This document shows positions 1 to 64,000 of a stretch of 64,000 nucleotides of DNA, in pieces. The notes under the pieces are model-generated. The model ran no database searches, was not told the origin of the DNA, and saw only the letters and a list, made by a program, of their open reading frames with translations. The DNA is taken from the NCBI RefSeq assembly GCF_028641065.1, contig NC_073382.1, forward strand, positions 86,118,001-86,182,000. The letters run 5' to 3'. Numbering within the stretch: position 1 is the first letter of the stretch; each line of letters begins with the position of its first letter. A program made the position numbers and the translations under genes. Source of the DNA: Leucoraja erinacea (taxonomy: Eukaryota).

Positions 1-111
1 TAAACTCCGAGGGAAAAGTTGGATAACATTGAAACCTGATAATTGTTTATAAATTAATGGGAAGCGTAGACAGGGTGGGCAGTCAGATCTTTATTCCTTA
101 GAATAAGGCAA

Positions 112-704
112 GGCAGTGCCTTTACCACCTCAGGCAATTGAGGAAATTCAGCATCTTGTCCGGAAATATCACAATCTGGTTTGGGAATTGCTCTGTCCAG
201 GACAAGAAGGCTCTGCAGAGAGTAGTGTGTTCGGCCGAACGCGCTGTGGGTACTACACTCGCCCCTCTGCAGGAACTATACATCAGGAGGTTCCACTCCA
301 GAGCCAATAAGATCATGGGAGACCCCTTCCACCCCTGCAATGGACTGTTATAGCTGCTACGGTCAGGCAACCGCCTCCGTTGCCACGCTGCGAGAACGGA
401 GAGGTTGAGGGTTTCTTCCCAGAGGCCTTTAGGACTGCCTTAAACTCCTACCTCACCAGGGACTAACTTTATTGTACCATTCTACTGTGTTTTTAAAAAA
501 AAAATATATTTTTAATTGCTGTTTTTTTCCCCTCTTTCCTTCCGCCCACAATATTTAATATGTAAAATAATATGTGATTCTCTTCCATTCCGTTTGTTTG
601 TTTTTTGCACAAAGTCCACGAGCATTGCAACTTTTCATTTCACTGCACATCTCGTATGTGTATGTGACAAGTAAACTTGACTTGGCTTGACTTGACTTGA
701 CTTG
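112..704 (+). mobile_element. Rex1/Babar-like LINE, 5'-truncated 3' end with (CTTGA)n tail
   Basis: ORF 138-353 (ITIWFGNCSVQDKKALQRVVCSAERAVG..PLQELY..RANKIMGDPFHP) resembles the Rex1 RT C-terminus; tandem cttga tail at about 677-704; 5' boundary approximate. Confidence 0.75.
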
Positions 705-830
705 CAATGGAAATATTAAATACAAGTCAGCACAGGTTTAAGATGAGAAAGGGATGATTTAACGAAGATTTTCAAATGTGAGTTTTTACTACTTAAATCG
801 AATTTTAACCTAATTTCCCCTCTGTTGCAG

Positions 831-1145
831 GTCCGGTGCCCGTTCGTCTGGTGAATGGGAACAACATGTGCTCCGGGAGAGTGGAGGTCTATCATAACTC
901 CACCTGGGGCAATGTCTGTGGCAGGAGCTGGGATATCAATGCGGGGAACGTGGTCTGCAAGGTGTTGAACTGTGGGACGGCCTGGTCAGTAACAAAAGCT
1001 GTCTCCTACGGAGAGGCTACTGGGAACATCTGGCTGGATGGGGTGAAGTGTAACGGTACAGAGCCTGCCCTTGACCAGTGTGCTGCCAGCCCATGGGGGG
1101 TGAATAACTGCACACACAGAGAGTTCGCTGGAGTCTCCTGCTCAG
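831..1145 (+). CDS. SRCR group B exon 1
   Basis: acceptor ttgcag ends at 830, donor gtgagt at 1146; 315 nt, open, 8 Cys (ORF 836-1153). Confidence 0.9.
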
Positions 1146-1150
1146 GTGAG

Positions 1151-2612
1151 TGAATGAATGAATAAATTAATGTTTATTGGCCAAGTATGTACACATACAA
1201 GGAATTTGTCTTGGTGCTCCGCTCGCAAGTAACATATTGACATACAGTCACAAAACCATTAAGAATAAAACATAAAACATTAAAACATTAAGAGTATGTC
1301 ACTAGAGTTTAAACATGTGAATTAAATAAAATACCTGAGCAAAAGGAGGCTACAGATGTTTGGTTATTGAGTAGAGCTACTACTCATGGGGAAAAAAGCT
1401 GTTTTTATGTCTGGCTGTGGCGGCTTTGACGGTCCGGAGTCGCCTTCCAGATGGAAGTGATTCAAAGAGTTTGTGGCCAGGGTGAGAGGGGTCAGACATG
1501 ATCTTACCCGCTCCCTTCCTGGCCCTTGCAGTGTACAGTTTGTCAATGGAAGGAAGGTTTGTTGCAGACTCTGGATGTCGTGCTGGGCGGCTGAGCCAAA
1601 CCAGACAATGATGGAGAAGGTGAGGACGGACGCTACGATGGCCGTATAGAATTGGCCATCATTGCCTGTGGCAGATTGTGTTTCCTCAGCTGCTGCAGGA
1701 AGTACATCCTCTGTTGCGCCTTTTTGACTGTGGAGTCAATGGTGGCCCCCCATTTAAGGTGCTTGGAGATGATGGGTCCAAGGAACTTAAAGGACTCCAC
1801 AGTTGTAACTGTGGTGTTGTTGATGGTGAATGGGGGGAGGGGGGGGGGGAGCTCTTCTAAAGTCTACTATCAATTCCACTGTCTTAAGAGCATTGTGCGC
1901 AAGGTGGTTACGAAGGCATCAGGTTGCCAGCTGCGTTACTTCCAGTCTGTAGGCAAATTCCTCCCCATCCTGGATCAGTGCAATCAGGATTGTGTCAACT
2001 GCAAACTTGAGAAGCTTGACAGAGGAGTCAGTGTATGTGCAGTCATTGGTGTAGATATAGAAGAGGAGAGGGGAGAGTACGCAGCCTTGCGGTGTTCCTA
2101 TACTGAGTGTCTGCGGGTCCGAGATGCGCTTTCCCAGCCTCACATGCTGTTTCCTGCCTATCAGGAAGCTGGTGATCCACTGACAGAGGGGTTCAGGCAC
2201 AGTCAACTGGGAGAGTTTGGAGTGTGGTAGCTCTGGTACAATGGTGGTGAATGCAGAGCTAAAATCCACAAACAAAATCCTCGCATAGGTTCCCTGGCGG
2301 ACTAGGTGCTGGAAGATGAAGTGCAGGCCGAGGTTGACTGCATCATCCACTGATCTATTGGCCCAGTATGCAAACTGCAGAGGGTCCAGCAGGGTTTTTG
2401 TTCAGCTTGACCAGCACGTCCTTCTATAGGTTATTCATTACTACAGAGGTCCGTGCGACAGGCCTGTTGACATTAAGACCAGTAATCCTTGTCTTTTTGG
2501 GTACAGGGACAAGGGTGGAGACTTTTGAAGTTGGCAGAGACAGTACAGATTTGCAGAGACTGGATGAAAATGTCTGTGGAAATTGGTGACAGCTGTTGCA
2601 CAGTGCTCGAGG
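1151..2612 (-). mobile_element. Rex1/Babar-like LINE fragment (degenerate RT) with (TTCA)n tail
   Basis: minus ORF 1919-2350 with ILFVDFSSAF, GTPQGCVLSPLLF and KLLKFAVDT; ORF 2424-2666 with VPKK..RPVARTSVVM; tail tgaatgaatgaa abuts the exon 1 donor. Confidence 0.85.
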
Positions 2613-2761
2613 GTTGACTTGACTTGACTTGAGTTGCGATGGAAATGTTAAAATACAAGTCGGCACAGGTTTAAGACGAGAAAAGGGATGATTTAACGAA
2701 GATTTTCGGTGAGTTTTTACAACTTAAATCGAATTTTAACCTAATTTCCCCTCTGTTGCAG

Positions 2762-3076
2762 GTCCGGTGCCAGTCCGTCTGGTGAATGGGAACAACATGT
2801 GCTCCGGGAGAGTGGAGGTCTATCATAACTCCACCTGGAGCACCGTCTGCGGCAGGAGCTGGGATATAAATGCGGGGAATGTGGTCTGCAGGGTGTTGAA
2901 CTGTGGGACGGCCCGTCAGTAACAACAGCTGCTTTCCTACGGAGAGGCCACTGGGAACATCTGGCTAGATGGGGTGAAGTGTAACGGGACAGAGCCTGCC
3001 CTCGACCAGTGTCCTGCCAGCCCATGGGGGGTGAATAACTGCACACACGGAGAGTACGCTGGAGTCTCCTGCTCAG
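2762..3076 (+). pseudogene. SRCR exon 2, disrupted (compensating -1/+1 indels with in-frame TAA)
   Basis: splice sites intact and length still 315, but gcccgt (vs gcccggt) and gctttcc (vs gcttcc) give gcc cgt cag TAA at 2920-2922. Confidence 0.75.
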
Positions 3077-3811
3077 GTGAGTGTGGGTGGGGCTGGTACT
3101 CTCTCAGCAGGGTGGGCTTCAGGCGGGGCTCGGTGAGGGGGAGCACCTGCAGCAGCGGAATGGGAGGGCTTCAGGTGGAGGCCAGTGGGGGGGCTTTCGG
3201 AGGGCTAGTATGGGTGTTGTGGGTTGAAGGGTGTGGCCTCTGGAGGGCTTATATGCACATGTGGGCGGAAAGGACTGTTCTTTGGCTAGTCCTGCAGCTG
3301 GAGACGGGGTGGCTTCAGGTGGGGGTTGGAGGGAGCACTCTGTCTATTGAAAAGATTCAGGAGGATTTTACCAGGAGTGAAAGGTTTGAGTTATAGGGAG
3401 TCACTGGATAGAATAAGAGAATAATAATAGAAGGTAAACAGGAGGATAGAGCAGGGAAACTGGCCCTTCAGCCCACAGACTCCGCACTGATCATCACCCA
3501 TTCACTCATACTAATCTCAGATCTCAGATCACTCACCACACATTTCCGTCAACTCCCCAGACTCCCACCCTTATTGACACACTCGGGGAATTAACGCCAG
3601 ACGATTAACTCAATTAGCTGAGATATGAGAGAGAATTGGTGCATCCGGGGGGGAAATTCATGCAGATCAGAGGGAGTGGGAAGACCAGATAAGCTGGAGT
3701 GAACGGACCAGGATCTGAAAGAGGTTCATAAAATCACAAGGGGCACAGATAACGTGGACATCACAACATATATGTGGGAAGGGACTGCAGATGTTGATTT
3801 AAACCGAAGAT

Positions 3812-3984
3812 GGACACAAAAAGTTGTGTAACTCAGCGGATCAGACAGCCTCTCTAGAGAACAGGAAATGGTTTCGGTACGTGAACCGGCTTCTGACTGA
3901 AAAAGGTCTCGACCTTAAAAATCACCTGTTCCTTCTCACCAGAGATGCTGTCTGCCCGCTGAGTTACTCTGGCTTTTTGGTGTC
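3812..3984. repeat. Palindromic Penelope-like-derived element; about 13 copies, one per long intron unit (starts near 3812, 11387, 22998, 33841, 36216, 38416, 41638, 43688, 45668, 47718, 49762, 50782, 62604)
   Basis: arms acacaaaaag..gtaactcagcgg..cagacag..tctct..gagaa / ttctc..agagatgctgtctg.ccgctgagttac..ctttttg are reverse complements around a tcagactga-type centre; family assignment is inference. Confidence 0.65.
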
Positions 3985-4287
3985 AATCACAATATATGTC
4001 CCTGGGCATGAGAGTGGGACGACATAGAGGGCACAGGTTGAAGGTGAAAATGCAAAGATTTAATAGGAACCTGAGACGTAACACACAGAGGGTAATGGGT
4101 GCATGGACAGAGCTGCCAGAGGAAGTGATTGAGGCAGGTGCAGTAAAAGCAACATTTAAAAGACATCTGGACAGATAAATGAATAAGAAAGCTTTGGCCA
4201 GCAGGGTAGCAGCGACCTGCTGGCTACCCTGCTGAAAATCACATGCAATCCTGCTGCAGATTTAACTTTATCCCCCCTCTGTTGCAG

Positions 4288-4602
4288 GACCGGTGCCCGT
4301 CCGTCTGGTGAATGGGAACAACATGTGCTCCGGGAGAGTGGAGGTCTATCATAACTCCACCTGGAGCACCGTCTGCGGCAGGAGCTGGGATATCAATGCA
4401 GGGAATGTGGTCTGCAGGGTGTTGAACTGTGGGACGGCCCGGTCAGTAACAACAGCTGCTTCCTACGGAGAGGCCACTGGGAACATCTGGCTAGATGGGG
4501 TGAAGTGTAACGGGACAGAGCCTGCCCTCGACCAGTGTCCTGCCAGCCCATGGGGGGTGAATAACTGCACACGCGGAGAGTACGCTGGAGTCTCCTGCTC
4601 AG
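4288..4602 (+). CDS. SRCR group B exon 3
   Basis: ttgcag/ga ccg gtg ... tca g/gtgagt; 315 nt, open (ORF 4293). Confidence 0.9.
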
Positions 4603-4705
4603 GTGAGTGTGGATGGGGCTGGTACTCTCTCAGCAGGGTGGGCTTCAGGCGGGGCTCGGTGAGGGGGAGCATCCTGCAGCAGCGGAAGGGGAGGGCTTCA
4701 GGTGG

Positions 4706-5463
4706 AGGCCAGTGGGGGGGCTTTCGGAGGGCTAGTATGGGTGTTGTGGGTTGAAGGGTGTGGCCTCTGGAGGGCTTATATGCACATGTGGGCGGAAAGG
4801 ACTGTTCTTGGGCTAGTCCTGCAGCTGGAGACGGGGTGGCTTCGGGTGGGGGTTGGAGGGAGAAACTCCGTAGCTGAGGGAGGGGCCAGCTTCAGGCAGG
4901 GGCTGGTGGGGAGTGCTGCCATGGCCTACTGCTGCCTTGGCCTGCCACTGGGTGGGGGGGGGGGGGGGTGTGGGGGGGGGGGGGGTTGGGATTGTGTGGG
5001 CGGGGGTGGTGTGCCCCACTAGCACCTGGCCCTGTCAGCGCCTGGCCCCACCAGAGCCAGGCCCCACCAGAGCCCTGCTCCTTCAATTACCCTCACTTCT
5101 GGACTCAGTCACTCAGTCCCTGCTTCTGGACTCACTCACTCACGGCTTCTGGACTCACTCATGGACTCAGCCCGGCCTCCTGGGCTTTATTCTCTTCGCC
5201 TCAGTAAATGACAGTGGGTGCCGGAAGGGGCGTTGCCGTCCTGACGACTGACAGGAGAGAGGGCCTATCGGCTGATCTTATGATTTTTAAAACGTCATAA
5301 CTTTTGAAATATTGCACTGATCGGAACATAAGTAGATGTGCTTGGAGCACAGGAGAACAGCGAGTAAGATGCCAAAAAATCATAGCGCTATCGGTACCAT
5401 TTTTCGGCAAATTTAAAGACAACTTAAAAACCGGAAGATGACAAAGTTTTAGTTAAGTATAGA
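4706..5463 (-). mobile_element. Non-autonomous Helitron-like element, 5' end present, 3' hairpin missing
   Basis: minus strand begins A|TCTATACTTAACTAAAAC at 5463; the left part (ggccagtgggggggctttc..gctagtatgggtgttgtggg) matches the element whose hairpin end is at 5641; related pieces at about 3180-3340 and 9330-9660. Confidence 0.55.
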
Positions 5464-5470
5464 TAGATAG

Positions 5471-5620
5471 AACATACTGCATCTGCCATGCATCTGCCCA
5501 CTCACTAAACCTGTCCAAGTCTCCCGGCAATCTCCTAGCATCCTCTTCGCAGTTCACACTGCCACCCAGCTTTGTGTCATCTGCAAATTTGCTAGTATCA
5601 CTTTTAATCCCTTCATCTAA
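5471..5620 (-). mobile_element. CR1 LINE RT fragment
   Basis: [49 protein letters not shown] in minus ORF 5453-5758. Confidence 0.85.
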
Positions 5621-5640
5621 AGGTATTATAATAATATTAA

Positions 5641-6326
5641 CTCGACTAAGTGGGACCCGTTGGGTCCCATAATCACACGGGAAAGCTGGTCCCCCAACGC
5701 AATATTCCACATCTCCGCCATTGCTGGCCAGTGGGGGGGCTTTCTGGAGTGCTAGCATGGGTGTTGTGGGCTGAAGGGACTGGTTTCCAGAGGGCTAGTA
5801 TGGACATTGTGGGCCAAATGGAATCTTGGGCTGGCAGCTCAGTCACTCAGACCTGGTAGGCTGGCAGCTCAGTAACAGGCATGGCTGGCTGGCAGCTCAG
5901 AAACTGCCAGAAATTCTGCATAAAACAGATGACAGACTCTGTGAGGGAGAAATGGGAGAGGGTGGACAATCAATTTTAGACATTTTCATCTTTTTTTAGA
6001 TCACAACCATGAAGGATGAAAGTCTATCCTTGTGTGGATATCTGGAGTACTAGTATGGGTGTTATGGGCCTAAGAGACGGGTTTCCAGAGGGCTAGTATG
6101 CACATTGTGGACTGAATGGATTCTTGGACTTGCAGTTCAGTGAGTCATGGCTGGTGGGCTGGCACTTCAGTCACTTACAGCTGGTGGGCTGGCAGTTCAC
6201 TTACTCATAGCTGATGGGCTGGCAGTCCAGTCACTCATGGCTGGTGTGCTGGCAGTTCACTCAGTCATCCTACCCCCCCCCCCCCCCCCCCCCCCACTCT
6301 TGCCATTCCCCAGCAAATTCACACAC
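5641..6326 (-). mobile_element. Helitron-like element 3' end with terminal hairpin, running into the assembly gap
   Basis: perfect 8-bp hairpin tgggaccc-gtt-gggtccca (5651-5669) about 10 nt from a CTAG-like end (CGAG on the minus strand); internal ~30-nt minisatellite at 6146-6268. Confidence 0.55.
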
Positions 6327-6474
6327 NNNNNNNNNNNNNNNNNNNNNNNNNNNNNNNNNNNNNNNNNNNNNNNNNNNNNNNNNNNNNNNNNNNNNNNNNN
6401 NNNNNNNNNNNNNNNNNNNNNNNNNNNNNNNNNNNNNNNNNNNNNNNNNNNNNNNNNNNNNNNNNNNNNNNNNN
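6327..6474. other. Assembly gap (N run)
   Basis: 148 N. Confidence 1.
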
Positions 6475-6732
6475 TTTCTCAACTTATCCTTGAATCACTA
6501 CTGATTAAATGTCTAGAAACATCAAAAGACTTTGAAATTAAAACCACCGGCTTCAACTGATGGCGTCACAATGTCTCAGCGAACAGAGATTAGCCTCAAT
6601 GAAGATTTCATCCTAGTGCTGGAATCTTTCATTCAGGAACAGTTTGAGTTGGAGGTCCACACCTACGTAAGGGCTACGGGTAGGGAGCAGGTGCGAGGGT
6701 GGAGCAGACACATTGGGTCTGCACTTGGTCTA

Positions 6733-8389
6733 GTATATTGTAAATAGTTGCGGCCCCAGCCCCGAGCCTTGCGGCACTTCACTCGCCACTGCGTGCCATT
6801 CTAACAGGGACCCGTTTATTCCAACTCTTTGTTTCATGTCTGCCATCCAATTCTCTATCCATGTCAATACCCTACCCCAATACCATGTGCAATAATTTTG
6901 CCCACTAATCTCCTGTGTGGGATCTTATCAAAAACATTCTGAAAGTCCAGATACCCGATGTCCACTGGCTCGCCTTCATCCAGTTTACTTGTCACATCCA
7001 CAAAAAATTCCAGAAGATTAGTCAGTTCCTCTGTGTCCCTAGACCCTCTGTCCTCTAGTACATCCGGAAGATTGCTTGTGTCTTCCATAGAGATGACTGA
7101 GCCAAAGCACCTTTTCAACTTCTCTGCCATTTCCTTATTCCCCATAATAATTTCACCTGGTTCTGCCTTCAAGGGGCCCACATTTGTGTTTACTAATCTT
7201 TTTCTCTTAACATATCTAAAGAAGCTTTTACTATCCTTCTTTATATTCTTGGCCAGCTTACCTTCGTACCTCACCTTTTAACCTCGTATTGCCCTTTTTG
7301 TTACCCTCTGTTGTCCTTTGAGAGTTTCCCAATCCTCTGGCTTCCCGCTACTCTTTGCGATGTTTTAGTTTTATTCCATCCCTATCTTCCATTGTCAGCC
7401 ACGGTTGCCTCTTATTCCCTTTAGAATCTTTCTTCCTCTTTGGAATGAAATGATCCTGCATCTTCTGGATTATGCCTAGAAATTCCTGCCAATTCTGTTC
7501 CAACGTCATTCCTGCCGGTCGACCGTCGTCAGCTCCTCTCTCATGGCTCCATAGCCTCTTTGTTCAACTGCAATACTGACACTTATGATTTAATCTTCTC
7601 CCTCTCAAATTGCAGATTAAAATGTATCATATTATGGTCACTACCTCCTAGCGGTTACTTTATCTTGAGTTCCCTTATTAAATCCGGTTCATTAGACAAC
7701 ATTAAATCCAGAATTGCCTTCTCTCTGGTCGGCTGCAGTATAAGCTGTTCTAATAAGAATCCATCTCGGAGGCGCTCTACACACTCCCTTTCTTGGGGTT
7801 CAGCACATACCTGATTTACCCAGTCTACCTGCACATTGAAAACTTCCATAACCACAGTGGCATTACCTTTGTTGCATGCCAATTTTAACTCATGTTGCAA
7901 CTTGCACCCTATATCCAGGCTACTGTTTGGGGGCCTGTAGATATCTCCCATTTGTCTCTTCTTACCTTTACAATTCCTCAATTCTATCCACAGTGACTTT
8001 ACATTGTCAGTCCCTATGTCACCACTCGCAAGGGACTGAAATTCATCCGTCACCAACAGAACTACCCCACCTCTGCCCATCTGCCAGTCCTTTCTATAGG
8101 ACATACAACCCTGAATATTCAGTTCCCAGTCCCGATCCTCCTGCAGCCATGTTTCTGTAATCCACACAATGTCATATCAACTAATCTCTAACTAACTTTC
8201 TTATACGTTGTGCATTCATATATAATACTTTTTTATCCATTATACACCTTGCCTTTCACATCGATTCCTATTTCTCTTGGCCATACTCTCCTATCCCTTT
8301 GTGAGCTTCCTGTCCATTTAATCCTGGTGTCTTTCTCAACTATTCCTCTACTCTTTATTCCGTTAACTCCAGCCTTATTTTTCCAATTT
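6733..8389 (-). mobile_element. Degenerate CR1 LINE ORF2 (APE endonuclease plus RT, internally deleted)
   Basis: ORF 7655-8167 ITETWL..RKD..GG..SLWIELRN..IYRPPNS..ILDL; ORF 6864-7274 KSFFRYVKRK..TNLLEFF..YLDFQNVFD; boundaries approximate. Confidence 0.85.
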
Positions 8390-8910
8390 GTCTCCTACGG
8401 AGAGGCCACTGGGAATCTTTCCCTTTCATAATTCATGGTGGAAAGTCCATACTTCATTGAAAGTGACACAGAAGTAGATAGGATGTCATTGTAAGCATAC
8501 GGTGTGATTGCCTCAATGGGTCAGGGTAATGAATATGAATGATGGGACGTCATTGGCAGTTGTATAAAACTTTGGTGAGATGACATTTGGAGAATTGTCT
8601 GTAGTTTGTCCCATTACAGGATAGATTCATAGTTATATATATGGTTAACAAAAGTTTCAAGATGTTGACTTGAATAGAGAATATTAGCTATTAGGATATT
8701 GTGGGGAAATTCAGAGTGTTTTCTCCAGATCACCGGAGGCTGAGGTGTTACCAGATAGAAGTGAATGACGTTTCCTCGACCATTATCTGTCCCACTCACC
8801 TCTCACTGCCAGCATCGTCATATTACACAGTCGAAACTGTCACTTTGTTAATTCTCAGCACCATTTGAGAAGTTATGTCTAATTTCATCCTCATCCCCCC
8901 TTTGTTGCAG

Positions 8911-9225
8911 GGCCGGTGCCTGTCCGTCTGGTGAATGGGAACAACATGTGCTCCGGGAGAGTGGAGGTCTATCATAACTCCACCTGGGGCATCGTCTGCG
9001 GCAGGAGCTGGGATATCAATGCGGGGAACGTGGTCTGCAGGGTGTTGAACTGTGGGCCGGCCCGGTCAGTAACAACAGCTGTGTCCTACGGAGAGGCCAC
9101 TGGGAACATCTGGCTGGATGGGGTGAAGTGTAATGGGACAGAGCCTGCCCTCGACCAGTGTCCTGCCAGCCCATGGGGTGTGAATCACTGCACACGCGGA
9201 GAGTACGCTGTAGTCTCCTGCTCAG
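8911..9225 (+). CDS. SRCR group B exon 4
   Basis: ttgcag / gtgagt, 315 nt, open (ORF 8916). Confidence 0.9.
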
Positions 9226-10154
9226 GTGAGTGTGGGTGGGGCTGGTACTCTCTCAGCAGAGTGGGCTTCAGGCGGGGGTCGGTGGGAGGTCGCATCCTGC
9301 AGCAGCGGAAGGGGAGGCCTTCATGTTGGGGACAGAGGGGTTTATTTCTGGACGGCTAATGTGGGTGTTGTGGGTTGAAGGGAGTGGCCTCTGGAAGGCT
9401 AGTATGCACACTGTGGGCAGAATGGACTGTTCTTGGGCTAGTCCTGCAGCTGGGGACGGGGTGGTTTCTGGTGGGGGCTGGAGAGAGCATTCTGTAGCTG
9501 AGTGAGGGGTCAGCTTCAGACTGGGGGGGGGGGGGGCTGGGGGGGGGGGGGAGGGGGGGGGAGGGGGGGGGGGGGGGGAAGAGTGCCCCTGGCTTCTGGA
9601 CTTACTCATTCCCGCGTTCTGGACTCACTCATTCCCGGCTACTGGACTCACTCACTCTCGGCTTAGAAATTTCATATTCTGGGGCAATATGAAATTTCCC
9701 CAACTATTAATATCCCACCCTGTCTATAAATGCTGGAGTCTCCAGTTCAGTGGAGTGTGGGTGGTGAGGCAAGGTTGCAAACCTTCTACAGAACTTTTGT
9801 TGTATATTTGTGCTCTCATCCCTCCAGACTTATCATCTTGGTTTGCTGCTTGTTTCACTGTCTTGCTGTGACTATAGAACTCCAGAATGTAGGGGATTAC
9901 ATTTGTCTTTTTCATGTGCGCCTCTAATGAAATATAGGCATGTTTAAGGATTCAGATCAGTGAATGAAGAAGAACAATTCAGATTACAAACCACTATCTT
10001 TATTAAAAATAAATCCGAAACAAAGTTTAAAAGCAACGGCTTATGTCTTTTAAATGTCACTTTAGCATCTGCCTCCACCACCACATCTGGCATTGCGTGC
10101 CAGGCACCCTGTGTGAAAAAGAACAAGCCCCGTATATCATTCTTTTCAGTGATA

Positions 10155-10382
10155 TGACTACAAGTGCTGTCTGTACGGAGTTTGCACGTTCTCCATGTGA
10201 TCACGTGGGTTTTCTCCGGGTGTTCTAGTTTCCTCACACACTCCAAATACATGCAGGTTTGTAGGTTAATTGGCTTCTAGTGTGTAGAACAGGACTATTG
10301 TATAGGCAATCGCTGGAGATGTGGACAGTGGACTGAAGGACCTTTTTCCTTGCTGTATCTCTAAAACTAAAAACTAAAACTA
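10155..10382 (+). mobile_element. V-SINE (HE1-like) with (CTAAA)n tail; paralogous copy at about 56150-56382
   Basis: central domain gctgtctgtacggagtttgcacgttctcc..gtgggttttctccggg..ttcctc..ccaaa..caggtttgtaggttaattggc; tail ctaaaactaaaaactaaaac. Confidence 0.65.
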
Positions 10383-11847
10383 CATTGGGAAAGTGGGCCA
10401 AGGACCGGCAGATGGAGTTTAATTGTGACAAGCGCAAACTGATGCATTATGGGAAGGTAAAGCAGAGAACAATTTACAGAGTAAATTGCAGGGCCCTGGG
10501 AATGTTTGTAGACACAGAGACCTAGGGCTACAAGTACTCGATTCCTTGAAAGTAGCAACACAGACAGACAGGGTGGCGAAGAAGGCATTTGGCATAATTG
10601 CCTTCATTGGTCAGGGCTTTGACTAGAGAAGGTGGGAGGTCTGAATGTAGCTCTATAAGGCTTTAGTTTGAACAGTTTTGTAGTATTCTGTTATATTCTG
10701 GTTCGCTCCATTACAGGAAAGACGTGGACGCTTTGGAGAGGGAGCAAAAGTTCACCAAGAGGCTTTTAGATAGGCAGATGAATATGGAGGGAATAAGAAT
10801 ATGGACCATGTGCAGGCAGCGGAGAATAGCTTATCTTGACATCACATTTGGGCACAGGCATTGTGGGCCGATGGACCTGTTCTGATGTACGTCATGTATT
10901 GTGTGTTGTCTGGTAGTTCAAAGTGTGCAGAAAAGATTCAGGAGGATTTTACAAGGATTTACAAGGGTTTGAGGTATAGGGAGACACTGGATAAAATAAG
11001 AGAAGTTAATAGATGGCAAACAGGAGGATAGAGCAGGGCAACTGGCCCTTCAGCCCACCGACTCTGCACTGATCATCACCCATTCACTCATACTAATCTC
11101 AGATCACTCTTCACACATTCCCGTCAACTCCCCAGACTCCCACCCTTATTGACACACTCGGGAAATTAACGGCAGACAATTAACTCAATTAGCTGAGATA
11201 TGAGAGAGAATTGGAGCATCCGGGGGGAAATTCATGCAGATCAGAGGGAGTGGAAAGTCCGGATAATCTGGAGCGAAGGGACTAGGGTCTGAAAGAGGTT
11301 CATAAAATCACAAGGGGCCCAGATAACATGGACATCACAACATATGTGTGGGAAGGAACTGCAGATGTTGATTTAAACCGAAGATGGACACAAAAAGCTT
11401 GTGTAACTCAGCGGATCAGACAGTCTCTCCAGAGAACAGGAATAGGCTTCGGTTCGTGAACCGTCTTCTGACTGAAAAAGGGCCTCGACCTTAAAAATCA
11501 CCTGTTCCTTCTCACCAGAGATGCTGTCTGCTCGCTCAGTTATTCTGGGTTTTTGAGTCGATCACAAATATATGCCCCAGGTCATGAGAGTGGGATGACA
11601 TAGAGGGCACAGGTTGGAGGTGAAAGGGAAAAGACTTAATAGGAACCTGAGACGTAACACACAGAGGGTAGTGGGTGCATGGACAGAGCTGCCAGAGGAA
11701 GTGGTTGAGGCAGGTGCAACAAAAGCAACATTTAAAAGACATTTGGACAGATAAATGAATAGTAAAGCTTTGCAGGGATATGGACAGAATTCAGGGAAAG
11801 GGACTGGCGTAGAGGGAGCATCTTGGTCTGTTGGGTGACTTGAGCTG

Positions 11848-12022
11848 TGTTGTGTCCTAGAGTCACCACTAGAGGGCTCTGCCTCGAGATGAATGTTTCC
11901 TAAGGTGGGTCCCTGGGAGATGTGCAGGGGTTTTGCAGCAGCCATGTTAGGCTTGTAATAAACACACTTCGGGTTTGTACACCAAGTGTAGATTGTGAAT
12001 TATTTAGCCCTCGAACACAACA
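11848..12022 (+). repeat. 5' LTR
   Basis: 175-bp direct repeat of 15518-15690 with terminal inverted repeat TGTTGTGT/ACACAACA and an internal AATAAA. Confidence 0.95.
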
Positions 12023-12035
12023 TCTGGCGACGAGG

Positions 12036-12920
12036 ATGGCTGGTTTAACACTCGCTGCACCATCTCCATTCTTGGAAACTCGAGGAGAGCCTCCAGTACC
12101 ATGGATATGCTGGTATGAATGTTTCAAGACTTACCTGATCGCAAGTGGCCTGGACGGGGCGGCCATTTTGGACATTCGCCACAGAGCGATTCTGCTGCAT
12201 TGCCTCGGAACGGAGGGACAGCGAATCTTCGCGCTGCTCGACAGAGTGAGTACAGTACTGCTGTTAACGCACTGGGCAAATATTTCGTGTGCTGATAGAA
12301 TGATACCGGTTTCGCCAGCGGTCACAGGGACAGGGCGAACTGCATTGATAGCACTGCCTGCAAAGTGCAATTTTGGAGCACTGACGGATGTGCTGGTGAG
12401 AGACCAGCTGATCGAAAAGACTTTGGTCCAGCGGATTAGAGAGCGCCTTCTCACGGAGGATGATGCTCTCACACTCGAAAAGGCACAAGCGTTAGCTGTG
12501 CAAACTGAAAGTGCCATGCATAACGTCGAGGTGCTCAAACAACAGCAGATGGCATGCTCGGAGGGAGCATTTAGTCCTGCATCCTGTCAGATGAACACAG
12601 CACCAGTGCAGGACATTCAGAGGCAACCAAGACACGGTCGCTCAAACAAGCAGTGTCCGAATTGTGGCCGGACACACGCTCCCGGGGAATGTCCAGCGTA
12701 CGGTAAACGATGCAACGCGTACTCAAAGCTAAATCATTTAGAGAAAGTATGCCGGTCATCAAAGGAGAAGGCGTCATCGGTCTGCCAAGTAGATGATGCA
12801 TCTCCGGGTGGACACGATGTATATTCCATAAAGGACAGCGCTGACCAGGATGTTCGGTCAGCAGGGACTTTCAAAGACTGCAAGGTCGAGATCACTGGAC
12901 CTCGGTCTGGCTCCTCATAG
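12036..12920 (+). pseudogene. Gypsy gag (degenerate)
   Basis: ATG inside the PBS; MAGLTLAAP..PW..W..F..YL..ILLHCLG; zinc-knuckle region CPNCGRTH...CPAYGKRCNAYSKLNH...C. Confidence 0.8.
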
Positions 12921-15384
12921 ATGTGGGGGCAAAGGTTTTAATTTTGAGCGTTGACCTCTACAAAAGGTACTTTTTGGTTTACCCACTTACTTCCCTGAGG
13001 GACACTCTTCACGCTTATGATGTTTTAACACTACCCACAAGAGGGCTAGTGACCATTCCTGTTTGCTACAAAGGAGTTAAGCTTGATAGCTTCACATTCT
13101 ACATCGCAGAAGGAAAGAGTCTGATGGGAGTCAATTTGTTTGACCAACTAGTGTTCAAGCTTCAGGGATTCAACCAGCATGAACATCAATGTGATCAGTG
13201 ACGCAGACCATGGACATGTGTACCCCCTCTCTTTTCTCGGGTTTTGGGATAGTTAAAGGGTACTGCCACGCACGTCGTGTAAACACATCAGTCCGGCCCG
13301 TTTCACAACGTCTACCATTTTCCGTTCGCGTGGAAATCTCAACAGAACTGAAACGACTCGAAAAGGATGGTATCATTGAGCGCAACGATTCATCCCCTTG
13401 GATATCGAATCTGGTCATCGCACAACGCAAGAACGGTGAACTCAGGCTGTGCATCGATCTCAAAGCGGTCAACAAAGCCATTATTTCAGACAAATACCCT
13501 CTGCCAACAATACAAGAGCTAGCTGCATCGTTCCACGGTTCAATGGTGTTCGCAAAACTGGACATGCACCAAAGCTACCTTCAGGTACCACTAGCAGAAT
13601 GCAGTCGGCATTTGTCAGCATTCATTACACATGAAGGAGTATTTCAGTACCGTAGGATGCCGTATGGACTGTGCTCAGCGCCCAGCGCATTTCATAAAAA
13701 CGTGGCATCAGTTCTGACAGGCATTGACAGAGCACTCAATCTCCTCGATGATGTCGTGGTCCATGGAAGCGACAAAGAGGAACACGACCGACGACTGCAT
13801 GCAGTGTTAGCTCGTCTCGCGCTACACAACTTGACGTTCAACGCAGTAAAATGCACATTTACAGCATCCGAGATTGACTTTCTTGGGTACAGAGTGACAG
13901 CATCTGGAGTTGAGCCTACTCAGGACAATGTCCAAGTCATTAGCGTGATCCCTGCCCCAACTAACATGAAAGAGTTAGCATCATTTCTAGGCACCACCAA
14001 CTTCTACCGCAAGTTTGTGCTGCAGTACGCGCAGATCGCAGAACCGCTACAGAAGCTGTTACCGAAGGACACACAGTGGGAAAGGACTGATGAGCTGGAC
14101 TTCGCGTTCAACACGCTGAAAGACAAAATAGCATCTCCGCCTATTCTCACACACTTCGCCCCAAGTGCGGAAACGTACGTCAGAACAGATGCTTCCGATA
14201 TAGCGATCGGAGCAGTGTTCTTGTAGAGTATCGTTGGGAGCGAACGACCGATCGCATTTGTGTCCCATCCCTTGACTGCCACATGACGCAAGTACTCCAT
14301 CGGGGAACGCGAAGCATTAGCGTGCATCTAAGCGTGTGAATACTGGCACGTATACCTATACAGGAGACCATTCACTCTCCGTACAGATCACCTAACGCTA
14401 ACTACGTTGTTGGACACGTCAAGCTCAGGACACCGTCTGCTCAGGATCTACAGATGTTCCGATCGCCTTCACCAGTACAACTTCAAAGTAGAATACCTCG
14501 CAGGTTCACACAATCGCATCGCAGACATGCTCAGTTGCGTCTCAACGGCGGCACCCGCAAGCACAAGCGATAGCGACGCTTTAAGCGACATCGACAAATA
14601 CGTTCTTGCGGTAATTTTGCACGAGAAGGCTAATCTTGTTAGGGAGAGCTGAAACCGCACACTGCAAATCATCTGCCAATATCTCAGGACAGACTAGCCG
14701 AAGGAGATGGCAGTAGAAGATCGCGTAGAAGATTTCGTAAAAAATTGTGAAGCATGCACAATTAGTGAGAAAGAAACAAGACCATGTCCTGCCCCTCTTC
14801 AGCCAATCCCATGGCCGGACAAACCATGGAGGCACTTGCAACTCGATATCTTTGGAGAGGTGCAAGCTGCGCCAAGAAGCCAGCGGTTTCTACTTGTAGT
14901 ACACGATCTCCACAGCAAGTGGCCTGAGATCGCAACTACTTTCTCAGTCACGACAAGATCGATCATCATGATCCTCGAAAAGCTGTTCACTAAGTTGGAA
15001 CTGCAGGAGGTCAAAACGACGGACAACGGCCCTCAGTTCATATTTGAACAGTTCTCCACTTTCCTCGCGAGCTACGACATTCAACACTGGGTACGAATCA
15101 GCAGCCCTAACAGACAACATAAGCTTGCAACTGCCCTCTCCAAGCCGATACAGTTGAAACGGAGATTCGGCGAGAACGCGTACCTCCTCCAAGATAACAC
15201 CAGATGGAACACGAGGCGTCTAATTGCAACTAGACAGGGACAGGAAGAAGACGAATTGGACACTTTTCCTTTCCCAATATCCAATCAAGACAGTAATTGT
15301 GGTCAGCATACAGCAGAGCACACAGCAGAGCAGTCTATTCCCGCTCAACGCTCTCAGCGACAGAGGAGACTTCAAAATCTGTAG
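12915..15384 (+). pseudogene. Gypsy pol (protease, RT, RNase H, integrase) with stops, frameshifts and deletions
   Basis: protease-like IDVGA at about 12915; RT SPW..LRLCIDLKAVN..KLD..MPYGL.SAPSAF..LLDD..FLGY; RH TDASD.AIGAV; IN C..C..LQLD..TDNGPQF. Confidence 0.85.
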
Positions 15385-15517
15385 GATTATCAGCTGTGAA
15401 GCCTTAAGCGTTATGTGCACCGAGCTGTTATGTTGGACTGATTGCATATGGACATATTTTGGTGGGTAACGGGACTTACCCACTTACCAAGAACTTTCGT
15501 TTATAAGGAGGGAAATG

Positions 15518-15690
15518 TGTTGTGTCCTAGAGTCACCACTAGAGGGCTCTGCCTCGAGATGAATGTTTCCTAAGGTGGGTCCCTGGGAGATCTACAGGGG
15601 TTTTGCAGCAGCCATGTTAGGCTTGTAATAAACACACTTTGGGTTCTGTACACCAAGTATAGATTGTGAATTATTTAGCCCTCGAACACA
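15518..15690 (+). repeat. 3' LTR
   Basis: 173-bp copy of the 5' LTR with 4 substitutions, a 1-nt insertion and loss of 3 terminal nt (by eye). Confidence 0.95.
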
Positions 15691-15900
15691 AGCTGAAGGG
15701 CCTTCTCCTGTGCAGTGCGACACAGAGTCTGTTGGGGGTGGTAGTCGAGGTTTGTGGAAGACTCGGGTTTTGTAGGGTGGTCTTGCTCTCGAGTGGCTGT
15801 GCAGCATCCGCCTGTCACCTGCGCTGTGAGGAGCGGAGAGCGACCTGCTGGTTACATGCAATCTTGCAGCAGATTTAACCTCATCCCCCCTATGTTGCAG

Positions 15901-16215
15901 ATCTGCTGCCCGTCCGTCTGGTGAATGGGAACAACATGTGCTCCGGGAGAGTGGAGGTCTATCATAACTCCACCTGGGGCACCGTCTGCAACAGGAGCTG
16001 GGATATCAATGCGGGGAATGTGATCTGCAGGGTGTTGAACTGTGGGACGGCCCGGTCAGTACCAACAGCTGTCTCCTACGGAGAGGCCACTGGGAACATC
16101 TGGCTGGATGAAGTGACGTGTAACGGGACAGAGCCTGCCCTTGACCAGTGTCCTGCCAGCCCATGGGGGGTGAATAACTGCACACACGGAGAGTACGCTG
16201 AAGTCTACTGCTCAG
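15901..16215 (+). CDS. SRCR group B exon 5
   Basis: ttgcag/at ctg ctg ccc gtc (variant start DLLPVRL) ... tca g/gtgagt; 315 nt, open. Confidence 0.88.
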
Positions 16216-16960
16216 GTGAGTGTGGGTGGGGATGGTCCCTCCTTGAGGAATTTTACATTGAAACTCAAAGTGATGTTATCCATAGATAAAGACAACATGA
16301 AAATGAAGTTGTGGGCAGTGAGGGAGGTTGTGAACGGATGCTGCGGGATATAGATTAGTTGGGTATTAGAGCAGAGAAATGGCAGATGGAGCATAAATGT
16401 ACAAGAACGAAGTGATGCATTGCAAGAGACCAAATACACCCGGGAAGTACACAGTAAATGGCAGGACCCTCAGGAGCAGTCATATACAGTGATAGCGTGG
16501 GTTAACAAGAGCTTGTTGAGGATGTTGCCTCCAATGAAGAGTATTTGTTACATGGAGATTGTGGATGAATGTGTAGCTTTTTCTCTGAAGCGCAGATGCT
16601 GATGGGTGACTAGGTGGAAGAATATGAAATGTCCTCAACTATTAAAGTCCCACTCTGTCTAATCCATTCCCCTCTCACTCCTGGCACCACGTCATATTAC
16701 AGTCTCACCTCGCCTTTCACCAGTCTCAGAAGCTTTTCTTGACTTGATTCTGAATCTAACCTCATTCCCTATCTTGCCGAGGTAAGACAGGGATGGTTTA
16801 AAGGAAATTTAAGAGGTAGCCAGATCTTTATTCCTGAGATGGATTTGTCGATTTCCAGGGGGTACATGTTTAAGGTGAGAAGGAGAAGGATTAAAGGAGA
16901 GTTATGAGGTGAGTTCTGAGATCTTGACTCTAATTTCAACCTCATTCCCCTCTGTTGCAG

Positions 16961-17275
16961 GTCCGGTGCCCGTCCGTCTGGTGAATGGGAACAACATGTG
17001 CTCCGGGAGAGTGGAGGTCTATCATAACTCTACCTGGGGCACCGTCTGCGGCAGGAGCTGGGATATCAATGCGGGGAACGTGGTCTGCAGGGTGTTGAAC
17101 TGTGGGCCAGCCCGGTTAGTAACAACTGCTGTATCTAACGGAGAGGCCACTGGGAACATCTGGCTGGATGGGGTGAAGTGTAACGGGACAGAGCCTGCCC
17201 TCGACCAGTGTCCTGCCAGCCCATGGAGGGTGAATAATTGCACACACGGAGAGTACGCTGAAGTCTCCTGCTCAG
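16961..17275 (+). CDS. SRCR group B exon 6
   Basis: ttgcag / gtgagt, 315 nt, open. Confidence 0.9.
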
Positions 17276-18101
17276 GTGAGTGTGGGTGGGGCTGGTCCCT
17301 CCTTGAGGAGTGGGTTTCATTGCTCCGGTCAGGAATTTTACATTGAAACCGAAAGTGATGTTATCCATAAATAAAGACAACATAAAAATGAAGTTGTGGG
17401 CAGTGAGGGAGGTTGTGAACGGATGCAGTGGGATATACATTGGGAAAGTGGGCCAAGGACCGGCAGATGGAGTTTAATTGTGACAAGTGCAAACTGATGC
17501 ATTATGGGAAGTTGGGTATTAGAGCAGAGAAATGGCAGATGGAGCTTAAATGTACAAGAACGAAGGGATGCATTGCAAAAGACCAAATGCACTCAGGAAG
17601 TACACAGTTAATGGCAGGACCCTCAGGGGATTAATGTACAGGGATAGTGTAGGATAACCAGAGCTTGTTGAGGATGTTGCCTCCAAAGAAGAGTATTTGT
17701 TAACTGGAGATTGTGGATGAAGGTGGAGTGTTTTCTCTGAAGCACAGATGCTGATGGGTGACTAGGTGGAAGAATATGACATTTCCTCAACTAATATCCC
17801 ACCCTGACTAATACACTCCCCTCTCACTCCTGGCACCACATCATATTACACAGTCTCACCCTCCCCTTTCACCAGTCTCAGAAACATTTGTTGACTTGAT
17901 TCTGAATCTAACCTCATTCCCTATCTGGCCCAGGTAAGACAGGGAAGGTTTAAAGGAGATTTACGAGGTACTCAGATCTTTATTCCAGGGATGGATTTGT
18001 CCAATACCAGAGGGCACAGTTTTAAGGTGAGAAGGAGAAGGTTTAAAGAAGAGTTTTGAGAACTTGACTCTAATTTCAAGCTCATTCTCCCTCTGTTGCA
18101 G

Positions 18102-18416
18102 GTCCGGTGCCCGTCCGTCTGGTGAATGGGAACAACATGTGCTCCGGGAGAGTGGAGGTCTATCATAACTCCACCTGGGGCACCCTCTGCAGCAGGAGCT
18201 TTGATATCAATGCGGGAAACGTGGTCTGCAGGGTGTTAAACTGTGGGACGGCCCGGTTAGTAACAACTGGTGCATTCTACGGAGAGTCTACTGGGAACAT
18301 CGGGCTGAATGGGTTGAAGTGTAACGGTTCAGAGCCTGCCCTCGACCAGTGTTATGCCAGCCCATGGGGGGTGAATAACTGCAACCACAGTGAGGAGGCT
18401 GGAGTCTCCTGTTCAG
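18102..18416 (+). CDS. SRCR group B exon 7 (divergent subtype; IWL changed to IGL)
   Basis: ttgcag / gtgagt, 315 nt, open (ORF 18107); SRSFD, GAFYGEST, NHSEEAGV. Confidence 0.88.
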
Positions 18417-19233
18417 GTGAGTGAAAGTGGTGAGGCAAGGTTGCAAACCTTCTACTGAACTTTAGTTGTATATTTGTGCTCTCATCCCTCCATTCTTGTC
18501 ATCTTGATTTACAGCTTGGTTCACTGTCTTGCTGTGACTATAGAACTCCAGAATGCAGGGGATTACATTTGTCTATTTCATGTGCGCCTCTAATGAAATA
18601 TAGGCATGTTTATGGATTCAGATCAGTGAATGAAGAAGAACACTTTTTCCTCGCTGACTCTAAAACTAAAGCTAAAACTACATTGGGAAAGTGGGCCAAG
18701 GACCGGCAGATAGAGTTTAATTGTGACAAGTGCAAACTGATGCATTATGGGAAGTTAAAGCAGAGAACAATTTACAGAGTAAATTGCAGGGCCCTGGGAA
18801 AGTTTGTAGACAGAGAGACCTAGGGCTACAAGTACTAGATTCCTTGAAAGTAGCAACACATACAGACAGGGTGGCGAAGAAAGCATTTGGCACAATTGCC
18901 TTCATCATTCAGGGCTTTGACTAGAAAAGGTGGGAGGTTTTGAATGTAGCTCTAAAAGGCTTTAGTTTGACCACTTTTGTAGTATTCTGTTATATCCAGG
19001 ATCGCTCCATTACAGGAAGGACGTGGAAGCTTTGGAGAGGGAGCAGAAGTTCACCAAGAGGGTTTTAGATAGGCAGATGGATATGGAGGGAATAAGAATA
19101 TGGACCATGTGCAGGCAGAGGAGAATAGCTTATATTGACATCACGTTTGTGCACAGGCATTGTGGGCCGATGGACCTGTTCCGATGTACGTCATGTATTG
19201 TGTGTAGTCTGGTAGTTCGAAGGGTGCATGAAA

Positions 19234-22200
19234 CGTATAAGCATGGAAATAAACAAGATGGATCTGAGGGAGCGGCAGTGAGGGAGCGGCCTTATGAGTA
19301 AAGTGTGAGTCTTTGGCTCGATAGTCTTCGGCGAGGAGGCTGAGGAGAGTAGGCTGAGTTGAGGACGCTACGCATAAAGCTCGAGAGGACGGAGCGTGGT
19401 GAGCACATGTCAGGGCAGATGAGACAGTGTGAGGCTTGCAGAATGTGGGAGCCCAGGGACACAGATGAATCCTCTGGCTGCTACATCTATGACAAGTGCA
19501 TCCAGCTTCAGCTCCTAAAGGACCGTGTTGGGGCACTGGGGAAGCTGCTGGATGACCTCGGGGCCATTCCAGAAAACGAGAGTGAGGTAGTCATGCCGAG
19601 GATACAGGAAGGACCAAGGTGTGTGTCGGAGAGGAAGGGTGGAAATCATGGAGTGCAGTAGACTCGGGTGGCTGTGCCTAAAGAAAACAGGTACGCCCTC
19701 TTGTGAACTGTCCGGGGAGTCGATGTATCCAGTCCGAGCGGCGGACACGTTGGTGGCTCCAATCCTAGAGATGGGACTCGACCGGCGAGACCGACGTCGG
19801 GCAGAGCCCAAGTGGTGGGTGACTCCATTGTCCGAGGAGTGGACGGGAGATTCTGTGGAGGCAGACGAGATACGAGGATGGTCTGTTGCCTCCCTGGTAC
19901 CAAGGTTCAGGATGTCATGAACCGAATTCAGAATATCCTCGATAGAGAGAGAAGGTGAACAGCCAGCAGTAGTCGTGCACGTAAGCACAAATGAAATTGG
20001 GAAGAAGAGGAAGGAGGTTCTCCAACATGAGTTCAGAGAGTTGGGAAGTAGACTGAAATGCCAGACTTCTAGGGTGGTTATCTCTGGACTGCTTCCGATA
20101 CCTCGTGGTATTCCGGGAAAATCAGGTTGGTACTGGACCCGAAGAAAGGGACACAGAGTGCCTTTGTGATGGATTCTTTGAACAGCTTGTATTGGAGCCT
20201 ACCAGGGAGAAGGCAATTCTGGATTTAGTGTTATGTAATGAACCGGATTTGATAAAGGACCTCGAGGTTCATAAGTCATTAGGAGGCAGTGACCATAACA
20301 TGGTCAGGTTTAATCTACATTTGGAGAGGGAGAAGGGTACATCGGAGGTGTCAGTGTTACAGTTGAATAAAGGGGACTATGGGGCCATGAGGGAGGAGCT
20401 GGCCAAAGTTGACTGGAAAGATACACTAGCAGGGATGACAGTGGAACAAAAATGACAGGTATTTCTTGGAATAATACAGAAGGTGCAGGATCAGTCATTC
20501 CTGAGAGGAATAAAGATTTCAAGGGGAGAAAGGGACGACCATGGCTGACAAGGGACGTCGGGGACGGTATAAAAATTAAAGCGAAGATGTATAACGTAGC
20601 AGAGATGAGCGGGAAGCAAGAGGATTGGGTAATGTTTAAAGAACAACAGAAGATAACCAAAAAGACAATACGGGGAGAAAAGATGAGGTACGAAGGTAAG
20701 CTAGCCAAGAATATAAAGCAGGATAGTAAAAGCTTCTTTAGGTATGTGAAGAGGAAACAATTAGTTAAGACCAAAGTTGGACCCTTAAAGACCGAAAAAA
20801 GGTGAATTTATTATGGGGATCAAGGAAATGGCAGATGAACAGGTACTTTGGATCTGTCTTCACTAAGGAGGAGACAAACAATCTTCCTGATATAGTAGTG
20901 GCCAAAGGGTCTGGGGTGACAGAGGAACTGAAGGAAATCCACATTAGGCAGGAAATGGTGTTGGGTGGACTGATGGGTCTGAAGGCTGATAAATCCCCAG
21001 GGCCTGCTGGTCTCCATCCCAGGGTAGATAAGGAAGTGGCTCTAGAAAAATCGTGGAAGCATTGGTGAGAATTTTCCAATGTTCTATTGACTCAGGATCA
21101 GTTCCTGGATTGGAGGGTAGCTAATGTTATCCCACTTTTTAAGAATGACGAGAGAGAGAAAACAGGGAATTATAGACCAGTTAGCCTGACATCGATGGTG
21201 TGGAAGATGCTGGAGTCAATTATAAAAGATGAGATAGCCGAACATTTGGTTAGCAGTAACGGGATCGGTCCGAGTCAGCATGGATTTACGAAGGGGAAAT
21301 CATGCTTGACTAATCTTCTGGAATTTTATGAAGATGTAACTAGGAAAATGGACAAGGGAGAGCCAGTGGATGTAGTGTACGTAGACTTTCAGAAAGGATT
21401 TGATAAGGTCCCACTAAGGAGATTAATGGGCAAAATTTGGGCACATGGTGTTGGGGGTAGAGTGCTGACATGGATAGAGAAGTGGTTGGCAGACAGGAAA
21501 CAAAGAGTAGGGATTAACAGGTCCCTTTCCGAATGGGAGGCAGTGGCTAGTGGGGTACCGCAAGGCGCAGTGCTGGGACCGCAGCTATTTACAATATACA
21601 TCAATGATTTGGATGAAGGGATTCAAAGTAACATTAGCAAATTTGCAGATGACACAAAGCTGGGTGGCAGTGTGAATTGTGAGGAGGATGCTATGAGTGC
21701 AGGGTGATTGGACGGGTTGGGGGAGTGGGCAGATGCATGGCAGATGAAGTCTAAAGCGGATAAATGTGAGGTTATCCACTTTGGTAGCAGTAACAGGAAG
21801 GCAGATTATTATCTAAATGACATCAAGTTGGGAAAAGCGGAAATACAACGGGATCTGGTGGTCCTTGTACATCGGTCAATGAAAGTAAGCATGCAGGTAC
21901 AGCAGGCCGTGGCATGTTGGCCTTTATAACAAGACGAATCGAATATAGGAGCAAAGAGGTCATTCTGCAGTTGTACAGAGCCCTAGTGAGACCACACCTG
22001 GAGCATTGTGTACAGTTTTGATCGCCTAATTTGAGGAAGGATATTCTTGCTATTGAGGGAGTGCACCGTAGGTTTACAAAGTTAATTCCCAGGATAGCGG
22101 GACTGTCATATTCTGAGAGAATGGAGCAGCTGGGCTTGTACACTCCGGAGTTTAGAAGGATGAGAGGGTATCTCATTGAAACATATAAGATTGTTAAGGG

Positions 22201-22533
22201 TTTATACACGCTAGAGGCAGGAAATATGTTCCCGATGTTGGGGGAGTCCACAACCAGGGGCCACAGTTTAAGAATAAGGAGTCAGCCATTTAGAACGGAG
22301 ACGATAAACACATTTTCTCACAGAGAGTGGTGAGCCTGTGGTGGAGTCAGGTTATCTGGATGCTTTCAAGAGAGAGCTAGATAGGGCTCTTAAAGATTGC
22401 GGAGTCAGGGGATATAGGGAGAAGGCAGGAAAGGGGTACTGATTGGGGATGATCGGCCATGATCACATTGAATGGTGGTGGTGGCTCGAAGGGCTGAATG
22501 GCCTACTCCCGCACCTATTGTCTATTGTCTATT
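19234..22533 (+). mobile_element. CR1 LINE (ORF1 zinc finger/esterase remnants plus ORF2 RT), degenerate, copy 1
   Basis: CEACRMWE..DKC, VGDSIVRG esterase-like motif, RT NYRPVSLTS..QHGF..DFQKGFD..GVPQG.VLGP..FADD; (tgtctat)n tail ending 22533, after which host gaaaagattcagg resumes. Confidence 0.9.
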
Positions 22534-23472
22534 GAAAAGATTCAGGAGGATTTTACCAGGAGTGAAGGGTTTGAGTTATAGGGAGTCACTGGATAGAATA
22601 AGAGAATAATAATAGGAGGTAAACAGGAGGATAGAGCAGAGAAACTGGCCCTTCAGCCCACAGACTCCGCACTGATCATCACCCATTCACTCATACTAAT
22701 CTCAGATCTCAGATCACTCACCACACATTTCCGTCAACTCCCCAGACTCCCACCCTTATTGACACACTCGGGGAATTAACGCCAGACGATTAACTCAATT
22801 AGCTGAGATATGAGAGAGAATTGGTGCATCCGGGGGGGAAATTCATGCAGATCAGAGGGAGTGGGAAGACCAGATAAGCTGGAGTGAACGGACCAGGATC
22901 TGAAAGAGGTTCATAAAATCACAAGGGGTACAGATAACGTGGACATCACAACATATATGTAGGAAGGGACTGCCGATGTTGATTTAAACCGAAGATGGAC
23001 ACAAAAACTTGTGTAACTCAGCGGATCAGACAGCCTCTCTAGAGAACAGGAAATGGTTTCCGTTCGTGATCCGGCTTCCGACTGAAAAAGGGTCTCGACC
23101 TTAAAAATCACCTGTTCCTTCTCACCAGAGATGCTGTCTGCCCGCTGAGTTACTCTGGCTTTTGGTGTCAGTCACAATATATGTCCCTGGGCATGAGAGT
23201 GGGACGACATAGAGGGCACAGGTTGAAGGTGAAAATGCAAAGATTTAATAGGAACCTGAGACGTAACACACAGAGGGTAATGGGTGCATGGACAGAGCTG
23301 CCAGAGGAAGTGATTGAGGCAGGTGCAGTAAAAGCAACATTTAAAAGACATCTGGACAGATAAATGAACAAGAAAGCTTTGGCCAGCAGGGTAGCAGCGA
23401 CCTGCTGGCTACCCTGCTGAAAATCACATGCAATCCTGCTGCAGATTTAACTTTATCCCCCCTCTGTTGCAG

Positions 23473-23787
23473 GACCGGTGCCCGTCCGTCTGGTGAATGG
23501 GAACAACATGTGCTCCGGGAGAGTGGAGGTCTATCATAACTCCACCTGGAGCACCGTCTGCGGCAAGAGCTGGGATATCAAAGCGGGGAACGTGGTCTGC
23601 AGGGTGTTGAACTGTGGGCCAGCCCAGTTAGTAACAACTGCTGTCTCCAACGGAGTGGTCACTGGGAACATCTGGCTAGAGGGGGTGAAGTGTAACGGGA
23701 CAGAGCCTGCCCTCGACCAGTGTCCTGCCAGCCCATGGAAGGTGAATAATTGCACACACGGAGAGTACGCTGAAGTCTCCTGCTCAG
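23473..23787 (+). CDS. SRCR group B exon 8
   Basis: ttgcag / gtgagt, 315 nt, open (ORF 23478). Confidence 0.9.
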
Positions 23788-24551
23788 GTGAGTGTCGGTG
23801 GGGATGGTCCCTCCTTGAGGAGTGGGTTTTCATGCTCGGGTCAGGAATTTTACATTGAAACCGAAAGTGATGTTATCCATAAATAAAGACAACATGAAAA
23901 TGAGATGAAGTTGTGGGCAGTGAGGGAGGTTGTGAATGGATGCAGTGGGATATAGATTAGTTGGGTATTAGAGCAGAGAAATGGCAGATGGAGCTTAAAT
24001 GTGCAAGAACGAAGTGATCCATTGCAAGAGACCAAATGCACTCGGGAAGTACACAGCAAATGGCAGGACCCTCAGGGGAATTAATGTACATTGATAGTGT
24101 AGGTTAACAAGAGGTTGTTGAGAATGTTGCCTCCAATGAAGAGTATTTGTTACATGGAGATTGTGGATGAATGTGGAGTGTTTTCTCCGAAGCGCAGATG
24201 TTGTTGGGTGACTAGGTGGAACAATATGAAATTTCCTCAACTAGTAATATCCTACCCTGTCTAATCCACTCCCCTCACTCCTGTCACCACGTCATATTAC
24301 ACACTCACCTCCCCTTTCACAAGTCTCAGAAGCTTTTGTTGACGATTCTGAATCTAACCTCACTCCATATCTGGCCCAGGTAAGACAGGGAAGGTTTAAA
24401 GGAGATTTATGAGGCAGTCAGATCTTTATTCCTGGGATGGATTTGTCAAATTCCACAGGTTTAAGGTGAGAAGGAAAAGGTTTAAAGGAGAGTTATGAGG
24501 TGAGTTTTGAGAACTTGACTCTAATTTCAACCTCATCCCCCTCTGTTGCAG

Positions 24552-24866
24552 GGCCGGTGCCCGTCCGTCTGGTGAATGGGAACAACATGTGCTCCGGGAG
24601 AGTGGAGGTCTATCAAAACTCCACCTGGGGCACCGTCTGCGGCAGGAGCTGGGATATCCATGCGGGGAACATGGTCTGCAGGGTGTTGAACTGTGGGACG
24701 GCCCGGTCAGTACCAACAGTTGCATTCTACGGAGAGGCCACTGGGAACATCTGGCTGGATGGAGTGAATTGTAACGGGACAGAGCCTGCCCTCGACCAGT
24801 GTCCTGCCAGCCCATGGAGGGTGAATAACTGCACACACGGAGAGTACGCTGGTGTCTCCTGCTCAG
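24552..24866 (+). CDS. SRCR group B exon 9
   Basis: ttgcag / gtgagt, 315 nt, open. Confidence 0.9.
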
Positions 24867-25643
24867 GTGAGTGTGGGTGGGGATGGTCCCTCCTTGAGCA
24901 GTGGGTTTCATTGTTCGGATCAGGAATTTTACATTGAAACCGAAAGTGATGTTATCCATAAATAAAGATAACATGAAAATGAGATGAAGTTGTGGGCTGT
25001 GAGGGAGGTTGTGAATGGATGCTGCGGGTTATAGATTAGTTGGGTATTAGAGCAGAGAAATGGCAGATGGAGCCTAAATGTACAAGAACGAAGTGATGAA
25101 TTGCAAGAGACCAAATACACCCGGGAAGTACACAGTAAATGGCTGGACCCTCAGGAGCAGTCATGTACAGTGATAGCGTAGGTTAACAAGAGCTTGTTGA
25201 GGATGTTGCCTCCAATGAAGAGTATTTGTTACATGGAGATTGTGGATGAATGTGTAGCTTTTTCTCTGAAGCGCAGATGCTGATGGGTGACTAGGTGGAA
25301 GAATATGAAATGTCCTCAACTATTAAAGTCCCACTCTGTCTAATCCATTCCCCTCTCACTCCTGGCACCACGTCATATTACACAGTCTCACCTCGCCTTT
25401 CACCAGTCTCAGAAGCTTTTCTCGACTTGATTCTGAATCTAACCTCATTCCCTATCTAGCCCAGGTAAGACAGGGATGGTTTAAAGGAAATTTAAGAGGT
25501 AGTCAGATCTTTATTCCTGAGATGGATTTGTCGATTTCCAGGGGGCACAGGTTTAAGGTGAAAAGGAGAAGGATTAAAGGAGAGTTATGAGGTGAGTTCT
25601 GAGAACTTGACTCTAATTTCAACCTCATCCCCCTCTGTTGCAG

Positions 25644-25958
25644 GTCCGGTGCCCGTCCGTCTGGTGAATGGGAACAACATGTGCTCCGGGAGAGTGGAGG
25701 TCTATCAGAACTCTACCTGGGGCACCGTCTGCGGCAGGAGCTGGGATATCAATGCGGGGAACGTGGTCTGCAGGGTGTTGAACTGTGGGATGGCCCGGTT
25801 AGTAACAACTGCTGTATCTAGTGGAGAGGCCACTGGGAACATCTGGCTGGATGGGGTGAAGTGTAACGGGACAGAGCCTGCCCTCGACCAGTGTACTGCC
25901 AGCCCATGGGGGGTGAACAATTGCACACACGGAGAGTACGCGGAAGTCTCTTGCTCAG
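25644..25958 (+). CDS. SRCR group B exon 10
   Basis: ttgcag / gtgagt, 315 nt, open. Confidence 0.9.
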
Positions 25959-26717
25959 GTGAGTGTGGGTGGGGATGGTCCCTCCTTGAGGAGTGGGATT
26001 CATTGCTCCTTTCAGGAATTTTACATTGAAACCGAAAGTGATGTTATCCATAATTAAAGACAACATGAAAATGAAGTTGTGGGCAGTGAGGGAGGTTGTG
26101 AACGGATGCTGCGGGATATAGATTAGTTGGGTATTAGAGTAGAGAAATGGCAGATGGAGCTTAAATGTACAAGAAAGAAGGGATGCATTGCAAAAGACCA
26201 AATGCACTCAGGAAGTACACAGTTAATGGCAGGACCCTCAGGGGCATTAATGTACAGGGATAGTGTAGGATAACAAGAGCTTGTTGAGGATCTTGCCTCC
26301 AAAGAAGAGTATTTGTTAACTGGAGATTGTGGATGAAGGTGGAGTGTTTTTTCTGAAGCACAGATGCTGATGGGTGACTAGGTGGAAGAATATGACATTT
26401 CCTCAACTAATATCCCACCCTGACTAATACACTCCCCTCTCACTCCTGGCACCACATCATATTACACAGTCTCACCCTCCCCTTTCACCAGTCTCAGAAA
26501 CATTTGTTGACTTGATTCTGAATCTAACCTCATTCCCTATCTCGACCAGGTAAGACAGGGAAGGTTTAAAGGAGATTTACGAGGTAGTCAGATCTTTATT
26601 CCAGGGATGGATTTGTCCAATACCAGAGGGCACAGTTTTAAGGTGAGAAGGAGAAGGTTTAAAGAAGAGTTTTGAGAACTTGACTCTAATTTCAAGCTCA
26701 TTCTCCCTCTGTTGCAG

Positions 26718-27032
26718 GTCCGGTGCCCGTCCGTCTGGTGAATGGGAACAACATGTGCTCCGGGAGAGTGGAGGTCTATCATAACTCCACCTGGGGCACC
26801 GTCTGCAGCAGGAGCTTTGATATCAATGCGGGAAACGTGGTCTGCAGGGTGTTAAACTGTGGGACGGCCCGGTTAGTAACAACTGGTGCATTCTACGGAG
26901 AGTCTACTGGGAACATCTGGCTGAATGGGTTGAAGTGTAACGGTTCAGAGCCTGCCCTCGACCAGTGTTATGCCAGCCCATGGGGGGTGAATAACTGCAA
27001 CCACAGTGAGGAGGCTGGAGTCTCCTGTTCAG
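26718..27032 (+). CDS. SRCR group B exon 11 (paralog of exon 7)
   Basis: ttgcag / gtgagt, 315 nt, open (ORF 26723). Confidence 0.9.
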
Positions 27033-27848
27033 GTGAGTGAGGGTGGTGAGGCAAGGATGCAAACCTTCTACTGAACTTTAGTTGTATATTTGTGCTCTCA
27101 TCCCTCCATTCTTATCATCTTGATTTACAGCTTGGTTCACTGTCTTGCTGTGACTATAGAACTCCAGAATGCAGGGGATTACATTTGTCTATTTCATGTG
27201 CACCTCTAATGAAATATAGGCATGTTTATGGATTCAGATCAGTGAATGAAGAAGAACACTTTTTCCTCGCTGACTCTAAAACTAAAGCTAAAACTACATT
27301 GGGAAAGTGGGCCAAGGACCGGCAGATAGAGTTTAATTGTGACAAGTGCAAACTGATGCATTATGGGAAGTTAAAGCAGAGAACAATTTACAGAGTAAAT
27401 TGCAGGGCCCTGGGAAAGTTTGTAGACAGAGAGACCTAGGGCTACAAGTACTAGATTCCTTGAAAGTAGCAACACATACAGACAGGGTGGCGAAGAAAGC
27501 ATTTGGCACAATTGCCTTCATCATTCAGGGCTTTGACTAGAAAAGGTGGGAGGTTTGAATGTAGCTCTAAAAGGCTTTAGTTTGACCACTTTTGTAGTAT
27601 TCTGTTATATTCTGGTTCGCTCCATTACAGGAAGAACGTGGAAGCTTTGGAGAGGGAGCAGAAGTTCACCAAGAGGCTTTTAGATAGGCAGATGGATATG
27701 GAGGGAATAAGAATATGGACCATGTGCAGGCAGAGGAGAATAGCTTATATTGACATCATGTTTATGCACAGGCATTGTGGGCCGATGGACCTGTTCCGAT
27801 GTACGTCATGTATTGTGTGTAGTCTGGTAGTTCGAAGGGCGCAGAAAA

Positions 27849-30800
27849 CGTATAAGCATGGAAATAAACAAGATGGATCTGAGGGAGCGGCAGTGAGGGA
27901 GCGGCCTTATGAGTAAAGTGTGAGTCTTTGGCTCGAGAGTCTTTGGCGAGGAGGCTGAGGAGAGTAGGCTGAGGAGAGGACGCTACGCATAAAGCTCGAG
28001 AGGACGGAGCGTGGTGAGCACATGTCAGGGCAGATGAGACAGTGTGAGGCTTGCAGAATGTGGGAGCCCAGGGACACAGATGAATCCTCTGGCTGCTACA
28101 TCTATGACAAGTGCATCCAGCTTCAGCTCCTAAAGGACCGTGTTGGGGCACTGGAGAAGCAGCTGGATGACCTCAGGGCCATCCGGGAAAACGAGAGTGA
28201 GGTAGTCATGCCGAGGATACAGGAAGGACCTAGGTGTGTGACGGAGAGGAAGGGTGGAAATCATGGATTGCAGTAGATTCGGGTGGCTGTGCCTAAAGAA
28301 AACAGGTACGCCCTCTTGGGAACTGTCCGGGGAGTCGATGTATCCAGTCCGAGCGGCGGACACGTTGGTGGCTCCAATCCTAGAGATGGGACTCAACCCG
28401 CGAGACCGACGTCGGGTAGAGCCCAAGTGGTGGGTGACTCCATTGTCCGAGGAGTGGACGGGAGATTCTGTGGAGGCAGACGAGATACGAGGATGGCCGG
28501 TTGCCTCCCTGGTACCAAGGTTCAGGATGTCATGAACCGAATTCAGAATATCCTCAAGAGAGAGAGAAGGTGAACAGCCAGCAGTAGTCGTGCCCGTAGG
28601 CACAAATGAAATCGGGAAGATGAGGAAGGAGGTTCTCCAACATGAGTTCAGAGAGTTGGGAAGTAGACTGAAATGCCGGACTTCTAGGGTGGTTATCTCT
28701 GGACTGCTTCCGGTACCTCGTGGTATTCTGGGAAAATCAGGTTGGTACTGGACCCGAAGAAAGGGACACAGAGTGCCTTTGTGATGGATTCTTTGAACAG
28801 CTTGTATTGGAGCCTACCAGGGAGAAGGCAATTCTGGATTTAGTGTTAATATTTGATAAAGGACCTCGAGGTTCATGAGTCATTAGGAGGCAGTGACCAT
28901 AACATGGTCAGGTTTAATCTACAATTGGAGAGGGAGAAGGGTACATCGGAGGTGTCAGTGTTATAGTTGAATAAAGGGGACTATGGGGCCATGAGGGAGG
29001 AGCTGGCCAAAGTTGACTGGAAAGATACACGAGCAGGGATGACTGTGGAACAAAAATGACAGGTATTTCTTGGAATAATACAGAAGGTGCAGGATCAGTC
29101 ATTCCTGGGAGGAATAAAGATTTCAAGGGGAGAAAGGGACGACCATGGCTGACATCAGGCCGTCGGGGACGGTATAAAAATTAAAGCGAAGATGTATAAC
29201 GTAGCAGAGATGAGCGGGAAGCAAGAGGATTGGGTAATGTTTAAAGAACAACAGAAGATAACCAAAAAGACAATACGGGGAGAAAAGATCAGGTACAACG
29301 GTAAGCTAGCCAAGAATATAATGCAGGATAGTAAAAGCTTCTTTAGGTATGTGAAGAGGAAACAATTAGTTAAGACCAAAGTTGGACCCTTAAACACCGA
29401 AAAAGGTGAATTTATTATGGGGATCAAGGAAATGGCAGATGAACAGGTACTTTGGACCTGTCTTCACTAAGGAGGAGACAAACAATCTTCCTGATATAGT
29501 AGTGGCCAAAGGGTAAGGGGTGACAGAGGAACTGAAGGAAATCCACATTAGGCAGGAAATGGTGTTGGGTGGACTGATGGGTCTGAAGGCTGATAAATCC
29601 CCAGGGCCTGCTGGTCTGCATCCCAGGGTAGATAAGGAAGTGGCTCTAGAAATCGTGGAAGCATTGGTGAGAATTTTCCAATGCTCTATTGACTCAGGTC
29701 AGTTCCTGGATTGGAGGGTAGCTAATGTTATCCCACTTTTTAAGAATGACGAGAGAGAGAAAACAGGGAATTATAGACCAGTTAGCCTGACATCGATGGT
29801 GTGGAAGATGCTGGAGTCAATTATAAAAGATGAGATAGCCGAACATTTGGTTAGCAGTAACGGGATCGGTCCGAGTCAGCATGGATTTACGAAGGGGAAA
29901 TCATGCTTGACTAATCTTCTGGAATTTTATGAAGATGTAACTAGGAAAATGGACAAGGGAGAGCCAGTGGATATAGTGTACCTCGACTTTCAGAAAGGAT
30001 TTGATAAGGTCCCACTAAGGAGATTAATGGGCAAAATTTGGGCACATGGTGTTGGGGTAGAGTGCTGACATGGATAGAGAAATGGTTGGCAGACAGGAAA
30101 CAAAGAGTAGGGATTAACAGGTCCCTTTCAGAATGGGAGGCAGTGACTAGTGGGGTACCGCAAGGCGCGGTGCTGGGACCGCAGCTATTTACAATATACA
30201 TCAATGATTTGGATGAAGGGATTCAAAGTAACATTAGCAAATTTGCAGATGACACAAAGCTGGGTGGCAGTGTGAATTGTGAGGAGGATGCTATGAGTGC
30301 AGGGTGATTGGACAGGTTGGGTGAGTGGGCAGATGCATGGCAGATGAAGTCTAAAGCGGATAAATGTGAGGTTATCCACTTTGGTAGCAAAAACAGGAAG
30401 GCAGATTATTATCTAAATGACATCAAGTTGGGAAAAGCGGAAGTACAACGGGATCTGGTGGTCCTTGTACATCGGTCAATGGAAGTAAGCATGCAGGTAC
30501 AGCAGGCCGTGGCATGTTGGCCTTTATAACAAGACAAATCGAATATAGGAGCAAAGAGGTAATTCTGCAGTTGTACAGAGCCCTAGTGAGACCACACCTG
30601 GAGCATTGTGTACAGTTTTGATCGCCTAATTTGAGGAAGGATATTCTTGCTATTGAGGGAGTGCAGCGTAGGTTTACAAGGTTAATTCCCAGGATAGCGG
30701 GACTGTCATATTCTGAGAGAATGGAGCAGCTGGGCTTGTACACTCCGGAGTTTAGAAGGATGAGAGGGTATCCTTTCATCCAATGGTTCTGAACTTAAAG

Positions 30801-33377
30801 AAAGGTAACTTTGAGGGTATGAGACGTGAATTGGCCAAGATTGACTGGCAATTAATTCTAAAAGGGTTGACGGTGGATATGCAATGGAAGACATTTAAAG
30901 ACTGCATGGATGAACTACAAAAATTGTTCATCCCAGTTTGGCAAAAGAATAAATCAGGGAAGGTAGTACGTCCATGGATAACAAGGGAAATCAGGGATAG
31001 TATCAAAGCGAAGGATGATGCGTACAAATTAGCCAGAAAAAGCAGCATACCGGAGGTCTGGGAGAAATTCAAAGACCAGCAGAGGAGGACAAAGGGCTTA
31101 ATTAGGAAAGGAAAAATAGATTATGAAAGAAAACTGGCAGGGAACATAAAAACTGACTGCAAAAGTTTTTATAGATATGAAAAAAGAAAGAGATTAGTTA
31201 AAACAAATGTACGTCCCTTGCAGTCAGAAACAGGTGAGTTGATCATGGGGAACAAGGATATGGCGGACCAATTGAATAACTACTTTGGTTCCGTCTTCAC
31301 TAAGGAAGACATAAATAATTTTCCGGAAATAGCAGGGGACCGCGGGACAAAGGAGTTGGAGGAATTGAGTGAAATCCAGGTTAGCCGGGAAGTGGTGTTG
31401 GGTAAATTGAATGGATTAAAGGCCGATAAATGCCCAGGGCCAGATAGGCTGCATCCCAGAGTACTTAAGGAAGTAGCTCCAGAAATAGTGGATGCATTAG
31501 TAATAATCTTTCAAAACTCTTTAGATTCTGGAGTAGTTCCTGAAGATTGGTGGGTAGCAAACGTAACCCCACTTTTTAAGAAGGGAGGAGAGAGAAAATG
31601 GGGAATTACAGACCAGTTAGTCTAACATCGGTAGTGGGGAAACTGCTAGAGTCAGTTATTAAAGATGGGATAGCAGCACATTTGGAAAGTGGTGAAATCA
31701 TTGGCCAAAGTCAGCATGGATTTACGAAAGGTAAATCATGTCTGACGAATCTTATAGAATTTTTCGAGGATGTAACTAGTAGCGTGGATAGGGGAGAACC
31801 AGTGGATGTGGTGTATCTGGACTTCCAGAAGGCTTTCGACAAGGTCCAACATAAGAGATTAGTACACAAACTTAAAGCACAAGGCATTGGGGGTTCAGTA
31901 TTGATGTGGATAGAGAACTGGCTGGCAAACAGGAAGCAAAGAGTAGGAGTAAACGGGTCCTTTTCACAATGGCAGGCAGTGACTAGTGGGGTACCCCAAG
32001 GCTCAGTACTGGGACCCCAGCTATTTACAATATATATTAATGATCTGGATGAGGGAATTGAAGGCAATATCTCCAAGTTTGCGGATGACACTAAGCTGGG
32101 GGGCAGTGTTAGCTGTGAGGAGGATGCTAGGAGACTGCAGGGTGACTTGGATAGGCTGGGTGAGTGGGCAAATGTTTGGCAGATGCAGTATAATGTGGAT
32201 AAATGTGAGGTTATCCATTTTGGTGGCAAAAACAGGAAAGCAGACTATTATCTAAATGGTGGCCGATTGGGAAAGGGGGAGATGCAGCGAGACCTGGGTG
32301 TCATGGTACACCAGTCATTGAAGGTAGGCATGCAGGTGCAGCACGCAGTAAAGAAAGCGAATGGTATGTTAGCTTTCATTGCAAAAGGATTTGAGTATAG
32401 GAGCAGAGAGGTTCTACTGCAGTTGTACAGGGTCTTGGTGAGACCACACCTGGAGTATTGCGTACAGTGTTGGTCTCCAAATCTGAGGAAGGACATTATT
32501 GCCATAGAGGGAGCGCAGAGACGGTTCACCAGACTGATTCCTGGGATGTCAGGACTGTCTTATGAAGAAAGACTGGATAGACTTGGTTTATAATCTCTAG
32601 AATTTAGAAGATTGAGAGGGGATGTTATAGAAACTTACAAAATTCTTAAGGGGTTGGACAGGCTAGATGCAGGAAGATTGTTCCCGATGTTAGGGAAGTC
32701 CAGGACAGGGGGTCACAGCTTAAGGATAAAGGAGAAATCCTTTAAAAACCGAGATGAGAAGAACTTTTTTCACGCAGAGAGTGGTGAATCTCTGGAACTC
32801 TCTGCCACAGAGGGTAGTTGAGGCCAGTTCATTGGCTATATTTAAGAGGAGTTAGATGTGGCCCTTGTGGCTAAGGGGATCAGGGGGTATGGAGAGAAGG
32901 CAGGTACGGGATACTGAGTTGGATGATCAGACATGATCATATTGAATGGCGGTGCAGGCACGAAGGGCCGAATGGCCTACTCCTGCACCTAATTTCTATG
33001 TTTCTATGTTTCTATCTCATTGAAACATATAAGATTGTTAAGGGTTTATACACGCTAGAGGCAGGAAATATGTTCCCGATGTTGGGGGAGTCCACAACCA
33101 GGGGCCACAGTTTAAGAATAAGGAATCAGCCATTTAGAACGGAGACGATAAACACATTTTGTCACAGGGAGTGGTGAGCCTGTGGTGGAGTCAGGTTATC
33201 TGGATGCTTTCAAGAGAGAGCTAGATAGAGCTCTTACAGATTGCGGAGGCAGGGGATATAGGGAGAAGGCAGGAAAGGGGTACTGATTGGGGATGATCAG
33301 CCATGATCACATTGAATGGCGGTGGTGGCTCGAAGGGCTGAATGGCCTACTCCCGCACCTATTGTCTATTGTCTATT
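27849..33377 (+). mobile_element. CR1 LINE copy 2 (duplicate of 19234-22533) interrupted by a younger CR1
   Basis: same sequence, same internal lesions and same flanks as copy 1; possible gaaaa TSD (27844-27848, 33378-33382). Confidence 0.9.
30773..33012 (+). mobile_element. Younger 5'-truncated CR1 LINE nested in CR1 copy 2
   Basis: long ORFs 30783-31625 and 31598-32593 (YLDFQKAFD, PQGSVLGP, FADD); (tttctatg)n tail; tatc duplicated at 30769-30772 and 33013-33016; empty site ggtatctcattg in copy 1 near 22170. Confidence 0.92.
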
Positions 33378-34315
33378 GAAAAGATTCAGGAGGATTTTAC
33401 CAGGAGTGAAAGGTTTGAGTTATAGGGAGTCACTGGATAGAATAAGAGAATAATAATAGAAGTTAAACAGGAGGATAGAGCAGGGGAACTGGCCCTTCAG
33501 CCCACAGACTCCGCACTGATCATCACCCATTCACTCATACTAATCTCAGATCTCAGATCACTCTCCACACATTTCAGTCAACTCCCCAGACTCCCACCCT
33601 TATTGACACACTCGGGGAATTAACGCCAGACGATTAACTCAATTAGCTGAGATATGAGAGAGAATTGGTGCATCCGGGGGGGAAATTCATGCAGATCAGA
33701 GGGAGTGGGAAGACCAGATAAGCTGGAGTGAACGGACCAGGATCTGAAAGAGGTTCGTAAAATCACAAGGGGCACAGATAACGTGGACATCACAACATAT
33801 ATGTGGGAAGGGACTGCAGATGTTGATTTAAACCAAAGATGGACACAAAAACTTGTGTAACTCAGCGGATCAGACAGCCTCTCTAGAGAACAGGAAATGG
33901 TTTCGGTACGTGAACCGGCTTCCGACTGAAAAAGGTCTCGACCTTAAAAATCACCTGTTCCTTCTCACCAGAGATGCTGTCTGCCCGCTGAGTTACTCTG
34001 GCTTTTAGTGTCAGTTACAATATATGTCCCTGGGCATGAGAGTGGGACAACATAGAGGGCACAGGTTGAAGGTGAAAATGCAAAGATTTAATAGGAACCT
34101 GAGAGGTAACACACAGAGGGTAATGGGTGCATGGACAGAGCTGCCAGAGGAAGTGATTGAGGCAGGTGCAGTAAAAGCAACATTTAAAAGACATCTGGAC
34201 AGATAAATGAATAAGAAAGCTTTGGCCAGCAGGGTAGCAGCGACCTGCTGGCTACCCTGCTGAAAATCACATGCAATCCTGCTGCAGATTTAACTTTATC
34301 CCCCCTCTGTTGCAG

Positions 34316-34630
34316 GACCGGTGCCCGTCCATCTGGTGAATGGGAACAACATGTGCTCCGGGAGAGTGGAGGTCTATCATAACTCCACCTGGAGCACCGT
34401 CTGCGGCAAGAGCTGGGATATCAAAGCGGGGAACGTGGTCTGCAGGGTGTTGAATTGTGGGACGGCCCGGTTAGTAACAACTGCTGTCTCCAACGGAGTG
34501 GCCACTGGGAACATCTGGCTAGAGGGGGTGAAGTGTAACGGGACAGAGCGTGCCCTCGACCAGTGTCCTGCCAGCCCTTGGAAGGTGAATAATTGCACAC
34601 ACGGAGAGTTCGCTGAAGTCTCCTGCTCAG
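34316..34630 (+). CDS. SRCR group B exon 12 (paralog of exon 8)
   Basis: ttgcag / gtgagt, 315 nt, open (ORF 34321). Confidence 0.9.
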
Positions 34631-35399
34631 GTGAGTGTGGGTGGGGATGGTCTCTCCTTGAGGAGTGGGTTTCCATTCTCGGGTCAGGAATTTGACATTG
34701 AAACCAAAAGTGATGTTATCTATAGATAAAGACAACATGAAACTGAGATGAAGTTGTGGGCAGTGAGGGAGGTTGTGAATGGATGCAGTGGGATATAGAT
34801 TAGTTGGGTATTAGAGCAGAGAAATGGCAGATGGAGCTTAAATGTACAAGAACGAAGTGATCCATTGCAAGAGACCAAATGCACTCGGGAAGTACACAGT
34901 AAATGGCTGGACCCTCAGGGGCATTAATGTACAGGGATAGTGTAGGTTAACAAGAGGTTGTTGAGAATGTTGCCTCCAATGAAGAGTATTTGTTACATGG
35001 AGAATGTGGATGAATGTGGAGTGTTTTCTCTCGAAGCGCAGATGTTGTTGGGTGACTAGGTGGAACAATATGAAATTTCCTCAACTATTAATATCCTACC
35101 CTGTCTAATCCACTCCCCTCACTCCTGTCACCACGTCATATTACACAGTCTCACCTCCCGTTTCACCTGTCTCAGAAGCTATTGTTGACTTGATTCTGAA
35201 TCTAACCTCACTCCATATCTGGCCCAGGTAAGACAGGGAAGGTTTAAAGGAGATTTATGAGGCAGTCAGATCTTTATTCCTGGGATGGATTTGTCAAATT
35301 CCACAGGTTTAAGGTGAGAAGGAAAAGGTTTAAAGGAGAGTTATGAGGTGAGTTTTGAGAACTTGACTCTAATTTCAACCTCATCCCCCTCTGTTGCAG

Positions 35400-35714
35400 G
35401 TCCGGTGCCCGTCCGTCTGGTGAATGGGAACAACATGTGCTCCGGGAGAGTGGAGGTCTATCATAACTCCACCTGGGGCACCGTCTGCGGCAGGAGCTGG
35501 GATATCAATGCGGGGAACGTGGTCTGCAGGGTGTTGAACTGTGGGACGGCCCGGTCAGTAACAACAGCTGTCTCCTACGGAGAGGCCACTGGGAACATCT
35601 GGCTGGATGGGGTGACGTGTAACGGGACAGAGCCTGCCCTCGACCAGTGTCCTGCCGGGCCATGGGGGGTGAATAACTGCACACACGGAGAGTACGCTGG
35701 AGTCTCCTGCTCAG
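35400..35714 (+). CDS. SRCR group B exon 13
   Basis: ttgcag / gtgagt, 315 nt, open. Confidence 0.9.
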
Positions 35715-36366
35715 GTGAGTGTGGATAGCACTCAGGGTGTGGGCAGTCCATATCTGGCCCAGGTAAGATTCAGGAGGATTTTACCAGGAGTGAAGGGTTT
35801 GAGTTATAGGGAGTCACTGGATAAAATAAGATAAGTTAATAGAATGGCAAACAGGAGGATAGAGCAGGGAAACTGGCCCTTCAACCCACAGACTCCGCAC
35901 TGATCATCACCCATTCACTCATACTAATCTCAGATCACTCTCGACACATTTCCGTCAACTCTCAAGACTCCCACCCTTATTGACACACTCGGGGAATTAA
36001 CGTCAGACGATTAACTCAATCAGCTGAGATATGAGAGAGAATTGGAGCATCGGGGGGAAATTCATGCAGATCAGAGGGAGTGGAAAGACCGGATAAGGTG
36101 GAGCGAAGGGACCAGTGTCTGAAAGAGGTTCATAAAATCACAAGGGGCACAGATAACGTGGACATCACAACATATGTGTGGGAAGGAACTGCAGATGTTG
36201 ATTTAAACCGAAGATGGACACAAAAAGCTTGTGTTACTCAGCTGATCAGCCAGCTTCTCCAGAGAACAGGAATAGGCTTCGGTTCGTGAACCGTCTTCAG
36301 ACTGAAAAAGGGCCTCGACCTTAAAAATCAACTATTCCTAGCTTTTTGTGACGATCACAATATATG

Positions 36367-36510
36367 TTGCAATCCATGTTATCAGGATACCTAAATCTAA
36401 ATTTTATTAGTTATTTATGTTATGACATCGGATGGAAGCTGCATAACAAATCTTATGCGCAATGACAATAAAAGATATTATTATTATTATTATTATTACT
36501 TTTATTATTA
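36367..36510 (+). mobile_element. Short LINE 3' end with (TTA)n tail
   Basis: sequence absent from other units, ends caatgacaataaaag plus (tta)n. Confidence 0.6.
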
Positions 36511-37001
36511 TATCCCAGGGCATGAGTGAGACTGGGACGACATAGAGGGCACAGGGTGAAGGTGAAAGGGAAATTATTTAATAGGAACCTGAGACGTAAC
36601 ACACAGAGGGTAGTGGGTGCATGGACAGAGCTGCCAAAGGAAGTGGTTGAGGCAGGTGCAACAAAAGCAAAATTTAATAAACATCTGGACAGATAAATGA
36701 ATAGTAAAGCTTTGCAGAGATATGGACAGAATGATGTCTGGTGTAGAGGGAGCATCTTGGTCGGGTTGGATGACTTGAGCTGAAGGGCCTTCTCCTGGGC
36801 AATGTGACACAGAGTCTGTTGGGGTGGGAGCCGAGGTTTGTGGAAGAGTCAGGTTATGTAGGGTAGTCTTGCTCTTGAGTGGCTGTGCAGCATCCTCCTG
36901 TCACCTGCGCTGTGAGGAGCGGAGAGCGACCAGCTGGCTACCCTGCTGAAAATCACATGAAATCCTGCAGCAGATGTAACCTCATCCCACCTCTGTTGCA
37001 G

Positions 37002-37316
37002 GTCCGGTGCCCGTCCGTCTGGTGAATGGGAACAACATGTGCTCCGGGAGAGTGGAGGTCTATCATAACTCCACCTGGATCACCGTCTGCGGCACGAGCT
37101 GGGATATCAATGCGGGGAACGTGGTCTGCAGGGTGTTGAACTGTGGGACGGCCCGGTTAGTAACAACAGCTGCCTCCTATGGAGAGGCCACTGGGAATAT
37201 CTGGCTGGATGGGGTGACATGTAACGGGAAAGAGCCTGCCCTCGACCAGTGTCCAGCCAGCCCATGGAGGTTGAATAACTGCACACATGGAGAATACGCT
37301 GAAGTCTCCTGCTCAG
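37002..37316 (+). CDS. SRCR group B exon 14
   Basis: ttgcag / gtgagt, 315 nt, open (ORF 37007). Confidence 0.9.
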
Positions 37317-39104
37317 GTGAGTGTGGGTTGGGAAGGTCGGAGTGGGATTCATTGCTCGGGTCAGGAATTTTACTTTGAAACTGAAAGTGATGTTATTCAT
37401 AAATAAAGACAACATGAAAATGAGATGAAGTTGTGGGCAGTGAGGGAGGTTGTGAATGGATGCAGCGGGATATAGATTAGTTCGGTATTAGAGCAGAGAA
37501 ATGGCAGATGGAGCCTAAATGTACGAGGATGAAGTGATGCATTGCAAGAGAACAAATGCACCCGGGAAGTACACAGTAAATGGCAGGACCCTCAGGAGCA
37601 GTCATGTACAGTGATAGCGTAGGTTAACAAGAGCTTGTTGAGGATGTTGCCTCCAATGAAGAGTATTTGTTACATGGAGATTGTGGATGAAAGTGGAGTG
37701 TTTTCTCTGAAGCGTTGATGCTGTTGGGTGACTAGGTGGAAGAATATGAAATTTCCTCAACTATTAATTTCCCATTCTGTCTAATCCGCTCCCCTCTCAC
37801 GCCTGGCACCACGTCATATTACAGAGACTCGCCTCCCCTTTCACCAGTCTCAGAAGCTTTTGAAATGAAATGAAATGATTCAATTTATTGTCATTGTCAG
37901 TGTACAGTACAGAGACAACGAAATGCATTGTTGACTTGATTCTGAATATAACCTGATTCTCTATCTGGCCCAGGTAAGATTCAGGAGGATTTTACCAGGA
38001 GTGAAAGGTTTGAGTTATGGGGTAAAATCAGAGCAGTTAATAGATGGCAAACAGGAGGATAGAGCAGGGAAACTGGCCCTTCAACCCACAGAATCCGCAT
38101 TGATCATCACCCATTCACTCATACTAATCACAGATCACTCTCCACACATTCCTGTCAACTCTCCAGACTCCCATCCTTATTGACACACTCGGGGAATTAA
38201 CGCCAGACGATTAACTCAAGCAGTTGAGATATCAGAGAGAATTGGAGCATCGGGGGGAAATTCATGCAGATCAGAGGGAGTGGAAAGACAGGATAAGGTG
38301 GAGCGAAGGGACCAGGGTCTGAAAGAGGTTCATAAAATCACAAGGGGCCCAGATAACGTGGACATCACAACATATGTGTGGGAAGGAACTGTAGTCGTTG
38401 ATTTAAACCGAAGATGGACACAAAAAGCTTGTGTTACTCAGCTGATCAGACAGCCTCTCCAGAGAACAGGAATAGGCTTCGGTTCGTGAACCGGGTTCCG
38501 ACTGAAAAAGGGTCTCGACCTTCAAAGTCACTTATTCCTTCTCACCAGAGATGCCGTCTGCCCGCTGAGTTACTCTAGCCTTTTATGTCGATCACCTACG
38601 TCGATCACCTGTGTCCCAGGTCATTAGAGTGGGACAACAGAGAGCGCACAGGTTGAAGGTGAAAGGGAAATGATTTAATAGGAACCTGAGAGGTAACACG
38701 CAGGCGGTAGTGGGTGCATGGACAGAGCTGCCAGAGGAAGTGATTGAGGCAGGTGCAACAAAAGCAACATTTAAAAGACATCTGGACAGATAAATGAATA
38801 GTAAAGCTTTGCAGGGATATGGACAGAGTGCAGGAACGGGAACTGGTGTAGAGGGAGCATATTGGTCGGGTTGGGTGTCGTGCTGAAGGGCCTTCTGCTA
38901 TGCAGTGTGACACAGAGTCTGTTGGAGTGGGAGTCGAGGTTTGTGGAAGAGTCAGGTTTTGCTGGGTGGTCTTGCTCTCGAGTGGCTGTGCAGCATCCTC
39001 CTGTCACCTGCACTGTGAGGAGCGGAGAGCGACCTGCTGGCTACCCTGCTGAATATCACATGCAATCCTGCAGCAGATTTAACCTCATCCCCCCTCTGTT
39101 GCAG

Positions 39105-39419
39105 GTCCGGTGCCCGTCCGCTTGGTGAATGGGAACAACATGTGCTCCGGGAGAGTGGAGGTCTATCATAATTCCACCTGGGTTACCGCCTGCGACAGGA
39201 GCTGGGATATCAATGCGGGGAATGTGGTCTGCAGGGTGTTGAACTGTGGGACGGCCCGTTTAGTAACAACTGCTGTCTCCTACGGAGAGGCCACTGGGAA
39301 CATCTGGCTGGATGAAGTGACGTGTAACGGGACAGAGCCTGCCCTCGACCAGTGTCCTGCCGGGCCATGGAGGGTGAATAACTGCACACACGGAGAGTAC
39401 GCTGAAGTCTCCTGCTCAG
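39105..39419 (+). CDS. SRCR group B exon 15
   Basis: ttgcag / gtgagt, 315 nt, open (ORF 39110). Confidence 0.9.
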
Positions 39420-39716
39420 GTGAGTATGGGTTGGGATGGTCCCTCCTTGAGGAGTGGGTTTCATTGCTTGTGTCAGGAATTTTACATTGAAACCGAAAGT
39501 GATGTTATCCATAAATAAAGATAACATGAATATGAGATGAAGTTGTTGGGCAATGAGGGAGGTTGTGAATGGATGCTGCGGGATATAGATTAGTTGGGTA
39601 TTAGAGCAAAGAAATGGCAGATGGAGCTTAAATGTACAAGGACGAAATGATGCATTGCAAGAGACCAAATGCACCTGGGAAGTACACTGTAAGTGGCAGG
39701 ACCCTCAGGGGCATTA

Positions 39717-39985
39717 CCAAGATGAGAAAATCATTTTTTACTCGGAGAGTGGTGAATCTGTGGAATTCTCTGCCACAGAAGGTAGTTGAGGCCAGTTCAA
39801 TGGCTATATTTAAGAGGGAGTTAGATATGGCCCTTGTGGCTAAAGGGATCATGGGGTATGGAGAGAAGACAGGTACAGGATACTGAGTTGGAAGATCAGC
39901 CATGATCATATTGAATGGCGGTGCAAGCTCGAAGGGCCGAATGGCCCACTCCTGAACTTATTTTCTACGGTTCTATATTTCTACG
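39717..39985 (+). mobile_element. CR1 3' end fragment replacing part of an intron unit
   Basis: MRKSFFTRRVVNLWNSLPQKVVEA..FKRELD plus a 3'UTR like 32750-33010 and a ttcta-type tail. Confidence 0.85.
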
Positions 39986-40243
39986 TGTAGAGGGAGCATC
40001 TTGGTCGGGTTGGTTGACTTGAGCTGAAGGGCCTTCTCCTGTGCAGTGTGACACAGTCTGTTCAGGTGGGAGTCGAGGTTTGTGGAAGAGTCAGGTTTTG
40101 TAGGGTGGTCTTGCTCTCGAGTGGCTGTGCAGCATCCTCCTGTCACCGGCGCTGTGATGAGCGGAGAGCGACCTGCTGGCTACCCTGCTGAAAATCACAT
40201 GAAATCCTGCAGCAGATTTAACCTCATCCCCCCTCTGTTGCAG

Positions 40244-40558
40244 GTCCGGTGCCCGTCCGTCTAGTGAATGGGAACAACATGTGCTCCGGGAGAGTGGAGG
40301 TCTATCATAACTCCACCTGGGTCACCGTCTGCGGCAGGAGTTGGGATATCAATGAGGGGAACGTGGTCTGCAGGGTGTTGAACTGTGGGACAGCCCGGAT
40401 AGTAACAGCAGCTGTCTCTGATGGAGAGGCCACTGGGAACATCTGGCTAAATGAAGTGACGTGTAACGGGACAGAGCCTGCCCTCGACCAATGTCCTGCC
40501 AGCCCATGGAGGGTGAATAACTGCACACACGGAGAGTACGCTGAAGTATCCTGCTCAG
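40244..40558 (+). CDS. SRCR group B exon 16
   Basis: ttgcag / gtgagt, 315 nt, open (ORF 40249). Confidence 0.9.
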
Positions 40559-42301
40559 GTGAGTGTGGGTGGGGATGCTCCCTCCTTGATGAGTGGGTTT
40601 CATTGCTCGGGTCAAGAATTTTACATTGAAACCGAAAGTGATGTTATCCATAAATAAAGACAACATGAAAATGAGATGAAGTTGTGGGCAGTGAGGGAGG
40701 TTGTGAATGGATGCAGCGGGATATAGATTAGTTGGGTATTAGAGCAGAGAAATGATGATGGAGCTTAAATGTACAAGAACGAAGTGATGCATTGCAAGAG
40801 ACCAAATGCACTTGGGAAGTACACAGTAAATGGCTGGAACCTCAGGAGCATTGATATACAGGGATAGCGTAGGTTAACAAGAGCTTGTTGAGGATGACAT
40901 TCATCCACAATTTCCATGTAAAAAAATACTCTTCATTGGAAGAGTATTTGTTACATGGAAATTGTGGATGAATGTGGAGTATTTTCTCTGAAGCATTGAT
41001 GCTGTTGGGTGACTAGGTGGAAGAATATGAAATTTCCTCAACTATTAATATCCCACTGTCTAACCCACTACCCTCTCACGCCTGGCACCACATCATATTC
41101 CAGAGACTCTCCTCCCCTTTCACCTGTCTCAGAAGCTTTTGTTGACTTGATTCTGAATATAACCTCATTCCATATCTGGTCCAGGTAAGATTCAGGAGGA
41201 TTTTACCAGGAGTGAAGGGTTTGAGTTATAGGGAGTCACTGGATAATATAAGAGAAGTTAATAGATGGCAAACAGGAGGATAGAGCAGGGAAACTGGCCC
41301 TTCAGTCCACCGACTCCGCTCTGATCATCACCCATTCATTCATACTAATCTCAGATCACTCTCCACACATTCCCGTCAACTCCCAAGACTCCCACGCTTA
41401 TTGACACACTCGGGGAATTAACGGCAGACGATTAACTCAATTATCTGAAATATGAGAGAGAATTGGAGCATCCGGGGGGAAATTCATGCAGACCAGAGGG
41501 AGTGGAAAGACCGGATAAGGTGGAGCGAAGGGACCAGGGTCTGAAAGAGGTTCATAAAATCACAAGGGGCACAGATAATGTGGACATCACAACATATGTG
41601 TGGGAAGGAACTGCAGATGTTGATTTAAACCGCAGATGGACACAAAAAGCTTGTGTAACTCAGCGGATCAGACAGCCTCTCCAGAGAACAGGAATAGGCT
41701 TTGGTTCGTGAACCGGGTTCCGACTGAAAAAGGGTCTCGACCTTCAAAGTCACTTATTCCTTCTCACCAGAGATGCCGTCTGCCCGCTGAGTTACTCTAG
41801 CTTTTTGTGTCGATCACAATATATGTCCCCGGTCATGAGAGTGGGACGACATAGGTTGTAGTTAGGGAAAAGATTTAATCGGAACCTGAGACGTAACACA
41901 TAGAGGGTAGTGGGTGCATGGACAGAGCTGCCAGAGGAAGTGGTTGAGGCAGGTGCAACAAAAGCAATATTTAAAGACATCTGGACAGATAAATGAATCG
42001 TAAAGCTTTGTAGGGATATGGACAGAATGCTGGAAAAGGCAACTGGTGTAGAGGGAGCATCCTGGTTCGGGTTGGGAGATGTGCTGAAGGGCCTTCTGCT
42101 ATGCAGTGTGACAGTCTGTTGGGGTGTGAGTCGAGGTTTGTGGACGAGTCAGGTTTTGTAGGGTGGTCTTGTTCTCAAGTGGCTGTGCAGCATCCTCGTG
42201 TCACCTGCGCTGTGATGAGCGGAGAGCAACCTGCTGGCTACCCTGCTGAAAATCGCATGCAATCCTGCAGCAGATTTAATCTCATCCCCCCTCTGTTGCA
42301 G

Positions 42302-42616
42302 GTCCGGTGCCCGTCCGTCTGGTGAATGGGAACAACATGTGCTCCGGGAGAGTGGAGGTCTATCATAACTCCACCTGGGTCACAGCCTGCGACAGGAGCT
42401 GGGATATCAATGCGGGGAACGTGGTCTGCAGGGTGTTGAACTGTGGGACGGCCCGGTTAGTATCAACAGCTGCCTCCTACGGAGTGGTCACTGGGAACAT
42501 CTGGCTGGATGGGGTGAAGTGTAACGGGAAAGAGCCTGCCCTCGACCAGTGTCCTGCCAGCCCATGGAGGGTGAATAACTGCACACACGGAGAGTACGCT
42601 GAAGTCTCCTGCTCAG
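42302..42616 (+). CDS. SRCR group B exon 17
   Basis: ttgcag / gtgagt, 315 nt, open (ORF 42307). Confidence 0.9.
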
Positions 42617-44365
42617 GTGAGTGTGGGTGAGAATGGTCCCTCCTTGAGGAGTGGGATTCATTGCACGGGTAAGGAATTTTACATTGAAACTGAAAGTGAT
42701 GTTATCCATAAATAAAGACAACATGAAAATGAGATGAATTTGTGGGCAGTGATGGAGGTTGTGAATGGATGCAGCGGGATACAGATTAGTTGGGTATTAG
42801 AGCAGAGAAATGGCAGATGGAGCTTAAATGTACAAGGATGCAGTGATGCATTGCAAGAGAACAAATGCACACGGGAAGTACACAGTAAATGGCAGGATCC
42901 TCAGGAGCATTGATGTACAGGGATAGCATAGGTTAACAAGAGCTTGTTGAGGATGACATTCATCCACAATTGCCATGTAACAACTACCCTTCATTGGAAG
43001 AGTATTTGTTACATAGAAATTGTGGATGAATGTGGAGTGTTTTCTCTGAAGCGTTGATGCTGCTGGGTGACTAGGTGAAAGAATATGAAAATTCCTCAAC
43101 TATAAATTTCCCACTCTGTCTAACCCACTCCCCTCTCACGCCTGGCACCACGTCATATTACAGAGACTCACATCCCCTTTCACCAGTCTCAGAAGCTTTT
43201 GTTGACTTGATTCTGAATCTAACCTCATTCCATATCTGGCCCAGGTAAGATTCAGGAGGATTTTTACAGGAGTGAAGGGTTTGAGTTTTAGGGAGTCACT
43301 GGATAAAATAAGAGATGGCAAATAGGTGGTTAGAGCAGGGAAACTGGCCCTTCAGCCCACCGACTCCGCACTGATCATCACCCATTCACTCATACTAATC
43401 TCAGATCACTCTTCACACATTCCCGTCAACTCCCCAGACTCCCACCTTTATTGACACGCTCGGGGAATTAACGTCAGACGATTAACTCAATCAGCTGAGA
43501 TATGAGAGAGAATTGGAGCTCCGGGGGGAAATTCACGCTGATCAGAGGGAGTGGAAAGTCCGGATAAGCTAGAGCGAAGGGACCAGGGTCTGAAAGAGGT
43601 TCATAAAATCACAAGGGGCACAAATAACGTGGACATCACAACATATGTGTGGGAAGAAAGTGCAGATGTTGATTTAAACCGAAGATGGACACAAAAAGCT
43701 TGTGTAACTCAGCGGATCAGACAGTCTCTCCAGAGAACAGGAATAGGCTTCGGTTCGTGACCCGTCTTCAGACTGAAAAAGGGCCTCGACCTTAAAAATC
43801 ACCTATTCCTTCTCACCAGAGATGCTGTCTGCCTGCTGAGTTACTCCAGCTTTTTGTGTTGATCACAATATATGCCCCAGGGCATGAGAGTGGGACGACA
43901 TAGAGGGCACAGGTTGAAGGTGAAAGGGAAAAGATTTAATAGGAACCTGAGACGTAACACACAGAGGCTAGTGGGTGCATGGACAGAGCTGCCAGAGGAA
44001 GTGATTGATGCAGGAGCAGCAAAAGCAACATTTAAAAGACATCTGGACAGATAAATGAATATGAAAGCTTTGAAGGGATACGGTCAGAATGCAGGAAAAG
44101 GATCTGGCATTGAGGGAGCATCTTGGTCGGGTTGGTTGACTTGAGCTGAAGGGCCTTCTCCTGTGCAGTGTGACACAGTCTGTTCAGGTGGGAGTCGAGG
44201 TTTGTGGAAGAGTCAGGTTTTGTAGGGTGGTCTTGCTCTCGAGTGGCTGTGCAGCATCCTCCTGTCACCGGCGCTGTGATGAGCGGAGAGCGACCTGCTG
44301 GCTACCCTGCTGAAAATCACATGCAATCCTGCTGCAGATTTAACATCATCCCCCCTCTGTTGCAG

Positions 44366-44680
44366 GTCCGGTGCCCGTCCGTCTGGTGAATGGGAACAAC
44401 ATGTGCTCCGGGAGAGTGGAGGTCTACCATAACTCCACCTGGAGCACCGTCTGCGGCAGGAGCTGGGATATCAATGCGGGGAACGTGGTCTGCAGGGTGT
44501 TGAACTGTGGGCCGGCCCGGTTAGTATCAGCAGCTTCCCCCTATGGTGAGGCCACTGGGAACATCTGGCTGGATGAGGTGACGTGTAACGGGACAGAGCC
44601 TGCCCTCGACCAGTGTCCTGCCAACCCATGGAGGGTGAATAACTGCACACACGGAGAGTATGCTGAAGTCTCCTGCTCAG
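44366..44680 (+). CDS. SRCR group B exon 18
   Basis: ttgcag / gtgagt, 315 nt, open (ORF 44371). Confidence 0.9.
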
Positions 44681-46346
44681 GTGAGTGTGGGTGGGAATGA
44701 TGTTATCCATAAATAAAGACAACATGAAAATGAGATGATGTTGTGGGCAGTGAGGGAGGTTGTGAATGGATGCAGCGGGATATAGATTAGTTGGGTATTA
44801 GAGCAGAGAAATGGCAGATGGAGCTTAATTGTACAACAACGAAGTGATGCATTGCAAGAGACCAAATACACTCGGGAAGTACACAGTAAATGGCAGGACC
44901 CTCAGGGGCAGTGATGTACAGGGATAGTGTAGGTTATCAAGCGCTTGTTGAGGATGTTTCCTCCAATGAAGAGTATTTGTTACATAGAAATTGTGGATGA
45001 ATGTGGAGTTTTTTCTCTGAAGCGTTGATGCTGTTGGGTGACTAGGTGGAAGAATATGAAATCTCCTCAACTATTAATTTCCCACTGTCTAATCCACTCC
45101 CCTCTCACGCCTGGCACCACGTCATATTACAGAGACTCACCTCCGCTTTCACCAGTCTCAGAAGCTTTTGTTGACTTGATTCTGAATCTAACCTCATTCC
45201 ATATCTGGCCCAGGTATGATTCCGAAGGATTTTACCAGGAGTGAAGGGTTTGAGTTATAGGTAGTCACTGGATAAAATAAGAGATGTTAATAGATAGCAA
45301 ACAGGAGGATAGAGCAGGGACACTGACCCTTCAGCCCACAGACTCCATACTGATCATCACCCATTCACTCATTCTAATCTCAGATCACTCTCCACACATT
45401 CCCGTCAACTCCCCAGACTCCCACGCTTATTGATGCACTCGGCCAATTACCGGCAGACGATTAACTCAATCAGCTGAAATATGAGAGATAATTGGAGCAT
45501 CCGGGGGGGAATTCATGCAGATCAGAGGGAGTGGAAAGACCAGATAAGCTGGAGCGAAGAGACCAGGGTCTGAAAGAGGTTCATAAAATCACAAGGGGCA
45601 CAGATAATGTGGACATCGCAACATATGTGTGGGAAGGAACTGCAGATGTTGATTTAAACCGAAGATGGACACAAACAGCTTGTGTAACTCAGCGGATCAG
45701 ACAGCTTCTCTAGAGAACAGGAATAGGCTTTGGTTTGTGACCCGTCTTCAGACTTAAAAAGTGTCTTGACCTTAAAAGTCACCTATCCGTTCTCACCTGA
45801 GATGCTGTCGGCACGCTGAGTTACTCTAGCTTTTTGTGTCAGTCACAATATATGTCCCTGGGCATGAGAGTGGGACGACATAGAGGGCACAGGTTGAAGG
45901 TGAAAGGGTAAAGATTTAATAGGATCCCGAGAGGTAACACACAGAGGGTAGTGGGTGAATGGACAGAGCTGCCAGAGGAAGTGATTGATGCAGGTACAAT
46001 AAAAGCAACATTTAAAAGACATCTGGACAGATAAATGAATGGGAAAGCTTTGCCGGGATATGGAAGAATGCTGGAAAGGGAACTGGTGTAGAGGGAGCAT
46101 CTTGGACGGGTTGGGTGACGTGAGATGAAGGGCCTTCTCCTGGGCAATGTGACACAGAGTCTGTTGGGGTGGGAGTCGAGGTTTGTGGATGAATCAAGTT
46201 TTGTAGGGTGGTCTTGCTCTCGAGTGGCTGTGCAGCATCCTCCTGTCACCTGCGCTGTGAGGAGCGGAGAGCGACCTGCTGGCTACCCTGCTGGAATTCA
46301 CATGCAATCCTGCAGCAGATTTAACCTCATCCCCCCTCTGTTGCAG

Positions 46347-46661
46347 GTCCGGTGCCCGTCCGTCTGGTGAATGGGAACAACATGTGCTCCGGGAGAGTGG
46401 AGGTCTATCATAACTCCACCTGGAGCACCGTCTGCGGCACGAGCTGGGATATCAATGCAGGGAACGTGGTCTGCAGGGTGTTGAACTGTGGGACGGCCCG
46501 GTTAGTAACAGCAGCTGTCTCTAACGGAGAGGCCACAGGGAACATCTGGCTGAATGAAGTGAGTTGTAACGGGACAGAGCCTGCCCTCGACCAGTGTCCT
46601 GCCAGCCCATGGAATGTGAATAACTGCACACACGGAGAGTACAGTGAAGTCTCTTGCTCAG
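46347..46661 (+). CDS. SRCR group B exon 19
   Basis: ttgcag / gtgagt, 315 nt, open (ORF 46352). Confidence 0.9.
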
Positions 46662-48396
46662 GTGAGTGTGGGTGAGGATGGTCCCTCCTTGAAGAGTGTG
46701 TTTTCCATTGCTCGGGTCAGGAATTTTACTTTGAAACCGAAAGCGATGTTATCCATAAATAAAGACAAAATGAAAATGAGGTGAAGTTGTGGGCAGTGAG
46801 GGAGGTTGTGATTGGATGCAGCGGGATATATATTCGTTGGGTATTAGAGCAGAGAAATGGCAGATGGAGCTTAATTGTACAAGAACGAAGTGATGCATTG
46901 CAAGAGACCAAATGCACCCGGAAAGCACACTGTAAATGGCAGGATCCTCAAGAGCAGTGATGTACAGGGATAGCGTATGTTAACAAGAGCTTGTTGAGGA
47001 TGTTGCCTCCAATGAAGAGTATTTGTTACATGGAAATTGTGGATGAATGTGGAGTGTTTTCGCTGAAGCGTTGATGCTGTTGGGTGACTAGGTGGAAGAA
47101 TATGAAATCTCCTCAACTATTAATTTCCAACTGTCTAATCCACTCCCCTCTCACGCCTGGCACCACGTCATATTACAGAGACTCACCTCCCCTTTCACCA
47201 GTCTCAGAAGCTTTTGTTGACTTGATTCTGAATCTAACCTCATTCCATATCTGGCCCAGGTAAGATTCAGGAGGATTTTGCCAAGATTGAAGGGTTTGAG
47301 TTATAGGGAGTCCCTGGATAAAATAAGAGAAGTTAATAGAAGGTAAACAGGAGAATAGAGCAGGGAAACTGGCCGTTCAGCCCACAGACTCCGCACTGAT
47401 CATCACCCATTCACTCATACTAATCTTAGATCTCAGATCACTGTCCACAGATTCCCGTCAACTCCCCAGACTCCCACCCTTATTGACGCACTCGGGGAAT
47501 TAACGGCAGACGATTAAAACAATCAGCTGAGATATGAGAGAGAATTGGAGCATCGGGGGGAAATTCATGCAGACCAGAGGGAGTGGAAAGTCCGGATAAT
47601 CTGGAGCGAAGAGACCTGGGTCTGAAAGAGGTTCATAAATCACAAGGGGCCCAGATAACGTGGACATCACTAAATATGTGTGGGAAGGAACTGCAGATGT
47701 TGATTTAAACTGAAGAGGGACACAAAAAGCGTGTGCATCTCAGCGGATCAGGCAGTCTCTCCAGAGAACAGGAATAGGCTTCGGTTCGTGACCTGTCTTC
47801 AGACTGAAAAAGGGTCTTCACTTTAAAAATCACCGATTCCTTCTCACCAGAGATGCTGTCTGCCCGCTGAGTTACTCTAGCTTTTTGTATCGATCAGAAT
47901 ATATGCCCCAGGTCATGAGAGTGGGACGACATAGAGGGCACAGGTTGAATGGTGAAAGGGAAAAGATTTAATGGGAACCTAAGACGTAACACACAGAGGG
48001 TAGTGGTTGCATGGACAGCTGCCAGAGGAAGTTATTGATGCAGGTGCAACAAAAGCAACATTTAAAAGACATCTGGGCAGATAAACGAATGGGAAAGCTT
48101 TGCTGGGATATGGAAGAATGCAGGAAAGGGAACTGGTGTAGAGGGAGCATCTTGGTCGGGTTGGGTGACTTGAGCTGAAAGGCCTTCTCCTGTACAGTGT
48201 GACACAGAGTCTGTTGGGGTCGGAGTCGAGGTTTGTGGAAGAGTCTGGTTTTGTAGGGTTGTCTTGCATTCGAGTGGCTGTGCAGCATCCTCCAGTCACC
48301 TGCGCTGTGAGGAGCGGAGAGCGACCTGCTGGCTACCCTGCTGAAAATCACATGAAATCCTGCTGCAGATTTAACCTCATCCCCCCTCTGTTGCAG

Positions 48397-48711
48397 GTCC
48401 GGTGCCCGTCCGTCTGGTGAATGGGAACAACATGTGCTCCGGGAGAGTGGAGGTCTATCATAACTCCACCTGGAGCACCGTCTGCGGCACGAGCTGGGAT
48501 ATCAATGCAGGGAACGTGGTCTGCAGGGTGTTGAACTGTGGGACGGCCCGGTTAATAACAGCAGCTGTCTCTAACGGAGAGGCCACTGGGAACATCTGGC
48601 TGAATGAAATGACTTGTAACGGGACAGAGCCTGCCCTCGACCAGTGTCCTGCCAGCCCATGGAGGGCGAATAACTGCACACACGGAGAGTACGCTGAAGT
48701 CTCCTGCTCAG
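48397..48711 (+). CDS. SRCR group B exon 20
   Basis: ttgcag / gtgagt, 315 nt, open (ORF 48402). Confidence 0.9.
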
Positions 48712-51464
48712 GTGAGTGTGGGTGAGGATGGTCCCTCCTTGAGGAGTGGGTTTCATTGCTCGGGTCAGGAATTTGAAACCGAAAGGGATGTTATCCATAA
48801 ATAAAGATAACATGAAAATGAGATGAAGTTGTGGGCAGTGAGGGAGGTTGTGATTGGATGCAGCGGGATATAGATTAGTTGGGTATTAGAGCAGAGAAAT
48901 GGCAGATGGAGCTTAATTGTACAACAACGAAGTGATGCATTGCAAGAGACCAAATGCACCCGGAAAGCACACTGTAAATGGCAGGATCCACAAGAGCAGT
49001 GATGTACAGGGATAGCGTATGTTAACAAGAGCTTGTTGAGGATGTTGCCTCCAATGAAGAGTATTTGTTACATGGAAATTGTGGATGAATGTGGAGTGTT
49101 TTCTCTGAAGCGTTGATGCTGTTGGGTGACTAGGTGGAAGAATATGAAATCTCTTCAACTATTAATTTCCCACTGTCTAATCCACTCCCCTCTCACGCCT
49201 GGCACCACGTCATATTCCAGAGACCCTCCTCCCCTTTCACCAGTCTCAGAAGCTTTTGTTGACTTGATTCTGAATCTAACCTCATTCCATATCTGGCCCA
49301 GGTAAGATTCAGGAGGATTTTGCCAAGATTGAAGGGTTTGAGTTATAGGGAGTCCCTGGATAAAATAAGAGAAGTTAATAGATGGCAAATAGGAGGATAG
49401 AGCAGGGAAACTGGCCGTTCAGCCCACAGACTCCGCACTGATCTTCACCCATTCACTCATACTAATCTTAGATCTCAGATCACTGTCCACAGATTCCCGT
49501 CAACTCCCCAGACTCCCACCCTTATTGACGCACTCGGGGAATTAACGGCAGACGATTAACTCAATCAGCTGAGATATGAGAGAGAATTGGAACATCCGGG
49601 GGGAAATTCATGCAGACCAGAGGGAGTGGAAAGTCCGGATAATCTGGAGCGAAGAGACCAGGGTCTGAAAGAGGTTCATAAATCACAAGGGGCCCAGATA
49701 ACGTAGGAATCACTAAATATGTGTGGGAAGGAACTGCAGATGTTGATTTAAACTGAAGAGGGACACAAAAAGCTTGTGCAACTCAGTGGTTCAGGCAGTC
49801 TCTCCAGAGAACAGGAATAGGCTTCGGTTCGTGATCCGTCTTCAGACTGAAAAATGGTCTTGCCTTTAAAAATCACCAATTCCTTCTCTGGATGCAGCGG
49901 GATATAGATTAGTTGGGTATTAGAGCATAGAAATGGCAGATGGAGCTTAAATGTACAAGAACGAAGTGATGCATTGCAAGAGACCAAATGCTCCTGGGAA
50001 GTACACAGTAAATGGCAGGACTCTCAGGGGCATTGATGTACAGGGATAGTGTAGGTTAACAAGAGCTTGTTGAGGTTGTTGCCTCCAATGAAGAGTATTT
50101 GTTACAAGGAGATTGTGGATGAATGTGGAGTGATTTCTCTGAAGCTTTGATTCTGTTGGGTGACTAGGTGGAAGAATATGAAATTTCCTCCACTAATAAT
50201 TTTCCACTCTAATCCACTCCCTTCTCACTCCCGGCACCACGTCATATTACAGACTCACCTCTCCTTTCACCAGTCTCAGAAGCTTTTGTTGACTTGATTC
50301 TGAATCTAACCTCGTTCCATATCTGGCCCAGGTAAGATTCCGGAGGATTTTAACAGGAGTGAAGGGTTTGAGTTATAGGGAGACACTGGATAAAGTAAGA
50401 TAAGTTAATAGATGGCAAACAGGATAGAGCAGGGAAACTGGAAACTTCAGACCACAGACTCCGCACTGATCATCACCCATTCACTGATACCAATCTCAGA
50501 CACTCTCCACACATTCCCGTCAACTCCCCAGACTCCCACCCTTATTGACACACTCGTGGAATTAACGCCAGACGATTAACTCAATCAGCTGAGATATGAG
50601 AGAGAATTGGAGCTTCCGGGGGGAAATTCATGCAGATCAAATGGAGTGGAAAGTCCGGTTTAGCTGGAGCGAAGGGACCAGGGTCTGAAAGAGGTTCATA
50701 AAATCACAAGGGGCACAAATAACGTGGACATCACAACATATGTGTGGGAAGGAACTGCAGATGTTGATTTAAACCGAAGATGGACACAAAATGCTTGTGT
50801 AAATCAGCGGATCAGACAGCCTCTCTAGAGAACAGGAATAGGCTTCGGTTCGTGACCCGTCTTCAGACGGAAAAAGGGTCTCGACTTTAAAAATCACCTA
50901 TTCCTTCTCACCAGAGATGCTGTCTGCCCGCTGAGTTACTCTAGCTTTTTTTGTCGATCACAATATATGTCCCAGGGCATGAGAGTGGGACGACATAGAG
51001 GGCACAGGTTGAAGGTGAATGGCAAAAGATTTAATAGGAACCTGAGCCATAACACACAGAGGGTAGTGGGTGCATGGATAGACCTGCCAGAGGAAGTGGT
51101 TGAGACAGCTGCAACGAAAGCAACATTTAAAAGACATCTGCACACTTAAATGAATAGTAAAGCTTTGCAGGGAATATGGACAGAATGGAGGAAAAGGAAC
51201 TGGTGTAGAGGGAGCATCTTGGTCGGGTTGGGTGACTTGAGCTGAAGGGCCTTCTCCTGTGCAGTGTGACACAGAGTCTGTTGGGGGTGGGAGTCGAGGT
51301 TTGTGGAAGAGTCAGGTTTTGTCGGGTGGTCTTGCTCTCGAGTGGCTGTGCAGCATCCTCCAGTCACCTGCGCTGTGAGTAGCGGAGAGCGACCTGCTGG
51401 CTACCCTGCTGAAAATCACATGCAATCTTGCAGCAGATTTAACCTCATCCCCCCTCTGTTGCAG

Positions 51465-51779
51465 GTCCGGTGCCCGTCCGTCTGGTGAATGGGAACAACA
51501 TGTGCTCCGGGAGAGTGGAGGTCTATCAGAACTCCACCTGGAGCACTGTCTGCGGCACGAGCTGGGATATCAATGCGGGGAACGTGGTCTGCAGGGTGTT
51601 GAACTGTGGGACTGCCCGGTTAGTAACAACTGCTGTCTCTAACGGAGAGGCCACTGGAAACATCTGGCTAAATGAAGTGACGTGTAATGGGACAGAGCCT
51701 GCCCTCGACCAGTGTCCTGCCAGACGATGGCAGGTGAATAACTGCACACACGGAGAGTACGCTGAAGTCTCCTGCTCAG
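51465..51779 (+). CDS. SRCR group B exon 21
   Basis: ttgcag / gtgagt, 315 nt, open (ORF 51470). Confidence 0.9.
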
Positions 51780-52140
51780 GTGAGTGTGGGTGGTGATGGT
51801 CCCTCCTTGAGGAGTGGGTTTCATTGCTCGGGTCAGGAATTTTTCATTGAAACTGAAAGTGATGTTATCCATAAATAAAGACAACATGAAAATGAGATGA
51901 AGTTGTGGGCAGTGAGGGAGGTTGTGAATGAATGCAGCGGGATATAGATTAGTTGGGTATTAGAGCAGAGAAATGGCAAATCAAGCTTAAATGTACAAGG
52001 ACGAAGTGATGCATTGCAAGAGACCAAATGCACCCGGGAAGTACACAGTAAATGGCAGGACCCTCAGGAGCATTGATGTACAGGGATAGTGTATGTTAAC
52101 AAGAGCTTGTTGAGGATGTTGCCTCCAATGAAGAGTATTT

Positions 52141-55034
52141 CATGGCCGTCCGAAAGGGGGGTGCATTGGATGCGACCACACCCCCCTTTTTTCCCTCAAG
52201 AGTAAGAAAAAATCCACACAAAAAAAAAAATCGGAAAAAAAAGGATTACTGGTCTTAAAGACCCCAGGCTTGTTGCACTGACCTCTGTAGTCATGAAGAC
52301 CATTGAAATGCTTGTGCTGGCCAAGCTGAAAAATATCACAATCCCTCTGCTGGACCCCTGGACCGCTGGATTTTGCATATTGGGCCAATAAATCTGTGGA
52401 TGACGCAGTCAATCTGGGCCTGCACTTCATCCTCCAGCACCCAGACCGCCAGGGGACCTATGCGAGGATTTTGTTTGTTGATTTTAGCTCTGCATTCAAC
52501 AACATTGTGCCAGAGCTACTACGCTTCAAACGTTCTGAGTTGACTGCGCCTAAACCCCTCTGTCAGTGGATCACCAGCTTTCTGACAGACAGGAAGCAGC
52601 ATGTGAGGTGGGAAATCAAATCACAGAACCGCAAACGCTCAACATAGGAGCACCGCATGATGCGTATTCGCCCCTCTCTCTCCTCTACTCTCGCCACACC
52701 AATGACTGCACCTCCACAGACACCTGTCAAGCTTCTCAAGTTTGCGGATGACACAACCCTGATTGGACTGATCCAGGATGGGGATCTCTGTACTCTTTTC
52801 AGTTTGACATCTTTCCTATAACATGTTGCCCAGAACTGAACACAATATTCTAAATGTGTTCTCACCAACGTCTTATGCAACTGCTACATGACCTCTCAAC
52901 TTCTATACTCAATACTCTGACTGATGAAGGCCAAAGTGCCAAAATACTTTTTAACCACCGGATATACCTGCGACACAACCTTCAAGGAACCATGCAACCA
53001 TTCCTCTGCCCACCTGGCTAATTGATCCTGCTGCAATCTTTCACAACCATCTTCACTATCTGCAAAAACACTCACTTCTGTATCATCAGCAAACTTGCTA
53101 ATCTTGCCCTGTTCTGTGATGTTTTCCAGAGTGCTGGAGTAATTCAGCGGGTCAGGCTGAGTATAGAAGTTGGGAGGTCATGTTGCAGTTGCATAAGAAG
53201 TTGGTAATGCCGCATTCAGAGTATTGTGTTCAGTTCTGGGCACCATGTTATAGGAAAGATGTCATCAAACTGGTAAGGGTACAGTTAAGATTTACGAGGA
53301 TGTTGCCAGGACTAGAGGGCCAGAGCTATAGGGAGAGGTTGAGTAGGCTGGGACTCTATTTCATGGAGCACAGGAGGTTGAGGGATGATCTAATAGTGGT
53401 GTACAAAATCATGATTTGAATAGATATGGTTGAGTCTTTTGCCCAGAGTAAGTGAATCGAGGAGCAGAGGACATAAGTTTAAGGTGAAGGTCAAAAGATT
53501 TAATAGGAATCTGTGGGGTATGTTTTTCACACAAAGGGTGGTAGGTGTATGGAACAAGCTGCCAGAGGAGGTAGTTGAGGCAGGGACTATCGCAATATTT
53601 AAGAAACAGTTGGACAGGTACAAGGATAGGACAGGTTCGGAGGGATTGGATCAAACGTGGGCAGGTGGGACTAGTACAGATGGGACATGCTGGGCCGAAA
53701 GGCCTGTTTCCACACTGTATCACTCTATAACTATCTATCTATGTATCTATGTATCTATCTTTCCCTCTCAACCCCATCCTCCTGCCTTCTCCCCATTACC
53801 TCTGACAGCCGTATAAATCAAGAATCTATCAAACTCCCCCTGAAAAATGTCCACTGAATTGACCTCCGCAGCTGACAGTTCCCCACCCTCTGACTTAAGA
53901 AATTCCCGCTCATCTCCTTCCTAAAGGAATGTCTTTTAATTCTGAGGCTGTGGCCACTGGTCCTAGACTCTCCCACTAGTGGAAACATCCTCTCCAAATC
54001 CACTCTATCCTGGTTTTTACCAGGCTGGGAAAGAAGGCAACAACTTCACACCATGTTCCAAAGCTTGTGTCGTGTCCTGCATCACCCAAGGCAGCAGAGA
54101 CGTTATAGGAGAGGGCAAGCACCATAACACAGTAGCTCATGATGGTTTGGGTAACATTCAGGAATGCCTATGCATGGCACATCATGAATATTACTGAAGA
54201 ACGGTCTTGACCCGAAATATAATCTATACCTTTTCTCCAGAGATGCTGCCTGTTACACTGAGTTACTCCAGCACTCTGTAACATGTCACCTTTCCATGTT
54301 CTCCAGAGATGCTGCCAGACCCGCTGAGTTACTCCAGCACTCTGTGAAACGTCGCCTATTCATATTCTCTGCAGATGCTGCCTGACCCACTAAGTTACTC
54401 CAGCACTTTGTGACTATTTTCCCTTCACCCATCTGCCCAAACTCACTCTCCCTCCTTTCCTATGTACCTTTCCACCCACAAACCTCTCTCTGCCTTTACA
54501 GTTCACTCCTCTTTCAAATCTGCTCTACTTATCTACATGCCTTTTTCTTCTTCACTTTTTATTCATAGAATGATGCAATGTGGAAACAGGCCCTTCAGCC
54601 CAACTTGCCCACATCGACCAACATGTCCCACCTAAACTAGTCCCACTCACACACGTTTGGCCCATATCGATCTAAATCTGTCCTATCCATGTATGTGTCC
54701 AAATGTCTCTTAAATATTAGGATAGTCCCAGCCTTAACTACCTCCTCTGGCAGCTTGTTACATACACCCAGCACCCTTTATGTGAATAAACGACCTCTCA
54801 GATTCCTGTTAATTTCTGAAATTTTGGTCTTAAATTTGGTGCAAAAATGCCCGAAAATAAGGCTCACAATGCATCCGAAAGCATCTAAAACCCCTTAAGC
54901 AGGCCCTGGACCCCGGCATCGAGGGACTTCACGCTTCGCGCTCGTGATGTGCGCAGCGTGCACATTATTTCACGTTAAGTTTTTTGTAACCCTGTCATGC
55001 CACCCGGCTCTTTGAAAAGCTTCGTACCGGCTTG
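52141..55034. mobile_element. 2.9 kb composite insertion with imperfect TIRs and a 5-bp TSD, filled with Rex1, CR1 and Penelope-like fragments
   Basis: tattt duplicated at 52136-52140 and 55035-55039 within the unit motif gaagagtatttgttacatgg; ends catggccgtccgaa / ttcgtaccggcttg (10 of 14 complementary); Rex1 RT about 52235-52785 (+), CR1 pieces about 52785-53120 (-), 53155-53760 (+), 53760-54010 (-), 54565-54812 (-). Confidence 0.65.
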
Positions 55035-55453
55035 TATTTGTTACATGGAGGTTGTGGATGAATGTGGAGTGTTTTCTCCGAAGCGCGGATGTTGTTGGGT
55101 GAATAGGTGGAACAATATGAAATTTCCTCAACTATTAATATCCCACCCTGTCTAATCCACTACCCTCTCACTCCTGTCACCACGTCATATTACACACTCG
55201 CCTCCCCTTTCACTAGTCTCAGAAGCTTTTGTTGACTTGATTCTGAAGGTAACCTCATTCCATATCTGGCCCAGGTAAGACAGGGAAGGTTTAAAGGAGA
55301 TTTATGAGGTAGTCAGATCTATATTCCTGGGATCTATTTGTCCAATACCAGAGGATACGGGTTTAAGGTGAGAAGGAGAAGGTTTAAAGGAGAGTTATGA
55401 GGTGAGTTTTGAGAACTTGACTCTAATTTCAACCTCATCCCCCTCTGTTGCAG

Positions 55454-55768
55454 GTCCGGTGCCCGTCCGTCTGGTGAATGGGAACAACATGTGCTCCGGG
55501 AGAGTGGAGGTCTATCATAACTCCACCTGGGGCACCGTCTGCGGCAGGAGCTGGGATATTAATGCGGGGAACGTGGTCTGCAGGGTGTTGAACTGTGGGA
55601 CGGCCCGGTCAGTAACAACAGCTGCCTCCTATGGAGAAGCCACTGGGAACATCTGGCTGGATGGGGTGAAGTGTAAAGGGACAGAGCCTGCCCTCGACCA
55701 GTGTTATGCCAGCCCATGGGGTGTGATTAACTGCACACACGGAGAGTACGCTGTAGTCTCTTGCTCAG
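55454..55768 (+). CDS. SRCR group B exon 22
   Basis: ttgcag / gtgagt, 315 nt, open. Confidence 0.9.
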
Positions 55769-57204
55769 GTGAGTGAGGGTGATGAGGCAAGGTTGCAAAC
55801 CAACTGAACTTTGGTTGTATATTTGTGCTCTCATCCCTCCAGTCTTATAATCTTGGTTTGCAGCTTGTTTCACTGTCTTGCTGTGACTATAAAACTGCAG
55901 AATGCAGGGGATTACATTTGTCTATTTGATGTGCACCTCGATGAAATGTAGGCATGTTTAAGGATTCAGATCAGTGACTGAAGAAGAACAATTCAAATTA
56001 CAAACAGCTATCTTTATTAAAGTAAATCAGAAAAAAAGTTTAAAAGGCACAGTTTATATGTCTTTTAAATGTCACTTTAGCATCTGCCTCCACCACCACA
56101 TCTGGCATTGCGTGCCAGGCACCCATCACCCTCTTGTTGTTTTTAGTGATATGACTATAATTGCTGTCTGTACGGTGTTTGCACGTTCTCCTAGTGATCA
56201 CGTGGGTTTTCTCCGGTTGCTCCAGTTTCCTCACACATTCCAAAGACATGTAGGTTTGTAGGTTAATTGGCTTATAGTGTATTGAACATGACTATTGTAT
56301 AGGCAATCACTGATTGGCATGGACTCTGTGAGCTGAAGGGCCTTTTGCAACACTTTATCTCTAAAACTAAAAACTAAAACTACATTGGGAAAGTGGGCCA
56401 AGGACCGGCAGATGGAGTTTAATTGTGACAAGTGCAAACTGATGTATTATGGGAAGTTAAAGCAGAGAACGATTCACAGAGTAAATTGCAGGGCCCTGGG
56501 AATGTTTGTAGACAGAGAGACCTAGGGCTACAAGTACTCGATTCCTTGAAAGTAGCAACACAGACAGACAGGGTGGTGAAGAAAGCATTTGGCACAATTG
56601 CCTTCATTGGTCAGGGCTGTGACTAGAGAAGGTGGGAGGTCTGAATGTAGCTCTATAAGGCTTTAGTTTGACCACTTTTGTAGTATTCTGTTATATCCTG
56701 GTTCGCTCCATTACAGGAAGGATGTGGAAGCTTTGGAGAGGGAGCAGAAGTTCACGAAGAGGCTTTTAGATAGGCAGATGGATATGGAGGGAATAAGAAT
56801 ATGGACCATGTGCAGGCAGCGGAGAATAGCTTATCTTCACATCACATTTGTGCACAGGCATTGTGGGCCGATGGACCTGTTGCGATGTACACGATGTACC
56901 GTGTGTAGTGTGGTAGTTCAAAGGGTGAAGAAAAGATTCAGGAGGAATTTACCAGGAGTGATGGGTTTGTTATAGGGAGACACGTAATAGAATAAGAGAT
57001 GTTAATAGACGGCTAACAGGAGGATAGAGCAGGAAAACTGGCCCTTCAGCCCACCGACTCCGCAATGATCATCACCTATTCACACATACTAATCTCGGAT
57101 CACTCTCCATACATTCCCATCAATTCCCCAGACTCCCAACCTTACTGACACACTCGAGAAATTAACGCAAGACGATTAACTCAATTAGCTGAGACATGAG
57201 AGAG

Positions 57205-60200
57205 AATAGTAAGATTAAACGAGAACTTACCAGTTTGATGTTTAATTTATGAGGAGTTGCGATGAGCGATTACGTGAAGAAGGCCGTTAGCCCACATGCA
57301 CGTCAATCTTCAAAGCAGCGGTGTGAAATCACAGATAACAGTAGTTGAACTGAACATAGGAAGATTGGAGAGAACTACAATCTACCAGATGACCTTTATA
57401 ATATGATGGTGGGAGCGGTGGGCACGTAATCGCTCATCGCAACTCCTCATAAAATAAAGATCAAACTTCAAACTGGTAAGTTCTCGTTTAACCTTACTAT
57501 TTTACTTTGGAGTCACATGAGTGACTACGTGAAGAATTTAAAGCTCTGTGATTTCATGCCGGATACGAGTCCAAGCGTCATACACTGCATCAATTGACCA
57601 TGGATGAGTGAAAGAGATTAATGCATTCAGACATGACATAGTTTGTTAAAAATGCTGATGCTTTAATCTTCAAAGGAAAATAATAGTGATCCCTCCCATC
57701 CTGGGGGGAAACTATGAAACAGAACATAATAGAATTTGGCAAAAAAACCCCGATCTGGAAATGGGTTATTATTAAATGTTGGAAAATTTGTTAATTTGAC
57801 CATCCTGTAGCCGCTAGGATGTGGTCCAGTGGAACGTACATAACCCTTGCTGCTGATGTTGTAGCAGCCCTAGTGTAGTGAGATTTGAAAATATTTCTCT
57901 CCTGCATGTCAAAAGATGGTCTGGATTGATACAATTTTATGATGTTTTTACTAACTAACAAACATTGCTAGTGCAGAACCTCTAAGGCTCTAGGTGACCT
58001 GACGTATTGTTGTAAATGTGTGACCACACACAACCAAAGGTCCATGTTATAGGGAGACACGGAATAGAATAAGAGATGTTAATAGACGGGTATGCCATAA
58101 AAACTTGTTTGGGACCTGACGCCCCTTGTCTGCTCCGCTTAATTACATCATAAACATTAAAAAAATTATATTATTAGCCGATGTAACCATCCTGTCCTGT
58201 CGCAATTTATGTAGTGACTGGACCCGTTGCGCTGAGACTAGCGCCATGAGCATAACTACTTTGTAAGTGAGTTTGACCAGGGATAAAGATGTAGCTGGTC
58301 CCCACCGGCGAAGCAGTTTTAGCTCAATGCTACCGTCCCATATCTCTGAGTACCTGGGCCTGGGAGGATTTGTGTTAAAGATATCGTAATAAATCTGGAT
58401 ATCAGAGGGTGAACCCCAACAGAGTGGGTCCCGATCGCTGCAGCAAATATGACGAGAAGGTACGTTGGCACAGTTAATGGTACTATAACTTAATTAATTG
58501 TCAAAGACCCATATGAAAATGAACTCCGACGTTAGCTATGCGTGCCGTATTATATGTAACATTGGTATTTAAACAAAACACTACCCATCTCCTGATGTGG
58601 AAAATGTACTGCTCTTTCGGTGCTGTCCCTGCCTTCTGCAGTGAGCACGTATATAGATCGGTCTAGCAACCCGAGCTGCAGGAACAGTCTTCACAGAGTC
58701 TGCAAGTCTATAAATTGATTTTATCATGCAGAGGATGGTTTCTCAAGTCACGGGGTGAACCAGCAAATTTTGATGTTTAGGATGACCATATAAGGTCCTA
58801 TTATCATTCCCAACATAAGCGGGAACCATGGCTGCATAGACCAGTCAGGCAGTACGAAATGCCTGAAGCGAGATCTTGCTGGATTTAGTGCAAGACCCGA
58901 CTGATGAGGCAAAATGGAGGTAAGACATAAAGAACATTCCTCCTCATTGTAGCGAGTATGCATCTGGTGATTGAGCCTGGATGCAAACATATTGATATTC
59001 GGTGTTCCATTGAACCACAATGTCATTAAATACTTTGTGATACAACATTCATTCTGTGTTGTATCAGATAGATTTTACGTGATGATACACCAGCGCCTAG
59101 TGAGGTTAGGTAAATCATCACGGAATATTTAACTTGACTGCACCCATGTGATTAACATACGCCACCACCATAGTGTATCAACTCGGAGTTGAGCATGCAG
59201 ATTATGCATATTCGCACAATAAACCTTTTAACCCATGGAATACACCTAGTGTCTATAGGTAGTTGATACCATATAATTGAAGAATTGGTAACCCACCCCA
59301 TAACTAGAGATGGTATTCGTGATTTTCATCTTTGAGCACTAGCATCAGCTTGTAATATAACTGAGGAGTTACTGAGCAAATGTTACAGGAGCAATGTTGA
59401 ACACTGTTTGTCCACCATTGTGACTTTGATAGCTTCAGCTGGTAATAGCATAGGTCTGTTAATAATGACCTACATGGCACTTAAGAGGTTACTCCTTTGC
59501 ACGTTTGTAAGTTCTGATAATGCAAAGTTCCAAATGCACTGCTGAAACACAGCCACCATATTGCCAATTACCCTTGATGAATAGAGGCTGCTTCATAACA
59601 ACAAGGTTGTTACAGGCTTTTATTAATTCCAATCTCTTGCCCCAGGGTGGAGTCACAGAAAAATTAATAGAGTTAAAGGTAAATCCCAATAATCAATAAC
59701 TCTAGTTGGTATCAACTTAAATTTTAACTGGATGGATGAGAAACCCCAATTTCTCAAATATAGTGTGTGGCTGAAACAGTTAATTTTAGCAAAATGCAGC
59801 ATTAGAATATCATGCAGATAGGCCATAACAAGTGCTCTGAGCAGCCCAAGCGCCGGTTTTAGTAATTTGGTAAATAGCCTGCGAACTGAAGTTAGCATAT
59901 TTTGCAACGCTTTAACTGTTATCATGCCCCATCCAGGTAAATTTCAAATATCTCTGGTGATCCCTGTGAATGAGAACTGAATAGTGTGTATCTTTGAGAT
60001 CAATGCTTGCCATAAAGATCCCATGGAAATCAGTTATTAGACAGTAACAAAGTTTGCTATGCTGAAATGTTTATACTGCACATGCGAGTAAATTTGAAGA
60101 TGAACCGACATCCTGCACCTTGCACAATGATCAGGCCATGCCTGCCATAGTTCCGAGCCTGCCTTGAAAACAGACTCTGGCCATATTTCGGAGCCTGTGT

Positions 60201-61923
60201 TGAAAGGCATTCCTGGCCATAATACTGAGCTTGCTTCGAAAGACAACTCTTGGCCATAATTCCAAGCCTGCTTGGGACCCTTGTATAGAACAGTATAAAC
60301 TTTTCAAATGTTTACATAGTCATTTGTACAAAAAACAAGTGTAAAAATTACTAACTTGTAAATGGTCCCACATACCCCATGTTTCGGAAAGAACCAGACC
60401 CACCTACCTTCATGGTTACCGGTGGTCTTATGGTAAGCCCAAAGACCCCTGATGCGGGTTCTATTTCCATCCTTATTGGAGAATAGGATTGGTAGGGTAC
60501 GTAGATTCCATATTTTCCCTGAGACCGGCTTGGGCCTTGGCCTGAAAGACCTCTGCCCAGCTTGCAGGCTGCCACCAGCTTCAGTGAACCGTTTACTGCC
60601 GATGGAGGCGTGGGGTGTGTTGTGAAGCTGTACTCGTCGTTGGTACCTTGATTAGTTCGACAGTTTTGCTTCCTCATCTAGGTCTTACCTATTGGATAGG
60701 TTTTCCCTGAAGAGAAGATTCGGCGGCTGGTTTCATTTCCTGGGTTTTCATGCCCACTCCAATGTCACCCCTGATGTTCACTGCCAGCACTTTCAGGAAC
60801 AATTTTCAGGTGCATGATATCTTACAGCCATTACCTGTTCCTGTTATGACGTGACGTGAGGTTTTTTTTCTGCCAATGGCTGGACTTTCCTGCAGCAACT
60901 CCTTTGTTTGTGAGGATGTTGCAACCCTGGATGCCATGACAGACATTTCTTGTACCTCGCACATGTACTCCAGTATGTTCCACGGACATACTTCCGAGTT
61001 TGGAGTCAGTTACATACTGACCCCACGCACTCCTCTCCATAGCGAGGGTGATTAGTAAGTAGCCCCGAACAGGTGCTGCTGCAGGCCCCCGAGGAGACCT
61101 GCGCTGATATGGTCCCTCCACAGACCATATCCTTCGTGCCTCGTGGTATGTTCCTGGCTATACCTCCGAACTCCAAGTCAGACAAAACTGACCCCGAATG
61201 CTCCGCTCCTCAGAGAGGGAGACATTGTGCAGCCCTGTAACAGGTGTCGCTACCGCGGGCCCCAGAGGTGACCCACGGTGATATAACTCCCTCCTTTGGA
61301 GCATATCATTGTGGAGCACCGCTCCATCAGGTACTCCATGTGGGTTAGACGTCAGAAGACGTTACCTATTGAAGGAGGTGATCCTCTCCATCAGGAATCC
61401 TCCTTGCCTGACTCGTTTGAGTCAATGGGCCGTACAGACTTTCTTCATGGCTACCCTCCAAGCGGAGTTTCCAAGGTGCTACCGGCACCAGTCTGAAGCC
61501 ACTGGTTCCACCGCCAGCGACTCGGAAGGCGAATTGGACCGCCACCTGCTGCCCGAACTTCCGCGGTCTCCGTAGGCGGTTACCCGTGGTCCGTGCCGGG
61601 ATTCCCCGAGGTCCTGATCGGGTTTCCCCGAGGTCGTGACCGGGATTCCCCGTGGTCCGTGACTGGTATTTCCCACGGTCAATAAAGGTTTCCCCGCGGC
61701 CTGTCCGTACTTCACCCCGAAATTCAGCAGGTGAAATCTGAAAATAGAGTTTCCTGCAAAAGAAAACATAACCTGGAAATAAGTTTAAAACTTACCTTCA
61801 GGTTTAAACTTACCACTGGTAGGAGCAGCGCGCCTACCAGTCAGCCGCTGCGCAATGCGCTAGACGTAATGACGCGCATGCGGCCTTCTTCACATGGTCA
61901 CGCACATGACTCCAAAGTAAAAT
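57205..61923 (-). mobile_element. DIRS1-like tyrosine-recombinase retrotransposon, both termini present, coding decayed
   Basis: internal complementary region about 57423-57537 = reverse complement of the left end (57207-57276) fused to the reverse complement of the right end (about 61885-61922); minus-strand RT remnants (ASIDLKD, RRLFTKLLKP, MAYLHDIL), RH (ILQADAS), methyltransferase-like (MFASRLNHQ, PDW..QPWFP) and YR (ALVSAQRVQSL, SHYTRAATTSAA, LAATGWS). Confidence 0.9.
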
Positions 61924-62026
61924 TGGAGCGTGGAAAGTCGGGATAAGCTGAAGCGAAGGGACCAAGGTCTGAAAGAGGTTCATAAAATCACAAGGGGCAC
62001 AGATAACATGGACATCACAACATATA

Positions 62027-62556
62027 ATAATAATAATAAATTTTATGTTTGGGCGCCGTTCAAATCTCAAGGACAACGTACAAAGATTAACAGAAGAGAA
62101 AAAAACATATTGTCGGAGAAAAATAAATAATAAGGACATCATCAATACACAAATCTATATTACTAAAAGTCTGTTCTTGACCGGTGTTGGCCATCTGTGC
62201 TGCGAGTACTCAAATGTAAGCGTCCTTAGTGTTTCTAAAACACTTGCAGAATGTGTCACGATAGCGCTCCAGCGCTGTGCCGCCACCGAAGCCGAGGTGC
62301 TGGGCGGTCCCCACCAGGAAACGGCGCTCCACGCCCACTGGTAGGCCATGAGGACGGGTCGACGGGCAGCCCGGATATAAAGCTACCTCACCGACCAGGT
62401 AGGGACCTAGAAGTAAGATTACCTCCTTCCCCCCACATTCAGAAGTCCATTTCTCCAACAAACGAAGAAAAAGACTTACGAAAAACTGGGGGAAAAAAAA
62501 GAATTAAACGGACGGCTGCTGGTTAGCAGCAGTTCCCCAAGATGGCTCCTCCTCCT
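62027..62556 (-). mobile_element. Short retroposed element with (TTA)n tail and catata TSD, containing a Helitron-like 5' end
   Basis: catata at 62021-62026 and 62557-62562; (aat)n at the left end; A|TCTATATTACTAAAAG on + at 62154. Confidence 0.55.
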
Positions 62557-63276
62557 CATATATGTGTGGGAAGGAACTGCAGATGTTGATGCAACCTGAA
62601 GATGGACACAAAAAGCTTGTGTAACTCAGCGGATCAGACAGTCCCTCTAGAGAACAGGAATAGGCTTCGGTTCGTGACCCGTCTTCAGACGGAAAAAGGG
62701 TCTCAACCTTAAAAATCACCTGTTCCTTCTCACCAGAGATGCTGTCTGCCCGCTGAGTTACTCTGGCTTTTTGTGTCGATCAGAATATATGTCCCAGGGC
62801 ATGAGAGTGGGACGACATAGAGGGCACAGGTTGAAGGTGAAAGGGAAAAGATTTAATAGGAACCTGAGAGGTAACACACAGAGGGTAGTGGGTGCATGGA
62901 CAGAGCTGCCAAAGGAAGTGGTTGAGGCAGGTGCAACAAAAGCAAAATTTAATAAACATCTGGACAGATAAATGAATAGTAAAGCTTTGCAGAGATATGG
63001 ACAGAATGATGTCTGGTGTAGAGGGAGCATCTTGGTCGGGTTGGATGACTTGAGCTGAAGGGCCTTCTCCTGTGCAGTGTGACACAGAGTCTGTTGGGGT
63101 GGGAGCCGAGGTTTGAGGAAGAATCAGGTTTTGTAGGGTTGTCTTGCTTTCGAGTGGCTGTGCAGCATCCTCCTGTCACCTGCGCTGTGAGGAGCGGAGA
63201 GCGACCTGCTGGCTACCCTGCTGAAAATCACATGAAATCCTGCAGCAGATTTAACCTCATCCCCCCTCTGTTGCAG

Positions 63277-63591
63277 GTCCGGTGCCCGTCCGTCTGGTGA
63301 ATGGGAACAACATGTGCTCCGGGAGAGTGGAGGTCTATCAGAACTCCACCTGGGGCACCGTCTGTGGCACGAGCTGGGATATCAATGCAGGGAACGTGGT
63401 CTGCAGGGTGTTGAACTGTGGGATGGCCCGGTCAGTAACAACTGCTGTCTCTAACGGAGAGGCCACTGGGAACATCTGGCTGGATGGCATGAATTGTAAT
63501 GGGACAGAGCCTGCCCTCGATCAGTGTCCTGCCAAACGATGGCAGGTGAATAACTGCACACACGGAGAGTACGCTGAAGTCTCCTGCTCAG
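63277..63591 (+). CDS. SRCR group B exon 23
   Basis: ttgcag / gtgagt, 315 nt, open (ORF 63282). Confidence 0.9.
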
Positions 63592-63894
63592 GTGAGTGTG
63601 GGTGGGGATGGTCCCTCCTTGAGGAATGGGTTTCATTGCTCGGGTCAGGAATTTTACATTGAAACCGAAAGTGATGTTATCCATAATTAAAGACAACATG
63701 AAAATGAGATGAAGTTGTGGGCAGTGAGGGAGGTTGTGAATGGATGCAACGGGATATAGATTAGTTGAGTATTAGAGCAGAGAAATGGCAGATTGCGCTT
63801 AAATGTACAAGGATGACGTGATCCATTCCAAGAGACCAAATGCACTCGGGAAGTACACAGTAAATGGCAGGACACTCAGGGGCATTGATGACAA

Positions 63895-64000
63895 GGTCGT
63901 CAGATCTTTATTCCTGGGATGGATTTGTCCAATACCAGAGGTTTAAGGTGAGAAGGAGAAGGTTTAAAGGAGAGTTATGAGGTGAGTTTTGAGAACTTGA
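63895..64000 (+). repeat. Acceptor-proximal flank of a probable 24th SRCR exon just beyond the window
   Basis: ggagagttatgaggtgagttttgagaacttga is identical to the sequence about 30-65 nt upstream of exons 9, 13 and 22. Confidence 0.8.

What the first reader, a model, noticed from the sequence alone, without database searches (positions are those of the whole stretch)
831..63591. Array of 23+ interchangeable, frame-preserving SRCR cassettes: candidate combinatorial or copy-number-variable innate receptor locus
Seen: every exon is exactly 315 nt, phase 1-1, with near-identical acceptor and donor contexts, and no two open exons encode the same protein. Any subset can be skipped, duplicated or deleted without frameshift. 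Known: group B SRCR domains are single-exon modules; mammalian DMBT1, CD163L1 and WC1 carry roughly 11-14 domains, and DMBT1 shows SRCR copy-number variation. Here there are at least 23 (2415 aa if all are joined) and the array is open at both ends. Inference: either a giant secreted agglutinin or a cassette pool diversified by alternative splicing and unequal crossover.
Basis: partly seen in the sequence, partly recalled or inferred. Interest (0 to 1): 0.8.

Follow-up and report, generated by a model that had tools for sequence, protein, structure and literature searches.

The report
Giant tandem SRCR-domain exon array
A stretch of shark- or ray-like DNA carries 23 near-identical exons, each encoding one SRCR (innate-immune type) protein domain. 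It is a lineage-specific expansion of a known kind of gene, and neither its expression nor any exon shuffling is shown.

Summary
The window has 23 SRCR exons, all on the + strand. Each is exactly 315 nt, runs from TGTTGCAG| to |GTGAGT, is phase 1-1 and keeps 8 cysteines. All 23 differ from one another. Twenty-two are open; exon 2 has a TAA between two compensating 1-nt indels.

Nothing else that looks like coding sequence lies in the window apart from transposon remains. The array grew by tandem duplication at about 1.07 kb, 2.05 kb and 8.6 kb.

At least 144 substitutions caused no stop and no cysteine loss, so the fold is under selection. Exon positions 21-61 are invariant. Variation falls partly on the canonical ligand-binding positions. 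All domains lack the Asp-Asp pair that DMBT1 needs for calcium-dependent binding.

The nearest relatives are unpublished stingray gene models (79% identity, 16 domains). Each species' domains group together, so the arrays expanded or were homogenised separately.

Predicted proteins with 20-40 SRCR domains already exist, so the size is not unique.

One bulk RNA run gave only trace reads and no splice joints. Expression, alternative splicing, copy-number variation and continuity across the N gap remain untested.

Best reading: the interior of one very large multi-SRCR gene. It is a new member of a known kind.

The parts
831..1145 (+). SRCR exon 1, open, 8 Cys
2762..3076 (+). SRCR exon 2: 315 nt with intact splice sites, but an in-frame TAA between a 1-nt deletion and a 1-nt insertion (pseudo-exon, unless it is an assembly error)
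   Evidence: not contradicted by DNA contigs
4288..4602 (+). SRCR exon 3, open
6327..6474 (.). Assembly gap (148 N) inside intron 3. Left flank: 30-nt minisatellite and a C run. Right flank: unique DNA, then a minus-strand LINE piece
8911..9225 (+). SRCR exon 4, open
15901..16215 (+). SRCR exon 5, open; the only exon starting with AT (junction codon Asp)
16961..17275 (+). SRCR exon 6, open
18102..18416 (+). SRCR exon 7, open; divergent type, 99.4% identical to exon 11
23473..23787 (+). SRCR exon 8, open; young copy pair with exon 12
24552..24866 (+). SRCR exon 9, open; young copy pair with exon 13
25644..25958 (+). SRCR exon 10, open
26718..27032 (+). SRCR exon 11, open
34316..34630 (+). SRCR exon 12, open
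35400..35714 (+). SRCR exon 13, open; the exon closest to all the others, used as search query
37002..37316 (+). SRCR exon 14, open
39105..39419 (+). SRCR exon 15, open
40244..40558 (+). SRCR exon 16, open
42302..42616 (+). SRCR exon 17, open
44366..44680 (+). SRCR exon 18, open
46347..46661 (+). SRCR exon 19, open
48397..48711 (+). SRCR exon 20, open
51465..51779 (+). SRCR exon 21, open
55454..55768 (+). SRCR exon 22, open
63277..63591 (+). SRCR exon 23, open
17510..35724 (+). Two copies of a multi-exon block: 17510-24876 and 26125-35724, 97-98% identical. Exons 7, 8, 9 correspond to 11, 12, 13. A LINE is shared by both copies, and the second copy has an extra 2.2-kb insertion at 30772-33013
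37928..52140 (+). Sub-array of exon-plus-intron units with a period of about 2.05 kb, 88-94% identical
8389..8415 (+). Orphan 27-nt fragment identical to the inside of exons 5, 13 and 15; a relic of a broken unit in the intron that holds the gap

Best explanation
The whole window lies inside one lineage-specific, tandemly amplified array of group-B SRCR exons in an elasmobranch gene, by relatives closer to a stingray than to a catshark. Each 315-nt phase 1-1 exon encodes one complete 8-cysteine SRCR domain. Spliced in order, the exons would give at least 22 domains joined head to tail by a short ..SCSG-PVPVRL.. link, with no spacer exons. That is a very large, heavily N-glycosylated extracellular protein that binds targets multivalently.

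Shown here: the exon anatomy; growth by unequal crossover at periods of about 1.07, 2.05 and 8.6 kb; long-term selection for an open frame and all cysteines; a frozen 5' quarter of each exon; variation partly on the canonical ligand face; absence of the canonical Asp-Asp calcium site; and species-wise grouping of domains.

Inferred, not shown: that it is a single gene, that it is transcribed, that all exons are included, that the product is secreted, and that it serves immune recognition. If exon 2 is truly broken and the gene works, that exon must be skipped or the allele is null.
For: 23 of 23 exons have identical length, phase and splice motifs. Pfam SRCR E 2.6e-30 to 2.6e-28 over the full model. 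PDB: 30 sequences matched, best single domain CD163 domain 7 at 108.6 bits.

After masking the exons, 171 related proteins hit nothing in the window but one retroelement piece, so no gene-end or other exon type is visible.

Duplication blocks.

At least 144 substitution events among the 22 open exons produced no stop (P=0.003 if unconstrained) and no Cys loss (P=3.7e-5). No exon changed length, whereas the flanking-intron alignments carry many gap columns.

Stingray models XP_072894896.1 and XP_072894897.1 (79% identity; 4 and 16 domains) join such domains directly as SC[ST]G-PVPVRL. Catshark, bowfin and other relatives are SRCR-only with 13-20 domains.

Sequons at N22 in 22 of 22 domains, N74 in 19 of 22 and N92 in 19 of 22.
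Against: Expression is not shown. In about 5% of bulk RNA run X24 (12.9 M reads) only trace depth fell on exons: 1.26 and 0.83 on exon 1, 0.6 on exon 2 and 2.17 on exon 3. The mate strand was inconsistent and no exon-exon joint was listed. Single-cell run X22 gave zero depth on exons, and no indexed RNA run holds the locus.

Exon 2 carries a stop.

Large sense-strand retroelements sit in introns 4, 7 and 11.

In the four youngest copy pairs, exons differ more than their upstream introns (38/1260 against 24/1592, p=0.0066), and the differences lie mostly in non-synonymous codons (30 against 7). This could mean relaxed constraint.

The gene's ends lie outside the window, so 'one gene' and 'secreted' are unproven. 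The gap in intron 3 is unbridged.
Confidence: 0.55

Rival explanations
1. Cassette pool: one gene whose frame-neutral SRCR exons are variably skipped, and vary in copy number between individuals, so that cells or individuals make different domain sets.
For: Any-to-any joining keeps the frame and the linker codon. Every domain is different, and differences fall on ligand-face positions 30, 31, 69, 70. A working gene would have to skip exon 2. The invariant acceptor and the invariant exon positions 21-61, including 0 of 13 third codon positions, suggest uniform splicing signals. The array has recent block duplications. Human DMBT1 alleles range over 7-20 SRCR domains with a 0.7-2.7% per generation mutation rate at CNV1 (passages of PMC4851238).
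Against: No read evidence of any joint, whether skipping or consecutive. Uniformly strong splice sites (23 of 23 TGTTGCAG and GTGAGT) more often go with constitutive inclusion; this is an inference. Exon ends are too alike for short reads to tell partners apart. No population data.
Confidence: 0.12
2. A cluster of several shorter multi-SRCR genes lying head to tail, with small leader and tail exons hidden in the long introns (after exons 4, 7, 11, 22).
For: Exons 7, 11 and 22 share a distinct downstream intron type and are followed by 5-7.5 kb introns. The stingray annotation splits its array into separate models of 431 and 1696 aa on one scaffold. SRCR genes occur in tandem clusters in other animals (passages of PMC10855680).
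Against: No match in the masked window to any non-SRCR part of 171 relatives, including the C-terminal tail shared by the catshark protein P0153 and by P0152. The long introns are largely LINE and LTR-element sequence. The stingray models start mid-domain and end in what looks like intron read-through, so they appear to be fragments. Leader exons are too short to detect by similarity, so this is not excluded.
Confidence: 0.15
3. A silent or decaying array: exons recently released from selection, kept alike only by recent duplication.
For: Trace RNA only. Stop in exon 2. Singleton changes at otherwise invariant residues in exon 12 (R5H, P78R). Young pairs show non-synonymous change at least as fast as intron change. 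In the 2-kb units the variable part of the exon is no better conserved than the intron. Sense-strand retroelements lie in introns.
Against: 22 of 23 exons are open, 184 of 184 cysteine codons are kept and no length change occurred over at least 144 substitutions. Overall dN/dS is 0.50, with 13 of 231 pairs at dN>dS. Only one RNA sample of unknown tissue was read, at 5% of the run.
Confidence: 0.13
4. Assembly artefact: copies over-expanded, or haplotypes placed in tandem.
For: The two 8.6-kb blocks are 97-98% alike, within the range of haplotype divergence. There is a gap at 6327-6474.
Against: Most copies differ by 3-14% and every exon is unique. The two blocks differ by a 2.2-kb insertion and are not next to the gap. 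Contigs of DNA-type runs under two organism labels cover 27 of 30 bins of 531-4830, almost all at 99% or more (1852 of 1871 and 2366 of 2382 laid), though one of these runs may be the assembly's own sample.
Confidence: 0.03

Closest known systems
Predicted stingray proteins XP_072894896.1 ('CD5 antigen-like', 431 aa) and XP_072894897.1 ('M130-like', 1696 aa), Hemitrygon akajei
   Same: Highest identity (79% over 4 stretches). Same domain start [33 protein letters not shown]. Same direct domain-to-domain link. Same Gly-Arg in place of the Asp-Asp pair.
   Different: Domains of each species sit on their own side of a branch (95/81 and 100/96). Twelve positions share no residue between the two sets. 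Mean identity is 74.9% between species, against 86.7% and 93.1% within. The models are automatic, truncated at both ends and described in no paper that I could find.
DMBT1 / SALSA / gp340 (mammals)
   Same: Tandem single-exon group-B SRCR domains amplified as exon-plus-intron units, with block and single-unit repeats. 50% identity, ungapped, to cheetah DMBT1 domains. GRVEV....W core motif.
   Different: No SID spacer exons. No CUB or ZP exon in the window. Site-2 and site-3 residues D1019/D1020 are Gly and Arg/Lys/Thr here, and D1026 is Ala. D1019A or D1020A abolishes DMBT1 binding (passages of PMC7043408). At least 23 exons, against 13 canonical and 7-20 allelic (PMC4851238).
CD163 / CD163L1 / WC1 family
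   Same: Best solved-structure match is CD163 domain 7 (108.6 bits). Domains abut with short links, one exon each.
   Different: That family has 9-12 domains (recalled), an interdomain exon, and transmembrane and cytoplasmic exons (passages of PMC2906472). None is seen in the window, and the gene ends are outside it. CD163 uses calcium-bound acidic clusters for ligand binding and for trimer assembly (passages of PMC12273918), and the Asp-Asp pair that aligns with them in CD163 domains 2 and 7 is absent here.
Large SRCR-only predicted proteins of other animals (catshark 16, bowfin 20, limpet 26, oyster 40 stretches) and sea-urchin SRCR genes
   Same: SRCR-only architecture, many domains, domain-level tandem duplication, single-exon domains in a sea-urchin cluster.
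   Different: 33-63% identity. Independent expansions. Those with 23 or more domains are invertebrate or unnamed.

Membership tests
SRCR superfamily, group B domain | Match to the SRCR domain model over its full length | tested here: met
   PF00530 E 2.6e-30, 2.6e-28, 8.4e-29, model positions 1-100 of 100, for 3 of 23 exons scanned. All 23 align ungapped to one another.
SRCR superfamily, group B domain | Eight cysteines per domain (group A has six; definition recalled) | tested here: met
   8 Cys in 23 of 23 exon translations.
SRCR superfamily, group B domain | Whole domain on one exon (definition recalled) | tested here: met
   By sequence only: AG...GT bounds around each full domain in 23 of 23. 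No RNA joint was seen.
DMBT1 | SID spacer segments between SRCR domains | tested here: not met
   No conserved block inside the 2-kb unit introns. Stingray models join domains directly. Cheetah DMBT1 domains start alternately 127 and 108 aa apart, against a period of 105 here.
DMBT1 | C-terminal CUB-SRCR-CUB-ZP module | tested here: inconclusive
   Nothing of that kind in the window, and the relatives scanned have SRCR only. The gene's 3' end is outside the window.
DMBT1 | Dual cation site (D1019, D1020, E1086; D1020, D1058, D1059, N1081) | tested here: not met
   Among the 22 open exons, position 30 is G17/S2/D2/N1 and position 31 is R15/T5/K2. Position 69 is D14/N6/E2, position 70 is G15/E7, N92 is kept in 21 of 22 and E97 in 22 of 22 (residue list from passages of PMC7043408).
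DMBT1 | Copy-number variation of SRCR units between individuals | not tested
   One read-laying run only, used on 531-4830. Contig depth there is not a copy number.
CD163 / WC1 family | Transmembrane and cytoplasmic exons, interdomain exon | tested here: inconclusive
   None found in the window. Short exons could escape detection, and the gene ends lie outside.
CD163 / WC1 family | Characteristic order of domain types (a-b-c-d-e pattern) | not tested
   No domain-type tree with mammalian members was built.
CD5L / AIM (name given to the nearest stingray model) | Three SRCR domains, small secreted protein (recalled) | tested here: not met
   At least 23 domain exons here. The 431-aa stingray model is a truncated four-domain piece.

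The most novel reading that the evidence does not exclude
A ray-lineage recognition system in which a very long SRCR array has given up the ancient calcium-and-acidic-cluster binding mode (Asp-Asp replaced by Gly-Arg in every domain, a sequon on the site-3 Asn). It diversifies the same face domain by domain, while the first 61 nt of each exon and its acceptor are kept identical so that units can be skipped, duplicated or exchanged freely. Splicing and copy number together would then give individual- or cell-specific domain sets.
Probability: 0.1. Interest if true: 0.75.

Novelty: new member of a known kind. Interest (0 to 1): 0.35.

Why it matters
Multi-SRCR proteins such as DMBT1, CD163 and WC1 are central innate receptors, and their domain number matters for binding. 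Cartilaginous fish are the oldest jawed vertebrates with adaptive immunity, yet their SRCR repertoire is undescribed in the papers I could search.

This locus shows that a ray-like lineage built an array of at least 23 domains on its own. The array has a uniform scaffold, differences at the usual ligand site, and no canonical calcium site. That makes a simple question testable: do such domains bind without calcium, and what do they bind?

The practical lesson is that automatic gene models of such arrays are fragments and carry misleading names ('CD5 antigen-like', 'M130-like', 'DMBT1-like').

Tried and rejected
Gap test in silico. I looked for one element spanning 6327-6474. The LINE piece on the right (6733-7829, minus strand) is not continued on the left, where a 30-nt minisatellite and a C run abut the N. 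Continuity could therefore not be shown.

Hidden spacer exons. The conservation profile of five 2-kb units shows no block better kept than its surroundings, apart from the exon's first 60 nt.

Other exon types. Running 171 relatives against the masked window found only a retroelement piece.

Recombination among exons. My own PHI-type test gave p=0.145, although 619 of 2415 site pairs are incompatible. It is inconclusive.

CpG decay as the cause of fast exon change. Only 6 of 38 differences are CpG transitions.

Rfam gave 0 matches at gathering score. Earlier findings of the scan gave nothing relevant.

Reads gave trace RNA only.

Papers. No description of elasmobranch SRCR arrays was found (search listings only).

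Not done: structure prediction, the protein atlas and the search for homologous proteins were not used, because Pfam and PDB already settle the fold.

Supplements were not requested. S2 Fig D of PMC12273918 (cation residues of CD163 domains) and the supplementary tables of PMC10855680 (domain counts) may bear on the calcium-site and size comparisons.
Full report
OBSERVATION. The window is 64,000 nt with 47.4% G+C and one run of 148 N at 6327-6474. A tblastn search with the translation of the first SRCR ORF found 23 matches. All are in + frames, ungapped over 105 aa, with E 1e-52 to 9e-68.

Reading the flanks gives each exon as start-5 to start+309. On that basis 23 of 23 exons are exactly 315 nt. 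All 23 are preceded by TGTTGCAG with an 81-88% pyrimidine tract, and all 23 are followed by GTGAGT. Every exon ends in G. Exons begin with GT (17), GA (3), GG (2) or AT (1). So the phase is 1-1, and whichever exon follows another, the junction codon is Gly, or Asp before exon 5.

All 23 nucleotide sequences and all 23 translations are different. Nucleotide identity is 85.7-99.4% (mean 91.6), and all 23 keep 8 cysteines. Introns are 745-7508 nt and exons make up 11.3% of the window.

Exon 2 (2762-3076) has an in-frame TAA. Compared with exon 3, it has lost one G and gained one T about 22 nt further on, both in short runs of the same letter. Its length stays 315, but the stretch between the two changes is shifted.

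THE GAP. The N run lies in the intron between exon 3 (ends 4602) and exon 4 (starts 8911), so it cannot change any exon's frame. I looked for a single element crossing it and found none.
- To the left lie a 30-nt minisatellite (6125-6268) and a run of C.
- To the right lie unique sequence and then a minus-strand LINE piece (6733-7829) that is not continued on the left.
- The first 310 nt of this intron match the introns after exons 2 and 4. The last 270 nt match the DNA upstream of other exons, so both flanks are ordinary array DNA in the same orientation.
- A 27-nt orphan piece identical to the inside of exons 5, 13 and 15 lies at 8389-8415, a relic of a broken unit.

Physical continuity, and whether the gap hides an exon, remain unknown. 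A wrong join there would still leave 3 and 20 exons on either side.

WHAT THE EXONS ENCODE. Three exons scanned (3, 7, 23) match Pfam SRCR over the whole model, with E 2.6e-30 to 2.6e-28. Against solved structures, exon 3 matched 30 distinct sequences. The best single domain is CD163 domain 7 (108.6 bits). SCARA5, MSR1 and DMBT1 domains score 92-104 bits, so domain similarity alone does not place the array in one named gene family. I searched exon by exon and built no joined protein.

NOTHING ELSE CODING. With the 23 exons masked, 171 related proteins found only a retroelement piece at 14020-14535. These proteins include the non-SRCR tail shared by the catshark protein P0153 and by P0152.

The long introns hold several retroelements:
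- a Ty3/gypsy-like element on the + strand, with RT, RNase H and integrase at 13198-15384 and a zinc-knuckle ORF at 11922-12920;
- LINE reverse transcriptases at 21087-21707 and 31598-32593 on the + strand, and at 1919-2350 on the - strand.

Rfam found nothing.

HOW THE ARRAY GREW. Self-comparison shows three scales of tandem duplication:
- units of about 1.06-1.14 kb (exons 5-7, 8-11, 12-13);
- a sub-array with a period of about 2.05 kb, 88-94% identical (37928-52140);
- a block at 17510-24876 repeated at 26125-35724 at 97-98% identity.

The large block carries exons 7, 8 and 9 (matching 11, 12 and 13) and a LINE that was therefore already in place. The second copy later gained a further 2.2 kb at 30772-33013.

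The nearest proteins among 1.84 billion representatives are cartilaginous-fish models. They include Hemitrygon akajei XP_072894896.1 (79% identity), with XP_072894897.1 (1696 aa) in the same cluster, plus catshark and chimaera proteins at 59-69%. The stingray models join domains directly as SC[ST]G-PVPVRL, but they start mid-domain and end in apparent intron read-through.

Domain identity averages 86.7% within the window and 93.1% within the stingray model, but 74.9% between them (maximum 83.7%). Twelve positions share no residue between the two sets. In a maximum-likelihood tree, the 22 window domains, 15 stingray domains and 9 catshark domains each sit on one side of a branch. Support is 95/81, 100/96 and 100/98, though the bootstrap had not fully settled. 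So the arrays were amplified or homogenised after the lineages split. By these relatives, the window's organism is closer to the stingray than to the catshark.

SELECTION. Among the 22 open exons, mean dN is 0.070 and mean dS 0.141, a ratio of 0.50. In 13 of 231 pairs dN exceeds dS. At least 144 substitution events are needed to explain the differences. With 3.95% of possible changes making a stop and 6.8% destroying a cysteine, an unconstrained sequence would escape stops with P=0.003 and cysteine loss with P=3.7e-5. The fold has therefore been under selection for most of the array's history.

The constraint is uneven.
- Exon positions 21-61 are identical in all 23 copies. There, 0 of 13 third codon positions vary, against 54 of 84 further on. 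The chance of such a run at the rate seen in the rest of the exon is 5e-12. That points to selection on the nucleotides themselves (splicing signals) or to local homogenisation.
- The remaining three quarters change about as fast as the introns in the 2-kb units.
- In the four youngest pairs (7/11, 8/12, 9/13, 6/10), exons differ at 38 of 1260 sites, against 24 of 1592 in the 400 nt upstream (Fisher p=0.0066). Seven differences lie in synonymous codons and 30 in non-synonymous codons, and only 6 of the 38 are CpG transitions.

This last pattern fits diversifying change, short gene conversions or relaxed constraint, and I could not separate them. My PHI-type test gave p=0.145 despite 619 of 2415 incompatible site pairs.

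THE LIGAND SITE. The DMBT1 SRCR8 structure paper names three sites: site 1 (D1023, D1026), site 2 (D1019, D1020, E1086) and site 3 (D1020, D1058, D1059, N1081). It reports that D1019A or D1020A abolishes binding to all ligands tested (passages of PMC7043408).

An ungapped alignment with cheetah DMBT1 domains and the CD163 alignments put these residues at positions 30, 31, 34, 37, 69, 70, 92 and 97 of the 104-aa domain. In the 22 open exons:
- position 30 is G17/S2/D2/N1;
- position 31 is R15/T5/K2;
- D34 is kept in all;
- position 37 is A21/E1;
- position 69 is D14/N6/E2;
- position 70 is G15/E7;
- N92 is kept in 21;
- E97 is kept in all.

No domain has the Asp-Asp pair, and most carry a basic residue there. 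The stingray domains share this (CGRSW), whereas the catshark-type relatives keep CDD/CDN.

Four of the positions that vary among copies are thus canonical ligand positions. N92 also starts a sequon (N-C-T) in 19 of 22 domains, alongside N22 in 22 of 22 and N74 in 19 of 22.

My inference is that these domains do not bind in the DMBT1/CD163 calcium-bridged way (CD163: passages of PMC12273918). Binding through the same face, remodelled, is plausible but untested.

HOW UNUSUAL IS THE SIZE. Of the best 150 representative proteins, three have 23 or more SRCR stretches: 40 (oyster), 27 (unnamed) and 26 (limpet). Others have 21, 20 (bowfin 'DMBT1, partial') and 19. Five relatives scanned are SRCR-only with 8-20 domains. 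Human DMBT1 has 13 SRCR domains with SID spacers, then CUB-SRCR-CUB-ZP, and alleles of 7-20 (passages of PMC4851238). So 23 or more in one vertebrate array is large but not of a new kind.

READS. The search with 34301-44300 found no run on record as RNA that holds the locus. The best holders, coded organisms A and B, carry about a third of the sampled words.

I laid 531-4830 (exons 1-3) at 98% likeness. In bulk oligo-dT RNA run X24, about 5% of the run (12.9 M reads) was read and 65 reads were laid, mostly on high-copy repeats. Depth on exon bins was 1.26 and 0.83 (exon 1, first mate on -), 0.6 (exon 2, +) and 2.17 (start of exon 3, +). Depth in the unique intron bins was zero. No exon-exon joint reached the listing threshold. 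Single-cell run X22 had zero depth on the exons.

DNA-type contigs X1 and X2 covered 27 of 30 bins, almost all at 99% or more, and listed no indel within exon 2. Coverage of the exact sites cannot be verified.

Expression, exon order in RNA and the fate of exon 2 are therefore open. Exon ends are also nearly indistinguishable: for many exons the first 75 nt are identical to another exon's. Short reads could hardly assign partners.

READING. The most likely account (0.55) is the interior of one very large, lineage-specific multi-SRCR gene whose exons are normally spliced in order. The rivals are several tandem genes (0.15), a decaying or silent array (0.13), a variably spliced or copy-variable cassette pool (0.12) and an assembly artefact (0.03).

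It works like DMBT1 or CD163L1 in architecture, as a multivalent string of SRCR domains built by unit duplication. It fails DMBT1's tests for spacers and for the cation site. Membership in the CD163/WC1 family cannot be tested without the gene's ends.

No paper in the searchable library describes such arrays in cartilaginous fish (search listings).

WHAT I SAW OF EACH PAPER. I saw passages only, through the find mode, of PMC7043408, PMC12273918, PMC2906472, PMC4851238 and PMC10855680. All other papers I saw only as search listings. The definitions of group A/B cysteine numbers, the domain counts of CD163, CD163L1, WC1 and CD5L, and the idea of alternative SRCR splicing in sea urchins are recalled, not checked here.

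Noticed in passing
window 8389-8415: A 27-nt fragment identical to the inside of SRCR exons 5, 13 and 15 (encodes VSYGEATGN) sits alone in intron 3, 496 nt upstream of exon 4. It looks like the relic of a destroyed unit.
   Followed up: partly
window 11922-15384 (+): A Ty3/gypsy-like retroelement in intron 4, in the sense orientation. It has a zinc-knuckle gag-like ORF, RT plus RNase H, and integrase, in three separate ORFs, so it is probably degenerate.
   Followed up: partly
window 30772-33013: A 2.2-kb insertion with an intact-looking LINE RT ORF (31598-32593). It is present only in the second copy of the 8.6-kb block, so it is younger than that duplication.
   Followed up: partly
window 531-684 and 1107-1538: High-copy repeats (contig word depth 1e4-2e5) that carry poly(A)-tailed reads in both RNA runs. 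Most RNA reads laid on the stretch belong to them, not to the SRCR exons.
   Followed up: no
window 4948-5162 and 9522-9664: Introns 3 and 4 share the same layout after the exon: about 310 nt of similar sequence, a G-rich run (56 G at 9523-9578) and 23-nt tandem repeats.
   Followed up: no
window 38605-38913, 45839-46249, 47968-48351, 50958-51272, 62780-63085, 11562-11945, 36453-36755 (all -): A family of similar minus-strand ORFs of about 100-136 aa recurs a few hundred nt upstream of many exons, as part of the repeated intron. They have no match among the SRCR relatives, and their nature is unknown (repeat or chance ORF).
   Followed up: no
window 24426-24974 (-) and similar: Long antisense ORFs (up to 182 aa) run across the SRCR exons. 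They are most likely a by-product of the G+C-rich, stop-poor exons (58% G+C, against 47% in the introns).
   Followed up: no
proteins P0058, P0151, P0079, P0152 (public models): Automatic models of related arrays start mid-domain, run into introns or include transposon-like N-termini. They carry conflicting names (CD5 antigen-like, M130-like, DMBT1-like, SSC5D), which shows how such arrays defeat annotation.
   Followed up: partly
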